IMG/VR virus record: IMGVR_UViG_3300005985_000001 | Coordinates: 19,742-83,741 of that record | DNA length: 64,000 bases | Source: a virus | Lineage: Duplodnaviria > Caudoviricetes | Reading direction: 5' to 3' (one strand) | Part shown: positions 1 through 64,000 of the stretch, in pieces | Layout of the letters: every line of letters starts with the position of its first letter | How positions within the stretch are numbered: position 1 is the first letter of the stretch | The notes under the pieces: model-generated | The model's input: the letters and a program-made list of their open reading frames with translations, nothing else | What the model was told of the DNA's origin: nothing | The model's database searches: none | Position numbers and translations under genes: made by a program

Positions 1-2
1 TC

Positions 3-173
3 GATGACGTGCTCTCAGGCACCGCGAAGAGCAAGACCCTGGAGCACGTCATGTACCTCTACCAGGAAATTGTGAAACCGGAAATGGCAACTCAGGAAGA
101 ACCAGGCGCAAAAGAGAAGCGGTTCCTGGAACGTACCACCAACTTCAATCCTCTGGATATAGAGGAGGTTTAG
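3..173 (+). CDS. 3' end of a gene running in from outside the window (56 aa visible)
   Basis: Open frame DDVLSG...LDIEEV ends at TAG 171-173, converging on and overlapping the stop of the minus-strand ORF at 170. Confidence 0.55.
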   Translation, partial: DDVLSGTAKSKTLEHVMYLYQEIVKPEMATQEEPGAKEKRFLERTTNFNPLDIEEV

Positions 174-577
174 TCTCCTTCATAACCACCGCTCAAATCT
201 GACAAATCCATTGCAATCCAGTGAGCAGCAACTAAGGCTCTGCGATTACTACGTTCATCTTCGGTTTCTGCTGTTTCAGCCCAGAGATTATAGAAGTCTT
301 TGTAGATTTCGTTATCAACTTCTTGCTGGGTAGGATAGGGATACCTGAATTGATCTTTCCCAAATTGATCAAAAACCGCAATACGCTCTATGCGACCGTC
401 TACATGGTAGATTTTTGTCCAGAACCGGTAGCCACCTTCTAGGCGTTCGATTTCATCGTTTACATTAACAACGAAGTGCCCGTCCTGAAATGCAAGGTTA
501 TATCCACCCGTGACTACGTTTTGATTGTGAAATAACTTTGCCAGCACTTTAAGTTCTTGTTCATATCTTTCGTGCAT
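170..577 (-). CDS. hypothetical protein
   Basis: 135-aa ORF with GAGGGG RBS; same strand as the early arm. Confidence 0.75.
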   Translation of the reverse strand: MHERYEQELKVLAKLFHNQNVVTGGYNLAFQDGHFVVNVNDEIERLEGGYRFWTKIYHVDGRIERIAVFDQFGKDQFRYPYPTQQEVDNEIYKDFYNLWAETAETEDERSNRRALVAAHWIAMDLSDLSGGYEGD

Positions 578-619
578 TTTCCCCTCACCAGAAAACTAAG
601 GCTTTATAACCAGTATAAC

Positions 620-772
620 TCAATTTGTATTTATAGATAGATTTAGAATGCGTCCTGCCTTTGCACCCTTAGCAGCTTTTACACGTTTTACACGCCCAAT
701 ACTGCTAATTTCATAAACGCCTTCGTAATCTACAACTGGAAGCCACATTTCAGGAGTAGTAGTTTCCTGCAT
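620..772 (-). CDS. NUMOD4-only minigene (50 aa, no HNH domain); absent from the supplied ORF track
   Basis: Manual translation MQETTTPEMWLPVVDYEGVYEISSIGRVKRV...; W..V.DYEG.YEISS.GRV is the NUMOD4 signature; GAAGGAGAA RBS. Confidence 0.7.
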   Translation of the reverse strand: MQETTTPEMWLPVVDYEGVYEISSIGRVKRVKAAKGAKAGRILNLSINTN

Positions 773-832
773 TTGATATTCTCCTTCATGAACCATTGTG
801 GTGAATGGATTATTACTGGATGTTACAGAGGA

Positions 833-1087
833 CTAAAGCACTCTCACAGTATCTACTGGTTGCCATGTCGTCAGGAAAAGCACCTGCTCATCGGCTTCAC
901 CCTCTGCGAGTTCGTCACAATCACTGGACATCAGGTGATAAGGGCGTACATCGAACTTGATGAAAAACTCTGCTACGCCCTCATCCACATGAAAATCCAG
1001 AATTTCTCCTCGTGCTCCCTGTGGCACAAGGGTGTACTTGTCCTTGAGAATCGCAGTTCTTCCGATTAGTTCTTCATAGTTAAGCAT
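833..1087 (-). CDS. hypothetical protein
   Basis: 84-aa ORF with AAAGGG RBS. Confidence 0.7.
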   Translation of the reverse strand: MLNYEELIGRTAILKDKYTLVPQGARGEILDFHVDEGVAEFFIKFDVRPYHLMSSDCDELAEGEADEQVLFLTTWQPVDTVRVL

Positions 1088-1152
1088 AGTTTTTCCCTTT
1101 CATGGTTTGATGATTAATATTACCTTTTTAATCCACTGGATGTTACGAAAGC

Positions 1153-1374
1153 TTAGTTCCAGTCCAGTGGCCAGTCCCTGATTTTCTCACTGGGTTCGAA
1201 CTCACACTCAATCCCGAATCGAGCATACCATTCACGCACCTTTGCTTTGAGATGATCCAATGTCGATGCCTCGAAGTTATTCTCATTGTCAAATGTAAAG
1301 TAAAGCTCGTCTGTGCCGGTATGCGGCATGAATGTGTGCTGAACTACGAATATGAGCTTTGCTATTTTTGCCAT
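1153..1374 (-). CDS. hypothetical protein
   Basis: GGAGG RBS precedes internal ATG (MAKIAK). Confidence 0.65.
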   Translation of the reverse strand: MAKIAKLIFVVQHTFMPHTGTDELYFTFDNENNFEASTLDHLKAKVREWYARFGIECEFEPSEKIRDWPLDWN

Positions 1375-1385
1375 GTATCCTCCAG

Positions 1386-1598
1386 TCAAGGTTTTATCAC
1401 TAATATAACATCGTGTTGTTCTAAACACGTTAGTGCCTCAATCTGATCGCGCCAGGTCGAGCACCAGCGCAGAATGCCCAGCAGATTGCCCGGATACGGG
1501 TCTGCCAGCGGGATTAAGACAATTTGCAGCACCCACCAAAGCGCCAGAATTAGGATGATCAACCCAATGGTCAATCGAAGACTTGGAGCCGCCATCAT
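1386..1598 (-). CDS. small membrane protein
   Basis: Hydrophobic N-terminal helix; ATGA overlap with the upstream stop. Confidence 0.5.
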   Translation of the reverse strand: MMAAPSLRLTIGLIILILALWWVLQIVLIPLADPYPGNLLGILRWCSTWRDQIEALTCLEQHDVILVIKP

Positions 1599-1885
1599 TC
1601 GCCCTGAAGGTATTTCCAGTATTCAGACCATTTGGCTTCGTCATCGAGCAACTCGATCCAGTGATGGACCTCGCTGGATTCCGTGTGGAAATTGGCATCG
1701 CTCAGAGCTTCCGCGAAGACTTCCATGATGCGTAATCCATCCCACTCTGCCCATGAGGAAATGGCGATACCGAGTACCAGATTTTCGTTCTGTCGCAGAC
1801 GATCTGGGGTTTGGTATTTCTCCACAATCGTGGTGGGTAGATGCTGATTAATCAGAGCTTGAATCAAAGCAGCTTTGTCAGACAT
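1595..1885 (-). CDS. hypothetical protein
   Basis: AAGGAGAA RBS before MSDKAA. Confidence 0.7.
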   Translation of the reverse strand: MSDKAALIQALINQHLPTTIVEKYQTPDRLRQNENLVLGIAISSWAEWDGLRIMEVFAEALSDANFHTESSEVHHWIELLDDEAKWSEYWKYLQGE

Positions 1886-1904
1886 TGAGAAATTCTCCTT
1901 CAGG

Positions 1905-2162
1905 TTAGTTTGTGGTGGTTTGAGATTGCGAATTAATGTGAGGTGGCGTTTCCCGTTCAAATTCGGACACCCAGCCTAGAGATGCTTTGACCGCATCTTC
2001 GCCCTGCTCATAGAACATCTTGAGGCAGTCCAGGGCACATAGAGCAACGGTTGGGTCTTCAGCAAATTCATCACAGTGCCACATCACAATCTCACGACCT
2101 TCCTTGTCGTAAATGTAGATACCGCCTTCTTCACTGCCGTAGATTCGAACCTGTTCGTGCAT
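1905..2162 (-). CDS. hypothetical protein
   Basis: 85-aa ORF, coupled to the upstream stop. Confidence 0.7.
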   Translation of the reverse strand: MHEQVRIYGSEEGGIYIYDKEGREIVMWHCDEFAEDPTVALCALDCLKMFYEQGEDAVKASLGWVSEFERETPPHINSQSQTTTN

Positions 2163-2428
2163 CAGTCCTCGTCTCCCTCGGAACGTTCCGTCGCTTGGTA
2201 AATCTTTTCATAGGTAAACAACCGAAGCACTTCTGGGTCACATTCATCGACGTTCTTAATCTCGTTCCAGAACGCATCTCCGGTATCCACATCTTCATAA
2301 AGGGCAGCTTCACCTTCAGGGTCTTCCTGCATCGCCTTGATGAATTCATAGGCATCATCCGCAGTCTCGGCTTCGACTAGGGTATACCCGTAGATCGTCC
2401 ATTCGTGCCGCACGTTAAAGATGGGCAT
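2162..2428 (-). CDS. acidic VEAE-motif paralog 1
   Basis: MPIFNVRHEWTIYGYTLVEAETADDAYE; GGAG RBS. Confidence 0.7.
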   Translation of the reverse strand: MPIFNVRHEWTIYGYTLVEAETADDAYEFIKAMQEDPEGEAALYEDVDTGDAFWNEIKNVDECDPEVLRLFTYEKIYQATERSEGDED

Positions 2429-2639
2429 CGTCAACTCCATCCAAATCAGATTCCAATTCGACAATTTCATCTACGCCGCGATAGTGCATATCGTGCATGT
2501 CCAGTGAATCCAGCAAGTTTAGGTACTCGCCATTGACTGCCATATCATCGACCAGTTCATGCGCATCATCTACGCTCTCTGCTTCCACGTCGATCTCGCC
2601 GTAGACGGTGTAAGTGAAGGTCACTTTGTAGTAGTTCAT
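2415..2639 (-). CDS. acidic VEAE-motif paralog 2
   Basis: MNYYKVTFTYTVYGEIDVEAESVDDAHE. Confidence 0.75.
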   Translation of the reverse strand: MNYYKVTFTYTVYGEIDVEAESVDDAHELVDDMAVNGEYLNLLDSLDMHDMHYRGVDEIVELESDLDGVDDAHL

Positions 2640-2833
2640 TTGGTCTCCTCACTGATAAATGTACTTCCTGCGAACTGTGTTTCTATCGGAACTGGATTGA
2701 CCAATGCAGCACGGATGTTTTCTTCAGTCATCCAATCCAGCGCATCGTAGGCATCATCCAGAGTTTCTGCCTCAATCAAAAGATTGCTGGTCAAGCTAAA
2801 GTCAATTGAAAACCGATATTTAGGCATCTTCAT
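2636..2833 (-). CDS. acidic VEAE-motif paralog 3
   Basis: MPKYRFSIDFSLTSNLLIEAETLDDAYD. Confidence 0.7.
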   Translation of the reverse strand: MKMPKYRFSIDFSLTSNLLIEAETLDDAYDALDWMTEENIRAALVNPVPIETQFAGSTFISEETK

Positions 2834-3284
2834 CCTCCAGTTCCAGAGCTTCGCGCTCTTCGTCAGTCAGTAAAAGCTCTGGGTAGTTTTGCTCGATTTG
2901 CCACTCCAATCCGACCCAGAAGGCTTCTGACATCGCCTCACCGTAAATCCTGTCTGCGAGATGATGCATATCTGAATCACTGAGTGCAGCAACCCGTTTC
3001 TCGCTGCACCAGGGTTCATCTTCATTAGGTCCCAGTAAATCATTCCGATGTAGATGTGTCACCGGGAACCACTGCTGGATGATCTCCGCATCGCCAGCTT
3101 CTTCACTGGCATAACGAAGCTCGTACTCCTGATACCCGCCAAAAACCATCATCTGGGCAAGTTGCTCTGGATCGCAGATTTCGGCGCATCGTTCGGTTGC
3201 TTCGAAGAGTACATCACCATTGAGACTGTTGTAAATCACGGTGCCACGTTCCCAGTCAAATTTCGCAGCAAGTACGATTCGCAT
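2820..3284 (-). CDS. hypothetical protein
   Basis: AAGGAGAA RBS before MRIVLAAK; the longer start in the track overlaps the next gene. Confidence 0.7.
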   Translation of the reverse strand: MRIVLAAKFDWERGTVIYNSLNGDVLFEATERCAEICDPEQLAQMMVFGGYQEYELRYASEEAGDAEIIQQWFPVTHLHRNDLLGPNEDEPWCSEKRVAALSDSDMHHLADRIYGEAMSEAFWVGLEWQIEQNYPELLLTDEEREALELEDEDA

Positions 3285-3469
3285 TAATATTCTCCTTCTT
3301 CTAAAACAGCGACTCGTCGTTCCAGATCCTTGATCCGCTGATCGAGTGGCACGACAATGCCATCGATGATGTCGCTGATTTCGGCATAGGTGTCTGAATC
3401 CACGCCGAGTCCAGCTTCTCGCATCAGCATGATGATGTAGTGTTGCAGGAGATCCGTTGGCGTAAGCAT
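3284..3469 (-). CDS. small coiled-coil protein
   Basis: 61-aa ORF ending LDQRIKDLERRVAVLEE; GAGG RBS. Confidence 0.65.
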   Translation of the reverse strand: MLTPTDLLQHYIIMLMREAGLGVDSDTYAEISDIIDGIVVPLDQRIKDLERRVAVLEEGEY

Positions 3470-3472
3470 AAC

Positions 3473-4573
3473 TTAACCTCTTTTCTGGCGAATAACCGGC
3501 ATAATCAGGGCAAGTCCACGAGAAGCGACCGGACGCATGACAATCGCTTCGTTCCACTGGTTGCCTTTAATGCGAATAACATCCTCGGTAAAGCTGTTCA
3601 GCACATCCTGCATATATTTCAGGTTGACATCGACGGTGAGACTTTCGCCAGTGAAGTCACTTTCCATCTGGTCTTCCAGATCCCCACGTTCTGGAGATAC
3701 GCCATAGATTTCCACGCCCTGCTCGGTACTGACGATCTTACTGGCAAGATTGTCATCTTTGGCGAAGATTGCTGCACGCTTCAGGGCTTTCAATAACTGC
3801 TTACGGTCCAGATCCAGTTCAGTGACATAACTCTTGGGAATAATTGCTTCGAAGTCTGGATACTTCCCTTCAAGCAACTGGCTCACCAGTACCATATCGC
3901 CAACCATGAAGTAAGCTTTTTCCTGATAGAGGTCAAAGTAAATGGTCTCGGCATCCCCTCGCGCAGCTTCTTTCCAGATTCGTGCGGGAATCACCGCTTC
4001 GTATTCAACCCCTTCAATGTTCTCAATGTGGACATGGCACTGAGCCAACCGATACCCATCTGAAGCTTCCAGCTTCATGATGTTGTTTTTGATGACGACA
4101 TGAACGCCAGTCAGGATTGGACGTGCCTGTTCTCTGGCAACCGCATAGATCACTTCACGGACCGCTTCCCGGAACGTTCCGCCATCGATTAAAATGGCAT
4201 ATTCGGTAATCGTTGGAATTGGCGGAAACTCTTTCGCGGGCTTCCCCTTGAAACGATTCTTTGAAGTGCCATTAAGAACAGTCGTGACTTCAACCCCTTC
4301 ATCCAGATCAAAATCGACCCGTTCTGGTGAGAGCAAATGCACGACTTCTTTGAACGTTTTGGCATGAAGGGTGGTTGAACCTTCACGATCTACTTTGGCT
4401 TTAATCCGGCTCATAATCGTGAGTTCTAGGTCTGTACCCACAAGCCAAACGCCATCACCTTCGGTTTGCACCAAGATGTTTGCCAGAATCGGCAAACGGG
4501 GCTTGGTCTCCACTGCCGCAGATGCCTGCTTGAGTGCTGTTTCCAACGTATCTTGCAAAACCGAGAATTTCAT
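3473..4573 (-). CDS. dnaN: DNA polymerase III beta sliding clamp
   Basis: 366 aa; LPILANIL, GTDLE, RPILTGV, ASDGYRLA, EGKYPDFEAIIP, VNLKYMQD motifs typical of DnaN. Confidence 0.95.
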   Translation of the reverse strand: MKFSVLQDTLETALKQASAAVETKPRLPILANILVQTEGDGVWLVGTDLELTIMSRIKAKVDREGSTTLHAKTFKEVVHLLSPERVDFDLDEGVEVTTVLNGTSKNRFKGKPAKEFPPIPTITEYAILIDGGTFREAVREVIYAVAREQARPILTGVHVVIKNNIMKLEASDGYRLAQCHVHIENIEGVEYEAVIPARIWKEAARGDAETIYFDLYQEKAYFMVGDMVLVSQLLEGKYPDFEAIIPKSYVTELDLDRKQLLKALKRAAIFAKDDNLASKIVSTEQGVEIYGVSPERGDLEDQMESDFTGESLTVDVNLKYMQDVLNSFTEDVIRIKGNQWNEAIVMRPVASRGLALIMPVIRQKRG

Positions 4574-5100
4574 GGAGTTTTCTCCTGTGTGCGTGAATAT
4601 TCGATATAGTTGCCATCAGATTGAGAGCCGTATTTGCTGGAGGTATAGCCAGAAGTCCAGAAACGAATCAGGCCTGGCGCTCGCTTAATCAGCCGGTTGA
4701 ATCCCCGTTTGGCATCCGCGTTGAGGATGTAGTCATAATCCATCCATTCGGGTTCATATTCTGGCTTGTAGCGTTCCCAGCGACGGTAGGTTTTTGGCTT
4801 CAGATAGAAGCAAGGTGATCCGTCTGCACCAGTGGCGTCGATGCCAATGTAAAGCCGGTCAGTTTCTCCGATGAGGAGTGTGTTATGCTTATCAGGATCA
4901 AGCCGTCGAATCGCCCATGCATTAAAACATTCCAGTACGAGATTTTGGAACCAGTCGTAGGCATCACTTTCCAGATCAGCCTGTTCCCAGTGGGCATCTT
5001 CGGCATTTTTGTCGAAGTCTTCTGGCAGGGCATCTTCATAAAGCTGGTATAGATCGAGAATGATGTGATGATCGTACTGGTAGGCCACACCTGCACCCAT
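4570..5100 (-). CDS. hypothetical protein
   Basis: 176-aa ORF, ATGA overlap with dnaN. Confidence 0.75.
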   Translation of the reverse strand: MGAGVAYQYDHHIILDLYQLYEDALPEDFDKNAEDAHWEQADLESDAYDWFQNLVLECFNAWAIRRLDPDKHNTLLIGETDRLYIGIDATGADGSPCFYLKPKTYRRWERYKPEYEPEWMDYDYILNADAKRGFNRLIKRAPGLIRFWTSGYTSSKYGSQSDGNYIEYSRTQEKTP

Positions 5101-5264
5101 TACTGCACCTCCACATCTTCGATAAAATAGCCACCTGGATCACGATGATCCATCCGAAAATAGTGATAGTCTTCCTCCTGAGCTTGTAGCTCATCCAGTA
5201 AGTTTGTGATACCCAACTCTACTTCTTTGAATAGTTCATCCAGAAAGTTCACAGGACGTTCCTT

Positions 5265-5774
5265 TCAGCTTTTGTAAATGCGATAGAGGGTGTTGAAGTG
5301 CCTGACTTGCTCGGCAGTGGTGCCTCTGAACCTGCCAGAAAACACCCAGTTGCCAATCTGCTCCCAGTAGGAGGCGCTGCCGATCTGGTTGGGTGAGCCA
5401 TCGGATGTACCCGAAAGATGCGACAGTTCGTGGATCATGAGTCCGCCTTCTACAGCGTCATTCTCATAGACCCGTACAAAAGCGATGTCTGCCTTCACAG
5501 AAGCCTTCGGGTCTATACGCTGTTCTTCAGCGTTCCAGCGTTGGCGATGCAGCCCGAAGCTGACGTAGCCCAGTTCTGTGAGCCAGTTGCGGCTGTACCC
5601 GATGATGAGATCAAGCTGCCGCTCATCATTGAAGAACACCAGAATGTGCGGGCGTCCTTTGTCCGAGCAAACCGTTCGCAGATAAGCATCCATCTGCTGG
5701 AGCTTGGCGTCGGTTAAACCAGGGATGCCATGATCGGCACAGTGAATGACCGTGAGCGTATCGCGCGTGGTCAT
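5265..5774 (-). CDS. putative zinc metalloprotease (HExxH, aspzincin/M35-like)
   Basis: LMIHELSHLSGTSD = HExxH followed by GTxD. Confidence 0.55.
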   Translation of the reverse strand: MTTRDTLTVIHCADHGIPGLTDAKLQQMDAYLRTVCSDKGRPHILVFFNDERQLDLIIGYSRNWLTELGYVSFGLHRQRWNAEEQRIDPKASVKADIAFVRVYENDAVEGGLMIHELSHLSGTSDGSPNQIGSASYWEQIGNWVFSGRFRGTTAEQVRHFNTLYRIYKS

Positions 5775-5824
5775 CGAGCATTCTCCTTCACTTGTTTCGC
5801 TGGTGGTGTCAGCGAGAAAACGAA

Positions 5825-6289
5825 TTAGGCGACTGAATCCACTGAACCTACCGTATTGCTGTAAGCATTGTTGATGGTGATAAATTCCGTATCAAAACAC
5901 TCGTTCAGATAGAACTGTGCAAACTCGGCAGCAACTTCCGAATTGGCAAGATAGAAATAGGCCTCACTTGCACCATCTGGGCTATCCTCATCCGGGACGA
6001 CAAATCCAATCATGTCATCATTATCATCCCGCAGATGAAACGGCGGTATCCAGTCCTGGTTCTCAGATGTGGCACGAAATTCACTGTCCGGGATGAACAT
6101 CTCTACGAACCGACTGCCATCCCAGGCTTGGACAATCTGATGATCACTTTCATAGGCGGATACGGGATTTGGATTTAATGGGTCAAGCACTTCGAGTCCC
6201 GTAATGACGCGCAGAATGAAATCGCCTTGCTTCTCATTCGGCTGACGCTGGAACTGCTGTTGTGCTTCGAGAGATAGATAATTACCCAT
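5825..6289 (-). CDS. hypothetical protein
   Basis: 154-aa ORF with GAGGAGG RBS. Confidence 0.7.
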   Translation of the reverse strand: MGNYLSLEAQQQFQRQPNEKQGDFILRVITGLEVLDPLNPNPVSAYESDHQIVQAWDGSRFVEMFIPDSEFRATSENQDWIPPFHLRDDNDDMIGFVVPDEDSPDGASEAYFYLANSEVAAEFAQFYLNECFDTEFITINNAYSNTVGSVDSVA

Positions 6290-6448
6290 TTACCATTCCT
6301 CCTCGTCCAAATCAATTCCGTCTGATCCGCCAGCATATTCCCATTGTGCAAAAATCTGTGCTACAGCAGCAAGAACATCTGATTCAGTATGTCCTGCCAC
6401 AAGTAGTTTCATGATGGTAGTCCACAGAGGTTGATATTCTTTTTCCAT

Positions 6449-6901
6449 CTATTTCCCCTTGAGTTTGTCTAAGAACACGGTGAAATCATCCATTGTGACC
6501 ACTGGATAGAGCCAGTAGTGCCGTGCCTTGATACGATCATCGACCCAATCGACCCAGTAGCGCATCTGCTCCATTTCTGGGGTCATATCACTGTGATCAT
6601 CGTAGAAAATACAGGGCATCAAGGGTGCAATCTTGACATGGTTATTCATGAAGAAATAGCCATGTTCCAGTACGCGAAACCGGTAAAGATTGTGATCCTC
6701 AAACACCTGCAATTCGACGGTATTGTTCTCCAGCCAGTGCATGAGTTGCTTAATATCTTCTGCGCTGACGGAACGTTCCGAAGGTTGTAGAACATCAGCC
6801 TTCAGAAGCGGATACTCATCGACATACAACTGACGCAAGTTCTGACTGAATGTCCACCAGTCTTTTCGCTCGATGGTGTAGAGTGTGAGACGTGTACCCA
6901 T
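6449..6901 (-). CDS. hypothetical protein
   Basis: 150-aa ORF, TAATG coupling, AAGGAGAA RBS. Confidence 0.75.
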   Translation of the reverse strand: MGTRLTLYTIERKDWWTFSQNLRQLYVDEYPLLKADVLQPSERSVSAEDIKQLMHWLENNTVELQVFEDHNLYRFRVLEHGYFFMNNHVKIAPLMPCIFYDDHSDMTPEMEQMRYWVDWVDDRIKARHYWLYPVVTMDDFTVFLDKLKGK

Positions 6902-7308
6902 TATTCTCCTTCCGTTTCATCATCCCAGGGCGTAATGATAAAATCCACATCTTTACTGAGCACAGGCATTGACCACTGTTCAAACACCGGTGCTTCGCCT
7001 TCGTAACCCATTTCTTCACGACTGGCGATCAATACCGGACCATGTAAATCCCAGGATGCGCCTTCCGGCACGGGACGCAACCGATCCACCAGTTCAGTCG
7101 CATCGTGGTTTTGAAGCATTCCATTGAAGCGCCCTTCTTCGTTAAACACTGCGACCAATCCTTCATTGAGATCCATTACTTCAATCCATCCATGCACATG
7201 CTGCTGGAGTTCTTCAAGCGTAAACACCTGACCGTTATTTGGAACCCATTCCACTGAATACTCAATGATGTCGCCTTTGATCTCACTCATATCATAGAGG
7301 GTTGCCAT
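6901..7308 (-). CDS. DUF3846-like phage protein
   Basis: LEELQQHVHGWIE...NEEGRF...N..AT...LHGPVLI pattern recalled for DUF3846. Confidence 0.65.
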   Translation of the reverse strand: MATLYDMSEIKGDIIEYSVEWVPNNGQVFTLEELQQHVHGWIEVMDLNEGLVAVFNEEGRFNGMLQNHDATELVDRLRPVPEGASWDLHGPVLIASREEMGYEGEAPVFEQWSMPVLSKDVDFIITPWDDETEGE

Positions 7309-7694
7309 TAGTTATTCTCTCCTTTTTCGCTGTGATCTTCGTTAAAATCAGTAGACCGAGCGACACTCAGATTTTCCCAGCCACCTGCAAGCTCGATCAG
7401 CCACTCCGGGTAGATTTCATCTACGAACTGAATATCATTCTCGCGGTCTTCGGTTTCGATCATGTCCTGCAACCACTCGCGAAGGGTGCAGTTGCCTTCG
7501 GTGAGACGTTCTAGGAGTTCATTAGGAACACCTGTGAGGAGATTTACGCAAAGTACGGCTCGTTTCATATCTGCTTTTGCGCGATTCTGTTCACCGGGAC
7601 GAAACTGAGCCAATGCGATCACATCGGAACGTTCTGCCGCAATATGAAAACCACTGTAGGCTGTTACCCAGGGTTCGGGAGTGTGACTATTCAT
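7308..7694 (-). CDS. HTPxPW-family paralog 1
   Basis: MNSHTPEPW...AVLCVNLLTG. Confidence 0.75.
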   Translation of the reverse strand: MNSHTPEPWVTAYSGFHIAAERSDVIALAQFRPGEQNRAKADMKRAVLCVNLLTGVPNELLERLTEGNCTLREWLQDMIETEDRENDIQFVDEIYPEWLIELAGGWENLSVARSTDFNEDHSEKGENN

Positions 7695-8116
7695 TAGCTA
7701 TTGCCCTCCATGAATAGGTTGAACTTGTTGATGAGTTTCTGAAGATCGCCAAATGCCTGAAGCTGTTCATTAGTGAATCCGGCACAGAAATTCACACATG
7801 CTGCGGAACGTTCCGCGTTTGCCAGTGCCGACCCATACTGACGGTAGCCAGCCGGGTAATCGCTGCTGTAGACACCTTGTAGGTTACGCTTACGTTCTTC
7901 GAAGTCGTATTCCGACCACTGTGATTCAACCACTTGTGTCACCGGTTCTTCAAAGGTGGCAATTTCCACCGGCTGCATGAACTCTTCTTCACGGTCATAT
8001 TCAATCCGCACAGGAACAGGGCGAATCCCAACCGTCCGATCTCCTGGCTCATAGGGCATGGCATACCAAGGTTCGGGGGTCCAGTCTTCAATTCTCGGCA
8101 TTATGATCCTCCGCAA
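7694..8116 (-). CDS. HTPxPW-family paralog 2
   Basis: WTPEPW...ANAERSAACVNFCAG. Confidence 0.75.
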   Translation of the reverse strand: MRRIIMPRIEDWTPEPWYAMPYEPGDRTVGIRPVPVRIEYDREEEFMQPVEIATFEEPVTQVVESQWSEYDFEERKRNLQGVYSSDYPAGYRQYGSALANAERSAACVNFCAGFTNEQLQAFGDLQKLINKFNLFMEGNS

Positions 8117-8303
8117 TGGCTACTTGGTTGATTTGTAATTCGACACCGTTTTCTAACTTGATGCCGTTGAAGACGTTTAAGACTTCGAAAATCTGGTCAT
8201 CTTCCATGAAGCTCACTTGTTCAGCAGCTTCCTCAAGCGTCTCAGCTTCAATGTCTAAAATCATGAACAGACTCATATCGACCCAGAAGGGAAACTTAGG
8301 CAT
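8088..8303 (-). CDS. acidic VEAE-motif paralog 4
   Basis: MPKFPFWVDMSLFMILDIEAETLEEAAE. Confidence 0.7.
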   Translation of the reverse strand: MPKFPFWVDMSLFMILDIEAETLEEAAEQVSFMEDDQIFEVLNVFNGIKLENGVELQINQVAIAEDHNAEN

Positions 8304-8668
8304 TACTTAACTCCATTGAGTAACTTATAAATTAAATCTCGGTCTTGGAGATTGAGATGCACTAGACACTCATTGATTCCGCCGAGTGTCCAGGTTTGGT
8401 TGTAGATATAGCGCAGCATGGAACGCATCAGTGCATTTTCTTCTTTGGTTTGTTCCAGTAACGTATTGAACAGTTCGAAAGTCTGAATGGCTGGTTCTGT
8501 CATCTGTTCACGAGTTAAGCCTTCGCAGAAATTGACGCATTGAACGATATGCCGGGCATCGTTATTGTATAGATCGATAGCAACCGTATTATTATCGGCA
8601 TCGACAATCACAGTTTCGCCAAAAGATTCGACGCGCCAGGGAAGTGGGCTAAGTAGATTACTCATCAT
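8303..8668 (-). CDS. HTPxPW-family paralog 3
   Basis: LSPLPWRV...NDARHIVQCVNFCEG. Confidence 0.7.
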   Translation of the reverse strand: MMSNLLSPLPWRVESFGETVIVDADNNTVAIDLYNNDARHIVQCVNFCEGLTREQMTEPAIQTFELFNTLLEQTKEENALMRSMLRYIYNQTWTLGGINECLVHLNLQDRDLIYKLLNGVK

Positions 8669-8930
8669 TTGGCTCCCAGCTAAATTCGCTTTCGAGGCAG
8701 TTCCACACTTCGTTTTCATCGCGGTCAGTCAAAAATCTTCCGTTGTAGAGATAGTAGTATTCGAGGAAAGTGACTTTTCCGTTATAGGTATGCATGAAAG
8801 CCACTTCAGTGAAATGTGGACTTTCGCGTTCTAATGCCGCTTTCCAGCCAAGAATCAAATCGTTGTAGCTTTCAGCCGGATACCAGTGATCACCAATCAA
8901 TTCGATGAACGTCACAAGTTCTTCATGCAT
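8658..8930 (-). CDS. hypothetical protein
   Basis: 90-aa ORF overlapping its neighbours by a few nt. Confidence 0.7.
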   Translation of the reverse strand: MHEELVTFIELIGDHWYPAESYNDLILGWKAALERESPHFTEVAFMHTYNGKVTFLEYYYLYNGRFLTDRDENEVWNCLESEFSWEPNDE

Positions 8931-9384
8931 GAAGCATCCTTTCTAATTTCATTTGGAGATTTGCCGGTATGTTGATGCTGGCTTTGTAGATTTCGAAAAG
9001 CTCTTGTTTCTGTGCTTCTGAGAACACGCCATTAGCAACGCGATTCAGTTCAAAGCACTCCTGAGCATGTTCCCAGTCGAATGGAAATTCGCTAAAATGA
9101 TCAAGCTCGTTATCCACGCCATAATCGGTCAGCGTGTAATCCAGAAGGCAATGACAGTTCTCGCATATCTCGCTACCATCTTCCTCATAGGCGTAGCCGC
9201 CCCGGTAGTCTTCGAGCCACACGGCATTGGGGCGGAGAAGAAGAATGCAATCATGGCAGTAACTCAGCCCTTCATCGTCACCGTCATTACAGAACCAATA
9301 GGGCGGCGGCGGAACCTTTTCTCGCTGGGATAATTTGTGTTCGCAAGCACTGAGAAACTCGTGAAGATCGATTGAATCAATCAC
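8923..9384 (-). CDS. Cys-rich hypothetical protein
   Basis: CHDC and CENC pairs; GGAGG RBS. Confidence 0.75.
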   Translation of the reverse strand: MIDSIDLHEFLSACEHKLSQREKVPPPPYWFCNDGDDEGLSYCHDCILLLRPNAVWLEDYRGGYAYEEDGSEICENCHCLLDYTLTDYGVDNELDHFSEFPFDWEHAQECFELNRVANGVFSEAQKQELFEIYKASINIPANLQMKLERMLHA

Positions 9385-9470
9385 TGAGCATTTCCTCCTG
9401 TATTGCCATCACAAGCTGCTTACGGGTATAGCCTTTTCGGAGCAGATACCGGACAAAGGCACGGAAGATT

Positions 9471-9752
9471 TCAAGAAGCATCTTCGTCATCTTCTTCTTC
9501 TGGAGCCGGAACATTCCGCCAATAGAGAATCGTGCGTAAGCCAAGTGCGTCTTCTTCTGTATGACGAAGTGCATCTGCAATGGTCATAACTTCATCATCA
9601 GTGGTTGCCATAGCTAACATGTCTGCAATAAAAACCCAGGGATTGTCAACGGCAACACCTAGACATTCATTGCCATACATTCCTCGCCCAGAGTAACTAC
9701 GAGTGTCATATCCGGCTGATTGAATCAATTCAACAAACTGCTCGTTATTCAT
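9471..9752 (-). CDS. conserved phage protein (YSGRGMYG..C motif)
   Basis: SYSGRGMYGNECLGV is a motif recalled from small phage proteins. Confidence 0.75.
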   Translation of the reverse strand: MNNEQFVELIQSAGYDTRSYSGRGMYGNECLGVAVDNPWVFIADMLAMATTDDEVMTIADALRHTEEDALGLRTILYWRNVPAPEEEDDEDAS

Positions 9753-9967
9753 AGCTCGACCTCAAACTCCTTCTCCAGCAGGTTATGCTGGTCATAGGGC
9801 GACATGGATTGCATGTCCTGATACATCTGGATCACCAGTTCGCCGATGTGCTCCTTGCCACTTTTCAGCAGTCGGGAACGCACTGAAGCATCGCCATCCT
9901 GCTTGGCTTTTACCCGCAGCCAGAGTTCAATCTGCGAGGCAATGGTAAATTCAGGGAGATCGTTCAT
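9749..9967 (-). CDS. hypothetical protein
   Basis: 72-aa ORF, ATGA overlap. Confidence 0.65.
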   Translation of the reverse strand: MNDLPEFTIASQIELWLRVKAKQDGDASVRSRLLKSGKEHIGELVIQMYQDMQSMSPYDQHNLLEKEFEVEL

Positions 9968-10354
9968 TTAATTCAACTCACCTTTCGGCAAAAACCAGTC
10001 CAATTCCATCCACGATAACTGTTCCAAATCTCGCTTGTAACTAGAACCTACACGGATGTTATGGGAACAATCACGTAGAATTAAATCTGCGCTTTTGGAA
10101 AGTACATCTTCTGGTGTATCAATACGTAGCAGAGTGCAGTATGAACTATCGGTTACTTGTTCCCACATACGATCATTTGGGTGATAGAAATAGACCGAGA
10201 AGCGTAGAAGTGGCTCATCATCAGGGTCATCAGAATCAAAATAACCACCGTATCCTTCGTCAAGGTACTCCCATACCACTCGGATACCTTCTCCATCCTC
10301 ATATTCTTTTTCTTCAAAAGCTTCGATGAGAGCTTGCCAGTCTTTAGTCATCAT
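9968..10354 (-). CDS. hypothetical protein
   Basis: 128-aa acidic ORF. Confidence 0.7.
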   Translation of the reverse strand: MMTKDWQALIEAFEEKEYEDGEGIRVVWEYLDEGYGGYFDSDDPDDEPLLRFSVYFYHPNDRMWEQVTDSSYCTLLRIDTPEDVLSKSADLILRDCSHNIRVGSSYKRDLEQLSWMELDWFLPKGELN

Positions 10355-10357
10355 TAC

Positions 10358-11386
10358 TTATTTCCTTCCCAGTTTCTTCGCCTGCTTGACGACCTCTTCC
10401 ACTGCTTTGTCCAGATTCCAATCCCGTTCAACCACAAGGTCAGCATCCTTCGCATCGGTGTTGTTGCCGATACTGAGCACCAGATCCGCGTTCAGGTTCT
10501 GCCGTGCCCAGTTCACAGCATTACCGCCATCCATTGCACTGAAGACACAGCCGTATTCTGCAAAACGTGGATTCATGCCTTCTACGAGACAAAAGCCCTC
10601 ATGTGCCCGGTGATCCGCAGATTCCGCGCAGATCTTGGCATAGCGATATAGGTCCCGATGAAACAATGCCCCGTACAAAGACATGGGCATGGTTCGAAAT
10701 GGATCGGCGATGATGTGCGCACGAGTAGCTTCGGTGTAACCACTGCCGGGGACAGGCTGGTTGCCTTCGACCAATGCCGCGTAAACCTGCATTCCTGCTG
10801 CCTCACATGCCCATTGAACGCCAAGCGTAATGCGTACAATCTTGGGAATGAAGTTCGCATCTGCCCACATCTCTCCCATCCCCGCACTGGCAACAATTGC
10901 AATCACAGGGGTTTTTGCAGGTGCCGAGAGGGTTTTACGAAACGGACGAATACGGTTGGGATCATAGGTTCCGGCAGCCGCCGCTTCGACCACTTCACTG
11001 AGCTTGCGTCGGTCCAGCTTGCCGTGTGGCAGGTCGCGGATCGTGACCATCGTAGCGACTTTCTCAAAGGCACTCACCAATCGACGGGCTGCACGAGAGG
11101 CTTCCTGACGAATATCTTCGGGCAAATGAAAGTTTTCAACGGCTCGAATCGCATCTGCGCGATTATGAATCTGCTGAGGAATGTATTTGTTTCCTTCGCA
11201 GGAAAACCAATCATCCTTTCTCCGCTTGTGGTATTTGGGATCTTCTCTTGGATAAACAGCTTCATCGCGCATATTCACTTTGAAAGACAATGCGAGTCCC
11301 TTTTTGCCAGCATAGGACTCGATTTCAAACAATGGTTTATGAACGGTATCTTGGGGCTGTGTAATCAGTTCTGGTAATGCATTCAT
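10358..11386 (-). CDS. vWA-like (CobT-type) partner of MoxR ATPase
   Basis: GKLDRRKL...PFRK then VIAIVASAGM (degenerate MIDAS position); coupled downstream of the AAA gene. Confidence 0.65.
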   Translation of the reverse strand: MNALPELITQPQDTVHKPLFEIESYAGKKGLALSFKVNMRDEAVYPREDPKYHKRRKDDWFSCEGNKYIPQQIHNRADAIRAVENFHLPEDIRQEASRAARRLVSAFEKVATMVTIRDLPHGKLDRRKLSEVVEAAAAGTYDPNRIRPFRKTLSAPAKTPVIAIVASAGMGEMWADANFIPKIVRITLGVQWACEAAGMQVYAALVEGNQPVPGSGYTEATRAHIIADPFRTMPMSLYGALFHRDLYRYAKICAESADHRAHEGFCLVEGMNPRFAEYGCVFSAMDGGNAVNWARQNLNADLVLSIGNNTDAKDADLVVERDWNLDKAVEEVVKQAKKLGRK

Positions 11387-12501
11387 CGGAGAAGTCCCTG
11401 ATCTTCGACTTCGACGCGACTGAAAAATGCGCGATTCGCAGCATCTGCAAGTGAGAAGTTTTTCACGGTCATCAGATTCGCCATCCGTGCCAGTGTACGC
11501 GGCGAAACATTCAGGCGCAGCGCATTCTGGTCAATCTTCTCGCGCATCTTGATCGCCCAGGCCTCCAGGGTTTTGGCAACTTTTCTGGGATAACCTTTCG
11601 ACTCCAGGATCAAAGCTTCGTTTTCATAGCCGGTCTGGATATAGGCGAAGCGATCCAGTTGAGCCGCATCCAATGCGTTGCGCCCCACGTAGTGCCGATT
11701 TGCCCCTGAGCCATAGGTGTTCATCGTGACGATGATCTGGCAGGGTCCCTGCGGGAAGATACGATCATGCTCCGGTGCGCCAGGCGTAGTGACATAGCGG
11801 GTTTGTCCATTGATGCCAGGGTCCTGAAACACGGATTGCAGGCACATCACCGCACGAGGATTGGCTGCATCGTATTCATTGATGACGACATCGCATCCTT
11901 CACGGAAGGCACGAGTAATCGCACCATGGATCCAGACATTGCCCTGTTCCGGGTGATAGCTCATGCCCCCAACTAACTCAAATGGCTCGATGAACTCGGT
12001 AATGTCAATCACATAGAAAGAGCGGTCTAGTGAATTGAACGCTTCGTATGAAACGGTCGATTTGCCGTTTCCGGTGGGGCCCACAATCGCAATCGCTGGA
12101 TAAACGTCAGGATGCTGGAGATAGAAGATCAGTTCATCGAACCACGAAGGCGGTACAAAGCCGATGGGTGTAGGTTTTGGCTCGGCATAGAGCATGGGAT
12201 GGTTGCGGCTGTGACTTCTACGCCAGCGGACTCGCCAGTGTTCTGCTTCAATGGAAGGTGGCAGGACTGGCTCTGGAACAGGCGCAGGTGCAACTTCACC
12301 CAATGGTTTTACATATTGACAGTAGTAGCGCAGGCGATCTGGGAGTTCCTTGCCCCGATACACATTTGCCCAGAGATTCGGGTCAAAAGTCGCGCCTGCA
12401 CTTTCCAGTTGATTTCTGACTTTAAACGTGCCGCCCAGCAGCACCCATTCCAGTGGGGCAAGCTGCAACGCAGCAATCGGTTGTGCCCGTTCACTCGGCA
12501 T
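11383..12501 (-). CDS. MoxR/CbbQ-like AAA+ ATPase
   Basis: GPTGNGKST Walker A, VVINEYD Walker B, TMNT sensor, LDAAQLDRF, SPR. Confidence 0.9.
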   Translation of the reverse strand: MPSERAQPIAALQLAPLEWVLLGGTFKVRNQLESAGATFDPNLWANVYRGKELPDRLRYYCQYVKPLGEVAPAPVPEPVLPPSIEAEHWRVRWRRSHSRNHPMLYAEPKPTPIGFVPPSWFDELIFYLQHPDVYPAIAIVGPTGNGKSTVSYEAFNSLDRSFYVIDITEFIEPFELVGGMSYHPEQGNVWIHGAITRAFREGCDVVINEYDAANPRAVMCLQSVFQDPGINGQTRYVTTPGAPEHDRIFPQGPCQIIVTMNTYGSGANRHYVGRNALDAAQLDRFAYIQTGYENEALILESKGYPRKVAKTLEAWAIKMREKIDQNALRLNVSPRTLARMANLMTVKNFSLADAANRAFFSRVEVEDQGLLR

Positions 12502-12537
12502 TCAGATTCTCCTTCTCCGTTGTGGTGACGGATACAG

Positions 12538-12753
12538 TTAGCGAGAATAGGCATGAGGAATAATTGTGAGACACAGTTCTTTCAAGGCTTCAGGAATTTC
12601 TTCACCTATATAGACGTGTGCCCAGAATTTTTCTTGATCAAATATAGCACCTGCTTTAGCAAATTCTTCTCGTACCAGATAGGTGCCACCAACGAAAACC
12701 CACTTTTGAAATTCCACTTCAACGGCAACGATTGGGGATCTATTTTCTGTCAT
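12538..12753 (-). CDS. stand-alone paralog of the AAA ATPase N-terminal domain
   Basis: WVFVGGTYLVREEFAKAGAIFD..FWAHVY versus WVLLGGTFKVRNQLESAGATFD..LWANVY. Confidence 0.75.
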   Translation of the reverse strand: MTENRSPIVAVEVEFQKWVFVGGTYLVREEFAKAGAIFDQEKFWAHVYIGEEIPEALKELCLTIIPHAYSR

Positions 12754-12779
12754 TCCTGACCTTTCTTCAGAACGTTCCG

Positions 12780-13091
12780 TTAACGATGTTCTTCCAGCCA
12801 GCAGTCAGCATTCTCGAAGACAGCCTGGATGAGATAGCCGAAATTACGTGAAATGTGTTTACGCTGAACGTATTTGCACCAGAGTCGCCGTGTTAACGCA
12901 AGAGCTTCTTCGGCAAATTGCCGATGATCTCGGAAATACTGTCCCCAATCGCTAAAGTTACAGTCGGCGAGAATTTCCAGAGCAGCCCATTTTTCTGCTG
13001 CACACTCTCCAAATTCGGCAGATTCGAGTATTCGAGCAGGCGTTCTCGATCTCATAAGTAATCGGTAATCTTCAAGACGCATGTTGAACAC
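12780..13091 (-). CDS. hypothetical protein
   Basis: 103-aa ORF overlapping the HNH gene end. Confidence 0.55.
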   Translation of the reverse strand: MFNMRLEDYRLLMRSRTPARILESAEFGECAAEKWAALEILADCNFSDWGQYFRDHRQFAEEALALTRRLWCKYVQRKHISRNFGYLIQAVFENADCWLEEHR

Positions 13092-13572
13092 TTTCTGGGA
13101 AATTCAATAAAGCAAATTCGCCAAAAAGCTCTTTCGCGGCCTTATCATATGCTTTTGCAGCTTCTATCTCGTCTTGAAAACTTCCAAGTGAGATTGTCTT
13201 GTAATTCACCATGATTCGAGAATGCCAACGCTTGTCCTTTTTACTCCAATAAACTCCTTTAAAGCTCGAACTGTACCGTCCATTTCGTTTTCTTTGATTG
13301 CGTGTATTTTCTGCATTAGTACAGAGTCTTAAGTTCTCCTTTCTGTTATCTAAGGTACGCCCGTTTATATGGTCAACTTGTAAACCTTTGGGAGCATTAA
13401 GGATCTGTCGATGCATATATACCTTTTGAGAATGCCTTCTATCGATATAAACATTTCGCCGGGCATACCCATCTGAACAGAGCCAATTAAACTGGGATAG
13501 TTCTTCATAATTCTCTGCGTCCACTAATGCAATTTGTCCATTTGAAAGGACAATTACGTTGCAAGTCATCAT
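13072..13572 (-). mobile_element. free-standing HNH-AP2 homing endonuclease
   Basis: YMHRQIL...VDHINGRTLDNRKENLR (HNH) plus SSFKGVYW...KRW...LGSF.DEIEAAKAYD (AP2). Confidence 0.92.
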
Positions 13573-13579
13573 GTTCGTT

Positions 13580-13783
13580 TTACTCCACCACAAGCATCTC
13601 ACGGAGCCGGACTTTACTCGTTACTGCGCGACGACTGTTGTGGCACCATTGAATATTCTTGGTGAGTGGATCGCGGCGGTAATGCATTTCGTAGATCTGC
13701 TGTCCATTTTCTTCGACCACATGGGTTTGATTCCCGCACTCCGGGCATTCCGTCTCATAGTAGTTAACTTTACGGTAAGGCAT
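13580..13783 (-). CDS. small zinc-ribbon protein
   Basis: CPECG plus distal WCH; GAAGGAGAA RBS. Confidence 0.65.
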   Translation of the reverse strand: MPYRKVNYYETECPECGNQTHVVEENGQQIYEMHYRRDPLTKNIQWCHNSRRAVTSKVRLREMLVVE

Positions 13784-13815
13784 CAGGGTTTCTCCTTCTC
13801 TGGGCGTGGTGTGCC

Positions 13816-14193
13816 CTACGAACGAACAGCTATAGCATCCAGCACAGTCTCCAGCATCTCGGCAAACGCTTCGGCATAGGCTTCCGCTTCTTCTGCCCAG
13901 AGATACAAGTAAGGCAGAACCAGACCTGCAACATCACCTTCAAACCAGATCAGTTCACGACCTACCGTGACATGCACACGCGGACAGTATCCATGCAGGT
14001 TCATACTTCGAAGGGTTTGAGTCGCCTGGTTTAAGCCAGCAAGAATAGCTTGTATATCAGCAATCGATTCCTCGCAGATCACAAAATGCGAATTGTCGAA
14101 CCGTGAGTAAGGTATGGGTTCAGAGCCGACCAATCGCTCGATATGTAGTTTGACGCCGATCCAAGGAACTACTTCAACACGAGTGTTGAGCAT
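13816..14193 (-). CDS. hypothetical protein
   Basis: GAAGGAGAA RBS before MLNTRVEV. Confidence 0.7.
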   Translation of the reverse strand: MLNTRVEVVPWIGVKLHIERLVGSEPIPYSRFDNSHFVICEESIADIQAILAGLNQATQTLRSMNLHGYCPRVHVTVGRELIWFEGDVAGLVLPYLYLWAEEAEAYAEAFAEMLETVLDAIAVRS

Positions 14194-14236
14194 GAGGTTT
14201 CTCCTTCGTTTATGCTCGGTGGTGACGAGTTTTGAA

Positions 14237-14872
14237 CTAAGCTTGTTTCTCAAACTCGGCAAGGATCATGTTTTCTAGGCGAGTATTGAACTCATCTAAC
14301 TCCGCATCCTGTGCAGCAGCCCACGCAGCAGCCCGTGCAGCATCCTGTGCAGCAGCCCACGCAGCAGCCCGTGCAGTAGCCCACGCAGTAGCCCACGCAG
14401 CAGCCCACGCAGCATCCCACGCAGTAGCCCAGTCTTCATCAGTCAGTTCGCCATTAATCCATTGCTGCTTTAGATCAAGCAGTTCATAATGAAGCCGATT
14501 TGCAGTTTGAACTTTTGGATTTGTGCTAGACGGCGAAAACAAATCAAGAGCTTCACGAGCAACATCGACTGAGAATTGATGCAAAATTCTTTCTACATCG
14601 AGCATCCAGAGCGTTTTGCGGTATCGTGCAACCAGCTTATCGCTGCCTTCAACAACATCACCCCAACATTCGACACGGCAAACGACAAGCGCATTGTTGC
14701 TGGCATAACTCAATGCATCAATCACTCGTCGGCTAGCGTGAAGCCCATATGCGCAAAGTTCAAGCTCGCCTTCTACAGAGAGTGTTTCTCCAACCTGGAC
14801 AATGCGATTATCGCCATGTTTCAGTTTGCGATCCGAACCAATGAAATGCCAAGCCAGAATTGAATCAGACAT
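14237..14872 (-). CDS. phage protein with AAWAAA repeats
   Basis: LELCAYGLHAS N-terminal domain plus C-terminal Ala/Trp tetrapeptide repeats, an architecture recalled from many phages. Confidence 0.8.
   Translation of the reverse strand: MSDSILAWHFIGSDRKLKHGDNRIVQVGETLSVEGELELCAYGLHASRRVIDALSYASNNALVVCRVECWGDVVEGSDKLVARYRKTLWMLDVERILHQFSVDVAREALDLFSPSSTNPKVQTANRLHYELLDLKQQWINGELTDEDWATAWDAAWAAAWATAWATARAAAWAAAQDAARAAAWAAAQDAELDEFNTRLENMILAEFEKQA
14324..14430. repeat. about 9 tandem 12-nt units (GCAGCAGCCCAC-like) encoding AAWA repeats
   Basis: Visible directly, including a duplicated 36-nt block. Confidence 0.9.
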
Positions 14873-14916
14873 TTGAAGCTTCTCCTTCTAACCTTGTGGT
14901 GTAGGTGTTTATACTG

Positions 14917-14929
14917 ATTATACTACGAA
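14917..14929 (-). promoter_or_regulatory. sigma70-like -10 element TTCGTAGTATAAT (copy 1)
   Basis: Identical 13-mer at 20549-20561; AT-rich intergenic gap. Confidence 0.7.
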
Positions 14930-14939
14930 AACGTACAAA

Positions 14940-15251
14940 TTAAAAGAGATGACTGGCAACCTCCAGACTAATAAACGCACGATTGCGTGTCGGCGAGAAA
15001 TGATAATCGATGCCCATAATGAAGGGATCCAGTCCATCACTGGGAATCCGTGCAGAGAGCAAGGCTTTATCCAATTCTTCTTCAATGTACTCGAAGTTCA
15101 TTTGTTCCGGTTCCAGATCCACCCACAGAAACATCCAGCGCCGGGCGTAAAAGCCTTTGCTGTCATAGTGCGGATTGCTGGATACAACCAGGTGAAACTT
15201 CGGGATGCGATTGCACAAGTCGGAACGTTCCGCTTCGGTGAGGTTAAGCAT
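14940..15251 (-). CDS. hypothetical protein
   Basis: 103-aa ORF, GGAG RBS. Confidence 0.7.
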   Translation of the reverse strand: MLNLTEAERSDLCNRIPKFHLVVSSNPHYDSKGFYARRWMFLWVDLEPEQMNFEYIEEELDKALLSARIPSDGLDPFIMGIDYHFSPTRNRAFISLEVASHLF

Positions 15252-15266
15252 GGATTACTCCTAAAG

Positions 15267-15620
15267 TCAGGATAAGCGGTTAATTCGCATTTCCAGATTG
15301 TGAATGTACTGTGCCAGTACAAGATTATCAGGGATACCCATCACGCGAGCCAGTATAGTGATTAAGGCGTACTGACCATTAGCGTCTATCAACAGCCTTT
15401 CTGGTGCGTGACTACTACGAGGTCGCTCTGATTCACCTAATTCACAAAGCCAATAACCACCCGCCGGATCAAGTTCGGTAATATGGAATAGCTGGTTTTG
15501 AACGTGTTTTGTGCTAAGATCGTCTGCAATCAGCACCCAATCTCCAACTTTAAACTTATGTGTTGTTTGCATCTTATGTTTACTCTCCGTCTTCCAGATA
15601 TGCTTTACGAAGAATTGCAA
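15267..15620 (-). CDS. hypothetical protein (SH3/KOW-like N-terminus)
   Basis: FKVGDWVLI; real start probably MQTTHK. Confidence 0.65.
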   Translation of the reverse strand: MQFFVKHIWKTESKHKMQTTHKFKVGDWVLIADDLSTKHVQNQLFHITELDPAGGYWLCELGESERPRSSHAPERLLIDANGQYALITILARVMGIPDNLVLAQYIHNLEMRINRLS

Positions 15621-15924
15621 TGATTTCTACGACAGAGAACTGGTCAAGTCCTTCTCTTGTGTCATAGTATGCTTCATACAAGTCGTCAAGGAACTCAGCC
15701 AGCATTTCCTGTTCTTCATCGCTGAACATGTTTACTCCGATGCGCTTGTGCCAGTCTTCAACCGCTTGCTCTAGTAGTCCCAAAGCAATGTGTTCTGGAA
15801 ATGCCACGTAGAGATCGTGGGTGGTAACAATCATCTTGGCGATGGGATCACCCGCTGCTTGTGCGGCCAGCAGTATCTCCTTGTTTGTCTTACACCACTC
15901 GAATACAGTTTCATTGGTGAGCAT
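15580..15924 (-). CDS. hypothetical protein
   Basis: 114-aa ORF, AAGGAG RBS. Confidence 0.7.
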   Translation of the reverse strand: MLTNETVFEWCKTNKEILLAAQAAGDPIAKMIVTTHDLYVAFPEHIALGLLEQAVEDWHKRIGVNMFSDEEQEMLAEFLDDLYEAYYDTREGLDQFSVVEIIAILRKAYLEDGE

Positions 15925-15926
15925 GT

Positions 15927-16328
15927 CTACTCCTTTTCGTTACTACTTTCGGCATCGTCGGACAAGATATTCGTATCCAGCACATTCCATTCCTGAAGTG
16001 CATCCAGTATCTTGTCCATCTCCTCTCGCATGTTGGGCTGTACCAGGCGGCGACAAAACGCAAGCATTGACCAGCACGCTTTATGCAGTATGCGAGAGCG
16101 TCGATACAGTTCGGTAAGCCGCTCGTTCTCATCTGTGGCAGCGGAGAGCACAGTTTCGAGGGCGGTTATATATCGCTCGGCACAAGCCGCTTCTTCAAAG
16201 TACGCACGTAACCATCCAGGCGTATCCGTAATGTCATGCAAGCGACGGCGCTCAACTTTGGCGTCATTGTAAGCTTTCGCCAGCGCGTCATCGGAGGTCG
16301 AAGGCGTGGGGTCGGTGGTCATCATCAT
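15927..16328 (-). CDS. helical hypothetical protein
   Basis: 133-aa ORF starting MMMTTDP. Confidence 0.7.
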   Translation of the reverse strand: MMMTTDPTPSTSDDALAKAYNDAKVERRRLHDITDTPGWLRAYFEEAACAERYITALETVLSAATDENERLTELYRRSRILHKACWSMLAFCRRLVQPNMREEMDKILDALQEWNVLDTNILSDDAESSNEKE

Positions 16329-16519
16329 TCGTCCTCCCGAAGAATTCCTTCTTGCTTAAGCCAGGTTTTGGCTTCCTCAACAGGAAGCTGCCATATCCGA
16401 TTTGGCACAAGCCAGGGGACAAATGCCTTATCCGAAGCCCAGGGATCAGGTAGTTCAGTGTCATCTTGTGCAGGCATTGAATGAATATAGTCCGATAGTG
16501 TTTTAGGGTCGGTGGTCAT
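16325..16519 (-). CDS. hypothetical protein
   Basis: 64-aa ORF starting MTTDP, GGAG RBS. Confidence 0.65.
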   Translation of the reverse strand: MTTDPKTLSDYIHSMPAQDDTELPDPWASDKAFVPWLVPNRIWQLPVEEAKTWLKQEGILREDE

Positions 16520-16561
16520 CGCTCGTCTCCTATGCCTCTGCTGTTGGGTGGTCGGTGCTAA

Positions 16562-16732
16562 TTACCGCAGAATCAGAAAAGCAATACCCATTCCAACTGC
16601 CATGCTGATCAGAAACGCTGTGAGTACAATTAGACAGCCAACCCCTGCCTGACTGCCATCCTGTTCCATCTGATCTTCGTATTGCAACGCATAGTACAGT
16701 TCAGCTTCATCATCCAGATTATAATCAGACAT
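16562..16732 (-). CDS. small membrane protein
   Basis: C-terminal hydrophobic helix; GGGAGAA RBS before MSDYNL. Confidence 0.7.
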   Translation of the reverse strand: MSDYNLDDEAELYYALQYEDQMEQDGSQAGVGCLIVLTAFLISMAVGMGIAFLILR

Positions 16733-16754
16733 GATATTCTCCCTGAGAAAATAA

Positions 16755-16777
16755 AGGGGCAGGATCATCCTGCCCCT
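16755..16777 (-). terminator. intrinsic terminator after ssb
   Basis: AGGGGCAGGAT/ATCCTGCCCCT hairpin followed by TTTATTTT on the minus strand. Confidence 0.75.
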
Positions 16778-16798
16778 GTTGACGGAACGTTCCGTAAG

Positions 16799-17224
16799 TT
16801 AGAACTGCACCTCTTCGACCACTGATTCCTGAATGGCTTCTGCACCTGCCTGCTCAGTGCGATCCTTCCATTCCTTCACATAGACTTCTTCGACACGAAT
16901 GGTCACATCGCTGGCGTTATCGCCATTATTGGTGGTATAGCAGCGCGATCCCATGACTTTGGCAACCACTGTGACAGACTTCCAGCGGCGAAGAATCTTG
17001 TCCAGCCCTTCGGCGCGAGTGCCGTAGACCGCACAGTTGAACCACACCGGCTGCTTGACGACCGTGCCATCTTCTTTGGTGTAGTCCTGATTGTTGCAGA
17101 CCGAGAAATTGAGCACAGCATTCCCGTTCTGCATATAGGTCAGGTCTTTGATCTTGCCCAGATTGCCATCGAAAACGAACAGGTTCAGATTACGGATTGC
17201 GACTTCGTGATTGTTGTTAGCCAT
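16799..17224 (-). CDS. ssb: single-stranded DNA-binding protein
   Basis: GNLGK...Y.QNG.AV.NFSV...WFNCAVYG..AE OB-fold pattern; acidic tail ending in F. Confidence 0.9.
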   Translation of the reverse strand: MANNNHEVAIRNLNLFVFDGNLGKIKDLTYMQNGNAVLNFSVCNNQDYTKEDGTVVKQPVWFNCAVYGTRAEGLDKILRRWKSVTVVAKVMGSRCYTTNNGDNASDVTIRVEEVYVKEWKDRTEQAGAEAIQESVVEEVQF

Positions 17225-17280
17225 TGTGGTTACTCTCCTTCTTGGTTAGCGAATGGTGTTGGTAGTGCTGCGAACGAAAA

Positions 17281-17538
17281 CTACTGATTGAGCCACTTCA
17301 AAAACTCCTCATCAGACCCAAGCCTGATACGAACAATACGTGCTGCAACTAAAAGTTCATGGCGTCCTTTCTCATAGCCGCTTTTGTAGATGCCGTAGAT
17401 ACGGTCGTTTTCTGACTGGTCATCGACTGTTAGTGTGCGACCCAATCCAAGCTGGTGAGCATCAACCATCACTGCTCCAGAAAGACCATCATCATAGCCA
17501 ATCATGTAAAACAAGTATTCCTGTGATAGCTCTGGCAT
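17281..17538 (-). CDS. hypothetical protein
   Basis: 85-aa ORF, AAGGAG RBS. Confidence 0.7.
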   Translation of the reverse strand: MPELSQEYLFYMIGYDDGLSGAVMVDAHQLGLGRTLTVDDQSENDRIYGIYKSGYEKGRHELLVAARIVRIRLGSDEEFLKWLNQ

Positions 17539-17547
17539 AATTACTCC

Positions 17548-17742
17548 TTATCTCTGCTGAAGCACGGCACTGAGGGTATAGCTCAACGCAGCCGCGACGG
17601 AATCACCCACCAGCCGGTGATTCAGGTAGCGGTTCTGGAAATTATCCTGCTGGGGCACATACTGACGGGCCTGCTCGTCGGTCAAGGCTTTCACATCAGC
17701 GATTTCATCCCAGGTTTGGGTGACGTAGTTGAAATATTTCAT
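17548..17742 (-). CDS. hypothetical protein
   Basis: 64-aa ORF. Confidence 0.6.
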   Translation of the reverse strand: MKYFNYVTQTWDEIADVKALTDEQARQYVPQQDNFQNRYLNHRLVGDSVAAALSYTLSAVLQQR

Positions 17743-17753
17743 GGGTTTGTCTT

Positions 17754-18185
17754 TCAGCTAATATCGCCTGTTGGGTTGATCTCATCATCTTCTGTGAGAT
17801 CAATAACTATTACTTGTGCATCTGGCTTCATCCGCTGTAGTTCCTCAATCGGATCAATTACTTCGTGATCCTCAAAGTGAATCGGACGCACTTCATGCCA
17901 TTCGCCATACTGCATAGCCAATGCTTGCAGGCGAGTTTCCCATTTTGACCAGTCCTTAACACCGCGAAGATCTTCTAGGCTGATTTCGTCCAAGAACGGA
18001 TGTGCCTCAAGAAGATATGGCTTACATTCCTGACTTACACGCGGCAGGGCATGGGTATAGAGGTCGTCACTTGTCATGAAGTTCAGGATGTCATAGACGC
18101 AATCAATCGGATATTCAGTCCCAGGAACAGGGCAAAGAAATCCAGTGGTAATACTGAGTAATGCATTTAAATGGAACTGGCGCAT
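17754..18185 (-). CDS. conserved phage protein
   Basis: FHLNALLSITTG...VYDILNFMT.DDLYTH.LPR pattern; strong RBS. Confidence 0.75.
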   Translation of the reverse strand: MRQFHLNALLSITTGFLCPVPGTEYPIDCVYDILNFMTSDDLYTHALPRVSQECKPYLLEAHPFLDEISLEDLRGVKDWSKWETRLQALAMQYGEWHEVRPIHFEDHEVIDPIEELQRMKPDAQVIVIDLTEDDEINPTGDIS

Positions 18186-18296
18186 TGGGCCTCTCCTTCT
18201 CTCCTGTGTGGTGCAGGATGTCTATTACTTGTTCGAGAACTGCAAGACTCTGGAATACAAATTGCTATCGTTTCTCGGATTTTACGGAACGTTCCG

Positions 18297-18449
18297 TCAT
18301 GAACCTCCTAAAAGTGCCTGCACCATGAGAATGACTAAGCCAATGAGCATAACGCCAAGCATGGACCAACGAATAGTGGCGGCGAAGAACCCTTCATACT
18401 CAATGTCTTCGAGATACTTGTCGACGATACGATTAATCAGGCGCTGCAT
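18297..18449 (-). CDS. 50-aa membrane protein (absent from track)
   Basis: MQRLINRIV...MLGVMLIGLVILMVQALL; GAAGGAGAA RBS. Confidence 0.6.
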   Translation of the reverse strand: MQRLINRIVDKYLEDIEYEGFFAATIRWSMLGVMLIGLVILMVQALLGGS

Positions 18450-18493
18450 CAGGTTTTTCTCCTTCATTGAATAGGCATGTGGTGGATGTCAGG

Positions 18494-18862
18494 TTAGGCT
18501 TCTTCGGTCAGTGTCACCTCGATAAATTCAAATGTATCGTCCGGGAATAAAGAGGTCTGAAGCCAGTGCTTGTGCGCTTCAACTTTCTCGCGGGAAATCC
18601 AGTGCAGGTCATAACGATCAGGATCAGGTGAAAAGTTCACATAGCCTTCATGTTCACCGTAGGTTGGATAGATCCAGAAGGCATACATGTCTGCATCTTC
18701 TCGAATCTCATACCGATGGAGTCGTTTACGCTGCACTGCATCAGGATACAACCGGCGTGATTTTAGCTCGATGAACAGTGCCTCAGACCAGTCATAATAT
18801 TGCTCTGTGAACCCTTCTTCATCGAGATATTCCCACTTTGAAATAAGCGTGGCATTATCCAT
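18494..18862 (-). CDS. hypothetical protein with QTSLF clamp-binding-like motif
   Basis: 122-aa ORF; QTSLF near the C-terminus. Confidence 0.7.
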   Translation of the reverse strand: MDNATLISKWEYLDEEGFTEQYYDWSEALFIELKSRRLYPDAVQRKRLHRYEIREDADMYAFWIYPTYGEHEGYVNFSPDPDRYDLHWISREKVEAHKHWLQTSLFPDDTFEFIEVTLTEEA

Positions 18863-18936
18863 CGCTTCAACAGTTGCTTCGATGCTTTTCTTCTGTGCTC
18901 ACCAATCTTCGAAGTTCATAGGTTTATTCTCCTTAT

Positions 18937-19926
18937 CTACTCGGAACGTTCCGGGCGTAGTTTGGTAAACACCAGTACCTGTTTATGTTCCAGGTAGCTG
19001 CTTTTCCACTCTTGGTCAGTCAAAATAGTTTCGACCAAGAGCCATTGGGCATGAGGGCAGAATCCGGCTTGATACAGCCCATTAGGACCATAGAACTCTG
19101 CGACTTGAGGCATGGGATAGTAGAAAATCTGATTGACCTGATCGTTGATTTCCATTGTTTCTTTTACCTTTCCCAGCGCCAGTAAATGACGTTTTTGCCT
19201 TGATGGTCTTCGTAGAAACCCATCTTGAACATAATCTTGCGCAGCCAGCGACGACGATTGGTTGAGATCACAAACATCTTAGGCATCGTACAATCGCGGT
19301 AGACAATCACGCGATTTTCGCCGAATGTCCCTTCGTAAATCATGATCACATCATGCATTCTACTACTCCTTGTTTATCCAGATCAAGACGAACGGGGGAT
19401 TAGTTCTCTGTGTTAAAGAACCTGCTCAAGCGTTGAACCAAGTCATACAAATGCTCATCCCGATACCGATACGGAATCTTCAAACTCTTGCCAAGTTCGT
19501 TTTCCGTGAAATGGCTGTTGCTGTGATGCCCCCAGCATCTCCCATCGGAATAGTAGTATCCGATCTCTACGCCATCCAGATAGATCGGATACCGTTTGTC
19601 CATGCCCACTGCTTTTGTGGGCGTGCCATGTGTGATTTCCATAGATTTATCCTCCAAATTAGAGAACGGATGATTAGTCTCTCTTCCTTCTCCCTCCCCG
19701 CCTACCGGTCCATCAACGCGGTTTCAATCTGGGCATAGGCACGAGAAGCAGCCTGATACAGCGGATGATCTTCCGGGTAAAGCGTCTGCACGTTACGCAG
19801 CACTTCAATGAAGGCATGGGTGGCGGAAATCACCACCTGGAGGGCATCCAGACGGGTACTGAGATCCATCTGTTCATCGTAGAGCAGGGCATACAGATTG
19901 AGGATATTCTCGGTGATGGTGAACAT
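18937..19926 (-). other. four consecutive small hypothetical CDSs (18937-19155, 19164-19358, 19400-19657, 19702-19926)
   Basis: Head-to-tail ORFs, most with purine-rich RBS. Confidence 0.65.
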
Positions 19927-19957
19927 GGGGGTATTTCTCCTTCTGCCTGAGTGGTGG

Positions 19958-20179
19958 TCAGGGTGTTTGAAATGCGAGTTCTATGAGTTTCTTGATCGAG
20001 CGATGATGCTTTTTGCCGTTCTGTGTGAGTACCACCGTATCATCAACCGAGAGATACACAGCTTTCTGGATCCTGCGAACTCTCCCTTTATTCGATATTT
20101 CATAGTCCGGGAACTCCGAGATTGACTTCCAGAGCTCTTCAACAATGGGTTGTTTCTTGGGTCTTGGCCCTAAAAGCAT
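19958..20179 (-). CDS. NUMOD4-containing protein lacking a recognisable HNH motif
   Basis: EELWKSISEFPDYEISNKGRVRR. Confidence 0.75.
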   Translation of the reverse strand: MLLGPRPKKQPIVEELWKSISEFPDYEISNKGRVRRIQKAVYLSVDDTVVLTQNGKKHHRSIKKLIELAFQTP

Positions 20180-20294
20180 GTTACCTCCGTTACATTTCTT
20201 CCCTCATCCTATGGTCTAACCCCCCCCCTAAATACACATTTCTTCCCGTGAGGTGTTACCGAGGTTACAGGACTGCGGAACGTTCCGCGCATGG

Positions 20295-20504
20295 TTAGGC
20301 ATTGAGTTTTGAGTTGATCCAGACTTCTGCGCCAATGACATAGAAAGGCGCATGGGTATCCAGTACCCATCCATTAACCTGAAGCATGTCGTGGATCTGG
20401 GCAAGGCGCTTCTCAGATGCTTCGTAGTAGCGAGGTTTTTCGTTAGTCCGCTGAAAAGAGACGGTGAGGAATCCCCATGACCAAAAGATAATGCGTTCGA
20501 GCAT
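20295..20504 (-). CDS. hypothetical protein
   Basis: 69-aa ORF, GAAGGAGAA RBS. Confidence 0.7.
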   Translation of the reverse strand: MLERIIFWSWGFLTVSFQRTNEKPRYYEASEKRLAQIHDMLQVNGWVLDTHAPFYVIGAEVWINSKLNA

Positions 20505-20548
20505 CGTGTATTCTCCTTCAAGGTCTGTGTGGTGCAGACGATGTACCT

Positions 20549-20561
20549 ATTATACTACGAA
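20549..20561 (-). promoter_or_regulatory. sigma70-like -10 element TTCGTAGTATAAT (copy 2)
   Basis: Identical to 14917-14929. Confidence 0.7.
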
Positions 20562-20684
20562 TTGCTGTGGAGAACCATGCAGGTTTCGCAGACCGGGACG
20601 GTTCCTCGTCCTGGCACGGTCATAGTCCTTCAGCGGTCAAAGTCCTGTTGCGTACAAGGGGTACAGGGGTCGGAAGCATGGTGG

Positions 20685-21065
20685 CTAATCCCCGAATTCA
20701 AGGATGAACTTCTGCCCGAATTTGGCATTGCCCACCACCTTGATCTGCTCCAGGATCATCGGGATGTATTGGTGAAACACGGGAAACTTGAAGCCAGTCT
20801 TCAATAGATAGGTCATCTCCGTTGCTTTACCGCCGAACAAAAATGAAGCCACATGCCAGATCGACTCTTCGCCACCACAACTGGGATCATTGACCGGTGT
20901 ATAGAAGCGTTCCCAGTTGTTTGGGATGACCACGGGTGCAGGCTTGGACACGGGCTTGGGAGGTGGAGCCACCACATTGGTGGCTCCCTTCGGTGAGTAC
21001 ACTGGCAGCAATGCGGCGAGATCCGCAGGCACTGCCGAGAACAGACCCTCGTTACTCTGCATCAT
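20685..21065 (-). CDS. hypothetical protein with Pro-rich linker
   Basis: 126-aa ORF coupled to the upstream gene. Confidence 0.7.
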   Translation of the reverse strand: MMQSNEGLFSAVPADLAALLPVYSPKGATNVVAPPPKPVSKPAPVVIPNNWERFYTPVNDPSCGGEESIWHVASFLFGGKATEMTYLLKTGFKFPVFHQYIPMILEQIKVVGNAKFGQKFILEFGD

Positions 21066-22023
21066 CCACCTTCCCGAAGGTCACGAGACCGGATAACTTG
21101 GCTAACTCACTGCGATAGGCTTTGTCCATCTTGGTGATCACCAGATCAAGGAACTTCTGCACGCCTTCTGCATCCTTCGCACGAGTGAAGATCTCGAAGG
21201 CAGGCAGGGTACGCCCCAGCAGCAGCCAGGCTTCCAACTGGTACTTGTTGACGATGCTGTTGACATTGATGTGGGTCAGTCGATGATACTGAACAATCTG
21301 ATTCTCGTTCAGTCCGGTGAAATCGCGCTTGGAGACCAATTGCTTCTGGTCGTCAGATGCTTCACCACGCGCAACCGCTTTTAATGCGGCATTGAACTTG
21401 TCTGTATATTCATTCCAGTCATTAGTGCGCTTCTCAATCGCCACGTTCACCGGATGCGCGTTGCCGGTGGTGAGACCGATCAACTGCCCGAAGTCATTGA
21501 ACTGCTTGCTGGCATAGTGCGCGGTGTAGTACACCTGCTTGTCGATCTCGTTGCGACGACCGACCACTGCCCGATCCTGATCGCCTTCCAGGTCCAGCAG
21601 GTTGAGGATACGCACATCTGCACTCAGTTCCGCAGCAAAGGCACGATGAATGCCTTCGCTATGATAAGCCAGCGCACGGGCAATCTGATCCATCTGGATG
21701 TTGTTCTGGTACACCACTGGTACCCCCGCTTTGCGGCTGCCCTGGGTGGTGCGGGTCAGCCCGATCATGCCCAGCGTCAGCAGTTCTTCGAAATGAGCAC
21801 GCACGCTCATGGCGTCAATCTGTTCTTGGGTGTAGCTCAGCCGAGCCGGAAGCGCGGAACGTTCCGCCCAGGTACGGATCGACGGGTTGACAGGCGCAAC
21901 TTCGGTCACGGGGGTTTCGGTGATAACTGCTTCCATATTCACATTCTCCTCATTGATAACCGGCGCAGGGGTGTTACCGTTCATGCCAAACAGGGTGTTC
22001 TTGCCAGTACGACGATTAGCCAT
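21052..22023 (-). CDS. 323-aa protein of unknown function
   Basis: Long ORF, GAAGGAGAA RBS; no motif recognised. Confidence 0.8.
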   Translation of the reverse strand: MANRRTGKNTLFGMNGNTPAPVINEENVNMEAVITETPVTEVAPVNPSIRTWAERSALPARLSYTQEQIDAMSVRAHFEELLTLGMIGLTRTTQGSRKAGVPVVYQNNIQMDQIARALAYHSEGIHRAFAAELSADVRILNLLDLEGDQDRAVVGRRNEIDKQVYYTAHYASKQFNDFGQLIGLTTGNAHPVNVAIEKRTNDWNEYTDKFNAALKAVARGEASDDQKQLVSKRDFTGLNENQIVQYHRLTHINVNSIVNKYQLEAWLLLGRTLPAFEIFTRAKDAEGVQKFLDLVITKMDKAYRSELAKLSGLVTFGKVDDAE

Positions 22024-22037
22024 TAGATTTCTCCTTC

Positions 22038-23199
22038 TTAGAGTGTGGTAAACGCGAGTAGATCAAGAGGCTGTGAAACAACCATGCGAATACGCCGAAG
22101 CGTCCGACCGAACCGTACTTCTTCTGCCAACTCCTTCCAGCACAAGTTGGATATAAAGTCCTCTTCCCAGGCCCCACAGGGAAGATTCGCCTGATTGACA
22201 GCACGGACTTCTGCCATACGCTTCATAAACTGGATCTGTGCTTCAGTGAACATGATGTATGTAGCGACCTTTCTATAGGGGATGCTCTATGGACATGTAT
22301 ATAGGGCGATGCTTATCCATCGCCCATTGTTGGGTATATGCTTACCTACTGACGGTTGCGGAAGTTCTTGAACACTTCACTGTCCTGAATACGCTCCAGG
22401 TGACGCTGAGCAGCCATCTCATGCCCATAGACCTTTGTCACCTTCCGGTTGAGGATGTTCTCAGTGCGACCCGTGCGAGGGTGATACTCATAGGTTGCCA
22501 GGAACACAGCATACCCACCATCAAACGACTGCACTTCGAACTTGCTCGTGCGTTGAATCCTGTTTGCGTTCATTGTTGATACTCTCCTTCATATAGCCTG
22601 CATGGTGCAGGCAGAACCCACTTAGCTAGACTTCTTTGCTGCAAGACGAACAATCGGGGTGATTTCAAGCGTGTCCGCATCGATGACAAACAACCGTTTC
22701 TCAGTAGCAGCATCTGCGACATAGTGCTTGGTGATGCCATTCACGGAGACCGAGCTAATCACGAACTTCTGCTGAGCAGCCTTCAGCAGCACCATATCCT
22801 CAGTGGTGAGCAGGGGCTGTGTGGCTGCCTGACCGACAAACTCTTCGTCCGAATGACGCTTGCCCACGATGACGTTGATGACCACGAATACGATGAGGAT
22901 GGTTGCCATGCCTGCGATAAACCATTCCATGTGTATGCTCCTTAGTCCTGATACATCCAGCCAAATTGCATTTCATGCTCGACTGCCTTGAGGCGCACCA
23001 GATCGCCCTGACGCAGCACCAGAATTTCCATCTGCGTGCAGGCGTCATCCATCGAGCAGCCTGTACGAACCATCAAGGCAATCGCCTCATCGACCCGAAC
23101 ATCCTGCGTATCAATGAATGGCTTGACCGACTTTGCCGCTTTGTTGCCCCGTACCATGCTCAACAGACCCATTTCAACTGCTCCTTGTGTAGGACCCAC
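22038..23199 (-). other. four small hypothetical CDSs (22038-22253, 22346-22573, 22622-22930 with N-terminal TM helix, 22942-23199)
   Basis: Head-to-tail ORFs with RBS. Confidence 0.65.
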
Positions 23200-23437
23200 C
23201 GAATAAAGAGGACATGCAGGCTCCAGATCAAAAACACGCCTCAGAGGACGTGTTTCACTGATGGAGTTATGAGGTTGTGTACTGGTTTATTGTTGCTCGA
23301 CGGTACGCCGTACTCTCGCGGTCAACATATTCCTGCGGAGAGAGTCTGGATGCGGACAAACTACTATCGCGCACCAAAGATGATGCACTTTATTCTCCTT
23401 TCCTAATGGATCTCTGAAATAGAGACGCCAAAACCAC

Positions 23438-23460
23438 AGTGGGGGAATTGCACCCCCACT
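23438..23460 (-). terminator. probable terminator hairpin
   Basis: AGTGGGGG/CCCCCACT stem, followed by GTGGTTTT on the minus strand. Confidence 0.55.
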
Positions 23461-23480
23461 ATGTCCTACTAGGACTGTGG

Positions 23481-23948
23481 TTAGTAATGATGGATTTCAC
23501 CATCTTCGACCAGGATAATTAATTGGACCTTATCCCAGTCGTCGCCAAAATCATCAGTCACAGTTTCTGTGACACTGACTTCAGTAGAGTGGTCATACAT
23601 TTCCCCTTTGCAGTCAAAGAGCATTGTATGCCAGGTCGATATAATCACACTGCTTACGTCATAAACAGAGCGTGTGCATCGCTCTGCCCTGCCGTTCGTG
23701 TGAAATCTCCAACGAGCTACACCGAGGTCAACAAATGCGCGATGACCCGCCTCGTTGCCACCCAATTCCATGACAAACTTTTCGCTGTCATGAAACATAT
23801 TCTTGAATTCGGACACTGAAAGCCCTGCCCGAACAAGATCTTGGCGCATGAATACTGAAGCCGATTGACGCAGTTCTCGCGTCACGTTTGTTGCTGAGTT
23901 AGTCACGATGTGACCACCCTTTCCCGCCTCGCGGCGAAATTCGAGCAC
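23481..23948 (-). CDS. hypothetical protein (first gene of the leftward arm)
   Basis: 155-aa ORF; start uncertain. Confidence 0.65.
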   Translation of the reverse strand: MLEFRREAGKGGHIVTNSATNVTRELRQSASVFMRQDLVRAGLSVSEFKNMFHDSEKFVMELGGNEAGHRAFVDLGVARWRFHTNGRAERCTRSVYDVSSVIISTWHTMLFDCKGEMYDHSTEVSVTETVTDDFGDDWDKVQLIILVEDGEIHHY

Positions 23949-24357
23949 AATCCGGTGTTCGTCGGTTGCTGCACACGCAGCGAAGATAGAGGAGGCCCCC
24001 TAGCTCACTTTTGCCTCGAACCTCTTTCTTCACTAGGTGCTTCTCCCTCGGAAGGGTCAAAAACAAAAGGGGTTGCAGAATGACCACATCTTCGCTAGGA
24101 TCAGCAGTGGAGCAGACAACCGTCCGCAACGTACTCTGCTCCGATGAGTGACTCAGGAGACAGGGGTTTTTAACCATGTGGCGTGGCATCCCCTGTCTCC
24201 GCTTGTTGTAACCTTCGATGAATCGATCAAAAACCTACGAACAAACTACGTATTACCGCTTCCACTTAATCTTAAGGGTTTGTGAATCCAGTGAGGACTA
24301 TGATGTAGACATTGCAAGAGACTTAGGAAGGGATTTGCGAGGTGCATTACAGATCGC

Positions 24358-24387
24358 TTGATTTTCCATAAAGACTTGTTATATAAT
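24358..24387 (+). promoter_or_regulatory. sigma70-like promoter for the rightward arm
   Basis: TTGATT-18 nt-TATAAT within the divergent intergenic region. Confidence 0.6.
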
Positions 24388-24443
24388 TGAGCCAAATGTT
24401 CTAAACAGGGACACCACCCCTGTCGAAGGAGAATACATCCAAT

Positions 24444-24851
24444 ATGCGACGGGTTCACTGCGAATGCGGCTGCGGCACAAGCTACCCTCCATCACAGATT
24501 GTTGTGCGCAGAAACAGCTACGGGCGTGAATTCCTGTATATTCCTCATGCCCTTGATCTGATGGGGTTATTTCGTCCTCCGCAGGAAATTCGTGTTAAGC
24601 TTGACGCCTGTCAGGTAGGTACCCACGAATACATTCTGCCGGGGGACGATTTTTATGCCTGTGCCTTAGCAGGCTGCCTCCCCGATGATTTTGTACGCCA
24701 TGAATCGCAGTATGGACCCTATTGGGTACGGACTATTCCGCGAATTCGTGCCCAATGGGTAACAGCTACAGAAGTATCTGGCACGATAACTATTAATAAA
24801 AACCCGCTTATTGCATCGCCCTCTGTGCCCCTTCAGATCAAGCTTAAATAA
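24444..24851 (+). CDS. Cys-containing hypothetical protein upstream of terL
   Basis: CECGCG N-terminus; GAAGGAGAA RBS; TAATG coupling to terL. Small terminase by position only. Confidence 0.7.
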   Translation: MRRVHCECGCGTSYPPSQIVVRRNSYGREFLYIPHALDLMGLFRPPQEIRVKLDACQVGTHEYILPGDDFYACALAGCLPDDFVRHESQYGPYWVRTIPRIRAQWVTATEVSGTITINKNPLIASPSVPLQIKLK

Positions 24852-26590
24852 TGGCGAAATCCTTATACCGTTTAACAGAAGGCGACAAGGCGATCTTTGC
24901 AAAGATCCCTGAATCGCCGAACTACTTCACGGATTACTATATACGCGGGGACGCAACCGGAACCTGGTGGCGACCGGTCGAAGAACACTCCAGTGTTCCA
25001 GAAATTCAGGAAGTCATTGACAAGTGGGTACGCGGCTACGACATCCTCAATAACAAGTGGCGATCACTTGGTAAGCCCGATATTTTCGAGCACCGAAATC
25101 GTGAGTACATCGTCCATTACGAATTGGACTTTGAGTATCCGGCATTTCATGATCATCATGGGTTTATCTTTCTGCCCTGGCAATTGCAGTATTGGAATGC
25201 CAAGCAAACGACAAAAATAATTATTGGTGGCTATGGGAGCGCGAAGACATCTGGCACATTGGTTGCCAATTTGATTCGTATGGCAACTCTTCGCCAGTAC
25301 ACCTGCTATGTGGTTGCGGAATACTCACGTCAGGCACAGCAGGTATTCATTGATGCGAAGAACCTGCTCACGGGTACGGAATACGAAAAGCGATTCCTGC
25401 TTCGCTCCAGCAACGACACCGGCTGGGTTACGAAACCTACCTACAAGCTCACCGTGAAGAATAGTCAGTGTATTGAATCGACAATGGAATTCCTGTCGAT
25501 TGAGCAGGACCCGGCAAGGATCAAAAACCTTCAGGGGGATGCCTTCCACATCGAGCAAGCTGAGCAGTTTAACAATCTGGATCAGGTGATGGAGTATCTG
25601 GGTTCCCGCTTGCGTGGGCAGGTGGGTGGACGCCCGCGCCTGGGATTGATGGAGTTTGTCGCCAATTCTGAAGAGTCTGGAAATCCTCAGCTATGGGATC
25701 TTGCCGACGAAGCTCTGACAGATCCAAAAGGCTACTTTTTTCTTCAACCAGAAACCTTCGACAATATCTACATCACACCAAAGCAGTTGATCGACATCGA
25801 AAAGCGAATGCCCAAAGACCCGGAGCATAAGGATCGTGCGCTCAAGGGCGCGCGTCCGCTGGGCAGCGGTGAGCATTTTCCGAAGAAAAGCCTCGAAAGA
25901 TGCCGCTCTAAAATGCTCGATGACAAGATGCAGACAGGGCGTGAGGCGCAACTACCGGGTTATGTGCTCAAAAAGAAGGAAAAGGCACAGGTGGTTGAAT
26001 GGGCAATGCCACCTGAAGAGGATCATCTGTACATCCTGGCGGCTGATCCCGGCTACAGTAATCCCCCCTATCGAAACTCGCCTGCATTATTTGTCTTTGA
26101 CATCACGGATTACCCGCATATTCCCGCGCATCTAACCGCCTTTGCCTGGCCAGATGGGAACAATTCTCCCGAACCCTGGATTGCGAAGTTTCTGGAATTT
26201 GCGGCGACTTATAAGTGTCAGAATCGCTGCGCCTTTGATGCGACTGCCTGGCAGTCGGGCTATGAGCGTGAGTTGCATGGTTTAACTGATCTCAATCCCT
26301 GGCCGGTGAAGCTGAATATTGCGACCAAAGCGACCTACCTGAATGCGCTGAAGACTTTGATGAGTCAGGGCAAACTTCAGATCCCGGATATTCCGTTGGT
26401 TTTTTCACAGTTATCCAATTACAAGTTGCCGGATGACAAGCTGCGTCAGGATTTGGTGATGGCGCTGCTCATTATCGCCGGACAGATTGATTTCATGTTC
26501 TCGGGTTTTACCGATGATCAAGAGAAGAAACCCACTCAGCAAGAAGAACGTTATGGCTTTCATAGCCGAGCAGGAGTACACGCACGATGA
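24851..26590 (+). CDS. terL: terminase large subunit
   Basis: GGYGSAKT Walker-A-like, FHIEQAE Walker-B-like, ILAADPG and QDLVMAL nuclease motifs; upstream of portal. Confidence 0.9.
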   Translation: MAKSLYRLTEGDKAIFAKIPESPNYFTDYYIRGDATGTWWRPVEEHSSVPEIQEVIDKWVRGYDILNNKWRSLGKPDIFEHRNREYIVHYELDFEYPAFHDHHGFIFLPWQLQYWNAKQTTKIIIGGYGSAKTSGTLVANLIRMATLRQYTCYVVAEYSRQAQQVFIDAKNLLTGTEYEKRFLLRSSNDTGWVTKPTYKLTVKNSQCIESTMEFLSIEQDPARIKNLQGDAFHIEQAEQFNNLDQVMEYLGSRLRGQVGGRPRLGLMEFVANSEESGNPQLWDLADEALTDPKGYFFLQPETFDNIYITPKQLIDIEKRMPKDPEHKDRALKGARPLGSGEHFPKKSLERCRSKMLDDKMQTGREAQLPGYVLKKKEKAQVVEWAMPPEEDHLYILAADPGYSNPPYRNSPALFVFDITDYPHIPAHLTAFAWPDGNNSPEPWIAKFLEFAATYKCQNRCAFDATAWQSGYERELHGLTDLNPWPVKLNIATKATYLNALKTLMSQGKLQIPDIPLVFSQLSNYKLPDDKLRQDLVMALLIIAGQIDFMFSGFTDDQEKKPTQQEERYGFHSRAGVHAR

Positions 26591-27405
26591 ATTGGAACGA
26601 ATTCTGGTCAAGACCTTTTACGCTCCTCAAAGGCGAAGAAGTCTATGGCGAGGGTGTTGAATTCTCGAATGGATTTTGCGCCATTCTGTTCCACGAAGAT
26701 CGTCCAAATTTAAGAGCTTATCTCGATTTTACAGCAATGTGGGATGAAGAAGTTCAGGATAAAAGCGATATTACGTTCATAGGGTGGATTGAAGAATGAA
26801 ACAACGAATCGCAGGACTTATTTTTGACCTGAAACAGAATTTCTATCGCGGGCTGTACTTCAACTGCTGGGCGATCATCAACCGGCTCAGTGATGTTGCG
26901 GAATGGGCAGGGCGGCGAACCGCAACGGCGCAGAAGCGTGAAGATGGCTACGAAGGCGGAGAACGTTACCCCTGGCGACCGAGATATTAGATGAACTTTA
27001 TCCAGCTTCGGAATGCACTCGAATTTATTGAAGCGGAGTTACGAGAAGAAATTCTTGACCACTTTTGGTCTGGGAAATTGAAGTCTGTGACTTTTCACTG
27101 CGATCTGGGTGATTTAGAACATCAGTTAGATTCAGTTGAGCCAAATTCGTATAAGACACTTCATCGCTATGTTACTTACGAATTGCACGATTGAGGACCT
27201 ATGGCACATCTTCTCCGAAGTCTTCGACGCCTGTTTCCCCGATGTGTCGGTTCTCGCGGTTTTCCAATTATCGCCTGGGAGATTCCTTTTAGTGGCGGAC
27301 GCACACTCGTTGCGTATTGTGCTGGCGGATTACGCTTCCGAGACAGAATTACACTTACGCAAAATCGCCTGGATTCATCAGATACTCGATAGTTTGGAGG
27401 AGTAG
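26587..27405 (+). other. small inserted CDSs (26587-26799, 26796-26990, 26991-27194, about 27190-27405)
   Basis: ATGA-type overlaps for the first three; the last has an unclear start. Confidence 0.55.
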
Positions 27406-27493
27406 ATATGTCAGATTTTTCAGAAGCAGTAACATCAACCAGTTTTGGCGTCGGCTGCATAGTCGGTATCGCTATTACACAGTTGGACTTCGA

Positions 27494-27670
27494 ATGAATC
27501 TCATTTCATGGCAGGATAAGGCATGGATGTGGTTTGTCTGGAAATTGCCCCGCACCTTGATTTATTGGGCAGTCAATTTATGCCTGGGCAAGAATACTAC
27601 GTGGATTTTACGCCCGCAGACAGTCAATGACGGAACGTTCCGTGAGGGATTAGGATCGATTTTGCCCTAA
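27494..27670 (+). pseudogene. probable chimeric gene remnant
   Basis: MNLISWQDKAWMWFVWKLPRTLIYWA; an overlapping frame reads QFMPGQEYYVDFTPADSQ*. Confidence 0.35.
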
Positions 27671-27676
27671 TCCCTC

Positions 27677-27704
27677 TTGACAATTCAAAATAAGGCATTA
27701 CGAT
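27677..27704 (+). promoter_or_regulatory. sigma70-like promoter
   Basis: TTGACA-16 nt-TACGAT, preceded by an 11-bp hairpin (27644-27676). Confidence 0.5.
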
Positions 27705-27750
27705 TAAGTCATCCTCTTAATGTAACACCTCAACTAAAGGCATTCACCAC

Positions 27751-27963
27751 ATGCCCTTTGATCCAACCTTCGACAACTGCGCGGATTTTTTCCCAAAAGG
27801 TTGGCTCTGTCCCGGCTGTAAGACCGTTCATGCGCCGTTTGTGAGCACATGTGACTGCCAGAAGCCGAAAACCCAGGTGGTAAAGTTCCACACCATGATC
27901 GCCAATCCCTTTTTCACCTTTGTGTTTGAGGACTCCGGCGAAGTCCCTGCGTTTGCACTCTAA
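27751..27963 (+). CDS. small zinc-ribbon protein
   Basis: GWLCPGCKTVHAPFVSTCDC, a motif recalled from small phage proteins. Confidence 0.7.
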   Translation: MPFDPTFDNCADFFPKGWLCPGCKTVHAPFVSTCDCQKPKTQVVKFHTMIANPFFTFVFEDSGEVPAFAL

Positions 27964-27966
27964 TAC

Positions 27967-28039
27967 ACTTTCGTAGCTCAGTTGGTAGAGCACCGATCTC
28001 CAAAATCGGAAGTCAGAGGTTCGAATCCTTTCGAGAGTG
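27967..28039 (+). tRNA. trnW: tRNA-Trp(CCA), 3' CCA not encoded
   Basis: Acceptor ACTTTCG/CGAGAGT; D arm TAGCTCAGTTGGTAGAGC; anticodon arm CCGAT-CTCCAAA-ATCGG; T arm AGAGG-TTCGAAT-CCTTT. Confidence 0.95.
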
Positions 28040-28156
28040 CCTTAGCCCGACTGGGCTAAACACCGAAAACCGTCCGTATGGCGGCTGTTCTCATCGAGGA
28101 ACTAGGTGCTGCCATGTCTCTGTGCATGGAATCGTCGTCATGACAGCGACGAAAGT

Positions 28157-28277
28157 CTGATGATGGCTGAGCGGTTGAAGGCAATGAGATAGAGATGCGC
28201 TATCTCTGGGGCGCTGTGATGCTGTTCGCAACAGCAGGATACAGTTGCATTCGCAGGTTCGAATCCTGCTCATCAGA
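28157..28277 (+). ncRNA. tRNA-like RNA with an expanded anticodon domain
   Basis: Acceptor CTGATGA/TCATCAG, class-II-like D arm TGGCTGAGCGGTTGAAGGC, T arm GCAGG-TTCGAAT-CCTGC; 70 nt between D and T arms with two hairpins. Confidence 0.7.
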
Positions 28278-28321
28278 CGAGTTTTTCCTCGCAGTATCCC
28301 TCAAAGTTATATCTCCTTTTT

Positions 28322-29992
28322 ATGGCGCAGAACGAATTCTCCAATCCGGTTCCGGTGAATCCGCTGGGGTCGCTAAACTCGCTGACGGGCAATCGTTTCG
28401 AGTCTACGCCTACAGTCGCTTCGATTTATGCGCTGACAGAGGACACGCTTCCCCCTGCTTTTCCACTGGCTCAATGGCAGGATCAGGCTGCACTCTACTA
28501 TGCATACTGGGCTTGGTTCAATGGGGATTACATCAACCAGACCAAGCAGGGAGCCAATGGGGAAACGCTGTATAAGTTCCCCCTGCGCATTAACACCCTC
28601 CGCGATATTGTCCGTAAGCACGCCAGTGTCCTGTTTGGCGAAGCCCCGGACGGTCCCCGTCCGTTGGTCGAAACCTCGATCACGGCACGCAACGGTCTGA
28701 CCGGCGAAGCTGCAACCGATGAGCAAAAGAAGTTTGCCAAGCTCTGCGAAGCGATTGTGAATGAGGTCTGGTTCCAATCCAACGGTCGAGCGATCCAGCA
28801 GGAAGGCGGCGAACTTACCCAGTTTCTCGGCGGTCATGTCTACCAACTCAGTTTTCAGCCCTGGCGCAAGGATTTACTCGTGCCAGTGGTGCTGCGAAGC
28901 TGGAAAGCCGACATGTTCCTGCCGATCTGGGAGAACGGCGATTACTGGAATCTCTCCGAAGCCTACATCGTCTGCCGGATTGAAGCGGCTCAAGCCAAGA
29001 ATCAGTATGGCATCGAAACGACTGCTGTGTTCTGCACTTATGTAGAACACTGGACGCGCAAGAAGTATTCGATCTTCATCGACGGCACACCCGTAACTCT
29101 TGTCGCTGATGGACGATCCGTAACCTACAAAGATGTTGAGAACCCCTTTGGGATTGTGCCGTTCTACTACATCCCGCACCTGCGCGAAGGTGGATTTTTC
29201 GGCAGCAGCCATGTCCCGGATCTGGTCGGTCTGATCCAGGAATACAACTACTCGATGGCGAACCTCGGCGATGCGATTGCTGATAATATCGACCGCGACA
29301 TCTACATTCGCAACTCTTCGCAGCGCACCAAAGTTGAGCTTCCCAATAGCAAAGAAGCCGTCAATCTGGGGATGCAGAATCCCTCGAATAACCACCCTCC
29401 AGATGCCTTTGCCATTGATCCCCCGCAGCTAGCGCCGGGTCTCACCAATCATCCGCAGCAGATTTACAACCAGATTCGCCGCACTGCATTTCTCCCAGCG
29501 GTTGCTGAAGGCGAAGATGAAGGTTCCCAGCGTTCCGGCGTGACGCTGGACATCCGTTTCTGGCCTGCCACTGCGCACGCCAAAGCGGAACGTTCCTTCT
29601 GGGAAACCGGACTGAACCTGATTGCCAAAGGCATCCTGACCATCATCCATACCAAGCGGCTCTGGAGTAAATACATCCCTGAGCTTCAGCAGGTGAAGGA
29701 TAACTTCATGACCCAACTGAGTATTTCTCAGGATTGGTTCCCGCAGATCCCTCGTGACCGCGCCAGTGAAGTCAACGAAATTCTGGCTCGTGTCGGACAG
29801 TTCGGGATGAGTCCGGCAACCGCGCTGGACAAGTTTGGGGACATCGAAGACAAGGAAGCTGAACTCGAGGAAATCCGCGAATGGGCTGCTTTCCTGTCAT
29901 CTCTGAAGACACCGGCTCAGGAACCTGGCAAGACCACTCCCCTCAATTCAAACCGTTTCGCTGAAAACAGCGATGCGATTGATAACAATTAG
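28322..29992 (+). CDS. portal protein (SPP1-like)
   Basis: 556 aa after terL; GFFGSSHVPDLVGLIQEYN and EGSQRSGVTL (SG.AL-type) patterns. Confidence 0.85.
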   Translation: MAQNEFSNPVPVNPLGSLNSLTGNRFESTPTVASIYALTEDTLPPAFPLAQWQDQAALYYAYWAWFNGDYINQTKQGANGETLYKFPLRINTLRDIVRKHASVLFGEAPDGPRPLVETSITARNGLTGEAATDEQKKFAKLCEAIVNEVWFQSNGRAIQQEGGELTQFLGGHVYQLSFQPWRKDLLVPVVLRSWKADMFLPIWENGDYWNLSEAYIVCRIEAAQAKNQYGIETTAVFCTYVEHWTRKKYSIFIDGTPVTLVADGRSVTYKDVENPFGIVPFYYIPHLREGGFFGSSHVPDLVGLIQEYNYSMANLGDAIADNIDRDIYIRNSSQRTKVELPNSKEAVNLGMQNPSNNHPPDAFAIDPPQLAPGLTNHPQQIYNQIRRTAFLPAVAEGEDEGSQRSGVTLDIRFWPATAHAKAERSFWETGLNLIAKGILTIIHTKRLWSKYIPELQQVKDNFMTQLSISQDWFPQIPRDRASEVNEILARVGQFGMSPATALDKFGDIEDKEAELEEIREWAAFLSSLKTPAQEPGKTTPLNSNRFAENSDAIDNN

Positions 29993-30044
29993 CGACCACC
30001 GAGCAATCCCGCCGCTGGTCATTTATTAAAGGATAAGTTGAGCA

Positions 30045-30707
30045 ATGCCCGAAGATGAAACTGTGGTGACGCAGCCGACTGAGCCTACTCCGGCTCCAGC
30101 GACTCCGAGCAGCACGAGTACGACCGATTGGGAAGCGGAATACAGAAAGCTGAAGCGCACGCTCGATGGGAAAGAAGGTTTCATTAGCAATCTGAAGAAA
30201 GAGCGCGATACAGCCCGCGACGAACTGACCAGTCTGAGCGTCGAATTTGAGACGTTCAAGCAGGAAAATTCTGGTGTCACGCAGTCTCTTACGACAACCA
30301 AACAGCAACTGGAGCAGGCGAATGGCACGCTTGCGAAAACCACTGGCGCATATGAGTCTCTCAAGTTGGTCGCCACTGAGTTCCCGGATCTGGTGAAGTA
30401 TGTCGCCAAAGGCATGATTGACCCAGGCAACAAGCAGGGTGATGAACTCCGCACGTTCCTCACGGACTGGAAGACCGAATTCGACTCGCTGGGGATCCAG
30501 CGGGCGCAGCAGGATCCTTCCGGTAGTACACCCCCTGCACCGAGCGGCGACGGTCAACCGACTTTGACGCTTTATGAGATTCAGGACAAAAAAGTGGAAG
30601 CCTATCGGCTCTATGGTCCTAAATCAAAAGAGTACATCGAGTTGGCGAAGCTCGAATCACAAGCACTCGGCGCAACTGACACTCAGAAAGTTCGCGCACG
30701 AGCGTAA
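30045..30707 (+). CDS. capsid scaffolding protein
   Basis: Pro/Thr-rich N-terminus, long coiled coil, position between portal and capsid. Confidence 0.75.
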   Translation: MPEDETVVTQPTEPTPAPATPSSTSTTDWEAEYRKLKRTLDGKEGFISNLKKERDTARDELTSLSVEFETFKQENSGVTQSLTTTKQQLEQANGTLAKTTGAYESLKLVATEFPDLVKYVAKGMIDPGNKQGDELRTFLTDWKTEFDSLGIQRAQQDPSGSTPPAPSGDGQPTLTLYEIQDKKVEAYRLYGPKSKEYIELAKLESQALGATDTQKVRARA

Positions 30708-30754
30708 GAAATTCTCTTCCTCGTACTTAAATCCCCGTTTTGGAGTACCCTCTC

Positions 30755-32161
30755 ATGTCTTACAATGTGAACGACACTTACGCTCTCGATCCCTGGGACG
30801 GGATCACCCTCAATGAGCGCACCTGGTACGATGGCGTTCTCCGCGAACGTTATACCCGTACTTCGATCTATTCTCGTCATGTAACGATGAAGGTGGATCT
30901 GGCAGCTAAGCAGAGCCGCACCATCATCTTCAATGATCTCATTCCGCCCCACCCTTATGTTGGCGCACTGCCGAACCGCGAGATGAATGCCAGCCGTCTG
31001 TACGGCGATTCATTCCAGCGCAAGGTAACGGTTGAGCGTCAGGGCAACGGTATGTCGCTGCACCGTGAAAGCCAGATGTTCAATTACTGGACTGAGGGTG
31101 GCAGCCCGGATCTGCGTGCGATCATCAACCGCCAAATGGGACAGGTTGTGATTGATCACGTCGATTTACTTGCACAGTATGCCTATCTGCGTAACTTCTA
31201 TGCCATGTTTGGACTAGGCTCCGCGACCGGCTTCGGTGGTATCAACACTTCAACCGACCGCCTGACGACCGATTTGGTCGATGCGATCTGGCTGGGCATG
31301 ATGGACCGCAAGCGCATCTGGACGGATCTGCCAGTCGATAATCTGCCCGACGAGATCTACTGCATCACGACTCCAGGTGCGATTTATGACTTGAAACGTG
31401 AAGTAGACACCAACGCGCGTGCAGCCAACAAGTTCGTCAACATCGCCGAGTATGCTGCTCCCCAGCTTCTGTTTGCCCATCCAGGTGAAATCGGCAGCTA
31501 TCGCGGGATTCGCTTCGTCGGTACGCAGCTTGCCGAACTATGGAACTGCGGTACAGTGACGACCCAGACAGCGATTAAGGCAGCCGTGCAGCCCGGTGAT
31601 GGCGCTGCCGACCCCGATCTGTATGCCGTCGATGATACCTTCTATGTTGGTCAGCCGGGCGCAACCCATAGTGTGACCGTTACGAGTACGACAGGTTTTG
31701 TGGTTGGTGATAAAGTCACGCTCCATAAGCTGCGTCACGACGGCACCAACCCGCGTGGCGTGCTGAACGGCGTGAACTATGAAGATCCGATGCGTGAAGA
31801 TCTGGAAATCTTTGCGATTCCAGATAGCACCCATCTGGTTTTCAAGGCACCCTACACCCGCGTTGGACTGGACGGAAAAGGTCTGGAGACTGACCTCGGC
31901 AGTACGGTCTACGGCTATGTCACGAAGGGCGCGAACATTCATACTGCACTCTTCCTGAACAACCGCTTCTCGCAAGGCGTGGTGGCAGGTGTGGCACAAG
32001 CGCCACGTTTCTATATGCCACCTGCCATTGATGACTTCGAATCCATCTATCGTATTACCTACGATATGTGGATGAAGTTCCAGCCATACGACCCTGCATC
32101 CTTCGAAGTTGCCTTTTTAGGAGGCTCGAACAAGCTAAAGGGTGGTGTGTTCGTTCGCTAG
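30755..32161 (+). CDS. major capsid protein with a beta-rich insertion
   Basis: Position, size, GEIGSYRGIRFV motif, strong terminator downstream; GGAG RBS before ATG 30755. Confidence 0.85.
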   Translation: MSYNVNDTYALDPWDGITLNERTWYDGVLRERYTRTSIYSRHVTMKVDLAAKQSRTIIFNDLIPPHPYVGALPNREMNASRLYGDSFQRKVTVERQGNGMSLHRESQMFNYWTEGGSPDLRAIINRQMGQVVIDHVDLLAQYAYLRNFYAMFGLGSATGFGGINTSTDRLTTDLVDAIWLGMMDRKRIWTDLPVDNLPDEIYCITTPGAIYDLKREVDTNARAANKFVNIAEYAAPQLLFAHPGEIGSYRGIRFVGTQLAELWNCGTVTTQTAIKAAVQPGDGAADPDLYAVDDTFYVGQPGATHSVTVTSTTGFVVGDKVTLHKLRHDGTNPRGVLNGVNYEDPMREDLEIFAIPDSTHLVFKAPYTRVGLDGKGLETDLGSTVYGYVTKGANIHTALFLNNRFSQGVVAGVAQAPRFYMPPAIDDFESIYRITYDMWMKFQPYDPASFEVAFLGGSNKLKGGVFVR

Positions 32162-32174
32162 TCTCTCTTCTTCC

Positions 32175-32199
32175 AGGGTGAGCCGAAGCTCACCCTTTT
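32175..32199 (+). terminator. intrinsic terminator after the capsid gene
   Basis: AGGGTGAGC-CGAA-GCTCACCCT-TTT. Confidence 0.85.
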
Positions 32200-32221
32200 C
32201 TTCTTACGGAACGTTCCGTCG

Positions 32222-32875
32222 ATGGCAATCACCTGGGGCAACTTCAAAGATCAGCTTCGTCGCCTGCTGGCAGATGTTACAGAAGCCAAATGGCAAGACG
32301 AACATCTCCTCGACTTCATTGGCTGGTCGTTGGATACCTTCTGCGGGCATACTGCGCTGGCTTCGGCAACCGGCTTCACGGCCGATGGCGAAACCTCGAT
32401 CTATTTTGTTCCCGGCAATGCTTTTGAACCGATTGATAAATCGGGGGCGGTGTACGTCGATAACGGCACCACACTGGAGTACCTCAATCCGGTGCGCTAC
32501 AACCAGCGTGCCCGTGCTACTAATGGCTACTATTTGATGCCCCAGAACCAGATCAACCTGGTTCAAACGCCGGAACTCGACAGTGCCATCACGGTGTACT
32601 ACTTCGCTTACTATCCGCATCCCACTCAGGATAGTGACGAGCTTCTCTGTCCTCAATGGGCAATCACGGCCCTGCTCTATCGCTGTGCCGCTCATGCGCT
32701 TTCCTCGAAGGGCTGGAAATCCGCCAACATTCGTCAGTTCGGACGCCGACCGGATACCGGCAAGCCCACCGATAACGTGGTGCAGGATCAATCCGCCTGG
32801 TTCTTCCAACTCTACGAAGATGAACTCTGCAAAGCGCCGAGACAAGAGCGTGAGAACTATTTCCGGGAGCAGTAA
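32222..32875 (+). CDS. head-tail adaptor-like protein
   Basis: Position after MCP; LRRLLADV..KWQDEHL..FI and ALLYRCAAHAL patterns. Confidence 0.7.
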   Translation: MAITWGNFKDQLRRLLADVTEAKWQDEHLLDFIGWSLDTFCGHTALASATGFTADGETSIYFVPGNAFEPIDKSGAVYVDNGTTLEYLNPVRYNQRARATNGYYLMPQNQINLVQTPELDSAITVYYFAYYPHPTQDSDELLCPQWAITALLYRCAAHALSSKGWKSANIRQFGRRPDTGKPTDNVVQDQSAWFFQLYEDELCKAPRQERENYFREQ

Positions 32876-33402
32876 TGGCGTACCAGGATGAGAGCGTCCT
32901 CAACATCCTCATCGATGCAATGGATGAGCGCCTGAATGAAGTGCTGGTGGGCGAATCCAACGATGAGACCAAAGCCGGTCTGGTGCGTCCGGGCAACCTT
33001 CAGGAAGACCCCACCGATGCTGGCATCAACATTCTGATCCACGAAGGCGGCGTGGACTGGCAGGATGAACTCTATGTCGAGCAACACGGCATCGATGCGC
33101 CCACCTACGAAATTGGCGGTGTTGAATACTGGTTCCGTCGCTTTGAGATTGAACTGGAACTCTTCTTTGATGGCGAAGACCAACGCGAACCTCCACGACG
33201 AAAAGCTTTGATCATTTACTCACGTGCCAAAAAAGCCCTCACCAGCATGGACATTCCTACTGAAAAAGACAGTTTTGGAGAGCAGGCGCACATGATTCAG
33301 GTACGCAAAGGCTACACCTCCGAAGGCGGCGGTGAAGGCACGTTCATCTGGAATTGCTACCTCTTTGTCGAATTTCTGACGAGTATCCGCGCCAATGCCT
33401 AA
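32875..33402 (+). CDS. head-tail joining / tail terminator-like protein
   Basis: Position, acidic beta-rich sequence. Confidence 0.55.
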   Translation: MAYQDESVLNILIDAMDERLNEVLVGESNDETKAGLVRPGNLQEDPTDAGINILIHEGGVDWQDELYVEQHGIDAPTYEIGGVEYWFRRFEIELELFFDGEDQREPPRRKALIIYSRAKKALTSMDIPTEKDSFGEQAHMIQVRKGYTSEGGGEGTFIWNCYLFVEFLTSIRANA

Positions 33403-34477
33403 TGTGATTGCGATCTTTCCCGGCAAGGAACGCACACCGGGAGGCTGTGAGATTTACCGCACCACCATGCCCTACTATCATCTTCAGAAGAAACACCCTG
33501 ACTGGAAAGCGGACTGGGTATTTGGTGAAACCCTCTGGACGGACATCATGACCCGAGGACCCATTGCCGCCAAGCAGTTTGCCGATCAGTATGACATCTT
33601 TGTGTTTCCCCGAAACTACGTCAAAGATGAAACAGGATTGGATAACTACCGTGAAATCACTGATCTTTTGCATCATCTGGGTAAGCGCCTGATCTACGAA
33701 GTGGATGATGATCTGACCAATCAGGAACGTCAGGTCATTAACGGTGATGCAGTGAGTGTTGCCAAGCTCTGCGATGCTATCACGGTTACGACCAAAGCCC
33801 TCGGCGACCTGATGAAAGCCAGAACCGGCAAGCCCGCCTACGTGCTGCCGAATATGTTTGCCCCAGAAACCTGGCTGGAGCCTTTTGCCGGAACGTTCCG
33901 TTATGCCGACAAGATCACGATTGGTTTGACCGGCTCTCCCACACACGAACGCGATTGGGAAGTGCTCAAAGATGTGCTGCCGAAAGTCGTTCAGGATAAT
34001 GGTGTGCATCTGGTGCTCATGGGCTATCACCCAGAGTATCTTCAGGATTTACCAAATACTTCCTATATTCCAGGTTTGCAGTATAATAGATATGCGCAAG
34101 TCATCCAGACTTGCGACATTATCCTCGCTCCACTCAATCACGAAGTTTTCAATCTTAGTAAATCCCCGATAAAAGTCCTTGAAGGACAAGCTGCCCGACG
34201 CTTCATTGACAAGCGTCCCGCAGGAGCCGCCTGTATTGCCACTGATCATCCGGTCTATCGACTTGCCATAAAGCCTGAAAAAACCGGATTGCTCGTTGAG
34301 CATACGCCGAGCGCCTGGCAGGAAGCTCTGGATCGCATGATCTATGATGAGCGCCTGCGGCATCAGCTTCAATTCAACGGTCATGAATGGGTGCAGAAGC
34401 ACCACGACATCTCCAAGACCGCAACCCTCTGGCGCAACGCCTACGAAAGCATTCTCCGCAAACCCATCCCCGCTTAA
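33395..34477 (+). CDS. GT-B (GT4-like) glycosyltransferase
   Basis: YEVDDD, IGLTGSPTH..DW, DIILAPL...FNLSKSPIKVLE, GLLV motifs. Confidence 0.85.
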   Translation: MPNVIAIFPGKERTPGGCEIYRTTMPYYHLQKKHPDWKADWVFGETLWTDIMTRGPIAAKQFADQYDIFVFPRNYVKDETGLDNYREITDLLHHLGKRLIYEVDDDLTNQERQVINGDAVSVAKLCDAITVTTKALGDLMKARTGKPAYVLPNMFAPETWLEPFAGTFRYADKITIGLTGSPTHERDWEVLKDVLPKVVQDNGVHLVLMGYHPEYLQDLPNTSYIPGLQYNRYAQVIQTCDIILAPLNHEVFNLSKSPIKVLEGQAARRFIDKRPAGAACIATDHPVYRLAIKPEKTGLLVEHTPSAWQEALDRMIYDERLRHQLQFNGHEWVQKHHDISKTATLWRNAYESILRKPIPA

Positions 34478-34498
34478 TACTTAGTAAAGGTTTTTATC

Positions 34499-35605
34499 AT
34501 GTCTGTTTCTGCGCAGCTAGGCGACTTTGGATTCGCCATTCAGCCTTCTAAAGTCGGTCGAACTGGAACCTATACCGGTTCCGGTTACAAGTGGTATCGT
34601 ATGGACCCGCTCACGGTCCGTATGGATATTATTCAGGGCGACCAGGTGCTTCCACCCGAAGTTTCGCCGGACATTGTGCCGAAAGGCGCGTATAAGGACG
34701 GCTATTTCGGTGCAGGTCAGGCCGACCTGATCCCGCGTCTTCAGAACTCCTTCGGCGCACTGCTCTGGGGCTTGATGGGCAACGCCTCATCGGTCACAGG
34801 CAAGGACACCGATGGCGTGTCTGCGACGAACGTCAATACTCACATTTTCAGTTACAACCCAAGCGACAAGGCAGATCAGCCCTGGATGTCCTTCCGACGC
34901 CTGATCCCTGGCAAAGTAGCCGCAGATCGCTATGGGCAGACCTTCTTCGATGCCAAAGTTGCCAATGCGCGTATTACTATCCCGCAGAAGGGCAAGCTGA
35001 TGGCGCGAATCACGATGGTGGCCCGTGATGTGGATCAGGAAGAGAACCCCACCTGGGTCTGGGATGTGGACTATGAAGACACGACTTCTACGCCACAATC
35101 CGATCAGGGTTATCTGAAGATGCAGGGTACGGAATTTCCGATCACGGGTGCGGTTTTTGAACTGGACAATGGCTTGACTACGCCAGATCAGGAACGCATC
35201 ATTGGCGATCCCCGCCCTGATGACTTCACGGCACTCTATCGTCCGGCAACCCTGCGGTTTGTCTACAAGTGGGAAGACCCCAGCCTGTATCAGCAGGTAT
35301 TCAATGGCGGCGACGGTCTGACCGACTGGGATCCGCTGCCGAAGATCTTCTCGACGGTTGGCGCGAACTTCGCCTTCGATGCCATGTTCGAGACGCCGTT
35401 GACTATTAGTGGTTCTTCGCCTGCACGAAAGTATGCGGTACGTATTCGTGGCAACAGTGCCACGCTTGCTCCAGATGGCCCAATTGAACTTGCAAGCGCA
35501 ACCCTGCTCCAGCAGGCATTCACGCTGACTATCCTCAAAGCAACCGGCAATGCGCCGTATCTCCAGATTCTGCTCCAGAACGGTGTCACTGGTTATTCTG
35601 CCTAA
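34499..35605 (+). CDS. major tail (tube) protein
   Basis: 368 aa, position before the chaperones, tail-tube-like composition. Confidence 0.8.
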   Translation: MSVSAQLGDFGFAIQPSKVGRTGTYTGSGYKWYRMDPLTVRMDIIQGDQVLPPEVSPDIVPKGAYKDGYFGAGQADLIPRLQNSFGALLWGLMGNASSVTGKDTDGVSATNVNTHIFSYNPSDKADQPWMSFRRLIPGKVAADRYGQTFFDAKVANARITIPQKGKLMARITMVARDVDQEENPTWVWDVDYEDTTSTPQSDQGYLKMQGTEFPITGAVFELDNGLTTPDQERIIGDPRPDDFTALYRPATLRFVYKWEDPSLYQQVFNGGDGLTDWDPLPKIFSTVGANFAFDAMFETPLTISGSSPARKYAVRIRGNSATLAPDGPIELASATLLQQAFTLTILKATGNAPYLQILLQNGVTGYSA

Positions 35606-35627
35606 GTAGACAAGGAACTTATTCCCC

Positions 35628-36047
35628 ATGCGTTTGTCCAAGAAGCCCGTTGAGAAGACATTTACGAAAGACTTTGGCGGGGATAAGCCTGCCAGCATCA
35701 CCGTCCGGCAGGCCAACATCGGCGACATCACCAAGCGTAATGGACTCCTTTCGGAGTCCTCGCTGGTACTCAATGATGAATTGCTCGGTCAGGAAATCAA
35801 GCAGGACATCAATTACTACGAGTTGTTCCGCTTTGAAGTGTTCCTGACCCTGACGGCTGCGAACTTCGAAGACGAGGACACCGGTGAGTCTTATTTCACC
35901 TTCGTGAATGGACGCCTGCGCGACCAAGCTGCTTTCGAGAAAGCTTGGAATGCCATGACAGACATCGAAGTCGCGGACTGGATTCACGAGTGCGTGGTGG
36001 AAGTCAACCCACAGTGGAGCCGCCAGGTAGCAGACGCGGGGGAATAG
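35628..36047 (+). CDS. tail assembly chaperone G
   Basis: Between tail tube and TMP; ends GCG GGG GAA TAG. Confidence 0.8.
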   Translation: MRLSKKPVEKTFTKDFGGDKPASITVRQANIGDITKRNGLLSESSLVLNDELLGQEIKQDINYYELFRFEVFLTLTAANFEDEDTGESYFTFVNGRLRDQAAFEKAWNAMTDIEVADWIHECVVEVNPQWSRQVADAGE

Positions 36048-36370
36048 ACCGCCACTTGAAGGCAGTAGGTGATGCTGTCTTCGAGTGGCTGAGTTATCAC
36101 GAGCCGACTGCTCACGACCCACACGGGATCGGAGCAAAACCTGAAGGACCCGAGCCGGAGCGACCAGAAGCCTATGACATTCTTCTGCAACTCCGGCGTT
36201 TTCACTTAACCTGGGCGCAGGGCGGCTACGAAGACCAGCCCTGGCTGCTCACTGAAGAACTCAATGCTGCGTCTGACGCGGAGACCCGGCACAAAAACTT
36301 AATTTTATTGAATCAGAAGCGCCGAGAAGAGTGGGCGGCTTCTCAGAAAGCAAAAGGTCTGCTGACATGA
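36038..36370 (+). CDS. tail assembly chaperone GT extension via -1 frameshift at GGGGGAA (36038-36044)
   Basis: The -1 frame is open to TGA 36368-36370; GGGGGAA is the slippery site described for mycobacteriophage L5-type G/GT genes. Confidence 0.75.
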   Translation, partial: GGIDRHLKAVGDAVFEWLSYHEPTAHDPHGIGAKPEGPEPERPEAYDILLQLRRFHLTWAQGGYEDQPWLLTEELNAASDAETRHKNLILLNQKRREEWAASQKAKGLLT

Positions 36371-39300
36371 GACTTCGGCGCAACATGGCGTTCAATGCCA
36401 ACCTCGATGTAGACAATCAGGATCACTACCGGCACTTGATGAATCGCCTGGATCGTGAAGGCATCAAGTACGGGATGAATGATGTCGATCTGGGCTTTGG
36501 GCGGAACCTCACGGCGATCACCATCAACCAGCGCATCCGCGATAAGGACGTGCAAAGCCACCTCTTCTATGGTCCCGAAGGTGGCTTATATGTCTCTAAC
36601 CCGAACAACACGGGTGGCGTGCGTCCGATCCTGTCCACCATTCGGTTCAATAAAGATGAATCTATCTCGCCTTCCAATCCTCTGATGTCGCCGGTGGATC
36701 GTGTGATTAACATGATCCAGAATCCAAATTGGGAAGACCCAAAGACCAAGCGAGTTTCGCAGTATGGCTTGTCTACGCTGGCACAGAAACAGGGAGCAGA
36801 TAACGTCTCCTGGCAGCGTCTCGAAGCCCAACCCGGTCTGGATCGCCTGTTTCGCAACGGCGTTCAACTGAGCGGTGAAAAGTATAGTTATAACGATAAG
36901 ATTGACCAGCTTAATCGCGCAACCGGAAGTGATTATGTCAACTACGCGAGAGTAGGCGCAGCATATCGGGCGAAAGATTACGAGGCGGTGATTCCCACCA
37001 ACAATGCTGGTGGAATGCTCATTTCAAAACTGAAGGAAGCAAAACTTTTCACCGGTAAAGTTTCGGATGCCGTCATTGGCAGAAACATCTACGAGCCATC
37101 CCCGGAGCCTTTCTACTTTGAAGGTCAGGCAGGTCCGAATCAGTCGGTCGTGCTTCGTGGCGCATTTGATCTTTTCTCGGAAATCCCTGAAGGCGCAGCA
37201 TTTACGGCTGGTTTAGGGGCTGCCAATCGCATCAGTCGTACAGTAACACTCCCAAGAGGGACGACCTATGATCCCGATACAGGTGGGTTGACGCTGGCAA
37301 ATGGCACCGCCTTAAGTGCGGGAACCTATTTTGGCGGGAAGCCGCCCGGCAGTTATAGTGACTATACCCGCCTGGGTGGAAAACGTGAATATAACGACAT
37401 CTTTGGCGTTTCAATGGGAAGTTATCACTCGACGCTGATCGAGAATATTGTTCCCGAACTCAATGATCGTGGGCAGTTCACGGGTCGAGCAACCTTTGAT
37501 GCGCGTGCCATTACCAAAGACGTAGCCATAAAATCATGGATAAAAGCCGAAGGGATGGACATTCACCGTTCGGCAATGCCTTTTGACGAGGAAACAGATC
37601 GGCATGTCGATACCTGGATGCGCTTGCCCGATCTCAAGAAACTGCCTGCACTGGCTTTAAAAGCCCTTGCCGCAGATATGAATAATACAGAAGCTTTTGG
37701 GCAATGGTTCGGTGAACAGGCGTCTGCGCGTGGGATGTCAGCGGACTGGATTGCTCAGAATTTCCAGAATGGGCAGGTCAGTAAAGAAGCCACGCCACTG
37801 GTAACAGAGGCAGCCATTCAGCGTTTATTAAGCAAGGCAACGTACAATCCACAAAATCCGCGTCGGAATGTTCCATTAGGATCAACTGAATACGAAGCCT
37901 TTCGTAATGTGACCTTTATCCATCAGGGACAGTCCTACAATGTACTTGGAAATGTACAAGCCCGCGATGATGGAACCTATCTTGCGGAGACTTTCCATAC
38001 ACCCCGGATTGTCACCGACTACGCGACTAATGTGCGTACTGAACATGTGCGCGATACGATGCGAATTAAGCCGGGAACGCTGTCCATCATGGCACAGAAT
38101 AACCCGGAACTCTTTGATTCGCTGACATCCATTGCTCAGGCAACCCGGAAGAACAACCGCGCTTTTGCCATGACCTCGGCATTTCGCGCCAATAGTTCAT
38201 CCGAACAACGTCAGGCAGTGCAGGATATATTTGGTATCGACAAACTGGATATTGCTCAGGTCGGACGTTTACGAGAAGAATATCTGTCGAATAACACGGA
38301 TGTCAGTGATAGTGGCATGTTCCGTCACATTCTCAGTGGATTGGCTGAGCAGTATGGCGAGCAAGCACTGGAACTGAAGACTCCACAGGGGTCGATGATC
38401 CTACCCAATGCCCGAACGATTCGGGCAGGATTGCGACGAAACAATGATAACCCGGAATTAATCAACAACTGGTCAAAAAGTGCAGCGGGTCTGATTACTG
38501 CACTAGGGGATGATTCTATTTCTCCCGATATTATTCAGAACATGGCCAATGACACTTATGCCAGAATGGAAGAACATTCTGGCAAGCGGGGTGTTCAGCA
38601 AAAAGCCACGAGTATTGAACTCGGGCGGTTAGGCGGTTTTGCGCGTTCAACGCCTGGTATTCCCGATAACATGGCAATTACCTCATTGGCAACCATTCAA
38701 AAACGGACGGGTATCGAGAATCCTGATGAGATACGCCGGATGGCAGCGCAAGGTGACCTTGTGCTCTCTGGCTGGCGCTATCCCTCTACGCACGCGAAAG
38801 ACTTTGCTGCATCGGTTCGACTGGGCATTTATGAAGATCAACCGCAGTGGTACAAAGATCGCTATCTAAATCCAGGAAGGGATGTTTACACCTCTCCTGA
38901 AATCATGCGGGCGTTGCGCGGAGACAATGATGGCGACCGCTTTCAAGCTGTCCTAAATCGTTTTCGAACGCAAGCAGCCGAATTCGGGAAATCCCTTACT
39001 GCACTCACGCCAAGACAGGTCGTTCAACGTGCAGCCAATGCGTTTGAGAGCGAACGCACCAAGTTCATCAAAACGATGGCGGAACGTTCCGGGATGGATC
39101 TGGCGAACACACCTTTGTCTGCGTTCTCATCTTTCTCCTATTCCCAGAAACAAATGCGCGAAGATTTTCTCACAGAGGAGCGAGAAGCCAAGAGTCTGAT
39201 TGGCATCAACACCAACACCTTTAACCGCAGTATGGGGATGGCAGCGCGTTCTGGTGCAGAGCAGCTTTTTGGAGTCGATAGTCCGCTGACGGACCGGATT

Positions 39301-42300
39301 GCAGTGGCGTTTTCGAGCATTGAGAATATCACCGGCGCATCAGCACTCGACCGCGCTGCTAACAAGGACACTGCTCTGGAATACTTGCAGCAGGTGGGAC
39401 AGGACAAGGGGCTGTATCGCACAGGTGCACGATTCTGGAACCGCTCAACCGGCAAAACTCTGACCGGACCAGAATCTCAATTCCAGGAAATTTTTAAACA
39501 ACTTTCTAGTATTGGTTCTAACCTGGAAGGTGAGCCGGTGCTGGGTATTAGCCCAGATCAGGAATACCGGCAAAAACTAGCGCCTGCGATTGCGACGGCA
39601 ATGCTCACGCGCGACGAGATGAAACGCCTGGCGGATTCTGGCGAACTGGATCAGCGCATCAACCAGATGGCAGATATGCTTACTCAGCGCCGTGCCACTG
39701 GAGAAGACATCAGCACCCAGCTTTTGCCACTGACCGGCGCTGCAAAATTTGCGGAGTGGGGTGAAGGCAACGGTTCTGGATTGGGTTCACAGTCCAGTAT
39801 TGGACAGTGGATTACTGGACAGATTGCCAATAACTATCGCTTGTCACAACGCAAAGATAAAAGTGGCAATAAGATGGTTGACGCCAACGGGAAACCCGTC
39901 ATTATGGGTGAGTTCCCGACCGACTGGGGCGCACAGTATGAGAATGCAGGCAAGATTGCCCAGAGCATACAAGAATTTAATACCAATCTCGGCAAGCGGC
40001 GAGGGAATAATACACTGGAACAGGCGGTTCGCTCAGTAGCCGGTGGCGGCGAACGTCTGAAAAACTTCCTCGGTGGTATGTTCCCTGGACTGGCGCAGGC
40101 TACACAGCGATTCGCTGTTGCACCGGTTGATGATCCAAGTTTGTACAATCCAGGCGCTTACCTGACCGCCTCACAGTGGACCAGTGGCACCGGAGTAGAC
40201 GATGAACTGCTGCGTCTGGTGAATTTGAACACCACCTCAGCGGAACGTTCCGGCGTAATTGCCGAACTGATGAAGTCCGGTGCATTCCAGGAGTATCGTC
40301 CCTACAGCGGTCCTGCCAATAACGCGGATAAAGTCGGGACGCGCATGGAGAATGTGCTGACCGGCAAACTGGCAGCCCCTGAGAACCAACAGATTCTTAT
40401 GGCGAATGCTCGGCGTCGTATGGGCAACTCTCGGGCGGACTTCGGGATGCGCGACAGTGCAGGCAACCTGGTAGTCGGTGACATCAAGACCAAGAGCCGC
40501 ACGGGGCTGATGAGTGACCTTCTGGGTCCGTCTCTGCGTGGCGACATCATGGGTCAGGTCTCCAACTACATCACCGGTACTCGTATCGACGGCGGCGAAC
40601 GTCAGACCGGCGATTACGGCGTGGTCGTAGGCGGGATTCGTCTTAGCGACAACCCGAACATGCCGGAATCTGAAGTCGCGGCTGGGTTCGAGCAGGCGCA
40701 CGATCTGGCGATGCAGATGTACAGTAACAGCCAGATGCCGACTTCATGGGCAAATGCAGGCTGGACGCAGGAACGATGGGAGTCTCATCGTCAAGCCTCG
40801 ATGCAGGCCATGCAGGACATTTACGCCGCTTCGGGGATGAAAGTGGCTGCGCGGGTTGTGACCGGTGAAGAAGCAGAACAGTTCCTCAATGCCCGTCAGG
40901 GCGACATCTACAATCTGAAGTCGATTCGTCCTGAGCATCGTGCTGCGGACATGGCGGGTCGTGCGCAGCAAATCATGGCGCTGCGTGGTGGCGGCAATAT
41001 CAGTGGTTCTGGAGTAGGCTCTCCGCCCCCTCCAAACATGCCTGGCGCACCTCCGGCTCCACCTTCGGGCGACGATGGCTATGTTCCGTCCAGTGCCAGT
41101 GGAAGCGGCGGCTCGGGTGGCGGCGGCTCAGTGGTCAACAATAACACTGTCTACCGGATGTCCAACCCACGCATCACATCCAAGCAGATTGCCGAAGCAG
41201 AGATCGCACTGGAACATCTTGGCGAAGCCGCGAAGACCTTTGCAACCGGATCTAAAGAAGCCCGCGAAGAGATGCTCAAGCACTACGATGCTTTGAAGAC
41301 TGTCTCTTCATACCTGAGTGACGTGGAGCGGGCACAGCGTTCGCCGGACGGCTTCAATACCAACAATCCTAACTATCTTCTGCTTCAGCAGCGATTGGGC
41401 AGCGGGCGTGCAGGTGGCTCGGCGTTTGGCACCATCAACAATGCCGTTTATGATCCTGCATTGAGCAATGCGGCTTATGAAGCCCAGCTTGCCAATATGC
41501 GAGACACCGGCGAAGAGCCGCCGCAATCTCGGCTCCAGCGCATGATGCGCGGCGGGCAGGATCTCGCTGAACGTATCATCAAAACGCAGGGCTTGTTCCA
41601 TGCAAAGCTGGCGTTCAATATGTTTGCAGGCTCGGCGATTGGCGCAGCCGATAACTGGCAGGATCAGCAAGCTGCACAGGGAATGATGCTGGCACAAGCC
41701 GGTCAGTTGACGTTCAATCAACTGATGGGCAGTCAATTCGGAACCATGCAGCGTCGTAACATCGCCCTTCAGGAAGGCGGGCTTGCCTATGGGCAACAGG
41801 TCTACAGCGCCTATGCGCCGTTGATCAACTTCGCAGCCGGTCCCGACACTGCGAAAGGTCCGCTGGGCGCAATGGCAGGGATTGGCGTGCCTGCGTTTGG
41901 CGTTGCGGCGGCTGCGACGACACTTACTGGCAGTCCTCTCTTTGGTGCTGTAGCGGGTGGTGTCACAGCCGGTATCGGCACGCTTGGCTATATGTCATCG
42001 AATGCCGTAAACTATCAGGCAGTCGGCGCATTTAATCAGCAGCGCAATGCCGGGATGGGCTTACAGGCAATGTTCCAGAATACAGCCGGAGCAGCCGGGG
42101 CTTTCTGGAATGATCTGGGGCGCGGGTTGGGTCTTGTTTCCGACGAAGACTACCAGCGGTATCTGGATGCGCCTCAGTTCAACGACCTGATTCAACGTTA
42201 TTCACGCGGCGAAGTTGGGCGTCAGGAAGCAATTGCTCAAGCCGAAGCCATGCGTTTCAATGGTGGCGACCTGATGGCAGGTGGCTTGGAGGCCTGGGTG

Positions 42301-44634
42301 CAGTCCCAGACTCGCGCAGGTGCATCTCGTGAAACGGCATTGAGCAACTACAGCTACTGGGCACGTTATAATCCGAATTATATGCCAGGCGGCGACCTTG
42401 CCGGTCAGATGACCCGCATTGCAATGGGCGGCGGGGATACAGGAACGGTTGCCCAGTCCTTCGCTGGATCGCGCGGTATCAGCCCGTTTAGTCAGTCTAT
42501 GATGGATAGCGTAAATCGCTATGCCATGAACATGCTCACTGATCAACAGAATATGGGCTTGTTCACGGAAGCATCCAGCTTTGTGGGACAGCAGATTGGT
42601 GGTGTCAATCAGGCACTGCGTATGGCAGGACTGGGTAGCAGCCAGGCTGATCTCCTTCAGATGGTGCAATTCCTGCAAAATGGTGGGTCACTTGACCAGT
42701 TCAATGCAGGACTTCAGAGCCGAGGTACTGCTGCCTCGCTTCGCATGAGTACACCGGGTTTCTTCGATGTGGGTGGCTATCGACTGAAAGATAACTGGGA
42801 AGTATTCTCTGGTCAGGGTGATTTTGTCACGACTGAACGCTTGCAGCAGCAGGCAATGCAAGCCGGGCAGATGTATAACCAGTTCCTCGCCAATGGCGCT
42901 TCGCCGGGAGATGCCTTTGCCAATGCTTACCGCTACGGCACGGACTACGATGAAGCCAGCGCGAACCGTCAATTCCAAATGCTTCAGGGCAATCAGCGAG
43001 TCATTTCACTTGAAGGTGTCCGAACCCAGAATGCTGCATTGCAAACGATCAATCCGAACACGGGGATGGGCGCATACTACAACAACGTCAATGCCGAGAA
43101 TATCGCGGCGCTGAGAGCCAACAATCCCTTTGGCTTGTTCAACCTCACCGACGAAGAAGCACGCATGGGCGAGATGGGCTGGCAGAACCAGATCCTGCGC
43201 GCCAATCGCGGGCTGGAAGCTTACCAGTATGGGATGCGAGTGCGTCAGCGTGATCTGGGCTATGCGCTCACCACTGGCAATATGTTCCAGGCAGGGGGTC
43301 TGTTCGGTGCAGACGGAATGGCATTCAACCCCGGCGATGGCAGAGGCTTCTGGCAATTGGAAGATGCATCTCGTCGTCTGAATCGTGCGCAGCAGTCCTT
43401 CTCGTATGAGCAGGATACGGCACAACTGGGGATTCGTCAGCGTGAATTCGAGCTTTCTGGTTTGCAGTGGCAGACCAATTACGAATTGCAGCAGCGCCAG
43501 TTTGCATACAATACGCAGTATCAACGCGAAACACTGGGCATCTCGCGTGGACGCGAACTGGAACAGCAAAGCTGGCGACGAGAGGATCTTGCTTTTTCCA
43601 GATCACAACTCGATATTGGCTTTGCGTGGAATATGGAAGATGCAGATCGCAATATCCGCTATGCGCGTGGGCGTGAGAAGCGCGATCTGATGCGTCAGAA
43701 AGCCCGCGAAGTCATTCGCTACTCGATGGAATCGTCTCAACTGGATCGTCAGACCGAGCGCAATGAACAGCAAGTCGGCTGGTCGCAGCAGGACTTCGAG
43801 CGCCAGAAGCAGTATTTCGAACAGGGCGTTCAGTTCCAGAAAGAGGCGATGGAGAACCAGAAGAAGTTCTACGACCAGAACCGTGAACTGGATCGCCAGC
43901 GTCTTGACCTGGCAAAGCAGGCGCATGACCGTCAACTGGGCTGGATGCAGGAAGGCTGGCAGATCGAAGATCAGCGTATCCTGCTCGAACGCCAGAACTA
44001 CCAGTTGTCCTACAAGCAGCAGGTCGATATGGATACCCGGATTCGTGAGAACACGCTCACGGTGCAGCGATGGAGCGATGCGATTGATCAGGCAGGACGT
44101 GTCATGCAGGAACGGATTGCAGCGATCAATACTGCGGTGAGTACCGGGAACATCACTAGCCCACAAGCGCAACGGAACCTGAACAATTATTCCTATACAG
44201 GCTTGTCGCAGGATTCGGGTAGTGGCAGCAGTTCGAGCGGCACGGGATTGCCCGTGAATCCAGTCCTGAACCGCACCTATACAGCGAACGATGGTCGTCG
44301 CTTCACTTATACGGCACGCGGCTGGCTGCCAGCAGGCAGTGACTCTAGCACATCGCGCTACGGTCAGTCGGGTGGATTTGCTCAAGGTGGTTATACGGGT
44401 ACAGGCGATCCCAATGAAGTTGCAGGGGTGGTTCACAAGGAAGAGTACGTGGTGCCGCAGGGTGGCGCACTGGTGGTTCGTGGAGCCAGTGAAGAGCAGC
44501 TTAAGCGTCAGGATCGGATGATCGCGCTTCTGGAGAAGATCGCCGATAACCCGACGCTGTTCCAGGTCGTGATGGGAGATGGCAATAAGAGCAAAGCCAC
44601 TCCGATGTATCGTGAAGCGGCAGCACGGCTCTAG
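36367..44634 (+). CDS. giant tape measure protein fused to a two-barrel RNA polymerase core and a PD-(D/E)xK nuclease-like domain
   Basis: TMP position after G/GT; C-terminal FAQGGYTG...VAGVVHKEEYVV lambda-type TMP motif; N-terminal GKRG, RYP and DNDGD motifs; ADF...DIK...QVSNY. Confidence 0.85.
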   Translation: MRLRRNMAFNANLDVDNQDHYRHLMNRLDREGIKYGMNDVDLGFGRNLTAITINQRIRDKDVQSHLFYGPEGGLYVSNPNNTGGVRPILSTIRFNKDESISPSNPLMSPVDRVINMIQNPNWEDPKTKRVSQYGLSTLAQKQGADNVSWQRLEAQPGLDRLFRNGVQLSGEKYSYNDKIDQLNRATGSDYVNYARVGAAYRAKDYEAVIPTNNAGGMLISKLKEAKLFTGKVSDAVIGRNIYEPSPEPFYFEGQAGPNQSVVLRGAFDLFSEIPEGAAFTAGLGAANRISRTVTLPRGTTYDPDTGGLTLANGTALSAGTYFGGKPPGSYSDYTRLGGKREYNDIFGVSMGSYHSTLIENIVPELNDRGQFTGRATFDARAITKDVAIKSWIKAEGMDIHRSAMPFDEETDRHVDTWMRLPDLKKLPALALKALAADMNNTEAFGQWFGEQASARGMSADWIAQNFQNGQVSKEATPLVTEAAIQRLLSKATYNPQNPRRNVPLGSTEYEAFRNVTFIHQGQSYNVLGNVQARDDGTYLAETFHTPRIVTDYATNVRTEHVRDTMRIKPGTLSIMAQNNPELFDSLTSIAQATRKNNRAFAMTSAFRANSSSEQRQAVQDIFGIDKLDIAQVGRLREEYLSNNTDVSDSGMFRHILSGLAEQYGEQALELKTPQGSMILPNARTIRAGLRRNNDNPELINNWSKSAAGLITALGDDSISPDIIQNMANDTYARMEEHSGKRGVQQKATSIELGRLGGFARSTPGIPDNMAITSLATIQKRTGIENPDEIRRMAAQGDLVLSGWRYPSTHAKDFAASVRLGIYEDQPQWYKDRYLNPGRDVYTSPEIMRALRGDNDGDRFQAVLNRFRTQAAEFGKSLTALTPRQVVQRAANAFESERTKFIKTMAERSGMDLANTPLSAFSSFSYSQKQMREDFLTEEREAKSLIGINTNTFNRSMGMAARSGAEQLFGVDSPLTDRIAVAFSSIENITGASALDRAANKDTALEYLQQVGQDKGLYRTGARFWNRSTGKTLTGPESQFQEIFKQLSSIGSNLEGEPVLGISPDQEYRQKLAPAIATAMLTRDEMKRLADSGELDQRINQMADMLTQRRATGEDISTQLLPLTGAAKFAEWGEGNGSGLGSQSSIGQWITGQIANNYRLSQRKDKSGNKMVDANGKPVIMGEFPTDWGAQYENAGKIAQSIQEFNTNLGKRRGNNTLEQAVRSVAGGGERLKNFLGGMFPGLAQATQRFAVAPVDDPSLYNPGAYLTASQWTSGTGVDDELLRLVNLNTTSAERSGVIAELMKSGAFQEYRPYSGPANNADKVGTRMENVLTGKLAAPENQQILMANARRRMGNSRADFGMRDSAGNLVVGDIKTKSRTGLMSDLLGPSLRGDIMGQVSNYITGTRIDGGERQTGDYGVVVGGIRLSDNPNMPESEVAAGFEQAHDLAMQMYSNSQMPTSWANAGWTQERWESHRQASMQAMQDIYAASGMKVAARVVTGEEAEQFLNARQGDIYNLKSIRPEHRAADMAGRAQQIMALRGGGNISGSGVGSPPPPNMPGAPPAPPSGDDGYVPSSASGSGGSGGGGSVVNNNTVYRMSNPRITSKQIAEAEIALEHLGEAAKTFATGSKEAREEMLKHYDALKTVSSYLSDVERAQRSPDGFNTNNPNYLLLQQRLGSGRAGGSAFGTINNAVYDPALSNAAYEAQLANMRDTGEEPPQSRLQRMMRGGQDLAERIIKTQGLFHAKLAFNMFAGSAIGAADNWQDQQAAQGMMLAQAGQLTFNQLMGSQFGTMQRRNIALQEGGLAYGQQVYSAYAPLINFAAGPDTAKGPLGAMAGIGVPAFGVAAAATTLTGSPLFGAVAGGVTAGIGTLGYMSSNAVNYQAVGAFNQQRNAGMGLQAMFQNTAGAAGAFWNDLGRGLGLVSDEDYQRYLDAPQFNDLIQRYSRGEVGRQEAIAQAEAMRFNGGDLMAGGLEAWVQSQTRAGASRETALSNYSYWARYNPNYMPGGDLAGQMTRIAMGGGDTGTVAQSFAGSRGISPFSQSMMDSVNRYAMNMLTDQQNMGLFTEASSFVGQQIGGVNQALRMAGLGSSQADLLQMVQFLQNGGSLDQFNAGLQSRGTAASLRMSTPGFFDVGGYRLKDNWEVFSGQGDFVTTERLQQQAMQAGQMYNQFLANGASPGDAFANAYRYGTDYDEASANRQFQMLQGNQRVISLEGVRTQNAALQTINPNTGMGAYYNNVNAENIAALRANNPFGLFNLTDEEARMGEMGWQNQILRANRGLEAYQYGMRVRQRDLGYALTTGNMFQAGGLFGADGMAFNPGDGRGFWQLEDASRRLNRAQQSFSYEQDTAQLGIRQREFELSGLQWQTNYELQQRQFAYNTQYQRETLGISRGRELEQQSWRREDLAFSRSQLDIGFAWNMEDADRNIRYARGREKRDLMRQKAREVIRYSMESSQLDRQTERNEQQVGWSQQDFERQKQYFEQGVQFQKEAMENQKKFYDQNRELDRQRLDLAKQAHDRQLGWMQEGWQIEDQRILLERQNYQLSYKQQVDMDTRIRENTLTVQRWSDAIDQAGRVMQERIAAINTAVSTGNITSPQAQRNLNNYSYTGLSQDSGSGSSSSGTGLPVNPVLNRTYTANDGRRFTYTARGWLPAGSDSSTSRYGQSGGFAQGGYTGTGDPNEVAGVVHKEEYVVPQGGALVVRGASEEQLKRQDRMIALLEKIADNPTLFQVVMGDGNKSKATPMYREAAARL

Positions 44635-44843
44635 GGACCAAGTTGGGTTTCGTCGCTCACGGGAGGATGTGTGATATAATAATGAGCAGCCCCAATGAAG
44701 ATCAACAATGCAATTGGCCAGGTCACAACTCCCCAGCAACCCAATAGTTTCAGTGATAGAATCCCCAGCAATACCAGCAGGAATGCTCCACCAATCCCCA
44801 GAATAGCAAAACCGACTCCATTCCGAAGTACCTTGAACATCAT
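44631..44843 (-). CDS. antisense two-TM membrane protein (moron-like)
   Basis: Two hydrophobic helices; GGAG RBS; TGTGCTAGACT extended -10 at 44875-44885. Confidence 0.7.
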   Translation of the reverse strand: MMFKVLRNGVGFAILGIGGAFLLVLLGILSLKLLGCWGVVTWPIALLIFIGAAHYYITHPPVSDETQLGP

Positions 44844-44931
44844 CTTTTCCGAGAACTAATCTCCATTCATTGCAAGTCTAGCACAGACTCTATTCCTCGA
44901 ACAATTTACTTTCCTCACGGAACATTCCGTC

Positions 44932-45378
44932 ATGGCTACTGCCACTCGTGATCATATCCATATGTCTACCACGCTGGGTTCAGCGCCGGAAAATGCACCC
45001 GATCTGAAATGGTCGATCCATGACCGCCGTAAGATTCCGGTGATTTTCCTGAACTTGCGTTGGACCAAAAACGGTACACTGCGCCGCAATATCCTCTTTG
45101 AAGCGGGTAAGCCACTGCAACTTTTTAACTATATGTACGAAATCCGCTGCTACGACGATGGCGTGCGCACGGCAGAAGAAATGCTCGATGACCTTTACGA
45201 GATGCACGGTAAGGTGGTCTATCTCTGCGATACCAAGCACACTGAGGATGGCGCAGACCATACCGCAGATATTCGACCGATGGTGCTCGAAATCCCTGAA
45301 GGTGAAGTAACCGATCACTACGGGCTGGAATTCTTCTTTATCAAAATTCAACTCACGGATGCAAGCACTCTCACATGA
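44932..45378 (+). CDS. distal tail (Dit)-like protein
   Basis: Position immediately after TMP, 148 aa. Confidence 0.55.
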   Translation: MATATRDHIHMSTTLGSAPENAPDLKWSIHDRRKIPVIFLNLRWTKNGTLRRNILFEAGKPLQLFNYMYEIRCYDDGVRTAEEMLDDLYEMHGKVVYLCDTKHTEDGADHTADIRPMVLEIPEGEVTDHYGLEFFFIKIQLTDASTLT

Positions 45379-47981
45379 TTACTCCTAGTGAAGCCGGACT
45401 TACACAAGAACAGTGGGATGCTCTGAAAGCATCACATGCTTCAGCGGTCTACCAGACGATTGCGCATCGCTGGAATCCTAGCCTGCTGCCTGATCATTCC
45501 ACGAGCACAACGGTAGATCGGCAGTTCGGTGCGGTCGAGCACGATAACACCATTTATCGCATCGCTCGAAACATCGTGGAGTTCTACGATGGCAGTGAAT
45601 GGGATACTGTATCTGGGTTTACCGCCCCGGATGGTTTGCGAAATCGTCCCTATTCCATGATCTCTGATACTGACCTGTTTGTGTTCGCGGTCACGGATAC
45701 CGGCATCATGGTGCGGTCGTATGATGGCAGTTCGTGGAGTTCGTGGTCTGCCATCCTCTCCGATGTGACCGTTACCCACATGGCAGCGGTAGCCTCCGAT
45801 TACATCCACTTCATCACTCGTGACATCGAGAATGCGCGTTATCGTTTTCATGTTCTGCGCTGGAACGGGATGACCTGGGACACCCTCAACTCCCAGATTC
45901 ACTACCCCTATCCGATCTACTCTTTTGACGCTCGCCGCTATAACGGGCGTGACATCCTGATTTTGTCTACCGAAGTGCCTGGCAATCTTTCGGCGAAGTT
46001 TGTGAACAATACGGTTGTGAAATATACTCTTCGCGCTGGAGGCATTATCGGGTTTACCCATCAGTACGAATCGTGGTCGGATCACTTCGAGATTGACATC
46101 CTCGATGAGATCAACATGTATCGCTTCCGCAACAATGTGCGCCTCTCCGAAGTCAGCGGCAAGCTCTACCTGACCTGTTACTCTGGCGACGGAGACAGCA
46201 CTTCTGCGCTGACATTTTACCGAGAATACAGTTCCAAAGATGGACGCCACTGGTCCAGAGGGGAGTACCTGCCTGGTTTCCATGATGAAACTTCGGGCGT
46301 CCTTCTATTCCGGCTTGGCGATAATCTGTTCTGGATTTATGCCAGTAATGTCTACAAAGGCATCAGTACACTGCGCTTTGGGCATAGTCCAAGTTCGCAG
46401 CAATTAGACTTCTCCGACGAAGTGAGTGAACTCAAAATTAGTCGTCAGGATATGCAACAACTGACCATGACGCTGGATACCAGCACGGGATGGCTCACCA
46501 GTTCACTGCTGAATGGCGCTGAGCAGGCGATTATCGAAGTCCGCGCAGGCTATATGATCCCCAACGAAAGCGAAATCCTGGAGCCGGTACTCGTCAAGAT
46601 CGGGATGTTCGAACTAGACAGCATTATCCCTTCTCTGGAACTCCCTGACGCACAAGCCGATTTGACGGCACGGGATTTTCTGGCTTGGATGACCACTCGC
46701 ACACAGGCGGAACAGTTCAAGTTCTGGGAACCCCAGACCATTAGCGGCGATAACTACATTGATGATACTGATGGCACCGGCTATGGCGGCATGGGGCATA
46801 CCGCCGTGCAAACCGGAAGCTGGCGCACCGACGATGGCTTGGCGCTGAAGCTGGTGTCAGACAACCTGGAAGGGATGTCCTGGAATACCTTGCTTTCGCA
46901 GGATAACTGGAATGGGATGGTGCAGCATACGTTTCAGTTAGCTTCTTTAGGCAACAACGAATATGCAGGAATCGTCTTTCGCGCTCAGGATAAAGACAAC
47001 TGCTTCGCTTATATCTATTTTCAGGAAGATGATGTACTCAAACTGATTCAGCGCGAAGCGGGTGTGGATACCGTACTCTGGACTTCCAGTGCGATGAACT
47101 GGGACGATGATCTGAATGAGCATAGTCTGCGTGTGCATTACTACTACTGCCAAATTCGGTTGTTTTTCTCAGACGATGCAATCACCTGGGTGCAGGCCAA
47201 CGAGTATCTGGTCAAGGGAAAGCCTTCAACCGGAATTACAAACGATGAAGGACAGGTCGCACTGACCAGCGCCTTCATTCAAAGCGGCTTCAATGGCATG
47301 ATCGGTTACGGATTTAGCGATGAAGCAGAATGGGCAGGAGATCCAGGACCGATTCCTATTTCTGTTATTCCGCCTGATGAAGCACCATTCTACACAGATC
47401 CGATTGATCCTGGCGAAGAACCTGATCCACCAGCGGATTTATGGACACACGAGTGGGATTTGCGATTAAATGAAGGGCCGCTGCTCCCGATCAGTAATTC
47501 AGTGACAGTCACCTGTGTTTGGCACTCCGGTGAAGGCTTCCGTTCCAGTACGCTTGCCTTTCACATGTACCTCAATCTTCCCTCACCTCGTGTCATCACT
47601 GGAATCGACTTTGGATTCGTGAAGTACAGCCTCGGCTTCCAAAATAATTATCACCGCTTTGTTGGACGCGCAAGTGCTTACACTGATGCTGGACCGGGCG
47701 AGGACATGACTTCGCTGTCAACCCCACCGGGAGATGCCCTCGAATACAGTGCCAGCCAATTCTTCCTAAGCTCGATGTATTGGAACAGCAATGCGGAAAT
47801 GGATGCTGCGGGAGATCCCTACCGATTCCAACGTACTTTTACCAACGGCGAAACTGTCACTGGAGTCTGGCTCGATTTTGCGAGTAATCCCGGCTTTCCC
47901 GGGGACGATGGATGGGGTGGAAGTATTGGTATGAAAATCGCCAAACTCCGGATTACCGGAGAAGGAACGGACCCCTTCTAA
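45375..47981 (+). CDS. tail tip/hub protein with a lectin-like domain
   Basis: 868 aa; beta-propeller-like N-terminus, AGIVFRAQDKDNCFAY concanavalin-like segment. Confidence 0.7.
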   Translation: MITPSEAGLTQEQWDALKASHASAVYQTIAHRWNPSLLPDHSTSTTVDRQFGAVEHDNTIYRIARNIVEFYDGSEWDTVSGFTAPDGLRNRPYSMISDTDLFVFAVTDTGIMVRSYDGSSWSSWSAILSDVTVTHMAAVASDYIHFITRDIENARYRFHVLRWNGMTWDTLNSQIHYPYPIYSFDARRYNGRDILILSTEVPGNLSAKFVNNTVVKYTLRAGGIIGFTHQYESWSDHFEIDILDEINMYRFRNNVRLSEVSGKLYLTCYSGDGDSTSALTFYREYSSKDGRHWSRGEYLPGFHDETSGVLLFRLGDNLFWIYASNVYKGISTLRFGHSPSSQQLDFSDEVSELKISRQDMQQLTMTLDTSTGWLTSSLLNGAEQAIIEVRAGYMIPNESEILEPVLVKIGMFELDSIIPSLELPDAQADLTARDFLAWMTTRTQAEQFKFWEPQTISGDNYIDDTDGTGYGGMGHTAVQTGSWRTDDGLALKLVSDNLEGMSWNTLLSQDNWNGMVQHTFQLASLGNNEYAGIVFRAQDKDNCFAYIYFQEDDVLKLIQREAGVDTVLWTSSAMNWDDDLNEHSLRVHYYYCQIRLFFSDDAITWVQANEYLVKGKPSTGITNDEGQVALTSAFIQSGFNGMIGYGFSDEAEWAGDPGPIPISVIPPDEAPFYTDPIDPGEEPDPPADLWTHEWDLRLNEGPLLPISNSVTVTCVWHSGEGFRSSTLAFHMYLNLPSPRVITGIDFGFVKYSLGFQNNYHRFVGRASAYTDAGPGEDMTSLSTPPGDALEYSASQFFLSSMYWNSNAEMDAAGDPYRFQRTFTNGETVTGVWLDFASNPGFPGDDGWGGSIGMKIAKLRITGEGTDPF

Positions 47982-49093
47982 TGGCGACGCTTCGTTTCAG
48001 TGATTACCGAGCCAGCAACTATGAATTTCCACTGACCCTCGAAGAGGTGTTTCGGCTCTATACGGCATTTTCCAATCTGCACGACACCTCATTTGACAGT
48101 ATTGTAGACATCACGAGCGTCACTGTGACCGATGTGAGCAGTGGAGGCTTCACAGGCGTGGGCGGGTATTCCGTTGCATCGACCAGTTTTGAAGTCCAGT
48201 ACCACAAAGCAGATCATGATCAGTGGGTGATGATTACCAGCAGCGAAGGCTATGGAAGCGTTGAGGTTGGAACGGACGATACTGGGCGTCCAGTGGTGCG
48301 GCGAAACAATGTCATCGTTCAACTTCTTCCTTTGACTACCCCTGAAGAAGCGAATGTACGTTTAGTGTTTCGGCAATTACAGACTCTGGACAATGAAAAC
48401 CAGATCTGGGCAACGGTGGCGCTTTATATGAATGAAGCCCTGATCACGACCTGGCAGCAGTTACTCAATACTGCCTTCTCCAACTTTAGAGTACAGTTCA
48501 ATGCCCGAAACAGTGAAACCCGTACCTACACCAATATCCGCATCCCAGAACTGACCGAAATTGCGGAGTTTGGCACTCTTGATCCGGGTGCAAATCCGAT
48601 GAATGGCTTACAGCAGACCATCGAAGGACGCTATCTCAAGTTCTTCGTGCGGTTTGACGGAACGTTCCGCGCCTGGCGTGTAAAAGCGGTGACTAATAAA
48701 CATACTTTTGACCCAGGTGAGTTTTTTATTACCTCTCTAGGAAATGATCTTACCGACTTTGCAACCCATGTTCGCATGATGGGTGCTTACATCTGGAGTG
48801 AAGCGATTGACGAAGCAGGCGCAGCCAAATGGGGGCATCGTTTTCAGGAACTGAATAACTCGATGCTGCTCACCAAGTTCGAGTGTTTCCGAGAAGCCAG
48901 CAATACGCTCAAGCGTATGCAGGAAAATGCGTTTACTGAGAGTGCAGAAGTGCCCTATGTCATTTTTCTGGAGCCTGAAGATCGCGTGGCAACGGATGGC
49001 GATTGGCTGGTAACAGCTTACAGTCTCTCGCTGGCGGTTGCTGAACTCAGCCAACAGCTTGATCTGCGTTTTTATGCATGGGGTGAAGTCTAA
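47981..49093 (+). CDS. minor tail protein
   Basis: TAATG coupling; position. Confidence 0.7.
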   Translation: MATLRFSDYRASNYEFPLTLEEVFRLYTAFSNLHDTSFDSIVDITSVTVTDVSSGGFTGVGGYSVASTSFEVQYHKADHDQWVMITSSEGYGSVEVGTDDTGRPVVRRNNVIVQLLPLTTPEEANVRLVFRQLQTLDNENQIWATVALYMNEALITTWQQLLNTAFSNFRVQFNARNSETRTYTNIRIPELTEIAEFGTLDPGANPMNGLQQTIEGRYLKFFVRFDGTFRAWRVKAVTNKHTFDPGEFFITSLGNDLTDFATHVRMMGAYIWSEAIDEAGAAKWGHRFQELNNSMLLTKFECFREASNTLKRMQENAFTESAEVPYVIFLEPEDRVATDGDWLVTAYSLSLAVAELSQQLDLRFYAWGEV

Positions 49094-50568
49094 TGCCCCG
49101 CAGTGATATTGATGCGATTGATCGCCGCGTCAGCGCACTCAAGAACCGCGATCCAAAGGAAGGTCGGATTGTCTCGGTTGAAGGACGCATTGCGAAGGTG
49201 CGTCCAAAAGGCTCTTCGCTGCTTCGCGCCGTTTATTGCGATGAAAGTCGCTCTGTAGAGCCAGGAAAACGCTGCATCTTTCAGTGGTTGCCCGAAAGCA
49301 AGAAATATGTTATGCTGACCGTGTTCAGTGATAACAATTCCACTGATAACTATCTCCGTAGTAAATACGAACTTTTCCCCCCAGGGGGTGTCCAAGTCGT
49401 CAGCGGCATTCTTCCGAGTGCCTTTGAGATGCGCTGGAACACCCCACCGCAGCAGCCTGTCACCTTCGAAGTTGAGTCGAACACCTCGGTTTCTGAGATC
49501 GGCACCACTGCGCGAGGAACAACCCGTGCAGGCGGGATGCTAATCTATACCAATAACCCTCTGTACGTGCGCGTGCGCTCGATTGCAGAAAATTTCCAGA
49601 AATCCGCCTGGTCTACCTGGTTACTGGGCACGCCGGGCAGTGCATCGGGTGTGACAGGCATTACTGGCGATTGCTGTGGTGTGGAAGACTTCACGGATCT
49701 GGGGGATGTTCCTAGTGCCTATACCGGACATGCCAACAAGGTTGTGGCAGTTAAGGGCGACGAATCCGGTCTGGAGTTTATTACCCCTCCTGTTACCGGC
49801 GCAGAAGACTTCACAGATTTAGGAGATGTACCGAGTGCTTACACGGGACACGGTAGCAAACTCGTTGCCGTCAAAGGCGATGAGTCTGGATTGGAGTTCG
49901 TCACGGCTCCCAGTGGAGGTGGAATTGCTTCGGTCGTCGGCGGCACCGGGATCTCGATTGATAATACCGACCCTGATAATCCCATCATCAACTCGACGGC
50001 ACCCGGACTCGATCCCAATATCAATGATCCCCCGGATGCCACCGATTTTACCGAAGTCAACTTTAACACCGAAGCGGATCTGACCGATGCCTGGAATGGG
50101 TTGAATTTCCATTGTGAAAGTGCCAGTGGCGATCACATTCGCAAGTTTGTGATGAGCGCGTCAGCACCCTATGACCTCAAAACCAAGATTCTCTACCAAG
50201 CCATTGATACCGACTATACTCGTTTCGGGATTGGTTGCCGAGAGAGTGGTTCTGGGAAGCAGATGTTCTGCGGTCATGCCCATGTCGGAAGTTCAGGTTT
50301 TGAACTGTCCAAGTGGAATGACGACAGTTACGATGGCAATGAAGCTTTACAAACCCTGCCTTCCTGGGGAGGCTATGAACTCTGGCTGCGGGTGCAGAAT
50401 GATGGCACGAATCGCATCTTTTCCTACTCTCGGGATGGCGAATGGTGGCTGCCGTTCTTTACCAATGACGACGACTACTATCTGACCGAAGATCAGGTGG
50501 GTTTCTTCACCAATCATCAGAATGGCTACGATCTAAATGTGCGTGTTCTCTCCTGGGAACTCACCTAG
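49093..50568 (+). CDS. minor tail protein (OB-like, FN3-like and lectin-like domains)
   Basis: FEMRWNTP...YVRVRSI...SAWS FN3 pattern; internal repeat. Confidence 0.75.
   Translation: MPRSDIDAIDRRVSALKNRDPKEGRIVSVEGRIAKVRPKGSSLLRAVYCDESRSVEPGKRCIFQWLPESKKYVMLTVFSDNNSTDNYLRSKYELFPPGGVQVVSGILPSAFEMRWNTPPQQPVTFEVESNTSVSEIGTTARGTTRAGGMLIYTNNPLYVRVRSIAENFQKSAWSTWLLGTPGSASGVTGITGDCCGVEDFTDLGDVPSAYTGHANKVVAVKGDESGLEFITPPVTGAEDFTDLGDVPSAYTGHGSKLVAVKGDESGLEFVTAPSGGGIASVVGGTGISIDNTDPDNPIINSTAPGLDPNINDPPDATDFTEVNFNTEADLTDAWNGLNFHCESASGDHIRKFVMSASAPYDLKTKILYQAIDTDYTRFGIGCRESGSGKQMFCGHAHVGSSGFELSKWNDDSYDGNEALQTLPSWGGYELWLRVQNDGTNRIFSYSRDGEWWLPFFTNDDDYYLTEDQVGFFTNHQNGYDLNVRVLSWELT
49678..49911 (+). repeat. 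two tandem 120-nt repeats encoding EDFTDLGDVPSAYTGH..K.VAVKGDESGLEF
   Basis: Near-identical 40-aa units with synonymous differences. Confidence 0.9.
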
Positions 50569-50633
50569 TCACTCCTCGCTCTAAATAATATTCCTCTTTT
50601 CTTTCTACTTATTCTTTTGAATCGGACACACTT

Positions 50634-53528
50634 ATGTTCGACCAACTCCCCGCTACCCCTAAAGAACTTACCCAAGCCCAAGCCGATGCGCGTTATGTGC
50701 AACTGCTGATCGACGTTTCAGTTACCCCGGCTGCGAATAAGATTCCCCGTGCCGACAGCACCGGCTTTCTCAACGACTGGATCAATCAGGGCGGGGGATC
50801 GCTTTTTGACGCCGATCTGCTGGACGGACTGGAAGCCAGCGATTTTGCTTTGGCGGGGCATATTCACGATGACCGTTACTACACTGAAACCGAGATTGAT
50901 GGTTTTCTCGACGGACTACTGACTAATATTGGCGAAAATTATCAACCGCTTGATGCCGATCTGACCGCAATTGCTGCTCTATCACCCGCAGATGGCACAT
51001 TCATACGTAGGACAGGTGGCGCGTGGGATGCGGCGGCGTTGGTTGCGGGAGATATCCCTGACCTAAGCGCCATCTATCAGCCACTCGATGCGACCCTCAC
51101 AGCACTGGCTGCCTACAACACAAATGGTTTGCTGATCCAGACTGCACCGGATACTTTCGTCGGGCGTACCATCACCGGAACCACGAACCGAATCAGTGTG
51201 ACCAATGGCAACGGTGTCAACGGCAACCCGACGCTGGACATTGGCTCGGATGTTGTGACCTTAACCGGATCGCAGACTCTCACCAACAAGACGTTCACGA
51301 CGCCTACCATTGCCAGCTTTGCGAACGCCCTCCACAGTCATCAGGACGCAGCCGGGGGCGGGCAACTGAACGCGGGCAGTGTGTTCAACGCCGGACTGGT
51401 CCCGCTGGCACGCGGCGGCGTAAATGCAGACCTGAGTGCTACGGGTGGGGCGAACCAGTTCCTCAAGCAGTCCAGTTCCGGTGCAGCCATCACAGTCGCG
51501 GGTATCCTGAGCGCAGATTTGACCAGTGCGCTGACCACGCCCCCTGCCATTGGCGGGACGACTCCTGCAAATGGAACCTTCCTCGCCGTTGTCGGAACAA
51601 CGATTACCGGTTCGGGTGATGCCCGCTTTGGCGCAGCCGGAGCAACCGCAGCACGGCTGAACGTCAACCCGGCAGCCTCGCAAATCGGGGAGATTATCCG
51701 CGCGAACGCGACCACGCCCGGAAACCTGACCGAATGGCAGAACAGCGGCGGGACAATACTGGCGCTGATCAACGCTACAGGGAGTGCGCAATTTGCGGCA
51801 ATGGATAACACCCCCATCGGCAATACGACCCCCGCCGCATTTACGGGGACAACCGGACGCTTTAATAATGATCTGACACTGGCAGGCGCACCCGGAAAAG
51901 TCAAGCCCGCCACCAATAGCACGACCGCGCTGCAAATCGCGCAGGCGGACGGCACCGCCTTTGTGACGTTTGACACCACCAACCGGAGAATGGGTGTCCG
52001 GGTCACGCCGACCCGCTCGATTGGAGTTGGCACGGGGGTAGCCAACCAGCTGGTGAATATTGACGACACCGGGATTTACTTCACTCGCACAGTGGATGGC
52101 ACTGAGAATGCCAGTATTGCACGAGACGCAGGATCTACATCCAATGCGGTTTTCCTTGCCTATTCCGTTAGCGCAGGCGCCCATCGCTTTTATCGTGGGG
52201 GTGTTCTTGTAGCGGAAATCAACAGTGCTGTTAACGCAGCGGTTGATGCTTCCGGTGTGCTGAGCGTGGATGAAATTGCGGCGCTCACCACCCTTAATAC
52301 GCCGTCGAATGCCGGACTTTTCATAAACAATGATCAGTCATCCAGCACGGTCGATGGGCAGGTGTTCAATCGTACTAACCGCGCCACGCAGGTCAGTGAC
52401 CGCTACATTACCACCTGGAAATGGAACAACAGCGAAGTTGCACATCTTGCCAATAATGGCGAACTGGTCATTCGGGGAACTGACGCCTCGACCAATACGG
52501 TGTTTCCGGCACTAACCATTAATCATAAGAACAGCAGCCCCAACGCGGCAACCAACTTCGGCATCGGTCTGCTGTTTACGGGCGACAGTTCCACGACTGC
52601 TGATCAAAGCATGGCAGCTTGGGAGGCCTCATGGTCTGTTGCTACCCATGCCTCTCGCGTCTCGCAACTGATTGGCTACGTGTGGAACATCGGCACAAAG
52701 ACGGCGGTGCTGACGCTGACGCCGACGACTGTTCGCATCAGTGCATCAGGCGGCTTGAACCTGCCAGCGGGTACGGATACTGCGCCACCCGGTGGAACCA
52801 GTTCGATTGGCACAGACGGATCAAACAACCTGGTGTTCCGTTCAAACAGTGCGATCTACTTCCTGCCCCTTAACGCCACTACGCAGGTGCGCGTCCAGAC
52901 CGATACCTTGCTTTTGAATAACGGTGCTTCCGCCAATGGCATCTACGGGAACAATGCAACCCTGCTGACGACCACCATGAGCAATCTGTCGGCAGGCGGT
53001 GCATTTAAGCTGGCAGTGAAGGCCGGTGGCACACAAAACACCAATAACCTTCAGGAATGGCAGGACAACAGCGTTGGTATTCTCGCGCTGGTCACGTATC
53101 GCGGCGGCGCAGTGTTTAACGAGCAGGGGTTAGATACCGACTTCCGTATCGAAGGCGATACCGACGCCAACCTGTTCTTCCTCGACGCCAGCGCAGACCG
53201 CATCGGCATCGGCAACAATGCGCCCAACAACAAACTGGACGTGACCGGAACCATCCAGGCGGATGGGCTGCAACTCGATGATGGCAACATTATTCTCGGC
53301 ACGACCACCGGCACGAAGATCGGCACGGCGACCAGCCAGAAGATCGGATTGTGGAATGCAACACCGATTGTTCAGCCATCCTCAACAGGCGAGAACACCG
53401 GTTTTACCGCAGGTGCAGGCTCAGCCGTCGATCATCAGGCGACTTTCACTGGCAATGTAGGGACGAAAGCCTATACCCTCAACGATATCGTGAAGCACCT
53501 GAAAAATATGGGGGCGCTTGCCGCCTAA
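50634..53528 (+). CDS. tail fibre / receptor-binding protein
   Basis: 964 aa, G/T/A/N-rich; HIHDDRYYTETEID and repeated YQPLDA.LTA.AA fibre motifs. Confidence 0.85.
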   Translation: MFDQLPATPKELTQAQADARYVQLLIDVSVTPAANKIPRADSTGFLNDWINQGGGSLFDADLLDGLEASDFALAGHIHDDRYYTETEIDGFLDGLLTNIGENYQPLDADLTAIAALSPADGTFIRRTGGAWDAAALVAGDIPDLSAIYQPLDATLTALAAYNTNGLLIQTAPDTFVGRTITGTTNRISVTNGNGVNGNPTLDIGSDVVTLTGSQTLTNKTFTTPTIASFANALHSHQDAAGGGQLNAGSVFNAGLVPLARGGVNADLSATGGANQFLKQSSSGAAITVAGILSADLTSALTTPPAIGGTTPANGTFLAVVGTTITGSGDARFGAAGATAARLNVNPAASQIGEIIRANATTPGNLTEWQNSGGTILALINATGSAQFAAMDNTPIGNTTPAAFTGTTGRFNNDLTLAGAPGKVKPATNSTTALQIAQADGTAFVTFDTTNRRMGVRVTPTRSIGVGTGVANQLVNIDDTGIYFTRTVDGTENASIARDAGSTSNAVFLAYSVSAGAHRFYRGGVLVAEINSAVNAAVDASGVLSVDEIAALTTLNTPSNAGLFINNDQSSSTVDGQVFNRTNRATQVSDRYITTWKWNNSEVAHLANNGELVIRGTDASTNTVFPALTINHKNSSPNAATNFGIGLLFTGDSSTTADQSMAAWEASWSVATHASRVSQLIGYVWNIGTKTAVLTLTPTTVRISASGGLNLPAGTDTAPPGGTSSIGTDGSNNLVFRSNSAIYFLPLNATTQVRVQTDTLLLNNGASANGIYGNNATLLTTTMSNLSAGGAFKLAVKAGGTQNTNNLQEWQDNSVGILALVTYRGGAVFNEQGLDTDFRIEGDTDANLFFLDASADRIGIGNNAPNNKLDVTGTIQADGLQLDDGNIILGTTTGTKIGTATSQKIGLWNATPIVQPSSTGENTGFTAGAGSAVDHQATFTGNVGTKAYTLNDIVKHLKNMGALAA

Positions 53529-53550
53529 GTATTCACACATTTTCGTAATG

Positions 53551-53561
53551 TGTGCTATACT
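53551..53561 (+). promoter_or_regulatory. extended -10 promoter TGTGCTATACT
   Basis: TGn-TATACT in an intergenic gap; related to 44875-44885 and 63513-63523. Confidence 0.6.
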
Positions 53562-53661
53562 AAGAAGTATCCCCTAGACATACCTACAACTGAAGTACCC
53601 TTTCTGCTCGGAACGTTCCGAGCAATCCTCGTATTTTGGTTTCTCGCAAGGAGCACTTCTC

Positions 53662-54307
53662 ATGGCAGTAGACTATCGTGACGATCAACTGGATACTATT
53701 AGCACTATTCAGGCCGCCGCTGCGACCATCCTCGACACACTGACAAAGGCGCGGGCAGTGATTCAGGAAGCCATCGATAAGGGTTATTCGCCGGTTGGTG
53801 GGGCAAATCCGATCACAGATGCCATCTTGCAAACTCCTATTAATGGAGCGGCGAAGGGCCCGTTTCCTGATCTGAGCGCAGCAGACATTACTGCTGTTTC
53901 AGCCGCGATCACAGCAATCGACACTGCCCTCGCCGCGAACACTCGTACCCACTACAAAGCCCTAGCGCGAATGCGTTAGTTATACCCCGATGTCATCTGT
54001 TGCCCGTTCTACCCAACGTCTCAAAAAGAAAAGGAATCCCTCTATGTCAGATACCTCTGAAGTCCAAGTTGAAGCTGTCTCAAATCCATCCGCTGCTGAA
54101 GTCAAGCCATTGACGGCACGCGAAACCGCTCAAAACATGCTCAGTAACTTTGATCAGCAGTACGCACAGACACAAGCCAATATTGGACAGTTGAATGAGC
54201 AGAAAGCTGCCATCGAGCGCCAGATCGCTGATGAGACTTTCAAGCTTCATCAACTTCGTGGTGCATCGGCAGGTGTACAGGAAGTCCTTAAAGTTCTCCC
54301 GGAATAA
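53662..54307 (+). other. two small helical CDSs (53662-53979; 54044-54307, coiled coil)
   Basis: ORFs with RBS after the fibre gene; possible fibre chaperones. Confidence 0.65.
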
Positions 54308-54313
54308 CCCCTC

Positions 54314-55318
54314 ATGCTCTACCCCGTTGGTGCAACCCTCGATTTCTACGTCATCTTCCATCGTACCGATACCAGCCTCTCGTTTGAGCCGGACGATGCG
54401 ACGATTGTTGTGCGCCTTCCCGATGCCAGTGTGGTTACGTTTACTACGGGCGACGATGAAGTCGATGCGATTGTAGTCGAGGGTGTGACTTACATGCACG
54501 CGCAGCTTACCAGTGCAGTTGCAGGCGAATATATCTATCACGGGGAAACGACTGACCCGGATGCATCATCTGCCACGACTGGGAGCGGACAGCACCTGGT
54601 TGCCGCCTGGGTAAACAATCTGGATGTCACGATTTCTTCCCGGTTGGCTGCCGCAGATTATGTCCCACTCGAAGGGGTTGCTACGGTAGATGATCTTGCG
54701 GCTTTGGAAGCGCACGGGGATGCAGCCTGGGCAACCGCCGATACGCTGGATGCTGCTGAAACCGCAGCAGCCGTGCAGACCGGCATGACTGCTCAGGGTT
54801 TCACGCCTACTCGTGCAGGCTATCTGGATGTTCTCAACGGACTGGTGAACAATGTGCGGGATGCCGTCTGGAACGCACTAAGTGGTAGTTATAGCGTAGT
54901 CGGTTCGATGGGACTGCTGCTCCAGCAAATCTACTCGAAGATGTCCTTTGTTGGCGTGCGTACCATTATCGCGTCCTACCTGGATGTTCAGGGCAATATC
55001 TCGATTGATCAGGGTGCAGATGCGACGATTACCTGGGTGAGCAGCAGCTACCCCAATTTAGCAGGTGCTACCGTTGTGTTCCAGGCAGAATACACCCTCA
55101 CCGATCAGGTACTGCCCAATTACACCAAGAGCATTATGACCAGTTACAACCCGGATGAAGATGAATGGACGCTTACGCTGGAGATCCCGCATATCGACTC
55201 CGATGATCTAGGTGCAGGACGAAAAGCTTATCGTTATAAAGTGCTGGCTACCCTTGCGAGTGGTCGCAAGGAAATCCTCGAACGTGGCGGCGTAAACGTT
55301 GATAAAGCCATCGATTAA
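54314..55318 (+). CDS. Ig-like/BppU-like virion accessory protein
   Basis: Beta-sandwich-like N- and C-terminal segments separated by an Ala-rich spacer. Confidence 0.55.
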   Translation: MLYPVGATLDFYVIFHRTDTSLSFEPDDATIVVRLPDASVVTFTTGDDEVDAIVVEGVTYMHAQLTSAVAGEYIYHGETTDPDASSATTGSGQHLVAAWVNNLDVTISSRLAAADYVPLEGVATVDDLAALEAHGDAAWATADTLDAAETAAAVQTGMTAQGFTPTRAGYLDVLNGLVNNVRDAVWNALSGSYSVVGSMGLLLQQIYSKMSFVGVRTIIASYLDVQGNISIDQGADATITWVSSSYPNLAGATVVFQAEYTLTDQVLPNYTKSIMTSYNPDEDEWTLTLEIPHIDSDDLGAGRKAYRYKVLATLASGRKEILERGGVNVDKAID

Positions 55319-55355
55319 CGCTTTTCCTCTCTAGTATATCTCCGAAGAATCACAG

Positions 55356-55961
55356 ATGAATAACTTAATCAAACCTCTTGAATCTCTCCTTGAAGAGTTA
55401 CGGTCCTTCCTGGTTTACCGCCTTCAGAACAGCAAAGAAGATAGTGACCAGAATCAGACGTACATCGCACTGCTCTTTCTTCTAGGCTATGAAGTGTCTG
55501 GAGATGCAGAGCAGGGTTTTGTGGTTGCTCCACGAGATGAAATCATGAGAATTCCTACTTTTAATCCTCGCCAACGCTGGATTAATTGGACTCAGCTTCC
55601 ACGTTATAAACGAGCCGGTGATATTGCACGGCGTCTTCTGGCAATCTTTCTCATTGGTGGTGCTGGTTTTCTCTATAACGCTAATACCACAACGGGACTG
55701 AATCAGATTGTCGCCGAAGCTCTGTTTTTCCTGCCTTTCCAGACCTTTGCTCTATTGATGGCACTGGGTGGTTTTGCTCTCTTCCTTGTGTCACGCCCCT
55801 CAATCAGATGGTTTGTCTTCTTCACCTTCCCTTACCTTATCTACTCATTTTACGCGGTTACTGGGTGGTTGCTCGGACGACTGAATAGTGCTGCCGCGTT
55901 CCTGCTCGGCATTATGTACAGCATTCTTTTAGTGTTGTACTGGGGAACGACTGATGAATGA
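55356..55961 (+). CDS. multi-pass membrane protein (lysis region)
   Basis: About four C-terminal hydrophobic helices. Confidence 0.7.
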   Translation: MNNLIKPLESLLEELRSFLVYRLQNSKEDSDQNQTYIALLFLLGYEVSGDAEQGFVVAPRDEIMRIPTFNPRQRWINWTQLPRYKRAGDIARRLLAIFLIGGAGFLYNANTTTGLNQIVAEALFFLPFQTFALLMALGGFALFLVSRPSIRWFVFFTFPYLIYSFYAVTGWLLGRLNSAAAFLLGIMYSILLVLYWGTTDE

Positions 55962-56511
55962 GATGCTGGCAGGATTGGTTGCTTCGGCGCTGATCTTTCT
56001 GCCCATCCTTGCGCTGATTCTTCGTAACAATGCAAATGCCACGCGAGTGGTCATCAAGCGTTTTGAGACCGATGCAGGCAAGCTAGACAAGGCGCTTGAA
56101 GAAATTCAATCGCTTAAGGATAAGCATCAGCAGGATGCACTCGCAATTTCCGAAGAACGAGGTGGTTTGAAGCAGCAAATTGCGGATCTCAAAGAACAGA
56201 TCGGCATCGAGCGCGAAGCATCCGAGAAGCGAAGCACAACCAACACCGAGAAATTGGTGGAGATGCAGACGCAACTCACATTGATGCAGAATGCTCAGCA
56301 GGCGCTCATCGGTCAGATTCAGGTTGTTACCGAAGAGCGCGACCGGATTCAACGAGAATTGCTTACAGCAACCCAGGAACTGATATTGATTCGTAACCGG
56401 GAGAATGAACTCCTTGAAACCATTGCGACCCTTCAGGAACAGTTGCGTCAGCGCGATGACGCATTGGAAACCCTACGCCTTCAACTCAATGGTTCATCGG
56501 AATCCAGTTGA
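55954..56511 (+). CDS. membrane-anchored coiled-coil protein
   Basis: N-terminal TM helix plus long heptad-rich region. Confidence 0.75.
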   Translation: MNEMLAGLVASALIFLPILALILRNNANATRVVIKRFETDAGKLDKALEEIQSLKDKHQQDALAISEERGGLKQQIADLKEQIGIEREASEKRSTTNTEKLVEMQTQLTLMQNAQQALIGQIQVVTEERDRIQRELLTATQELILIRNRENELLETIATLQEQLRQRDDALETLRLQLNGSSESS

Positions 56512-56608
56512 AATAATTGCTATTTTGCTCTACAATGTACGTATGTTCTAGTGTTTCCCCTTTTGCACAACCCTCGTTTTCAATAACCTCAAATGGAGTA
56601 CAAACCTC

Positions 56609-56971
56609 GTGTCTTTTGATCCAAACGAATTCCCAGAAACAGAAGCACTCATTGAAATCAGTCCCATTCGCCCGATTATTGATCCTCTACTCAGTCTCTT
56701 TCGCAGCCGGAAGTTCCTTACAGCGATTCTGACTCTAGCAGTCAATCTCGCACTGCTGGCTGTGCCATCGCTTGCACCACTGCGAACGGAGATCCTCACC
56801 ATTGTGAGCGCCCTTGGTTTAGCGGTCATCGGTGGTATTGCCTATGAGGATGCCGCGAAGGGCGGACGAGAGATTGCTGCTGCGCCTATTGTCGCCAATG
56901 AAGACCTCGTTCGTGAAATCGTCCTGGATACGATCAACGTTTACTTGAACCGGTCAGAGAAGGCAAACTAG
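56609..56971 (+). CDS. holin
   Basis: RSRKFLTAIL followed by two TM helices and IAYED. Confidence 0.7.
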   Translation: MSFDPNEFPETEALIEISPIRPIIDPLLSLFRSRKFLTAILTLAVNLALLAVPSLAPLRTEILTIVSALGLAVIGGIAYEDAAKGGREIAAAPIVANEDLVREIVLDTINVYLNRSEKAN

Positions 56972-56976
56972 ATTCC

Positions 56977-57360
56977 ATGATGAAGCTGACAGGATATGTC
57001 CCTCGTGAGGGGGATCGGGTTCGCGTGCTTCATTTCGGAGCATTGAATGGTGCTGCGTTTGTGGGTTCAGAGGCAACCGCGCACTACGAACTCTTTGAAG
57101 TGCAAGGGCAGCCTGTACCGGGCTTTCAACTTTACCTGACCTTTGATCCTCCAGTCTGCACCATCCCCGCAGGTGCAACCTCTGCCATGATGGATGCCGT
57201 CTACGAAGATGCGCTGAAGTTCTGGGAAGAGCAAGACGTGGAGCCAGAATTTACCCGCGAGGAAATGGGTTACATCTCCGAAGTCTGGGTCGATGACGAA
57301 CTCGAACTGGAGTTGGTCAAAGATGATCAATATCCTCCCCTTCAACCCGCAGATATTTGA
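56977..57360 (+). CDS. hypothetical protein
   Basis: 127-aa acidic ORF. Confidence 0.65.
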   Translation: MMKLTGYVPREGDRVRVLHFGALNGAAFVGSEATAHYELFEVQGQPVPGFQLYLTFDPPVCTIPAGATSAMMDAVYEDALKFWEEQDVEPEFTREEMGYISEVWVDDELELELVKDDQYPPLQPADI

Positions 57361-57497
57361 ACTTCCAGTAGCGTATATCCGCAAACACGGCCTCGTTGTG
57401 AATGGGATCGTCTGGATCAAGGATGGTCCTAACTACACCTGCCTCAACCTCACTCCTGAAGAACTTGAAGACAAACTGACGGAACGTTCCGACTCAC

Positions 57498-59786
57498 ATG
57501 GGTCTGATTAATCCCCATTTTGAAGCCTTCAAACCTGACTACAACGAAGATCAGGTCGTAGAGATTGCTCTACGGATGCGGGCATCGTTCGCAGTCATCA
57601 TGAATGATGCGAAGGCAGCCAAGAAGCTCCAAGATGCAGGCATCATCCCGATCTTCCGCGTGTTGAATGCCTGGTTCAATGACGATTCGGGGCATGACCA
57701 CTTTGATGCAAAGGTGTATCTGGAGTTCATGGTCGCAGCAGCGCGAGCAGCAGGCTGTGATGTCACCCGAATGATCTTCTACTACATCAACGAAGCAGGC
57801 AATGCCTCGATGCCCAAGCTCAAGGAGCAGCTTCGCCTCGCCATTGAAGCCGCGAAGCAACTGGGCATCAAGCTCTGCGTCCTCAATATTGCCATTTGGA
57901 ATTGGACGCTTGAAGACTGGGAATACATCGAAGACGAACTCGATGAAGTGGCCTATGTCGGCTTCCATGAGGGCTACTACAACGGACAGGAAACCTTAGA
58001 CCTGGCAGAAGCAGCCGGTTCGATTGGTCGCTTCGAGTATGTTCTGAAACGCTTTCATCTTCAGGGTCGCGTGATCATCACCGAGTTCGCCGGATCACTC
58101 ACGGCGCATGACGGCTGGCGGGCACTCTACAAAGGCAACTGGCAGTTGTGGGCGCAGCGCATCCGCGAAGCCATGATCGCCTTCTACGCCCGCTACAACA
58201 TCCCGATCTGTCTTTTCACCGCATATTCGTGGCGGCGCGACTTTGACTATTACCGAGAGATTGAGTTTCAGCAGAAGATTGCCGAACTCAATCTCCAGTT
58301 TATTTATCTTGAGGAACCTTTGATGGTCAACATGCGAGATCTGGTGTGTCCGAGTAATGGCCCGCTTCGTAAGCTGAACTCCGGCGAGATCGTACAAACG
58401 GTCTGGAATGGGAGTTTTGGCTACCAATACAAGAACAGCCAGTGGGAACAGTTCTGCATCAAGACGATGGCTGGTGTTGATTGGGTTTGCCGTCTGATGG
58501 ACATTAGTGAGTATCTGGCACCTCGTCAGTCGGTTTATGCCTTGTTTGAGGATAAATCGCTTACCAAGCCCGGTGGTGCATGGGTACCGGTCAATGCCGA
58601 AGTCGGCAAGGTCTACACCCGTGATGTGTGGGTGCAGGAATACTGGCGGGATGGCAGATTGATCCCAGAAGGCACGCTGGGCAGCAAAACCGGACGAGAT
58701 GTGACCTACTTCAAAGTGGTCAAGGTGCATCCCACTTGGGCAACTTTTGAAGGGGTTCAGGTACAGAACGTTGCCGAGTGCGTGTATGGACATGATTACA
58801 CTGCGGTCGTGGCTGCCAATGCGGAACGTTCCGCTGGCGTAAAAGAGCGTTATTTTTACTCTGGCGGCTTAGTCGGTTTCATCGACTACAACTTTACACC
58901 TCCGAGTCAAACGGTGCTCACGCCCTCACGGGATTGGCCCAATTCTCGTCCTGCTCCAATTCAACTCCCCTGGTGGAATCCTCAAATGACAACCCCAACC
59001 ATCCCTGCTGGTCAAACACCATATACTGCCAAAGCAATCGATGCTGTGAAACTCCGCCCTGCGCCTGGGTTAGGCACTAGCAATTTGTTCAACCCAGCCA
59101 TTGTGATCCCTAAAGGCAGTACAGTTACTCTATTTGAGACTCCAGCCATTACGGATACACCGGATGAATGGACGTGGGTACGCTGCGAGAGTGTGCTTGG
59201 CAACGGCTTCGCGGCTCGTGAATTCTTCGAGCGCGTACAATCGGTGCCAGTGATGGACTTTGAGATTGCTGTCCCTTATTTTTCGCAGATCGATGCCAAG
59301 CTTGCAATCAATGACTGTTTTCCTGCCTGCGGCACTTCACTGATTCACTACGAATACCCGCGACATGGGATTGCTCGCCCTTCACTCATTAGCGTAGATG
59401 ACCTTACACGAGATAGCGATCTTATGAGGGTAGATGATGGTTTAGGCTGTTCTGAAGGCGTTACCCTTCTCAAGGGATACGGACTTAACACTATTTGGTA
59501 TAAGGCACTAACTGTAGATGATTTACCTCAGTTTATTGAAGATGGAAAGCCGCCAATATTACTGGTGAACTCCAAATATATTGGCTATACCGCAGAATTC
59601 GGACACTTCATCCTGGCGCTTGGATATAAGAAAGATGCTGGCGGCAAGGTGACACATATTAAATATCACGATCCTTATTCTCTAGGGGCAAATCAAATCC
59701 AGACTGCTACTAATATGAAAAATGCCATGAATGACGTTGGTAAGTTTACTCCGCATGGGCCTGGGCAAGCGGTTATCCTGACATGA
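57498..59786 (+). CDS. modular endolysin: GH-A-like TIM barrel, unknown domain, SH3b, C39-like peptidase
   Basis: INEA/FHEGY/IITEFAG; VKLRPAPG..TW; VPYFSQ..NDC..C..GHFIL..YHDP. Confidence 0.75.
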   Translation: MGLINPHFEAFKPDYNEDQVVEIALRMRASFAVIMNDAKAAKKLQDAGIIPIFRVLNAWFNDDSGHDHFDAKVYLEFMVAAARAAGCDVTRMIFYYINEAGNASMPKLKEQLRLAIEAAKQLGIKLCVLNIAIWNWTLEDWEYIEDELDEVAYVGFHEGYYNGQETLDLAEAAGSIGRFEYVLKRFHLQGRVIITEFAGSLTAHDGWRALYKGNWQLWAQRIREAMIAFYARYNIPICLFTAYSWRRDFDYYREIEFQQKIAELNLQFIYLEEPLMVNMRDLVCPSNGPLRKLNSGEIVQTVWNGSFGYQYKNSQWEQFCIKTMAGVDWVCRLMDISEYLAPRQSVYALFEDKSLTKPGGAWVPVNAEVGKVYTRDVWVQEYWRDGRLIPEGTLGSKTGRDVTYFKVVKVHPTWATFEGVQVQNVAECVYGHDYTAVVAANAERSAGVKERYFYSGGLVGFIDYNFTPPSQTVLTPSRDWPNSRPAPIQLPWWNPQMTTPTIPAGQTPYTAKAIDAVKLRPAPGLGTSNLFNPAIVIPKGSTVTLFETPAITDTPDEWTWVRCESVLGNGFAAREFFERVQSVPVMDFEIAVPYFSQIDAKLAINDCFPACGTSLIHYEYPRHGIARPSLISVDDLTRDSDLMRVDDGLGCSEGVTLLKGYGLNTIWYKALTVDDLPQFIEDGKPPILLVNSKYIGYTAEFGHFILALGYKKDAGGKVTHIKYHDPYSLGANQIQTATNMKNAMNDVGKFTPHGPGQAVILT

Positions 59787-59889
59787 GAGGGTCTCTGAAC
59801 CCTTAACTACTTATTTCTTTATGAATACTTATTCCCTCGTGGTTACGGCAGACCCTCTCAATTCAAATCCCCTATAGAGGAACAAAAAC

Positions 59890-60624
59890 ATGAGTAACCG
59901 AGTGATCGGCATCCTCCCGGCTGCTGGGCTTGGCACAAGACTTGGGCTTCCTTTTGCCAAAGAATTATTGCCGATTAAGAGCCATTGGGATGCACTAAAT
60001 TATAAGCAGGTTGCAGTGACTGTGCTGGAAACCTCTCTGGAACAACTTTCAGCCGCAGGCGTCGAAGAAGCAGTGGTGGTCATTCGTCCTGAGAAGCAGA
60101 TGATCTGTGAGTATCTGAAGAACCGCAGACGTGGCGTAAATATCCGCTACGTCGAGCAGAAGACCATGTACAGCCGCGAGGGACTGCCGGATGCGATCAT
60201 GGCTGCCTATGACATCGCCAAAGACTACGACCTCTGTGTGATGCTGATGCCGGATGTGTACTTCACCGATGAAATGGTGGTCGTAGACCTCCTGGCAGCA
60301 CTCACGGAACGTTCCGATGCGATTGGCGCGGTGAGTACCTGGCTGACCGTCGAACCCTGGCGCTTTGGCGTGGTCAATTCGATCAACTGGGAAGTGACTT
60401 CAGTGGTTGATAAGCCGGATGCCAACAAGCCGATGTACCACTGGGGTGCAGTTGCTTTCCGTCCCGCATTCTGGCCCTACATCCTCGAAGAACAGCAGAC
60501 GCTTTCCAATGCCCTGAACCGTGCAGCGGTGAAAGGTTTGCTGGCAGTGCCCGCTCGTGGAGAGTATCTCGATCTTGGACTTCCTCAGAGTTATTTGGAT
60601 GCGGTTGCACGGGTGAACTCATGA
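59890..60624 (+). CDS. sugar-1-phosphate nucleotidyltransferase (RmlA-like)
   Basis: GILPAAGLGTRL...KELLP, GLPDAI, DKP, YLDLG.PQSY. Confidence 0.9.
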   Translation: MSNRVIGILPAAGLGTRLGLPFAKELLPIKSHWDALNYKQVAVTVLETSLEQLSAAGVEEAVVVIRPEKQMICEYLKNRRRGVNIRYVEQKTMYSREGLPDAIMAAYDIAKDYDLCVMLMPDVYFTDEMVVVDLLAALTERSDAIGAVSTWLTVEPWRFGVVNSINWEVTSVVDKPDANKPMYHWGAVAFRPAFWPYILEEQQTLSNALNRAAVKGLLAVPARGEYLDLGLPQSYLDAVARVNS

Positions 60625-61358
60625 GTGTGATTGCCGCGACCCTCCTCACCGACCGTAAGCCTGCCTTCCCGGTCTCCCTACAATACCTGACGCAAGAACC
60701 GCTGATCGAGCGTATCTACGTCAATATTGAGACCAGGTATCCGAGCAGTTATAGCTACGTCACTAAATTCCTTGAAGAATCAGGCAAGCCCTTCTACGTC
60801 GATTACTGGAACATCGAGAGCAACTGGCGGCAGCGCCCGGAATACGACCAGGACCCGAAACGCTTTGCCCCGATTGCAATGGGGCGGAATATGACGTTGG
60901 ACTGGGCGATCTCGATGACCTGGTTTGATCCCAATACCTCGCACCTGCTCTTCGTAGACAGTGATGTACGTCCGCATCCGGGTGGGCTGGAAAAGCTGCT
61001 GGCACTTCAGAAACCCATTACAGGCGGCGTGGTGCCAGGGCGTGGCGCACACAGTCATGTGAACTATGTCTTCGGCGTCCACGATCAGATCGGCGACGTG
61101 ATACGCTGTATGCATGGCACCAGTGGCTACCTGCTGCTGGAGCGTTCTTCATTTGAAGTGCAGCGGTTCCGCTCCGGTCCCTGCATCTACAATCGTGGAG
61201 ATTTCCTCTGTGATGATCCTGCCTATGCGACCGACGCCTTTCATATGAAGCTCACCGACTACTGGTACATCCACAAGGGCGCAACGGCGGATCACGTCGA
61301 TGACCCGGATCGTCCACTGACTCTGGAAACTGCCATCAATGACTATCACAGGCCCTGA
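60621..61358 (+). CDS. GT-A glycosyltransferase
   Basis: IAMGRN...HLLFVDSDV (DxD). Confidence 0.75.
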   Translation: MSVIAATLLTDRKPAFPVSLQYLTQEPLIERIYVNIETRYPSSYSYVTKFLEESGKPFYVDYWNIESNWRQRPEYDQDPKRFAPIAMGRNMTLDWAISMTWFDPNTSHLLFVDSDVRPHPGGLEKLLALQKPITGGVVPGRGAHSHVNYVFGVHDQIGDVIRCMHGTSGYLLLERSSFEVQRFRSGPCIYNRGDFLCDDPAYATDAFHMKLTDYWYIHKGATADHVDDPDRPLTLETAINDYHRP

Positions 61359-61363
61359 TTCGT

Positions 61364-62056
61364 ATGATACTGACCAGGCGTAAGCTGCATCCGATGACCG
61401 AAGTGATTGCAGTCATGACCTACAACCAGCCGGAGATGGTGTGGGCACTCATGCAGGAACTCAGTCCTTATCTCCTGGTGATTGATAATGGTTCGACTGT
61501 ACCCATCCCCAACACACGTATTCGAGTTCCAGAGAACCGCTATTTTGCAGGGGGCTGGAATTACGCCATGCAGCAGATTGACGCCGACTGGGTCGCCATG
61601 CTGAACGACGACATCACCGGTATCACGGTCGGGATGATCAGCGACTTGATTGATACTGCGATAGCACATGACTATGCTGCGATCTCGCCCGCCTTTAACT
61701 CTCCGCATCCGCATATGCAGCCGCAAGGCAAAGGACTCAGACGTGTTCACTCGATTGATTGGGTAGCGACTATTGTTCGCAAAAAAGCCTGGGATGATGT
61801 GGGTGGCTTCAATGAAGCCTTTCCTGGCTATGGATCGGATCTTGAGTGGGCATATCGTGCCAAGCAAAAAGGCTATCGCCTGGCTGTCGATGATCGCTAC
61901 TGTATTCACCACATCGGCGGCGCAGCAGCAATTGCTGGTGGTACGCAGCACATTCAGGGCAATGTCACATCGATGAACGAAGCGTTCAATCGGCTCTATT
62001 CTGTCCCGGACTGGATGGCATTTACCCAGCAGTATCTAATGAAGGATTTCTCATGA
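61364..62056 (+). CDS. GT2 glycosyltransferase
   Basis: LLVIDNGS, FAGGWN, MLNDD, VGGFNEAFPGYGSD..W..RA. Confidence 0.88.
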   Translation: MILTRRKLHPMTEVIAVMTYNQPEMVWALMQELSPYLLVIDNGSTVPIPNTRIRVPENRYFAGGWNYAMQQIDADWVAMLNDDITGITVGMISDLIDTAIAHDYAAISPAFNSPHPHMQPQGKGLRRVHSIDWVATIVRKKAWDDVGGFNEAFPGYGSDLEWAYRAKQKGYRLAVDDRYCIHHIGGAAAIAGGTQHIQGNVTSMNEAFNRLYSVPDWMAFTQQYLMKDFS

Positions 62057-62505
62057 CCGATCTTCCAGTCAGTTTAGACATTGGCGCAATTCCGTATCAG
62101 GTCGAAGTCGTAGATGGATTGCATGTACTCAATGAGGATGGCAGTAAAGATCAACTGAACGGTTATCATCTGGAGCACATTGCGCGGATTCAACTCCGAG
62201 AGGATTTGTCCCCTGCAATCAAGCGCGTTGTGTTTATGCATGAGCTTATCCATGCCCTGCTCTGTCAGCGTGGGCACAAATACCCTCATGAAGAGAACAT
62301 GATCGAAGGCTTGTCTTATGGTCTGGTCGATCTGTTTCAGCGTAACCCCGATTTACTCCCCTATCTCATGAATATCCCCGAAGGACAATCCCCGAATGAA
62401 CTGGCAACAACTCCCGGACCCGATCAAGCAGGAAGCTCTGACCCAGTACCGCAAGAACCGGTCCCTGAACAATCCTGCGCTTGCAGACATTGCCACAGAC
62501 CATAA
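62053..62505 (+). CDS. HExxH metallopeptidase-like phage protein
   Basis: VFMHELIHALL...EE. Confidence 0.75.
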   Translation: MTDLPVSLDIGAIPYQVEVVDGLHVLNEDGSKDQLNGYHLEHIARIQLREDLSPAIKRVVFMHELIHALLCQRGHKYPHEENMIEGLSYGLVDLFQRNPDLLPYLMNIPEGQSPNELATTPGPDQAGSSDPVPQEPVPEQSCACRHCHRP

Positions 62506-63397
62506 CATCAATATAGGTACATTGCTTCGACGCTTACAGGAGATGGATCGCTCAGAACGGGCGAACTATCTGGCACTCACTGAAGGGATTCAGCTTCCTA
62601 CGCAATCTGAGCGTCAATGGAATGATTGTCTGGTTATTGAAGATGAGAACGCCATTGTCATCAGCGACATTGAAAGCCCGGATGCGGATCTAGTTTGGCT
62701 AGAAACCGTGATTCTGATGGGTATCAAACACAATATTCGTCGCCTGATTATTCTTGGAGATACCAGCGCAGGCGATCAGCCCGGACTAGCGACGCATCTC
62801 CTCACCTGGTTTGAGTCCGGGCAGGTGGATTTCAAGAGTTCGATTGGGATGCTGCGACGGATGATCCAGATCTTTCTTATCTTTTTTGATGAGATTGACA
62901 TCATCTCCGGTAACCACGACCAGCGTATTGCCAAAGCCACAGGTGGACAGATCGATCTCGGAACGTTCCTTGAGGACTTCGGAACCCGAGTGCGCTTCAG
63001 TCGCTATCGCCGGATGTATATGCGGACTTCACGCGGGCTGATTGCCATGTACCATCAAGCGAACTTCTCGCAGAATGGTGTGGCACTCGCGCAGAAAATG
63101 TACGATGCCGAACCCGGCTTGAATCGCCAAAAGCCCTACGCGGTAATTATTACCCATATCCATCACTGGGGCTGCGGCAAAAGCAAGGATAATCTCGCGG
63201 AAGTGTATTCACTGGGCTGCTCACGCGATCCGAACCTGACCCAGTACATCAACGAAACTCCCAGTACCTTTGCCAAGTGGTCGCAGAGTCTCATTATCAT
63301 AGAAGATGGCTATTTGAGAAATCTGGAGCGGGACAGCACCAACTGGAAAAAGGAACTCGGCGAATATGCGGAGAAAGCGAGAATCTGTGCTGCATGA
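62396..63397 (+). CDS. calcineurin-like metallophosphoesterase
   Basis: ISDIE, ILGD, SGNHD, YH, THIH motifs. Confidence 0.85.
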   Translation: MNWQQLPDPIKQEALTQYRKNRSLNNPALADIATDHNINIGTLLRRLQEMDRSERANYLALTEGIQLPTQSERQWNDCLVIEDENAIVISDIESPDADLVWLETVILMGIKHNIRRLIILGDTSAGDQPGLATHLLTWFESGQVDFKSSIGMLRRMIQIFLIFFDEIDIISGNHDQRIAKATGGQIDLGTFLEDFGTRVRFSRYRRMYMRTSRGLIAMYHQANFSQNGVALAQKMYDAEPGLNRQKPYAVIITHIHHWGCGKSKDNLAEVYSLGCSRDPNLTQYINETPSTFAKWSQSLIIIEDGYLRNLERDSTNWKKELGEYAEKARICAA

Positions 63398-63591
63398 TGG
63401 TAAGAGACGCGATGAGCACTTTCATGTAGAATACAAGTGCTGTTCCGTTTTGAGCGAAAAACCATCACAAATGTCCACTTTTTGCGGATTTCTCGCTCAG
63501 AATTAGAATACTTGTGCTATCATAATAGCACGTCGCGCCGATCAACTTCACCACAAAGTTCCGGCGCATGAAGGAGAATACCCTCAATAAA

Positions 63592-63626
63592 ACAGGTCTC
63601 GGAACGTTCCGAGACCTGTGCTTTTT
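63592..63626 (+). terminator. 28-bp perfect palindrome followed by a U-tract
   Basis: ACAGGTCTCGGAACGTTCCGAGACCTGT then GCTTTTT. Confidence 0.7.
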
Positions 63627-64000
63627 ACTCCTCGACGGATCATCGGCCACCACAACCTCCCCGTCAAGGATGAAGGAGAATACCCCAATGCCCTTGAGGG
63701 GGTGTGAGAGGTAAACTCATGTATCAGTTTATCGAACAACGTAACTAAAGTCAATCATGAAAAACGTATACCGCGTAAATAATTCTTAAGAATCACAAAG
63801 TTATAACACTTAAGCGGTCAAGGCATTGAGTAAGAAATAAGGATTAAACGGATAAATACGACTTTTGTAATCCGTTCGTGAACTGCTTTCAGAATCCATA
63901 TTGATGAGCGCAGTCATTCTACGGCATACTTTATAAACCGAAGATTTCGAGTGCGATGGAAAAGCCCGATACACATCGGCAGTTGTTTTTCCTGTGCTGA

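Follow-up and report, generated by a model that had tools for sequence, protein, structure and literature searches.

The genome analyzed is that of an 83,741-bp uncultured phage (phage A). The window covers its final 64 kb, and window coordinates are used throughout. The whole genome carries 20 copies of a short hairpin with a CACCA-type loop, 7 of which lie in the 19.7 kb 5′ of the window, in addition to those described below. Seventeen copies are found in the left arm and 3 in the right arm, and stems are 4–7 bp in length. Nineteen of the 20 hairpins are located 0–10 nt 5′ of a Shine-Dalgarno (SD) of the GAAGGAGA type, and the remaining one overlaps a small zinc-ribbon gene, whose start codon it contains. 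Many genes behind the hairpins are specific to phage A, and the module often marks the boundaries of accessory genes. Strand orientation of the hairpins is confounded with the possible direction of replication.

Hairpins and neighboring genes

An earlier note, made from the letters of the window alone, listed 12 of these hairpins, and all were found with coordinates and strands as described. Their stems are 4–6 bp, perfectly Watson-Crick paired and each distinct, and their loops are 6–8 nt with CACCAC, except for CACCAU at 22612, in agreement with the note's account of twelve different paired stems around nearly one loop. Spacing from stem to GAAGGAG is 0–9 nt, also as claimed, and the gap between hairpin and SD is 0–3 nt in five window copies. 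Start codons follow GGAG by 5–12 nt in 11 of the 12. The note counted at least 12 genes; 11 were retained, and the copy at 63544 has no usable start codon, runs into a terminator and is an orphan.

On the minus strand, CCATT-caccac-AATGG (793–808) is 5 nt 5′ of GAAGGAGAA and precedes gene 620–772. TCGCTG-acaccac-CAGCGA (5797–5815; 24.7 bits) is 11 nt from the upstream stop codon and 7 nt from the SD of gene 5265–5774. TCCGT-caccaca-ACGGA (12516–12532) is 0 nt from the SD of an AAA_5 ATPase gene (11383–12501). The stem of GGGC-acaccac-GCCC (13802–13816; gene 13580–13783) is overlapped by the upstream stop codon TAG, and CTCG-tcaccac-CGAG (14215–14229) precedes gene 13816–14193. ACCT-acaccaca-AGGT (14891–14906) is 10 nt 3′ of a TTCGTAGTATAAT motif (14917–14929) and precedes a DUF7666 gene (14237–14872). 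TCCTG-caccaca-CAGGA (18202–18218) precedes gene 17754–18185, and CCTGA-ccaccac-TCAGG (19946–19962; gene 19702–19926) has the upstream stop codon TGA within its 5′ arm. GTCTG-caccaca-CAGAC (20523–20539; gene 20295–20504) is 9 nt 3′ of a second TTCGTAGTATAAT (20549–20561), and GCCTG-caccaug-CAGGC (22596–22612), which has the loop variant, precedes gene 22346–22573. Stemless or degenerate CACCAC copies also occur 5′ of SDs near 18464, 1900, and 63673. Minus-strand examples are GACAT-ccaccac-ATGCC (18473–18491; one A·C mismatch, 15.6 bits) at the SD of gene 18297–18449 and a stemless CACCAC (1900–1935) about 11 nt 5′ of GAAGGAGAA at gene 1595–1885.

On the plus strand, ACAGGG-acaccac-CCCTGT (24405–24423) is 17 nt 3′ of a TTGATT-18-TATAAT promoter and precedes the first gene of the structural arm (24444–24851). 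An additional hairpin, GGCAT-tcaccac-ATGCC (27739–27755), lacks an SD and holds in its 3′ arm the ATG of the zinc-ribbon open reading frame (ORF) (27751–27963; 70 aa, W-x-CPxC...CxC). The orphan unit (63535–63625) consists of an extended −10 promoter, an extended hairpin with the tip AACTT-caccaca-AAGTT (63544–63560), an SD, no ORF, and a strong terminator. It has a z of −5.5 and is a candidate ~90-nt RNA.

About half of the copies are in tight intercistronic junctions, with a stop codon 0–15 nt upstream or within the stem, and, as claimed, several begin at the upstream stop codon or overlap it. The remaining copies are ~2–15 nt from predicted transcript 5′ ends. Seven copies lie 9–22 nt 3′ of recognizable −10 elements and are therefore present in the transcript; the four that the note had placed just 3′ of −10 boxes were confirmed.

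Statistics and predicted structure

Chance was excluded by dinucleotide shuffling, the control the note had named. CACCA-loop hairpins with GGAG within 30 nt numbered 20, versus 0.72 ± 0.85 (maximum 4) in 100 shuffles. All four Watson-Crick pair types occur at every inner stem position. The arms show complete covariation without any consensus sequence, in contrast to the conserved loop. Pairing of 88% of stem cells versus 42% when shuffled is a circular count, since a stem was required for a copy to be included. The linear motif provides a non-circular control: a flanking stem of at least 4 bp is present at 15 of 18 motifs (83%) in phage A versus 1.6% of 126 sites that fit CACCAC-N4-18-GAAGGAGAA in IMG/VR contigs of unrelated viruses. 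The loop hexamer CACCAC is found in two registers, NCACCAC or CACCACA. The SD context is uniform and strong, (AU)GAAGGAGAA(UAC), and the hairpin is exclusive to the full AAGGAG SD: among genes with this SD and a gap of ≥25 nt, 17 of 23 have it, whereas none of 20 genes with a weaker SD does.

The stems are weak, with energies that do not stand out, and the predicted hairpin probability is ≤0.15 in four copies. Predicted accessibility of the SD and AUG is 0.53 whether the hairpin is forced or blocked, so no simple structural switch explains the element. The first position beyond the stem has 8 A-C and 1 G-U, and wobble statistics do not favor the sense strand. No hairpin matched the Rfam 15 covariance models at E ≤ 1, and only a tRNA-Trp reached its gathering score.

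Related phages

Hairpins of this type were found in two relatives. Phage B (TerL 65% identical) has about 14 copies with CACCAC loops, and phage C (TerL 60% identical) has about 5, every one with a CGCCAC or UGCCAC loop. Loop identity is thus a property of each genome (19 CACCA in A, 12 in B, and CGCCA or UGCCA only in C), and in one relative the loops have changed in concert from CACCAC to CGCCAC. Hairpins with unrelated stems are kept at orthologous genes of the three phages, namely DnaB, AAA_24, a 211-aa gene, and a 300-aa gene. The more distant relatives D, E, F, and G have no such hairpins, and the element is confined to one clade. The structure-plus-loop recognition element proposed in the earlier note is supported by these patterns: stems turn over wholly, and the loop is held in ~20 paralogous copies and in the orthologues of two relatives.

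Among the regions compared, the zinc-ribbon ORF occurs only in the three hairpin-bearing phages, and in D and G the syntenic TerL-portal region lacks it. In phage B, pairing of the hairpin over its start codon is preserved by a sense-strand U·G wobble; in phage C, the corresponding hairpin has a different loop, UGUUUCU. The protein has only generic zinc-ribbon relatives, with a generic fold lacking functional annotation, and no match to the Com family. As reader of the loop, this clade-specific protein is a weak candidate. Its association with the hairpins is confounded with phylogeny. Pfam searches of 88 early-arm ORFs detected no RNA-binding domain, RNase, sigma factor, or RNA polymerase, and no RNA polymerase family was found in those ORFs or in the large virion proteins.

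Comparison with known elements

Hairpin or single-stranded operators at or beside the ribosome-binding site are read by proteins at the T4 RegA targets, the MS2 coat-protein hairpin, and the Escherichia coli thrS operator. These operators overlap the SD or AUG, repress, and have one or few targets; RegA has many, without a defined hairpin. The phage A hairpin differs in being separate from the SD. In the thrS operator, a 5-bp stem directly 5′ of the SD carries a 7-nt anticodon-like loop, but the two loop registers in phage A argue against strict anticodon mimicry. Lambda boxB has a 5-bp stem, a GNRA-like pentaloop, a boxA alongside, and one site per early operon. The phage A loops are C-rich and 7 nt, and their ~20 copies are tied to SDs, including within operons; the boxB-like site suggested by the note is unlikely, as is antitermination of the lambda N type.

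Start-associated sequences (SAS) of Cluster K phages have a 13-bp consensus, GGGATAGGAGCCC, 3–7 bp 5′ of the start codon, and the extended form (ESAS) adds 17-bp inverted repeats that are conserved in sequence and not covarying, with little support for an RNA hairpin according to the authors (PMC3203893, 2011). Their function was still unverified in 2025 (PMC12699233). The phage A element resembles them in having ten to twenty strand-specific copies per genome with AGGAG a few bases 5′ of start codons, mostly in the non-structural half and often before unrelated genes. Both SAS/ESAS features of an upstream inverted-repeat part in a subset of copies and a consensus that varies by subcluster are further likenesses. 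However, the phage A arms are free and covarying around a fixed loop, whereas ESAS arms are conserved, and only the AGGAG core is common to GGGATAGGAGCCC and the phage A context (AT)GAAGGAGAA(TAC). Cluster K phages are unrelated to phage A, and its element does not belong to the SAS/ESAS group.

Phage Mu Com has a single target, the mom mRNA, where it recognizes the loop motif CC(N)2-3GAG and melts an adjacent inhibitory stem (PMC6483171). In the phage A clade there is likewise a small zinc-ribbon protein, along with hairpins of conserved loop 5′ of starts, but with ~20 targets, CACCAC loops, and no adjacent inhibitory structure predicted in phage A. Given these loops and the unchanged SD/AUG accessibility, the hairpins are not operators of the mom type, and a Com-like role for the 70-aa CxxC...CxC protein is conjecture.

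Alternative explanations

In N4-type promoters, template-strand hairpin loops are G-rich with a central purine, and the start point is a few nt 3′ of the stem. By analogy with N4, the hairpins could be promoters or promoter parts on single-stranded or melted DNA, used by a phage RNA polymerase possibly fused to the N-terminus of a 2,767-aa tape-measure-like protein, which we consider very unlikely. Template-strand loops would be G-rich here too, the number of copies and their spacing in the early arm resemble those of promoters, and the 2,767-aa protein has a single DxDGD-type motif (LRGDNDGDRF, aa 853–857; DNDGD). In Thermus phage P23-45 the tape measure protein is fused to a two-barrel virion RNA polymerase, but that enzyme recognizes an AT-rich linear motif, not hairpins (PMC10770324). 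Phage A has its own 19-nt AT-rich motif, in 4 copies upstream of four hairpins, which would fit such a promoter better than the hairpins do, and the N-terminal region of the 2,767-aa protein resembled neither solved structures nor phage records in sequence. The N4 virion RNA polymerase, which is T7-like, uses three DNA hairpins with 3-nt loops and 5–7 bp template-strand stems (PMC4496689). The phage A hairpins share with these the variable stems, conserved loop or stem positions, and placement before early genes, but they number 20, are fixed to SDs, and have loops of 6–8 nt (typically 7) and stems down to 4 bp, and no T7-like polymerase was found among the early ORFs or large virion proteins of phage A. 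Seven lie just 3′ of −10 elements, gaps of 0–3 nt would put an N4-like start point within the SD, 4–5 bp stems with 7-nt loops make poor cruciforms, and one copy has a sense-strand U·G wobble. Copies are also found before the terminase operon and right after stop codons within operons. Of the two possibilities raised in the note, RNA or an ssDNA hairpin promoter, the RNA reading fits better; the −10 positions, short SD gaps, and poor cruciforms weigh against the promoter. Other roles in DNA, as boundary signals of mobile gene cassettes, lagging-strand priming sites, or recombination sites, are highly improbable. DnaB and DnaG are both phage-encoded, and such roles would suit the phage-specific genes behind many hairpins and the confounded orientation, but tight, constant coupling to SD and start codon, the skew toward the left arm, and the retention of the hairpins at core replication genes of three phages are unexpected for priming or recombination sites.

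Within RNA, the hairpin could instead determine processing or stability, either as an endoribonuclease site separating cistrons or as a 5′ (or 3′) protective structure, with translation changed only secondarily; this is possible but rather doubtful. The intercistronic copies recall T7, in which RNase III sites lie between genes, and at the copies near predicted 5′ ends a hairpin can guard against 5′-dependent decay. However, T7-type sites have a duplex of ~20 bp or longer with an internal loop, and the 4–7 bp stems (4–6 bp in the window) are too short for RNase III and, with low hairpin probability in four copies, too weak against exonucleases. A fixed loop would be superfluous in a passive barrier, Pfam detected no nuclease gene among the 88 early-arm ORFs, and copies right behind promoters have no upstream cistron to split off. 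Pairing of the loop with a GUGGUG RNA is unlikely, whether this is host rRNA that offers the ribosome a second docking contact or a small RNA, from phage or host, that controls the gene set through a kissing contact. Every loop variant (CACCAC, CACCAU, CGCCAC, UGCCAC) is a transition that would still pair through wobble, the stemless CACCAC copies before SDs are expected if single-strandedness alone matters, and the orphan RNA could serve as a decoy. One exact complement hairpin, GATTG-GUGGUGU-CAATC (42594–42610), is present in the mRNA of the late 2,767-aa gene, but it is coding (Gly-Gly-Val) and may be due to chance; such a match is estimated to have a 10–20% probability of arising randomly. 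No GUGGUG-loop hairpin was found on either strand of non-coding DNA, and CACCAC is not avoided on the sense strand of coding regions by count, both of which argue against pairing.

Interpretation

The hairpin is a real, previously uncatalogued gene-expression signal. The element exists, is selected for both pairing and loop sequence, is coupled to the SD, and is transcribed. We infer that it acts in RNA and that its loop is read by a trans factor, with translation or stability as the output. On balance, it is probably an mRNA element whose reader sets translation or mRNA stability. It would be a cis-acting module of phage translation-initiation regions, in which a short hairpin displays a 7-nt CACCAC-containing loop and the uniform strong SD, (AU)GAAGGAGAA(UAC), follows within 0–10 nt. 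The hairpin would mark the first cistron of ~20 independently initiated translation units, some at the 5′ ends of primary transcripts and some straight after an upstream stop codon. Weak stems of unexceptional energy fit a loop-presenting scaffold, not a passive roadblock. The loop would most likely be read by a trans factor that recognizes its sequence and co-evolves with it. This could be the host ribosome, another RNA, or a phage protein, for which the zinc ribbon is the sole candidate found. This factor would set the translation efficiency of hairpin-bearing messages, their lifetime, or both. More speculatively, and with doubt, the hairpins may serve as address labels in a translation code private to the phage. 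The reader of CACCAC, either a small phage protein (with the zinc ribbon as candidate) or a phage-altered ribosome, would selectively load ribosomes on ~20 messages, the orphan RNA would be a decoy or buffer, and label and reader would co-evolve, with CACCAC in two phages and CGCCAC in the third.

Results

The hairpin has a short variable stem and a near-fixed CACCAC loop, and precedes the Shine-Dalgarno (SD) sequence. All 12 hairpins listed in the earlier note were found in place, and a whole-genome scan added seven minus-strand copies left of the window (genome positions 2057, 6614, 9726, 11690, 16308, 18035, and 19379). One extra copy (window 27739–27755, +) has no SD and includes the start ATG of a zinc-ribbon ORF of 70 aa (27751–27963, +). 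Loops are 7 nt long in 17/20 copies, with the hexamer flush with the 3′ or 5′ side (NCACCAC or CACCACA). The claim that at least 12 genes carry the hairpin fails for the copy at 63544, which has neither an ORF nor a start codon within usable distance. In this orphan region (63535–63625, +), a promoter-like site leads into an extended hairpin tipped with CACCACA, then an SD-like sequence left unpaired and a strong terminator (fold z = −5.5), making the region a candidate for a small RNA or decoy bearing the leaders' signal.

The virus record is 83,741 bp in length, and the window is its final 64 kb. The left arm of the phage (phage A) spans ~44 kb and encodes ~90 leftward-transcribed genes, most of them small. 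Products include RecA, DnaB helicase, a DnaG-type primase, an AAA_24 ATPase, SSB, a beta clamp, and LexA-like wHTH proteins. Terminase, portal, capsid, and tail genes and a gene for a 2767-aa tape-measure-like protein run rightward from window 24444. Between terminase and portal, a tRNA-Trp (anticodon CCA; 27967–28041, +) follows closely after the zinc-ribbon ORF.

No relatives were found in IMG/VR or INPHARED, and JGI contigs yielded distant relatives only, all without the CACCAC-hairpin motif. Relatives were reached through TerL and DnaB homologues, which led to ~85-kb contigs in public assemblies. Phage B (TerL identity 65%; 52 kb of sequence) has ~14 copies with a CACCAC loop. Phage C (60%; 54 kb) has ~5 copies, with loops CGCCAC or UGCCAC and never CACCAC. 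The partial sequences of phages D and G (TerL identity 54% and 53%), E (DnaB identity 56%), and F (TerL identity 36%) hold no copies. The only lead to a host, a TerL relative on an Anaerolineae MAG contig, is distant and too weak to name one. Phages B and C carry genes for large serine recombinases and are therefore likely temperate. DnaB of phage C contains a LAGLIDADG intein. These features lie on sequence stretches L124 (18803–20695) and L125 (20210–21826 and 10001–12571). Several TerL homologues contain intein domains.

Dinucleotide shuffling, the chance model named in the earlier note, gave 0.72 ± 0.85 CACCA-loop hairpins with GGAG within 30 nt (100 shuffles) against 20 in the genome. Because the phage A list was selected for stems, an outside control was used, consisting of 126 chance occurrences of the linear motif CACCAC-N4-18-GAAGGAGAA in unrelated viral contigs. 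Flanking stems of at least 4 bp occur in 1.6% of these matches versus 15/18 in phage A. All four Watson-Crick pair types are seen at each inner stem position of a structure-registered alignment, a count that is circular in that copies were chosen for their stems. A covariance model built from 24 copies scored at least 17 bits only in phages A, B, and C; the best score in the other phages (~150 kb) was 16.6 bits. The hairpin matched no Rfam family. The covariation shows that hairpin formation is required; the loop is the sole conserved part. A real, uncatalogued cis-element is strongly supported.

Orthologous genes retain the hairpin with unrelated stems. DnaB gene stems are GTTCCG/CGGAAC in A, TCCCA/TGGGA in B, and ACCCT/AGGGT in C; those of the AAA_24 gene are CCGGG, CCTGTA, and ACGAAT, and those of a 211-aa gene are ACCTG, GCGA, and GGTG, respectively. 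A 300-aa gene keeps the hairpin in A and B, along with an upstream promoter-like motif. Pairing and loop are thus under selection and stem sequence is free. The loop also shifts in concert within a genome between sister phages. The structure-plus-loop recognition element proposed in the earlier note is upheld by these comparisons, and free stems with concerted loop change are the pattern that a co-evolving reader of the loop would produce.

Among left-arm genes with a full AAGGAG core and an upstream spacer of 25 nt or more, 17/23 have the hairpin; it is found at 0/20 genes with a weaker SD. The unit is therefore hairpin, 0–10 nt, (AT)GAAGGAGAA(TAC), and start codon. Some copies lie within operons and begin at the upstream stop codon or a few bases away. 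On L120, a stretch of phage B, a hairpin and SD (~925–1166, −) precede a hydrophobic open frame of 75 codons, which may start at ATC because no ATG, GTG, or TTG lies at the right distance. A second copy on L120 (516–534) is followed by SD-like GGAGAUAGC, which could pair with GCUAUCUCC 15 nt downstream, ahead of the real SD. No avoidance of CACCAC was seen within coding sequence.

A 10-bp palindrome, GGAACGTTCC, occurs 31 times in the 83.7 kb (e.g., window 18943–18952 and 63599–63608, and 11686–11695 of L123, the stretch left of the window). It is also present in B, C, and D, often immediately 5′ of the SD. Six times in A and B it directly adjoins or overlaps a CACCAC hairpin on its 5′ arm, which would set the two structures in competition. 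Phage A encodes two LexA-type wHTH proteins.

Discussion

The earlier note proposed either an RNA element or an ssDNA hairpin promoter. A strongly conserved, AT-rich 19-nt motif, TTCGTAGTA(T/G)AAT-N-AGTA(Y)A, which lacks a clear −35, occurs four times in phage A (window 14917–14929 and 20549–20561; L123 9742–9754 and 19394–19406; all −), each time with a hairpin 9–15 nt downstream. This motif is a candidate phage-specific promoter. Three more hairpins in A lie 17–22 nt downstream of sigma-70-type or extended −10 promoters; together these cases bear out the placement of hairpins after −10 boxes. Phage B has similar copies of the 19-nt motif and the same layout of motif or promoter, then hairpin. 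These hairpins are therefore located inside transcripts.

Hairpins that are themselves promoters, N4-like or for a phage RNA polymerase, are very improbable. An N4-like start point would wreck the SD, given hairpin-to-SD gaps of 0–3 nt in several copies, and stems of 4–5 bp with 7-nt loops are weak. A sense-strand U·G forms part of the stem in the phage B copy that covers the start codon of the zinc-ribbon ORF. A phage polymerase finds some favor in one DxDGD-type motif (LRGDNDGDRF, DNDGD at aa 853–857) in the 2767-aa protein (window 36367–44634, +), but the tape-measure-fused virion polymerase of P23-45 recognizes an AT-rich linear promoter (PMC10770324). This single motif could mark an RNA polymerase fused as in that Thermus phage, but in sequence the protein has no detectable resemblance to solved structures or to records of known phages. 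Internal non-Watson-Crick pairs comprise one U·G in B and one A·C in A. Stem ends show 8 A-C versus 1 G-U, probably a composition effect that permits no sense or antisense call. Most likely, the hairpin is an mRNA operator joined to the ribosome-binding site of ~20 translation units.

Several modes of action for such an operator were rejected. Predicted SD-to-AUG accessibility in 18 initiation regions averaged 0.53 with the hairpin forced or its 5′ arm blocked, so the hairpin is neither a Com-like structural switch as a general mechanism nor an insulator in a simple sense. A thermodynamic roadblock was dismissed on ordinary stability (z −1.7 to +0.7). Anticodon-loop or tRNA-Trp mimicry was discarded since the hexamer occupies two registers of the 7-nt loop, making the anticodon position inconsistent. 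Loop-SD pairing or a pseudoknot would need GGUG opposite CACC, and the SD is GGAGAA.

Among 88 early ORFs, Pfam searches detected neither RNA-binding proteins nor nucleases, sigma factors, or polymerases. Phyletic profiling on partial genomes of relatives gave five small clade-specific ORFs, none annotated as RNA-binding. The zinc-ribbon ORF shares 58–62% identity across A, B, and C, is missing between TerL and portal in the syntenic regions of D and G, and belongs to a full-length family limited to this clade. The protein folds as a zinc ribbon of generic type. It is the sole candidate loop reader found, and a weak one: the association is confounded with phylogeny, and the start-codon hairpin in phage C has a different loop. 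An RNA partner pairing through GUGGUG is possible, since every loop variant is a transition that keeps this pairing via wobble, but non-coding DNA holds no dedicated RNA with a complementary loop. GATTG-GTGGTGT-CAATC, which complements an ACACCAC hairpin exactly, lies inside the 2767-aa gene at Gly-Gly-Val codons (window 42594–42610, +); the covariance model gives its opposite strand 23 bits. This match may be due to chance (estimated 10–20%) or may be an anti-loop in late mRNA.

The closest described system is SAS/ESAS of Cluster K mycobacteriophages, genome-wide start-site signals known since 2011 (PMC3203893) and still unexplained in mechanism (PMC12699233). Unlike the hairpins here, its repeats have arms of conserved sequence without covariation, and the CACCAC element is the cleaner case. 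The closest mechanistic precedent is the Mu Com/mom operator, in which a small zinc-binding protein reads a hairpin loop upstream of the start (PMC6483171); the CACCAC hairpins lack its defining features. Concerted loop change between sister phages predicts a specific reader. A phage-encoded reader would act as a translational regulator at regulon scale and could provide a portable, orthogonal translation-control part. If the loop is instead read by the ribosome or some other host RNA, the element would represent a new kind of ribosome-docking contact.

Follow-up and report, generated by a model that had tools for sequence, protein, structure and literature searches.

A dispersed 12-base palindrome in an uncultivated phage and its replacement by other iterated motifs among relatives

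Described systems of dispersed sites

Cluster O mycobacteriophages carry 17-bp dyad repeats, TGTTCGG-NNN-CCGAACA, which number 34 in Corndog and are predicted to bind a dimeric protein; about a third are intergenic, a third lie near gene 5' ends, and a third lie inside genes (PMC4351075). Cluster A stoperators, with up to ~30 sites on both arms and often at gene junctions, have a motif that varies by subcluster and co-varies with the repressor. They are asymmetric 13-14-mers oriented with transcription, and their binding by a monomeric two-domain repressor, in temperate phages, blocks elongating RNA polymerase (PMC9283540, PMC6550527). Start-associated sequences are a further class, named in Cluster K mycobacteriophages (PMC4351075, PMC3203893); these short, conserved repeats immediately precede the start codons of many genes. 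In bacteria, the LacI-family CelR/CebR operators read TGGGAGCGCTCCCA, with variants that contain GGAACGTTCC (PMC3377646).

Here we analyzed an uncultivated phage with a complete, circular genome of 83.6 kb. A 12-base palindrome, CGGAACGTTCCG, occurs in 28 exact copies in this genome, 21 of them in the 64,000-nt stretch on which we focused (hereafter the window; bases 19742-83741 of an 83,741-bp contig whose ends overlap by 123 bp). Described phage systems are closer analogues than chromosomal ones. As in Cluster O, some 30 near-invariant dyad copies are distributed over a lytic-looking siphovirus genome of ~70-80 kb, with mixed placement, no orientation, and neither an integrase nor a partition system. 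Unlike the Cluster O repeat, the palindrome has another sequence and no spacer, and the lineage-by-lineage replacement of motifs at conserved positions that we describe below has not been reported for Cluster O. At the protein level, the phage's TerL had no match among 50,697 deposited phage records, a set that may omit the window's own records and Cluster O genomes. The many dispersed sites and a motif that differs between related lineages recall the stoperators, but the motif here is a perfect palindrome, about half of its copies lie in genes, and integrase and partition genes were not found; a stoperator-like asymmetric, oriented motif occurs only in one relative, G004. Like start-associated sequences, five copies in this phage and several in its relatives L117, G003 and G005 lie 0-15 nt before a start codon; start-associated sequences are, however, asymmetric and include the ribosome-binding site, whereas the palindrome contains none and most of its copies are not at starts. 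The chromosomal analogues proposed in the initial annotation (matS, SlmA, Noc and parS) turned out to be poor fits, and parS/ParB or KorB-type sites were rejected because no protein with a ParB_N domain (PF02195) is encoded in the phage.

Enrichment and placement of the palindrome

No copies of the palindrome are expected by chance, and 100 dinucleotide-preserving shuffles of the window yielded 0 copies, compared with 21 observed. A recount of the window recovered all 21 copies of the initial annotation at their coordinates, and counting in the rest of the phage gave the total of 28. When codons were shuffled synonymously and intergenic DNA was left untouched, the genome retained a mean of 8.5 copies (maximum 11, compared with 28 observed), the intergenic copies alone. 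The enrichment is thus real, and selection acts on the DNA. One-mismatch variants number only 8 genome-wide versus the 28 exact copies, and 28 of the 33 GAACGTTC cores are part of a full 12-mer. Transcription-factor sites are usually degenerate, and the near-invariance of these sites speaks against an operator.

The near-matches reported earlier all exist. Those at 7625..7636 (CGGAACGTTCTG), 9507..9518 (CGGAACATTCCG), 29586..29597, 44918..44929 (CGGAACATTCCG, directly 5' of an ORF starting at 44932) and 62959..62970 (CGGAACGTTCCT) have one mismatch, as does a variant placed at 12769 that in fact begins at 12768 (12768..12779, CAGAACGTTCCG); the one in the tape measure gene (37864..37875) differs at two positions. 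All sites are given by window coordinates, without strand. The variant at 29586 lies within the portal gene, and its homologous position in L117 holds the GGAACGTTCC core. Outside the 12-mer, we found no conserved flank except a weak preference for T at -3 (56 half-sites), indicating a site rather than a longer mobile repeat; the one-sided TCA/TGA extension noted previously is real but weak (8/56 half-sites). REP/MITE-like mobile palindromes, which lie outside genes as units of 20-40 bp and have conserved flanks, were rejected given the missing flank and the half of the copies that lie in frame in genes.

The palindrome might instead be a highly iterated or uptake-like sequence of host type that entered the phage through host mutation, repair or methylation biases, as the initial annotation had also suggested. 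Cyanobacterial HIP1-type elements, which are exact, gene-blind and lineage-specific, provide a precedent. A host with a phage-like density would be expected to hold ~10 pairs of 12-mers spaced 300-330 nt apart per assembled genome, yet a scan for such pairs in 241 million metagenome records returned four matches, all tandem arrays. Similarly, the matches listed from 185,579 genomes (one per prokaryote species) comprised operator pairs and tandem arrays, with no dispersed carriers among them, and one Chloroflexota genome that we checked had 2 copies of the decamer. No C5 or N4/N6 DNA methyltransferase domain was found in the phage, and the conservation of specific intergenic positions (see below) is not expected from a mutational process. 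A host origin is thus unsupported, and we consider it the least probable of the explanations weighed here.

About 12 of the 28 copies are intergenic or abut a stop codon, 3 occupy the last codons of a gene, and 13 are internal. The coding copies are read as ERS, GTFR or RNVP, in line with the frames described previously, and those reported inside dnaN and the tape measure gene were confirmed. Within the window, the G-T-F-R frame is used in dnaN (4170..4181), the glycosyltransferase gene (33889..33900) and a 393-aa ORF (48658..48669), and the E-R-S frame in ORFs of 150 aa (6769..6780) and 140 aa (7804..7815) and twice in the gene of the 2767-aa tape measure protein (39080..39091 and 40241..40252). 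Other internal copies occupy approximately codons 7-10 of a 103-aa ORF (15221..15232), codons 24-27 of a conserved 323-aa ORF of the GGAACGTTCC clade (21855..21866), a 762-aa ORF (58822..58833) and a 244-aa ORF (60305..60316). Two copies end genes: one covers the final 6 codons of a gene on the minus strand, with the next gene's ribosome-binding site directly after it (2179..2190), and the other the final 4 codons of a 72-aa ORF, with the next ribosome-binding site a few nucleotides on (18942..18953).

The remaining copies lie in gaps, and several adjoin transcription signals, as had been proposed. The copy at 16783..16794 is located 4 nt past the stop codon of ssb (16799-17224, minus strand), and a terminator hairpin (16777-16755) follows within a few nucleotides. 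An upstream TGA stop abuts the copy at 18285..18296, and a TAA stop precedes the one at 20276..20287 by 7 nt. The copy at 27631..27642 also abuts a TGA stop and is followed by a hairpin and then a promoter-like TTGACA-16-TACGAT (27677-27704). The copy at 32207..32218 comes after the terminator of the capsid gene (32175-32196) and before the adaptor gene, whose ATG is at 32222, with no ribosome-binding site between copy and ATG; likewise, none separates the copy at 57480..57491 from the ATG of the 762-aa ORF 6 nt downstream (57498). Both extended perfect palindromes reported earlier are correct. The 20-bp one (53605..53624, with the exact copy at 53609-53620) is intergenic, 48 nt downstream of a promoter-like TTCACA-18-TG-TATACT (53532-53561) and ~40 nt before an ATG (53662). 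The 28-bp one (63592..63619) has the exact copy (63600-63611) at its apex and is followed by a T run, resembling a terminator.

Overall, the copies cluster where genes begin or end, beside the two strongest terminators and at some start codons. Site centers fall within 25 nt of an ORF boundary in 10 of 28 cases, compared with 3.6 expected (p 0.0015), and the two strongest terminator predictions in the scanned part (window 1-60000) each adjoin a copy. Five copies are followed within 0-6 nt by an ATG that lacks a ribosome-binding site, the distance to the ATG ranges from 0 to >40 nt, and several copies have a stop codon on one side and a terminator on the other. For copies just before terminators or within long genes, no part in initiation is apparent, which also counts against an operator.

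The sites occur about once per 3 kb on both genome arms, spaced more evenly than random (CV 0.71 vs 0.95, p 0.04). Such spacing is compatible with a role in DNA transactions, whether as Chi-like sites that protect DNA or promote recombination by the phage's RecA pathway, as nick or replication-restart sites, or as sites of packaging or condensation. The phage encodes RecA, SSB, DnaB, DnaG, DnaN and a GIY-YIG-like (T5orf172) protein, and a palindrome works in either orientation. Known Chi sites (5-8 nt) and known phage nick sites are, however, asymmetric, and a role of this kind does not account for the accumulation of copies at the edges of genes, at terminators and at start codons; we regard it as very improbable.

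Motif replacement among related phages

The main new result is comparative: judging from the genomes sampled, each lineage appears to have a palindrome of its own, sometimes at shared positions. As the initial annotation had suggested, we counted the motif in relatives. In close relatives (TerL 54-65% identical), the GGAACGTTCC core is kept at 0.18-0.5 per kb, and L259 carries the identical 12-mer. Relatives with TerL identity of 34-53% lack the core; they have iterated motifs of their own, one each, at 0.2-0.7 per kb: CAGAATATTCTG, GAACCGGTTC, GGAAC-S-GTTCC, ATTCCTAGGAAT, GGGAA-W-TTCCC or the asymmetric CAGAACCGAMTATG. The survey revealed seven distinct motif types over about ten lineages, two of which (L245 and L249) had no clear iterated motif. 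Even phages that share most structural genes differ in half-site sequence, central spacing (0, 1 or 2 bases) and symmetry. Dyad symmetry is perfect in every motif-bearing lineage except G004.

Although the motifs are replaced, some positions are conserved. The 3' end of ssb, or the DNA just downstream, holds a site of the lineage's own motif in five lineages (this phage and four others). In the glycosyltransferase gene, the different motifs of G003 and G005 fall in the same alignment columns, within one loop of the protein, coding for ENRF and LGNSH; for the site at 33889 in this gene, L117 and L118 have an identical core in the homologous codons, while the flanking codons differ synonymously. 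The position of the copy at 32207..32218 is kept in L117, and in L118 it is degenerate and located at a hairpin apex.

The relatives also bear on whether the motif is a start signal. In G004, the motif is co-oriented with transcription in 15 of 17 cases. A start codon follows 30-50 nt downstream, beyond a ribosome-binding site, and in some cases a terminator directly precedes the motif; in G003, the motif lies directly 5' of ribosome-binding sites. These arrangements would suit a promoter or other start signal that a putative phage-encoded RNA polymerase reads, perhaps as a small hairpin, and with which it co-evolves. The giant tape measure protein, which is conserved across the phage family, would agree with this, as would the five copies 0-6 nt from an ATG, which would give leaderless transcripts. 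Outside G004, however, perfect symmetry gives no direction; about half of this phage's copies are inside genes, a start between a stop codon and a terminator would be senseless, and the distance to the ATG is not fixed. A promoter role hence seems unlikely.

Similar evidence could point to RNA, with the motif acting in the mRNA, as a short hairpin or a protein-binding site that controls translation, coupling or processing where cistrons meet. Stop/start junctions hold many of the copies, which take the place of a ribosome-binding site, the G004 motif is in sense orientation, and longer hairpins have a copy at their apex in two cases here and one in L118. An RNA stem would be expected to show compensatory changes, but the motif does not vary and is its own exact complement, with stems of just 4-5 bp. 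Copies deep in long genes are far from any boundary on which they could act, and the odd central base, counted from the sequences, is sense-oriented in 8/10 sites of L266 and 3/6 of G005, at most a weak bias. We judge an RNA element to be quite improbable.

Candidate readers of the sites

We suggest that the copies are sites resembling operators, recognized by a dimeric DNA-binding protein that co-evolves with them and is probably encoded by the phage, a reading to which we give an even chance on the basis of the sequence comparisons. A dimeric DNA-binding protein had been among the options of the initial annotation, and it fits the lineage specificity, the symmetry, the selection within genes and the replacement of one dyad by another, with the reader itself putative. 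The 12-mer would then be a cis-acting DNA element of this phage lineage, most likely a high-affinity site of a symmetric, sequence-specific protein. Selection would keep about one site per 3 kb on both arms, preferably in short gaps at gene and operon boundaries (by stop codons, terminators and start codons), and where no gap suits, sites would be written into tolerant codons. A shift in the reader's specificity during the evolution of the family would cause the whole set of sites to be rewritten. Its job would probably be genome-wide rather than promoter-by-promoter, such as stoperator-like control or blocking of transcription at unit ends, organization or marking of the phage chromosome, or both. 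A temperate immunity-repressor system is not supported: searches of the phage for a tyrosine integrase, a serine recombinase, ParB and a Cro/CI-type HTH detected none, and a classical immunity-repressor role is therefore unlikely, although a repressor of a novel type may exist. The pattern of G004 also fits a phage promoter or leader RNA element, an observation against an operator.

The reader might instead be a host protein exploited by the phage (such as a LacI-type regulator, a nucleoid protein, or a defense or restriction component), in which case motif differences among phage lineages would track different hosts. Bacterial operators share the decamer core with its central CG, and of 10 bacterial loci sampled, 5 have the decamer adjacent to LacI-family genes. 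Among the matches listed, which span many bacterial phyla, promoters close to LacI-family regulators have a GGAACGTTCC pair around them (PMC3377646). No LacI-type domain (PF00356) was found in the phage at E up to 10, and a phage-encoded reader is only putative. On the other hand, bacterial operators have one or two copies per regulated operon, paired around promoters, compared with 28 dispersed copies here, and their flanks differ. So many sites, even in conserved proteins, are a heavy cost for sensing one regulator, and half-site, spacing and symmetry change among phages with shared structural genes, sometimes at the same positions, which looks like a private co-evolving pair. We find a host reader unlikely. 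The decamer is an ordinary operator of dimeric LacI-family regulators in bacteria, so a helix-turn-helix dimer can read it, which supports the operator reading.

More tentatively, and with rather low probability, the operator-like sites may belong to a family-wide system of private addresses, in which each lineage's own palindrome is read by a fast-diversifying small winged-helix protein acting on the whole chromosome. These apparently lytic ~80 kb phages would each maintain about one own palindrome per 2-5 kb, even in conserved proteins, and the reader, a LexA-N-like protein (phrog_3502 type) or another unannotated one, would silence, organize or mark the entire phage chromosome. Switches in half-site, spacing and symmetry would repeatedly have forced the rewriting of all sites. 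If true, such a reader would keep co-infecting relatives from cross-regulating.

About three quarters of the phage proteome is without annotation. In the ORFs scanned and in seven whole-genome family searches, the only recognizable sequence-specific DNA-binding domains were those of two LexA-N-type winged-helix ORFs. Both lie outside the window, directly downstream of recA, in line with the earlier remark that the window encodes no cognate protein. The Gram-positive LexA (SOS) box is GAAC-N4-GTTC, which shares the GAAC/GTTC half-sites. Its spacer is, however, 4, as opposed to 0 here (1 or 2 in relatives), SOS genes are not downstream of the phage sites, and the phage proteins lack the S24 peptidase and dimerization domain of full-length LexA. 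LexA-type genes were not found in the syntenic recA neighborhood of L259, although L259 uses the identical 12-mer, and curated profiles matched none in the complete genome of G004. We consider these small proteins weak candidates for the reader. They are 69 and 80 aa long, both match PHROG phrog_3502, and their best solved-structure match is Thermotoga LexA (E 8e-7); homologues occur in G003 (two) and G004 (one, weak).

Selection on a 12-bp palindrome in a complete phage genome

The window covers bases 19742-83741 of the virus record (83,741 bp). The two ends of this record overlap by 123 bp, and the assembly is a complete circle of 83,618 bp with a completeness rating of 100%. Genes lie on the minus strand as far as genome position ~44.2 kb and on the plus strand thereafter. 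The minus-strand arm encodes replication and recombination functions (AAA_24, DnaG, DnaB, RecA, SSB and DnaN) and many small unknown ORFs; the plus-strand arm encodes the terminase, an SPP1-type portal, capsid, adaptor, glycosyltransferase, tail proteins and a tape measure protein. The tape measure gene (window 36331-44634) is very long, encoding 2767 aa here and 2756-3778 aa in three relatives (L265-L267). Searching 44 of the phage ORFs against Pfam and PHROGs left most without a match. None of 50,697 deposited phage genomes matched the large terminase subunit (TerL), scanning IMG/VR with a single protein likewise gave no relatives, and a 14-mer scan of IMG/VR returned only single chance matches in unrelated contigs.

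All 21 exact copies of CGGAACGTTCCG that the initial annotation had placed in the window were recovered at its positions, as were the near-matches it had named. By comparison, 100 dinucleotide-preserving shuffles of the window yielded 0 copies. Genome-wide, we counted 28 exact copies versus only 8 one-mismatch variants, and the full 12-mer surrounds 28 of the 33 GAACGTTC cores. Beyond the 12 bases, nothing but a T at -3 is preferred, and that weakly; the site is therefore 12 bp long rather than part of a longer repeat. The initial annotation had proposed a codon-preserving shuffle as a check on enrichment. When synonymous codons were shuffled with every protein and all intergenic DNA held fixed, a mean of 8.5 copies (the intergenic ones) remained versus the 28 observed, and the enrichment thus withstood this check. 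The 12-mer is a genuine DNA element, under selection and specific to this phage lineage, and its in-gene copies show clearly that selection on DNA can override protein sequence.

Placement relative to genes and transcription signals

Each site was classed by reading it in the direction of transcription. Approximately 13 copies lie inside genes, mainly in an E-R-S frame, 3 occupy the final 4-6 codons of a gene, and ~12 are intergenic. A stop codon is directly abutted by 6-7 copies, and five copies are located 0-6 nt upstream of an ATG that has no ribosome-binding site (genome 2651, 5003, 8781, 51948 and 77221). For 10 of the 28 site centers, the nearest ORF boundary is at most 25 nt away, compared with 3.6 expected (p 0.0015). 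The copies are also spaced more evenly than random (CV 0.71 vs 0.95, p 0.04), with a minimum distance of 588 bp. Most likely, the 12-mers are sites for a predicted dimeric protein that co-evolves with them and acts genome-wide at the borders of transcription units; less probably, the palindrome is a DNA-transaction signal.

Transcription signals were found next to several copies. Of the terminators predicted in window 1-60000, the two strongest each adjoin a copy, one after ssb (window 16777-16755) and the other after the capsid gene (window 32175-32196). The copy at window 27631 has a stop codon on one side and a hairpin with a promoter-like site on the other, the best promoter-like site (with an extended -10) lies 48 nt ahead of the copy at 53609, and the copy at 63600 sits at the tip of a 28-bp hairpin that leads into a T run. 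Two other readings are less likely: the palindrome may itself be a promoter for a phage polymerase, or it may act at the RNA level.

A separate set of 24 short hairpins with a CACCAC loop spans window 793-63560 (for example, genome 2039-2057, 11672-11690 and 44146-44164). Twenty-one of these lie on the strand that is transcribed in their arm, and ~20 are immediately followed by a GAAGGAGA-type ribosome-binding site. The stem of the hairpin at genome 11672-11690 is the right half of the palindrome. Considered as partners of the palindrome, these hairpins were rejected: there is no consistent link, and most have no copy nearby.

Motif replacement among relatives

In public assemblies, TerL homologues sit on contigs of 76-87 kb. 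Motif counts cover the regions fetched for each relative, of which one genome (G004, 80 kb) is complete. Three close relatives carry GGAACGTTCC: L117 (TerL identity 65%, 11 copies in 21 kb), L118 (60%, 7 copies in 22 kb) and L119 (54%, 3 copies in 17 kb). The recA region of the 54% phage (L259) holds the 12-mer itself, with 6 exact copies in 21 kb, 1 one-mismatch copy and 2 bare cores. In close relatives the outer base is either C or A, and the GAACGTTC core is absent from more distant ones. These carry CAGAATATTCTG (L264, TerL identity 53%), GAACCGGTTC with GAAACGGTTC variants (L265, 48%, 16 sites), GGAAC-S-GTTCC (L266, 47%, 10 sites), ATTCCTAGGAAT (L267, 40%), AGAACCGGTTCT (G003, 38%, 21 cores in 54 kb), GGGAA-W-TTCCC (G005, 34%, 12 in 22 kb) and, in G004 (35%), 17 copies of the asymmetric CAGAACCGAMTATG. 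The left half of the motif is common to G004 and G003, and 15 of the 17 G004 copies point in the direction of transcription, as a rule 30-50 nt ahead of start codons. Across loci, motif density ranges from 0.18 to ~0.7 per kb. The family is a natural series of motif swaps, with seven types distinguished by their half-sites, their symmetry and the number of central bases (0, 1 or 2). In a 16.7-kb locus (L245, TerL identity 39%), GCCGCAAA occurs 11 times and is a candidate for an asymmetric iterated motif private to that lineage.

Within the GGAACGTTCC clade, some sites are conserved: one ahead of the adaptor gene, one in the glycosyltransferase gene, where the core is identical despite synonymous differences in adjacent codons, and one in the portal gene, represented by a one-mismatch variant in the window's phage. 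Other sites of this clade are lineage-specific. Positional matches of the L119 sites were discarded as artefacts, being short alignments created by the motif itself. Across clades, the window's phage, G004, G005, L265 and L266 each have their own motif at or just past the 3' end of ssb, and in G003 and G005 different motifs, which encode ENRF and LGNSH, fall on identical columns of the glycosyltransferase alignment. Such a swap at a kept position is DNA selected at the expense of protein sequence. A kept position with a swapped sequence is the pattern expected of a co-evolving reader and its sites, of which stoperators and the repressors that bind them are a documented example (PMC6550527). 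Since the swap can be traced at anchor positions (the ssb 3' end and one glycosyltransferase loop), the reader should be findable by co-variation given full genomes, and testable by simple binding assays.

The nearest counterpart described so far is the 17-bp dyad repeat found in Cluster O mycobacteriophages, which has 34 invariant copies in phages without lysogeny genes and for which a dimeric binder was predicted (PMC4351075). Such dispersed dyad repeats in lytic phages have been on record since 2015, with no function assigned (PMC4351075). Cluster O shows a similar mix of placements; unlike it, the present family adds a motif-replacement series with positional anchors. Stoperators are likewise spread genome-wide with a lineage-specific motif, but they are asymmetric and oriented, and occur in temperate phages.

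Other differences among the relatives concern inserted elements. In L117 (16232-18478) and L118 (16483-18965), an ORF of opposite orientation interrupts the capsid gene; it resembles an insertion of an intron or homing endonuclease and is absent from the window's phage. The L118 ORF has faint HTH and sigma-70 region 4 matches. Several TerL relatives (P0010, P0014, P0018, P0053 and P0055; 720-907 aa) contain the intein domain PF14890. A multi-copy ORF family in the window's phage (genome 20361-20537, 32813-33343 and 39699-39920), with HNH/NUMOD4 matches in relatives, is also dispersed over several loci of G004 (at least 6 copies), and probably represents homing endonucleases.

Candidate readers and bacterial occurrences

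Only four recognizable DNA-binding candidates are encoded by the phage, in which we detected no integrase, serine recombinase, ParB, Cro/CI-type or LacI-type HTH protein, or DNA methyltransferase. Two are LexA-N-type winged-helix ORFs, both matching phrog_3502, that adjoin each other directly downstream of recA. One (genome 6368-6577, 69 aa; Pfam E 6e-12) has Thermotoga LexA as its best solved match and no word-sharing homologue among 5.8 billion proteins; the other (genome 6136-6378) is 80 aa long. The third, an unclassified 72-aa ORF between these and recA (genome 6626-6844), was modeled as helices and a beta hairpin (pLDDT 71), and a fold search with this model gave no significant structural match. 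The fourth is a 292-aa ORF with a weak HTH at its end. G003 encodes two homologues of the LexA-type ORFs, and G004 gave only a weak match to a local profile. L259, with the identical 12-mer, lacks LexA-type ORFs at the syntenic place and shares with the phage the 72-aa ORF (~40% identity) and the 292/300-aa ORF. We regard the LexA-N-type family as a tentative, rather doubtful candidate; the reader may also be host-encoded.

The initial annotation had further suggested that the 12-mer may be a host-derived iterated palindrome. We scanned a collection in which a single genome represents each prokaryote species for pairs of decamers separated by 40-70 nt. The matches listed comprise at least 120 loci in many phyla, all operator pairs around promoters or tandem arrays, with no dispersed copies. 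LacI-family regulators made up 5 of 10 sampled neighboring genes, and published CelR-type sites contain the decamer core (PMC3377646), which makes the decamer, in cells, a commonplace operator read by a dimeric HTH protein. In 241 million metagenome records, two 12-mers 300-330 nt apart were found on four contigs only, all tandem arrays, whereas by our own estimate a host at phage-like density would give ~ten such pairs per assembled genome, which argues against a host origin. From these scans, we consider a host-derived palindrome unlikely.

In bacteria of many phyla, GGAACGTTCC pairs 40-70 nt apart (L120-L239) flank promoter-like sequences close to genes for LacI-family regulators and sugar catabolism, and are a widespread operator type. 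The same palindrome forms tandem arrays on bacterial and metagenome contigs (L227, L232, L263 and L261), including 24 copies with a 34-nt period and 8 copies with a 43-nt period.

Follow-up and report, generated by a model that had tools for sequence, protein, structure and literature searches.

Candidate two-barrel RNA polymerase fused to the tail tape measure protein of an uncultured phage

We think it probable that the giant open reading frame in the 64,000-nucleotide stretch of DNA analysed here (the window; positions 19,742 to 83,741 of IMG/VR virus record IMGVR_UViG_3300005985_000001) encodes a tail tape measure protein carrying an N-terminal two-barrel RNA polymerase, which is expelled at infection for host-independent early transcription. 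Fusion of a polymerase to a tape measure is of a kind already documented; new here is a family of such fusions unrelated in sequence. The phage itself is uncultured and without a cultured relative, and its genome (~84 kb, ~51% GC) has the early genes in a leftward arm and the structural genes in a rightward one. The part of the structural arm that concerns us contains the following genes and, within the giant gene, a linker and tape measure.

34499 to 35605, + strand: tail tube protein gene (Pfam Phage_tube_2, E 1.3e-9; phrog_290, minor tail protein), directly upstream of the candidate chaperone pair
35628 to 36370, + strand: two small overlapping ORFs, 35628-36047 and then, in the -1 frame, 35945-36370
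36367 to 44634, + strand: giant gene for predicted polymerase, putative nuclease, and tape measure (2755 aa from ATG 36367)
40918 to 41130, + strand: Gly/Ser/Pro-rich linker, recognized by composition, from the enzymatic half to the tape half (aa ~1530-1600)
41131 to 44631, + strand: tape-measure part (aa ~1601-2767)

The longest version of the giant ORF runs from GTG 36331 to 44634 (2767 aa); the real start is likely ATG 36367 (M13), where start and upstream stop share the letters ATGA and where the database form P0002 (2755 aa) begins. Residues are numbered throughout from GTG 36331, and 12 must be subtracted to number them from ATG 36367. Identification of the ORF as the phage's tail tape measure protein, already made in the first-pass annotation, is supported by gene position, synteny, and sequence. 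Specifically, i) the gene follows the Phage_tube_2 gene and the small ORF pair, for which no family match was found, which has a G run (GCGGGGGAATAG) immediately 5′ of its first stop, and which likely represents the G and GT tail assembly chaperones with a putative frameshift; ii) an ORF pair of ~140 and 105-120 aa (69 aa in L008) lies upstream of the giant gene at loci L003, L007, L008, and L009, and the gene order tube, small ORF pair, giant gene, distal tail genes is the same in all four homologue loci inspected; and iii) a C-terminal GGYTG...VHxEEYVVPQ motif (aa 2677-2733) matches four PHROGs, phrog_1506 (E 1.2e-6), phrog_16823, phrog_21845, and phrog_24, all of them 'tail length tape measure protein'. 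The motif had also been described as lambda-type, and that label is unsupported because neither Pfam nor NCBIfam, with whatever lambda-type models they contain, gave a match. A Gly/Ala-rich hydrophobic segment (aa 1843-1866) in the tape part also fits a tape measure, and a Gln/Arg-rich helical stretch (aa ~2300-2600) is the best conserved part of the tape.

The enzymatic half was modelled with AlphaFold (AF2) over aa 201-1250 (pLDDT 78, pTM 0.72; model residue 1 is aa 201), and the model predicts the following succession of parts.

36958 to 38055, + strand: predicted beta/Rpb2-like half with the first double-psi barrel, beta-rich (aa ~210-575)
38056 to 38610, + strand: predicted helical connector between the barrels, ~180 residues, confidently modelled (aa ~576-760)
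38611 to 39030, + strand: predicted beta-prime-like double-psi beta-barrel (aa ~761-900) with G768-G769, R816-Y-P818, and the D865-N-D867-G-D869 loop
39145 to 40020, + strand: predicted helical region after the barrel, with a 42-residue helix (aa 939-980, including G958) and further helices with D1007, to about aa 1230

The model thus supports the reading of aa ~210-1230 as a single-chain two-barrel RNA polymerase, a region which lies inside the ORF where the first-pass annotation had placed the enzyme but runs past the end at 39400 assigned there. That annotation had also proposed AlphaFold and Foldseek as a check, and the predicted model both contains double-psi barrels and matches almost only two-barrel RNA polymerases. 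All 50 rows listed by Foldseek against the PDB are two-barrel RNA polymerases, all 10 rows from the ESM Atlas are RNA polymerases, and so are the best 13 chains in an unbiased VIA-align search of 48,161 PDB chains, in which QDE-1 scored Z 10.4 (396 residues aligned), P74-26 gp62 Z 8.7, and gp96 (8H2M) Z 8.2 (297 aligned); RDR2 reached Z 11.2 in a second structure comparison. The best BFVD matches are giant proteins of phages, including Microcystis phage MaMV-DC (Foldseek E 4.8e-12), a fragment named 'Siphoviridae sp. ctnpt50 minor tail protein' (E 1.8e-8), and crAss-like polyproteins (E 6e-4 to 9e-4). With Z of 8-11 and TM of 0.16-0.40 these matches are of moderate strength, which is what one would expect when a large multidomain protein is modelled from only 16 sequences.

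The order of the predicted parts is that of a single-chain enzyme: the beta half would be N-terminal, DNDGD would lie in the beta-prime-like half, and the single chains of QDE-1, RDR2, gp62, and gp96 span both barrels. Model residues 9-375 align with Rpa135 and with bacterial and plastid beta chains, and an Atlas Rpb2_6 cluster falls at query residues 16-574. Several chains of beta-prime/Rpb1 type begin to align at model residue ~420, within the connector, which in the model is possibly clamp-like. Model residues 561-710 align with E. coli beta-prime from its residue 345 and with plastid beta-prime 374-531 (Z 9.1, rmsd 3.1, 121 aligned), while isolated double-psi barrels (CDC48-N, VAT-N, and designed barrel proteins) align to 562-700. 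Beta-prime chains continue to align past this barrel, on to their own residue ~1355, at rmsd 3.5-8 Å, and the modelled helix at aa 939-980 may be regarded as a candidate bridge helix.

The strings from which a polymerase was first proposed are all present where they had been placed, counting from GTG 36331: SGKRG at aa 750-754, GGFARSTPGIPDNMAIT at aa 768-784, SGWRYPSTH at aa 813-821, LRGDNDGDRF at aa 862-871 (with DNDGD at nt 38923-38937), IGINTN at aa 957-962, and SALDRAANK at aa 1004-1012. By itself the motif carries little weight, because [RK]xPx{20,100}DxDxD, the filter applied by Chaban et al. (PMC10770324, Supplementary Data 4), occurs in 10% of shuffles of the giant protein, and DxDGD in 5%. 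The polymerase case is lifted above chance by conservation in the 16 giant homologues and by the predicted fold. R816-Y-P818 ... D865-N-D867-G-D869 matches the filter, as do 13 of 15 homologues; the DxDxD aspartates and P818 are invariant across 16 homologues at only 20-39% identity, so that the aspartates of the DxDGD region are indeed kept in homologous tape measures; and G768, G769, G958, and D1007 are invariant or present in at least 15 of the 16. Some of the other residues first proposed fared less well: R816 is substituted in 3 of the 16, and K752/R753 of SGKRG, H821, and K1012 are probably coincidental because they show no conservation among the 16 homologues. On the beta side K235 is invariant and G288 is invariant or present in at least 15 of 16; of the lysines put forward earlier, K401 is likewise found in at least 15 of 16, and the 5 closest homologues all have K405. 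These residues may correspond to the basic residues of the beta barrel that contact substrate and the RNA 3′ end.

The chance level of the motif and the lack of conservation of several proposed residues might also be taken to mean that the polymerase-like region is an inactive relic serving as a structural or plug domain, or even that its motifs are coincidental. We consider this highly improbable: the three aspartates, P818, G768-G769, and D1007 remain invariant or nearly so despite the low identity of the homologues, and the polymerase fold emerges from four structure libraries (the PDB by both Foldseek and VIA-align, BFVD, and the ESM Atlas). A relic that has lost its activity does not usually keep its metal site.

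The family is defined by these 16 giant homologues, which range from 1805 to 4304 aa; no stand-alone form of the polymerase was found among 1.84 billion representatives. The polymerase region has nothing significant in Pfam, PHROGs, or NCBIfam and no match to PDB sequences by phmmer or profile search; hhalign of the family profile with gp96 1-1200, and with an alignment of P23-45, stolb1, and TSP4, gave probabilities below 1%. Searches by tblastn of 50,697 phage records with polymerase, tape half, and terminase found no match, the polymerase core none even at E 10, and tblastn with gp96 as query found matches in Thermus phages only. No prophage or relative was found in species-representative genomes or IMG/VR, which therefore gave no clue to the host, nor did DnaN yield one when used as a host probe.

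Polymerase and tape occupy one uninterrupted ORF with the polymerase N-terminal, both here and in all 16 homologues, and no internal ribosome site with an in-frame start was found near the linker. Conceivably the protein could be a polyprotein, cut at the long flexible linker (aa ~1530-1600) to leave a mature tape without polymerase, the polymerase acting in the producing cell or being packaged elsewhere. The tape half alone (~1170 aa) would suffice for an ordinary long tail, and because the connector is folded in the model, passage of the polymerase through the tail tube is harder to picture. We nonetheless judge cleavage very unlikely: the fusion is retained throughout the family with no free polymerase in the representatives searched, no protease gene or cleavage signal was identified in this genome, and P23-45 virions carry their polymerase as part of full-length gp96 (PMC10770324).

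Between polymerase and tape, ~6 of the 16 members, this phage's protein included, carry an additional module.

40078 to 41010, + strand: optional putative PD-(D/E)xK (Cas4/RecB/lambda-exonuclease-like) nuclease module (aa ~1250-1560)

E1340, D1370, D1384-x-K1386, and Q1409xxxY1413 are invariant in all 6 module-bearing sequences and fall, on a modelled helix and strands (pLDDT 65), in the order expected for the alpha-beta-beta-beta-alpha-beta core of such nucleases. A profile of the module matches 4ic1_A (E 0.0086), and the best 14 of 48,161 chains for the model are all of PD-(D/E)xK type, at Z scores below 8 (6.9-5.1): Cas4 7mi4 6.9, SSO0001 4ic1 6.8, LHK-Exo 6.6, MGME1 6.3, RecE 5.8, and lambda exonuclease 5.4. 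Foldseek E-values for the nuclease model are 0.1 or worse.

We were unable to find a second polymerase in this phage: the only other DxDxD ORFs of at least 200 aa are the DnaN clamp and an antisense ORF, there is no T7-like match, and no unannotated ORF in the early arm exceeds 390 aa, a survey that a very divergent or split enzyme could escape. Nor was any promoter-like motif found to be confined to one genome end; at the right end, sigma-70-like promoters are no more frequent than chance predicts, and apart from the ribosome-binding site and a palindrome no motif recurs between genes. Palindromes of the form GGAA-N2-4-TTCC are scattered through the genomes of the whole lineage, with 28 copies of CGGAACGTTCCG here. 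A main role for the palindrome as a promoter was rejected because 20 of the 28 copies fall within genes, and do so on both arms.

If active and carried in with the tape, the two-barrel enzyme might instead prime DNA replication or copy single-stranded DNA or RNA, rather than carry out promoter-directed early transcription. QDE-1 and RDR2, the best structural matches, copy RNA or single-stranded DNA; the adjoining putative nuclease could make single-stranded DNA or ends; and neither an early-promoter motif nor a second phage polymerase to take over transcription was found. Yet the phage encodes its own DnaG-type primase zinc finger and DnaB helicase, and the gaps in Z between QDE-1, gp62, and gp96 (10.4, 8.7, and 8.2) are small, and we regard such a role as quite unlikely.

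Our preferred reading, a polymerase expelled with the tape for early transcription, would proceed as follows. The first ~1230 residues would comprise a beta-like barrel, the connector, a beta-prime-like barrel with the DNDGD metal site, and bridge-helix-like helices; the chain would then run through the optional Cas4/RecB-like nuclease and the flexible Gly/Ser/Pro linker into a membrane-active helical tape. Incorporated into the tail as this single chain, the protein would leave it at infection, whereupon the tape part, by analogy with P23-45 gp96, would form a channel through the envelope, and the head-proximal polymerase would encounter the leading end of the incoming DNA and transcribe the earliest genes with no need of the host's RNA polymerase. 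Both ejection and early transcription independent of the host are drawn by analogy, and we infer likewise that the enzyme is catalytically active and present in virions, and which genes it would transcribe.

We wish to raise a bolder version of this scheme, although we consider it unlikely, in which the tape-borne enzyme is the phage's only polymerase and is co-injected with the nuclease of the same chain, the two acting jointly at the entering DNA end. The nuclease would, for example, expose a single-stranded template or attack host DNA, and the GGAA-N2-4-TTCC palindromes might be recognition or pausing sites for the pair. If true, polymerase and nuclease would form one injection module, a scheme that differs from the two-polymerase relay of P23-45.

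Comparison with known single-chain enzymes places the predicted polymerase in mixed company. The best structural matches, Neurospora QDE-1 and plant RDR2 (PDB 2J7N, 7Y7P, and 7W82; Z 10.2-11.2, 330-413 residues aligned), are likewise single chains with RxP...DxDGD, and the alignments cover both barrels at ~9-11% identity; they are, however, eukaryotic RNA-silencing enzymes without any tail protein context. As in the crAss-like, MaMV-DC, and ctnpt50 proteins, a two-barrel polymerase is embedded here in a very large phage protein, but the crAss-like carriers belong to podovirus-like phages and are not tape measures, while the MaMV-DC and ctnpt50 proteins are uncharacterised. The crAss-like phage protein phi14:2 gp66 (PDB 6VR4), a virion polymerase within a giant protein, and YonO of SPbeta are both absent among the structure matches listed, and this has no bearing on relatedness. 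YonO is a free protein of ~100 kDa and not a virion or tail component; it is described as a single-chain phage polymerase distantly homologous to multisubunit RNA polymerases (PMC5467207). P23-45 gp64 and P74-26 gp62 (PDB 8F72 and 8F5M) are also single-chain two-barrel polymerases and match over both barrels (Z 8.7-8.8, ~320 residues), but unlike the tape-fused enzyme they are free early non-virion proteins of ~600 aa; no counterpart gene was found here, so that this genome differs from P23-45 in having no detectable gp64-like second polymerase.

The closest known parallel in design is gp96 of Thermus phage P23-45 (Oshimavirus; PDB 8H2M and 8H2N), a tape-measure-fused virion RNA polymerase (Chaban et al. 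2024, PMC10770324) whose group also includes phages P74-26, G20c, and TSP4. Polymerase activity, virion presence, and pre-early transcription have all been demonstrated experimentally for gp96 (PMC10770324), which supplies the documented fusion to a bona fide tape measure protein that the first-pass annotation did not know of. In both proteins the polymerase is N-terminal in the tape measure chain with a membrane-type segment downstream, the DxDGD loop is similarly placed (779 in gp96, 865 here), and the structures match (Z 8.2) over 297 residues between model residues 19-930 (aa 219-1130) and gp96 335-1099; the two genomes share a size of ~84 kb and the same layout, early arm leftward and structural arm rightward. 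The two also differ: profile comparison finds no sequence similarity between the families; the protein has 2767 aa here and 5002 in gp96; the connector is a folded ~180 residues in our model, but short and disordered in the flat, clamp-less gp96; and a putative Cas4/RecB-like nuclease module is present here, where no metallopeptidase domain like that of gp96 was found. In the literature searched, tape-measure-fused virion RNA polymerases are described for P23-45-related Thermus phages only, and the same design now appears in a family unrelated in sequence to gp96, which comprises at least 16 clusters of siphophage-like viruses, all uncultured and apparently not thermophilic. Since the design recurs in a sequence-unrelated family for whose polymerase Pfam, PHROGs, and NCBIfam are empty, this suggests that injection of a tape-fused polymerase is a strategy that is widespread, or of multiple origin, and has been overlooked by sequence annotation.

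The virus record is 83,741 bp long with terminal repeats of 123 bp; the window covers its bases 19742-83741. The rightward arm runs from terminase, portal, major head protein, SU10-type adaptor, GT-B glycosyltransferase, and Phage_tube_2 tail tube into the giant ORF (window coordinates; residues are numbered from GTG 36331):

24851, rightward arm: terminase
28322, rightward arm: portal
30740, rightward arm: major head protein
32222, rightward arm: SU10-type adaptor
33395-34477, + strand: GT-B glycosyltransferase, between neck and tail-tube genes
34499, rightward arm: Phage_tube_2 tail tube protein
35628-36047, then 35945-36370 in the -1 frame: small overlapping ORF pair after the tail tube gene
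36331-44634: giant ORF, 2767 codons, after the two small overlapping ORFs

The true start of the giant ORF is probably ATG 36367, since this codon and the upstream stop overlap in ATGA, and the database form of the protein also begins there. The first small ORF terminates GCG GGG GAA TAG (36036-36047). The sole candidate place for ribosomes to slip by -1 and enter the overlapping ORF is this G-run, which departs from the canonical X XXY YYZ heptamer. The glycosyltransferase gene holds the same place in at least two related phages (L003 7028-8110, L009 7077-8168), which suggests virion glycosylation. The interval between terminase and portal contains one tRNA gene, tRNA-Trp (CCA; 27967-28041, +), and a 12-nt tandem array (14287-14442; at least 9 overlapping copies, in register) encodes a 4-residue protein repeat inside the ORF at 14237-14872 (-).

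Several lines of evidence bear out the first-pass annotation of the giant ORF as the tape measure: i) it occupies the expected place in the tail module; ii) four PHROG families, each annotated as tail length tape measure protein, match a motif at its C-terminus (aa 2677-2733; best E 1.2e-6); iii) it includes a Gln/Arg-rich helical stretch as well as a hydrophobic segment rich in Gly and Ala (aa 1843-1866); and iv) in four homologue loci the genes likewise run portal, capsid, adaptor, (glycosyltransferase,) tube, two small ORFs, giant ORF. The label "lambda-type" given to the motif is not established, because neither Pfam nor NCBIfam returned a tape-measure match for the giant ORF. The surroundings of the Gly/Ser/Pro linker (aa ~1530-1600) show no internal ribosome site followed by a start codon in frame.

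Every motif string quoted for an RNA polymerase within this protein was found at its claimed residues and bases, and DNDGD is the sole DxDxD in the chain. By itself the polymerase motif carries little weight: shuffling the giant protein reproduces the published signature [RK]xPx{20,100}DxDxD in 10% of cases. It is conservation among homologues that raises the observation above a chance motif: when 1.84 billion representatives were searched exhaustively by HMMER with aa 251-1150, 16 proteins including the query came up, all of 1805-4304 aa, and in alignments at 20-39% identity D865, D867, and D869 of DNDGD, and likewise P818, G768, G769, G958, D1007, K235, G288, and K401, are either invariant or retained in no fewer than 15 of the 16. 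Three further proposed motif elements, SGKRG, H821, and K1012, are not conserved among the homologues, and R816 is kept in most members of the family, being replaced in three.

An AlphaFold2 model of aa 201-1250, built from a 16-sequence alignment (mean pLDDT 78, pTM 0.72; model residue n is giant-ORF residue n+200), gave the same polymerase answer in four structure libraries (PDB by Foldseek, the VIA-align chain set, BFVD, and ESM Atlas). All 50 PDB matches listed by Foldseek, the check that had been proposed, are two-barrel RNA polymerases (E 7e-4 to 6e-3), including Rpb2/beta chains, beta-prime chains, the AR9 non-virion polymerase, and QDE-1. VIA-align, which is independent of Foldseek, ranked RNA polymerases as the best 13 of 48,161 representative chains: QDE-1 (Z 10.4, rmsd 4.8, 396 aligned), the P74-26 non-virion polymerase gp62 (Z 8.7), and P23-45 gp96 (8H2M; Z 8.2, rmsd 6.0, 297 aligned, model 19-930 against chain 335-1099), together with Pol II, mycobacterial beta-prime, and RDR2; model 562-700 aligns with isolated double-psi barrels, and model 9-375 with beta/Rpb2 chains. 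The best BFVD match was a Microcystis phage MaMV-DC protein (E 4.8e-12), further best matches being Acinetobacter phage ME3 proteins, crAss-like polyprotein fragments, and a fragment labelled "minor tail protein" from an uncultured siphovirus (E 1.8e-8). In ESM Atlas, 10 of 10 rows were RNA polymerase clusters, RdRP spanning the query, Rpb2_6 covering 16-574, and Rpb1 416-1038. We therefore propose the following layout, as modelled:

aa ~210-575: beta-like half
aa ~576-760: helical connector, confidently modelled
aa ~761-900: beta-prime-like barrel with RYP and DNDGD
aa 939-980: 42-residue helix with invariant G958, a candidate bridge helix in the model, followed by further helices to aa ~1230

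The earlier pairing of GGFARS with the SGRSVI region fits within a few residues (E. coli beta-prime 345 aligns with model residue 561).

Between polymerase and tape, about 6 of the 16 family members carry a module (aa ~1250-1560, window 40078-41010) that is likely to be an optional Cas4/RecB-like PD-(D/E)xK nuclease. E1340, D1370, D1384-x-K1386, and Q1409xxxY1413 are invariant in module-bearing members; the module profile matches 4ic1_A ("Crystal structure of SSO0001", which we take to be a Cas4 nuclease) at E 0.0086 across the E...D...DxK stretch; and a model (pLDDT 65) places the conserved residues on a helix-strand-strand-helix core. When this model was compared with 48,161 chains, its best 14 matches were without exception nucleases of the Cas4, RecE, lambda-exonuclease, MGME1, or Dna2 type, at moderate Z scores of 6.9-5.1; Foldseek E-values are weak, 0.1 or worse.

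Replication and lifestyle genes lie both inside and outside the window (L004 and G000, the phage's own genome outside it):

window 3473-4573, - strand: DnaN sliding clamp
L004 6753-7925, 10150-11652, 14532-15626, - strand: RecA, DnaB helicase, DnaG-type primase zinc finger
G000 2-1909, - strand, left end, outside the window (L004): large serine recombinase (Resolvase and Recombinase domains)

The large ORFs scanned yielded no DNA polymerase, so the phage may rely on its own DnaN clamp to bring in the host replicase. The recombinase hints at a temperate lifestyle, yet no prophage copy or relative was found in 185,579 species-representative genomes.

The only over-represented element is a 12-bp palindrome, CGGAACGTTCCG, with 28 exact copies in 83.7 kb; within the window 21 copies are exact and 6 have one mismatch, where 0.11 would be expected (for example at 2179, 4170, 6769, 16783, 18285, 27631, 32207, 39080, 40241, 48658, 57480, and 63600). 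It occurs on both arms, mostly within genes, 8 copies lying in non-coding DNA (11% of the sequence). In related phages, comparable palindromes with the pattern GGAA-N2-4-TTCC are over-represented as well (GGAACGTTCC in L003, GGAAATATTTCC in L008, GGAACCGGTTCC-like in L009), several copies sitting within their giant tail gene. The palindrome is probably where a dimeric protein encoded by the phage binds or modifies DNA. One copy forms the centre of a 28-bp perfect palindrome with T-runs on either side (ACAGGTCTCGGAACGTTCCGAGACCTGT, window 63592-63619) that looks like a bidirectional terminator.

The analysis shows the predicted fold, conservation of the catalytic motif, the fusion, the gene's position, and its conservation across the lineage. 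We regard the observation as confirmed, and its interpretation as a tape-measure-borne RNA polymerase as supported. From tape measure biology and gp96 we infer that the chain would be built into the tail and then expelled at infection, that the C-terminal tape would form the envelope channel, and that the N-terminal polymerase, closest to the DNA, would begin transcribing the first-entering genes without host polymerase.

A polymerase-tape measure fusion, of which the first-pass annotation knew no documented case, is already documented for Thermus phage P23-45 gp96, whose polymerase (DFDGD at residues 779-783; minimal active fragment 327-1124) occurs in virions within the full-length chain, is flat and without a clamp, and transcribes pre-early genes, among them that of a second polymerase, gp64 (Chaban et al., PMC10770324). 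In contrast to P23-45, the present phage yielded no second polymerase gene: among the ORFs of at least 200 aa scanned, DxDxD recurs only in the DnaN clamp and in one antisense ORF, and unannotated ORFs of the early arm reach 390 aa at most. Nor did tblastn of polymerase, tape half, and terminase against 50,697 phage records reveal a cultured relative. Whereas gp96 is flat and clamp-less, the giant ORF is modelled with a folded connector, with which the N-terminal regions of some beta-prime chains align. Since comparing profiles with gp96 detected no sequence similarity, the family is distinct from it by sequence. No second polymerase found, a likely optional nuclease, and the folded connector are the present family's own features; it is the same kind of system in a different sequence family, and the giant ORF joins this kind, first demonstrated in 2024, as a new member at the family level.

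Follow-up and report, generated by a model that had tools for sequence, protein, structure and literature searches.

The enzymatic cargo published for phage tape measure proteins consists of wall-degrading domains and, since 2024, of an RNA polymerase, that of Thermus phage P23-45. In this phage, as in P74-26, G20c and TSP4, the tape measure protein (gp96 in P23-45) carries a virion RNA polymerase at its N-terminus, and it was proposed that the fused polymerase acts at the tape measure pore while the DNA enters (PMC10770324). A nuclease has been described as the cargo of a tape-measure-related effector, i.e., Tme, which belongs to a contractile injection system of Streptomyces davawensis (PMC11126660). 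On the other hand, our literature search found no paper describing a nuclease between the RNA polymerase and the ruler of a tape measure protein. Here we describe a protein from an uncultured phage of approx. 84 kb in which such an arrangement is predicted; the window, i.e., the whole stretch of DNA that was analysed, comprises 64,000 nucleotides. The presence of a PD-(D/E)xK motif set in this tape measure protein was confirmed, and its reading as a PD-(D/E)xK nuclease domain is supported by the predicted fold and the conservation described below.

The tape measure protein and its genomic context

The gene of the protein (P0001) is preceded by a pair of chaperone-like ORFs and, before them, by the gene for the tail tube (34499-35605; PF18906). 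This location is the one expected of a tape measure gene, and the product has both the long C-terminal core and the membrane-type segment of such proteins. Its main features are the following:

36331..44634, + strand: giant protein of 2767 residues in the tape measure position, a single ORF with a GTG start
36508..39930, + strand: two-barrel RNA-polymerase-like region, about residues 60-1200, which aligns along its length with P0003, P0004, P0125 and P0126
38920-38937, + strand: metal-binding loop GDNDGD, residues 864-869, a motif read directly
40132..40965, + strand: predicted cysteine-free PD-(D/E)xK nuclease domain of the RecB family, residues 1268-1545, delimited from AlphaFold model m1d8f27baed7c, VIA-align and Foldseek matches, language-model neighbours and conservation
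40981..41160, + strand: flexible linker rich in Gly, Pro and Ser, residues 1551-1610, joining nuclease and core, seen in the composition scan and the translation
41161..44634, + strand: tape measure core, alignable to the C-terminal half of each of P0003, P0004 and P0125 and, in part, to P0127
41857-41928, + strand: hydrophobic membrane-type segment, about residues 1843-1866, from the hydropathy scan

The order along the protein is therefore polymerase-like region, nuclease domain, linker and tape measure core. The C-terminal region that forms the core is conserved, and the C-terminus gives a weak match to phrog_19210. The polymerase-like region is so named from its motif, its alignment and a comparison with P23-45 gp96 (PMC10770324): residues D865, D867 and D869 of the metal-binding loop are invariant in the alignment of three sequences. 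The possibility that the nuclease domain is a piece of the polymerase fold was rejected, given that two polymerase-bearing relatives do without it. An opposite-strand ORF at 40237-40701 was also rejected as a real gene; it is the protein of the + frame that is conserved in the homologs.

Elsewhere the phage encodes a canonical four-cysteine Cas4-like protein, beside Sak4-like and UvsX-like genes. Because this separate gene is present, the domain in the tape measure protein would not be the general recombination nuclease of the phage; it was likewise rejected as a paralog of the Cas4-like protein, to which it shows no similarity. The genome also has a 123-bp terminal repeat, which may be an assembly overlap.

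Motifs, predicted fold and distribution of the candidate nuclease domain

The residues that define the candidate domain are distributed as follows:

40162..40173, + strand: L-T-A-S motif, residues 1278-1281; L1278 and S1281 are invariant, in a part of the model with low confidence
40348..40350, + strand: E1340, the motif I glutamate in GTRME, on the first core helix; invariant, inside model helix 92-108
40438..40440, + strand: D1370, the aspartate of motif II, where core strand beta-2 begins; invariant, directly before model strand 132-135
40480..40488, + strand: D1384-I-K1386, motif III (D/E)xK, on core strand beta-3; D-I-K-T-K is invariant, inside model strand 141-149
40555..40569, + strand: Q1409-V-S-N-Y1413, the QhxxY motif, carried by the helix that follows beta-3; both Q and Y are invariant, inside model helix 165-175

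The strings and residue numbers named in the original prediction are exact when counted from the GTG of ORF 36331-44634, which is one open frame. The domain indeed lies where it had been placed, at 40130-40620, but the end at 40620 (residue 1430) was set too early, since conservation and the model extend it to about residue 1545 (40965). The label RecB/Cas4-like suits the predicted fold and the motifs; nevertheless, no cysteine is found in residues 1267-1545, nor in any of the 2767 residues of the protein, and therefore the domain is not an iron-sulfur Cas4.

PD-(D/E)xK enzymes are characterized by a conserved acidic residue where beta-2 begins and a (D/E)xK on beta-3. Both are seen in model 1 (see below), in which the QhxxY sequence lies on the helix that follows motif III, as in the RecB family. 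This last motif was defined for RecB-family nucleases and shown to be essential in Cas4 (PMC4176176). LTAS 1278-1281 is similar to ITAS 32-35 in lambda Exo and to T-S-Y-S 904-907 in RecB, the counterparts having been located in both sequences. Motifs II and III are 14 residues apart, versus 13 in RecB and 10 in lambda Exo, and 25 residues separate motif III from the glutamine, versus 30 in RecB.

P0003 and P0004 are the only two homologs that carry the nuclease region (53% and 33% identity). As the original prediction demanded, the catalytic residues are conserved in them: E1340, D1370, D1384, K1386, Q1409 and Y1413 are invariant across all three carriers, in a region where approx. 20% of the columns are invariant, so that the chance of all six being so is, as a rough estimate, about 0.2^6. 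The motif alone is not significant, because the loose pattern D-x(8-20)-[DE]xK-x(15-35)-QxxxY is present in 20% of the shuffles of P0001.

The better AlphaFold model (m1d8f27baed7c, model 1; overall pLDDT 62, i.e., moderate confidence) bears out the predicted restriction-endonuclease-like fold. It shows the topology of the PD-(D/E)xK core, with helix 92-108, strands 116-117, 132-135 and 141-149, helix 165-175 and strand 190-197. In contrast, the model of the trimmed domain, from a second run, is poor (pLDDT 51.8); the QxxxY helix is lost, and its structural search matched no nuclease but only helical fragments. The strand hairpin bearing D and DxK is present in both. The alignment that fed the models comprised three sequences, and one of the ten models was reasonably confident, the other four of the first round and all of the second having a pLDDT of about 52 or lower.

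When model 1 was compared with 48,161 representative PDB chains, nearly all of the best 26 rows were PD-(D/E)xK nucleases, with RecB-family members in the lead. These rows include the N-terminal domain of DinG (Z 7.3), MGME1 (7.0), Cas4 (7.0), LHK-Exo (6.6), RecE (5.8), lambda Exo (5.5) and Dna2 (5.4). The best single structural match was Cas4 SSO0001 (Z 7.9, rmsd 4.3 Å, 121 residues, 16% identity). Every Z score is below 8 and thus middling by the scale of the tool. Foldseek (PDB, BFVD) placed proteins of the same kinds in its top rows. Among the named language-model clusters, the nearest were Tox-REase-9 (0.88-0.89) and Tox-REase-7, and further named neighbours were VRR_NUC, AHJR-like, UL24 and Flu_PA, scores that remain below 0.9 and are only leads by the scale of that tool. 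We take all six of these clusters to be PD-(D/E)xK families.

Profile searches with HMMER, using single sequences and profiles, gave no match to the nuclease domain in Pfam, PHROGs, NCBIfam, PADLOC or the PDB sequences. PDDEXK_1 (PF12705) was unmatched at E <= 10 both in the six-frame search of the genome and in hmmscan of the three proteins, and the six-frame search at the same threshold was equally negative for Cas_Cas4 (PF01930) and Tox-REase-9 (PF15650). Alignment of the domain with that of RecB by hhalign was not significant (P 0.63), although motifs II and III fall in register, D1370 being set opposite RecB D1067 and D1384-I-K1386 opposite D1080-Y-K1082; with lambda Exo the alignment was meaningless. 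The lambda Exo loci and RecB homologs collected were near-identical to their seeds, so these profiles gained no depth. Considering that PF12705 was unmatched and that hhalign gave P 0.63, the domain is, on the evidence of the model, RecB-like by fold and motifs and lies outside the Pfam family as now modelled.

The distribution of the domain is narrow. An exhaustive phmmer search over 1.84 billion representatives matched P0001 itself, P0003 and P0004 only, therefore a stand-alone or differently fused version is undetectable by sequence. With the domain alignment as query, scans of the metagenome contigs of IMG/VR and JGI yielded zero relatives, and tblastn against 50,697 phage records found nothing for the nuclease domain. 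In total, five related proteins were found among billions searched, which indicates that the lineage is rare. The original prediction had asked whether nuclease and polymerase occur together. They do in the three carriers, but not obligatorily: P0125 and P0126 have both polymerase and tape measure but no nuclease domain, and in P0125 a linker similar to that of P0001 connects the polymerase straight to the tape measure core. The existence of these two relatives reveals the nuclease domain as an accessory module, and since P0125, P0126 and P23-45 gp96 do without it, the polymerase has no strict need of the nuclease.

Proposed function and alternative readings

As to whether the domain is active and reaches the cell, and on what substrate and to what end it acts, we infer the following, with a probability of roughly 0.45: the domain would be an active RecB-family nuclease that is ejected with the tape measure protein and acts in cis on the incoming genome end, exposing single-stranded DNA for the fused polymerase. 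Residues 1268-1545, approximately, would fold as a PD-(D/E)xK phosphodiesterase of this family in which E1340, D1370 and D1384 hold a divalent metal, K1386 activates a water molecule, and Q1409 and Y1413 contact the substrate; these roles are taken from the equivalent residues of RecB, lambda Exo and Cas4.

In siphoviruses the N-terminus of the tape measure protein lies at the neck, close to where the DNA ends, and ejection of the protein precedes that of the DNA. In phage 80alpha, the C-termini occupy the tip, and the N-termini are found in the neck, next to the DNA (PMC11661146). Given that the N-terminus adjoins the DNA end and leaves ahead of the DNA, the nuclease would come to lie in the cell, tethered where the DNA channel opens, while the tape measure core, behind the flexible Gly/Pro/Ser linker, would insert into the membrane. 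From there the nuclease could resect or nick in cis one strand of the incoming phage genome end, and the single-stranded DNA thus exposed would serve the fused polymerase, whose relatives prefer such templates; alternatively, or in addition, the annealing or protection of ends could make use of it. Transcription by the crAss-like virion polymerase gp66, for instance, takes place on single-stranded and denatured DNA but not on double-stranded DNA (bioRxiv 10.1101/2020.03.07.982082). A further proposal, which we regard as unlikely, is that polymerase, nuclease and tape measure core together make up a "transcription starter kit" that is conserved and injected, where the RecB-type domain at the channel mouth would resect the first DNA to enter, so providing a clamp-less virion polymerase that prefers single-stranded DNA with a single-stranded template before phage gene expression.

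With a nuclease in its tape measure protein, a phage would deliver a second enzyme of nucleic acids along with its genome, positioned where and when its DNA is least sheltered and transcription has to start without help from the host. This suggests a testable route by which templates could be supplied to virion polymerases that prefer single-stranded DNA. The gain and loss of the domain among relatives shows, in addition, that cargo varies in the slot that separates polymerase from ruler.

A somewhat unlikely alternative is that the domain is an active PD-(D/E)xK nuclease injected as an effector against nucleic acids of the host or of a competitor, i.e., for host shut-off, nucleotide scavenging, or the destruction of a defence element or rival DNA, like the restriction-fold domains of polymorphic toxins. 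Tox-REase-9 and Tox-REase-7 are the nearest named language-model clusters, and CdiA-CT toxins appear among the weaker structural matches of model 1 (Z 4.3 and 3.7). Moreover, at least two losses of the domain, with polymerase and tape measure retained in each case, fit what an arms-race accessory should show, and a tape-measure-related effector of a contractile injection system with a C-terminal endonuclease, albeit of another fold, has been published (PMC11126660). Nevertheless, the best structural matches are end-processing exonucleases and not toxins, the QhxxY motif is a mark of the RecB family, and the Pfam profile of Tox-REase-9, a family linked to the domain by language-model similarity alone, found no match; likewise, neither an immunity gene nor a DNA-modification pathway able to protect the phage's own DNA was identified. 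In addition, the few tape measure copies per virion, tethered by a linker to a core in the membrane, would have a limited reach to the host chromosome.

It is improbable that the domain is not a PD-(D/E)xK enzyme at all, i.e., that a chance motif in a conserved domain of another fold was combined with the over-interpretation of one good AlphaFold model. The frequency of the loose pattern in shuffles, the lack of a profile match to any family, the low confidence of the remaining models, the second of which matched only helical fragments, and the language-model scores below 0.9 would agree with this reading. However, two independent methods, AlphaFold with structural search and language-model features, converge on one superfamily; the hairpin carrying D and DxK forms in both models; and the six motif residues are all invariant, with a spacing that matches RecB and lambda Exo.

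More improbable still is a ribonuclease coupled to the fused polymerase that would cut host or nascent RNA for transcript processing, primers or shut-off of host mRNA, like the endonucleases fused to influenza PA and to the L polymerases of bunyaviruses and arenaviruses, the PD-(D/E)xK superfamily including polymerase-fused cap-snatching domains (PMC3424549). The fusion directly behind the RNA polymerase, Flu_PA as a language-model neighbour (0.81), and the weaker structural matches to a bunyavirus cap-snatching endonuclease (Z 4.0) and influenza polymerase (Z 3.8) point in this direction. These viral endonucleases are, however, far down the lists, whereas the top matches and QhxxY favour DNA exonucleases, and initiation from a primer is not known for phage virion polymerases.

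Inactivated homologs usually lose their catalytic residues, and the nucleocapsid protein of TTV1 is reportedly an inactive derivative of Cas4. That the fold has lost cleavage and now serves as a DNA-end-binding or structural module, which would hold or protect the genome end or aid packaging of the N-terminal cargo, has precedents of this kind, RecC among them (PMC3424549), but is very unlikely in view of the catalytic positions (E, D, D-x-K, Q, Y), all of them invariant at 33-53% identity where approx. 20% of the columns are.

Comparison with known systems

Among described tape measure proteins, P23-45 gp96 shares with P0001 its giant size and a DxDGD loop, and its N-terminal two-barrel polymerase has a putative counterpart in the N-terminal region of P0001. 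It differs in having no counterpart of the nuclease, neither by motif nor by HMM match, and a nuclease is unmentioned in its description (PMC10770324); in the nuclease region, sequence similarity between the two proteins is undetectable. Tme is also a tape-measure-like protein bearing a nuclease domain, yet this is a C-terminal EndA / DRGH nuclease with H-N-N, which has another fold, and the protein belongs to a bacterial injection system and is devoid of polymerase. Similarly, Tox-REase-9 (PF15650), Tox-REase-7 (PF15649) and CdiA-CT are PD-(D/E)xK domains delivered to another cell within a large carrier; however, the toxin domains stand at the C-terminus and have partner immunity proteins, and QhxxY and the best structural matches of the domain described here favour the RecB family.

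Within that family, the Cas4 proteins (SSO0001, 4ic1; Pcal_0546, 4r5q; PF01930) have four conserved cysteines, one N-terminal and three C-terminal, that hold an Fe-S cluster, unlike the tape measure domain. The RecB-family nucleases that are free of Fe-S, i.e., MGME1, lambda Exo, LHK-Exo and RecE, lack the cysteine cluster just as this domain does, and match model 1 with Z 5.5-7.0 over 131-167 aligned residues. They are free-standing or attached to a helicase, whereas the domain of P0001 is internal to a virion protein of 2767 residues, and sequence homology between them is undetectable; the domain would represent a new lineage of very divergent, cysteine-free RecB-type nucleases. Nonetheless, it shares with human MGME1 (5zyt), lambda exonuclease (3slp), LHK-Exo (3syy), RecE (3h4r) and the C-terminal domain of RecB the same order of motifs, h-T/S-x-S, E, D, (D/E)xK and QhxxY, at a similar spacing.

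Tape-measure locus and motif residues

The source record (83,741 bp, rated complete by CheckV) carries P0001 as one open frame of 2767 codons with a GTG start at 36331. Its surroundings are the following (window coordinates):

Upstream, + strand: large terminase, SPP1-type portal, major head protein and glycosyltransferase
34499-35605, + strand: tail tube protein (PF18906)
Upstream, + strand: a pair of short, overlapping ORFs located where chaperones are usually encoded
36331-44634, + strand: P0001
Downstream: large tail and baseplate-type proteins

Given these genes on either side, P0001 occupies the place of the tape measure in a siphovirus-type module. The protein consists of a polymerase-like region, which was compared with gp96 of the Thermus phage P23-45 (PMC10770324), followed by the predicted nuclease domain, a flexible linker of approx. 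60 residues, and the core. A GDNDGD loop is present at aa 864-869 in the N-terminal 1200 residues, and the C-terminal 1150 residues show a hydrophobic segment (approx. aa 1843-1866) and long helical regions. Cysteine is absent from the nuclease domain and from all 2767 residues, which may fit passage of the unfolded protein through tail and envelope. Of two glycosyltransferase-like genes in the window, one (GT-B, Pfam Glyco_trans_1_4; 33395-34477) lies inside the head-tail morphogenesis operon, between the neck and tail tube genes; the other (61364-62056) is located near the right end, as is a 762-aa ORF (57498-59786, + strand) that has no PHROG match and only sub-threshold Pfam hints, to an AP_endonuc_2-like TIM barrel (aa 38-149) and a papain-like Peptidase_C70 (aa 592-728).

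The original prediction placed a PD-(D/E)xK (RecB/Cas4-like) nuclease in the middle of this protein. Counted from the GTG, its strings and residue numbers are exact: LTAS at 1278-1281, GTRME with E1340, D1370, D1384-I-K1386 and Q1409-VSN-Y1413. A loose regular expression of the motif also matches 20% of P0001 shuffles; therefore, the pattern by itself proves nothing and the weight rests on conservation. Among 5.8 billion clustered proteins and 1.84 billion representatives, only P0003 (2894 aa) and P0004 (2791 aa) share the nuclease region, with 53% and 33% identity to P0001 in the domain, respectively. E1340, A1369-D1370, D1384-I-K-T-K1388, Q1409 and Y1413 are invariant in the three aligned sequences, in agreement with the proposed catalytic residues, as are two residues of the N-terminal motif, L1278 and S1281; over the whole region only approx. 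20% of the columns of this three-sequence alignment are invariant.

Motif residues of P0001, RecB and lambda Exo; for RecB and lambda Exo, the assignment of catalytic roles follows the literature
N-terminal h-(T/S)-x-S: P0001 LTAS 1278-1281; RecB T-S-Y-S 904-907; lambda Exo ITAS 32-35
Motif I (E): P0001 E1340; RecB E1020; lambda Exo E85
Motif II (D): P0001 D1370; RecB D1067; lambda Exo D119
Motif III ((D/E)xK): P0001 D1384-x-K1386; RecB D1080-x-K1082; lambda Exo E129-x-K131
QhxxY: P0001 Q1409...Y1413; RecB Q1110...Y1114

The spacing between motifs II and III is similar in the three proteins (14, 13 and 10 residues in P0001, RecB and lambda Exo), and that from motif III to the Q is 25 residues in P0001 and 30 in RecB.

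Predicted fold of the nuclease domain

HMMER-level searches of Pfam, PHROGs, NCBIfam and PADLOC gave no match to the domain; the same holds for PDB sequences, whether the query was a profile or a single sequence, and for PF12705, PF01930 and PF15650 in six-frame searches. When aligned by hhalign with a shallow RecB profile, AD1370 falls opposite ID1067 and D1384-I-K opposite D1080-Y-K, in an alignment that is overall not significant (P 0.63). AlphaFold2, given aa 1240-1555 and the three-sequence alignment, produced one usable model (model 1; mean pLDDT 62, with 74-94 in the greater part of model residues 131-270, i.e., aa 1370-1509), four of the five first-round models being at approx. 50 or lower. 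In model 1 every RecB-family motif lies on its expected element (PMC4176176):

Residues 92-108: helix with E1340
Residues 116-117: short strand
Residues 132-135: strand, D1370 just before it
Residues 141-149: strand with D1384 and K1386
Residues 165-175: helix with Q1409 and Y1413
Residues 190-197: strand
Further helices and a fifth strand

When model 1 was compared with 48,161 representative PDB chains by VIA-align, the 26 highest-ranking rows were PD-(D/E)xK nucleases almost without exception, with Z values that are all middling on the calibration of the tool: DinG N-terminal domain (7.3), MGME1 (7.0; 3.5 A over 131 residues), Cas4 in Cas4-Cas1-Cas2 (7.0), LHK-Exo (6.6), SSO0001 (6.2), RecE (5.8), Hjc (5.6), lambda Exo (5.5) and Dna2 (5.4), as well as AddAB, Exo5, AdnAB, McrC and CdiA-CT. 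The top Foldseek rows (Cas4, MGME1, restriction enzymes, "PD-(D/E)XK nuclease superfamily" and YqaJ proteins) have E-values that are not significant (best 0.3 in PDB and 0.017 in BFVD); when these candidates were re-aligned, the Cas4 protein SSO0001 came first (Z 7.9). A second run with aa 1268-1535 (pLDDT 51.8) kept the D/DxK hairpin and lost the QxxxY helix, and its matches were helical fragments only. Independently of model 1, the ESM-Atlas language-model comparison agrees with the structural search: the nearest named clusters for the core of the domain are Tox-REase-9 (three clusters, 0.88-0.89), Tox-REase-7, VRR_NUC, AHJR-like, herpes UL24 and influenza PA, all of them PD-(D/E)xK families, with scores below 0.9, the level above which the tool counts more than a lead. 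Model 1 thus supports the proposed fold, which we consider highly probable. The RecB/Cas4-like label holds for the RecB-family fold and motifs; since P0001 has no cysteine, an Fe-S "iron staple" Cas4 is ruled out for the domain, which instead resembles members that lack the cluster (MGME1, lambda Exo, RecE and RecB).

Distribution among relatives

Three further relatives were obtained from a profile search with the full-length alignment. P0125 (2621 aa) aligns to the polymerase region (P0001 aa 62-1265) and the tape-measure core (aa 1608-2767), with only a 125-residue Gly/Pro/Ser-rich linker between them; P0126 (1805 aa, probably cut by the contig end) shows polymerase, linker and tape-measure helices, and P0127 has only the tape-measure part in common. 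Neither the domain HMM nor the motif is found in P0125 and P0126, so that the co-occurrence of nuclease and polymerase holds in P0003 and P0004 but not in these two proteins. The maximum-likelihood tree of the polymerase region, unrooted and with five tips only, separates P0004 and P0126 from P0001, P0003 and P0125 with support of 100/100, and the divergence between P0001 and P0004 is matched in the nuclease domain (33% identity) and the polymerase region (31%). The simplest history on this tree would be an ancestral nuclease domain lost at least twice. The slot that separates polymerase from ruler is thus variable, and the nuclease module within it is dispensable. In P0125, the polymerase region is also preceded by an E3_binding (peripheral subunit-binding) domain at residues 3-36 (PF02817, E 5e-8), and the N-terminus would therefore be a second variable cargo position in these fusion proteins.

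Possible function and known systems

RecB-family enzymes typically act on DNA ends or ssDNA. In phage 80alpha, each of the three tape-measure chains has its N-terminus at the neck, next to the DNA, and its C-terminus at the tail tip; the tape measure presumably leaves before the DNA (PMC11661146). For P23-45 it was proposed that the fused polymerase remains at the tape-measure pore, transcribing DNA on entry (PMC10770324). The crAss-like virion polymerase gp66 transcribes ssDNA or denatured DNA and not duplex DNA, and for QDE-1-type enzymes ssDNA is reported to be a far better template than RNA (bioRxiv 10.1101/2020.03.07.982082). From the order of its parts, the few copies of the P0001 nuclease that reach the cell would be tethered by the linker to the core, which would insert into the membrane, at the cytoplasmic mouth of the channel, where the first DNA met would be the leading end of the phage genome. 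We tentatively favour (probability approx. 0.45) that the nuclease resects or nicks this end in cis, so that ssDNA is exposed to the neighbouring polymerase or, as an alternative, serves for annealing or protecting the ends. The main rival, in which the nuclease would be injected to attack host or competitor DNA, would suit the language-model neighbours, which are toxin-like, and the gain and loss of the domain among relatives; nevertheless, tethering, low copy number and the exonuclease-like character of the best structural matches make it the less probable of the two. Less probable still are a role as an RNase, comparable to the cap-snatching endonucleases that form part of the polymerases of RNA viruses by fusion, a DNA-binding role without catalysis, or a wrong fold call.

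The rest of the genome encodes a replication and recombination complement on its leftward arm:

Genome 6753-7925: UvsX/RecA-like recombinase
Window 3473-4573 and genome 10150-15626, - strand: sliding clamp (phrog_947, E 5e-61), DnaB-like helicase, primase and replication initiator
Genome 16890-17996: Sak4-like gene, adjoining L085
Genome 18438-19340, - strand: L085, 300-aa stand-alone Cas4-type protein (phrog_1706, E 3e-5), just left of the window

Judged from its residues (D119...E132-V-K134...Q154-LLA-Y158; cysteines 46, 255, 274 and 278), L085, which Pfam does not detect, has a canonical Cas4-type arrangement, and with the Sak4-like and UvsX-like genes it looks like the ordinary recombination module of the phage. 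The phage thus has an ordinary recombination nuclease in L085. The tape-measure domain is not similar to it and is therefore a second, distinct nuclease and not a paralog of L085. No DNA polymerase or second (non-virion) RNA polymerase was recognised among the larger ORFs scanned. An exact 123-bp direct terminal repeat (genome 1-123 and 83619-83741; window 63878-64000) has no obvious terminal feature and, because of its length and featurelessness, may have arisen as an overlap when a circular or permuted genome was assembled, and would then not mark a physical end.

Full-text literature searches found no phage tape measure described as carrying a PD-(D/E)xK or RecB-like domain. Closest to such an arrangement come Tme and the polymerase fusion of P23-45. 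In gp96 of P23-45 there is no counterpart of the nuclease domain by motif or HMM match, and PMC10770324 does not mention a nuclease. Tme, an effector that is related to tape measures and belongs to an injection system of Streptomyces, does carry a nuclease; however, it is C-terminal and EndA-type, with a fold other than PD-(D/E)xK (PMC11126660). Enzymatic cargo fused to tape measures is already known, and what P0001 would add is a new, divergent lineage of a known nuclease superfamily.
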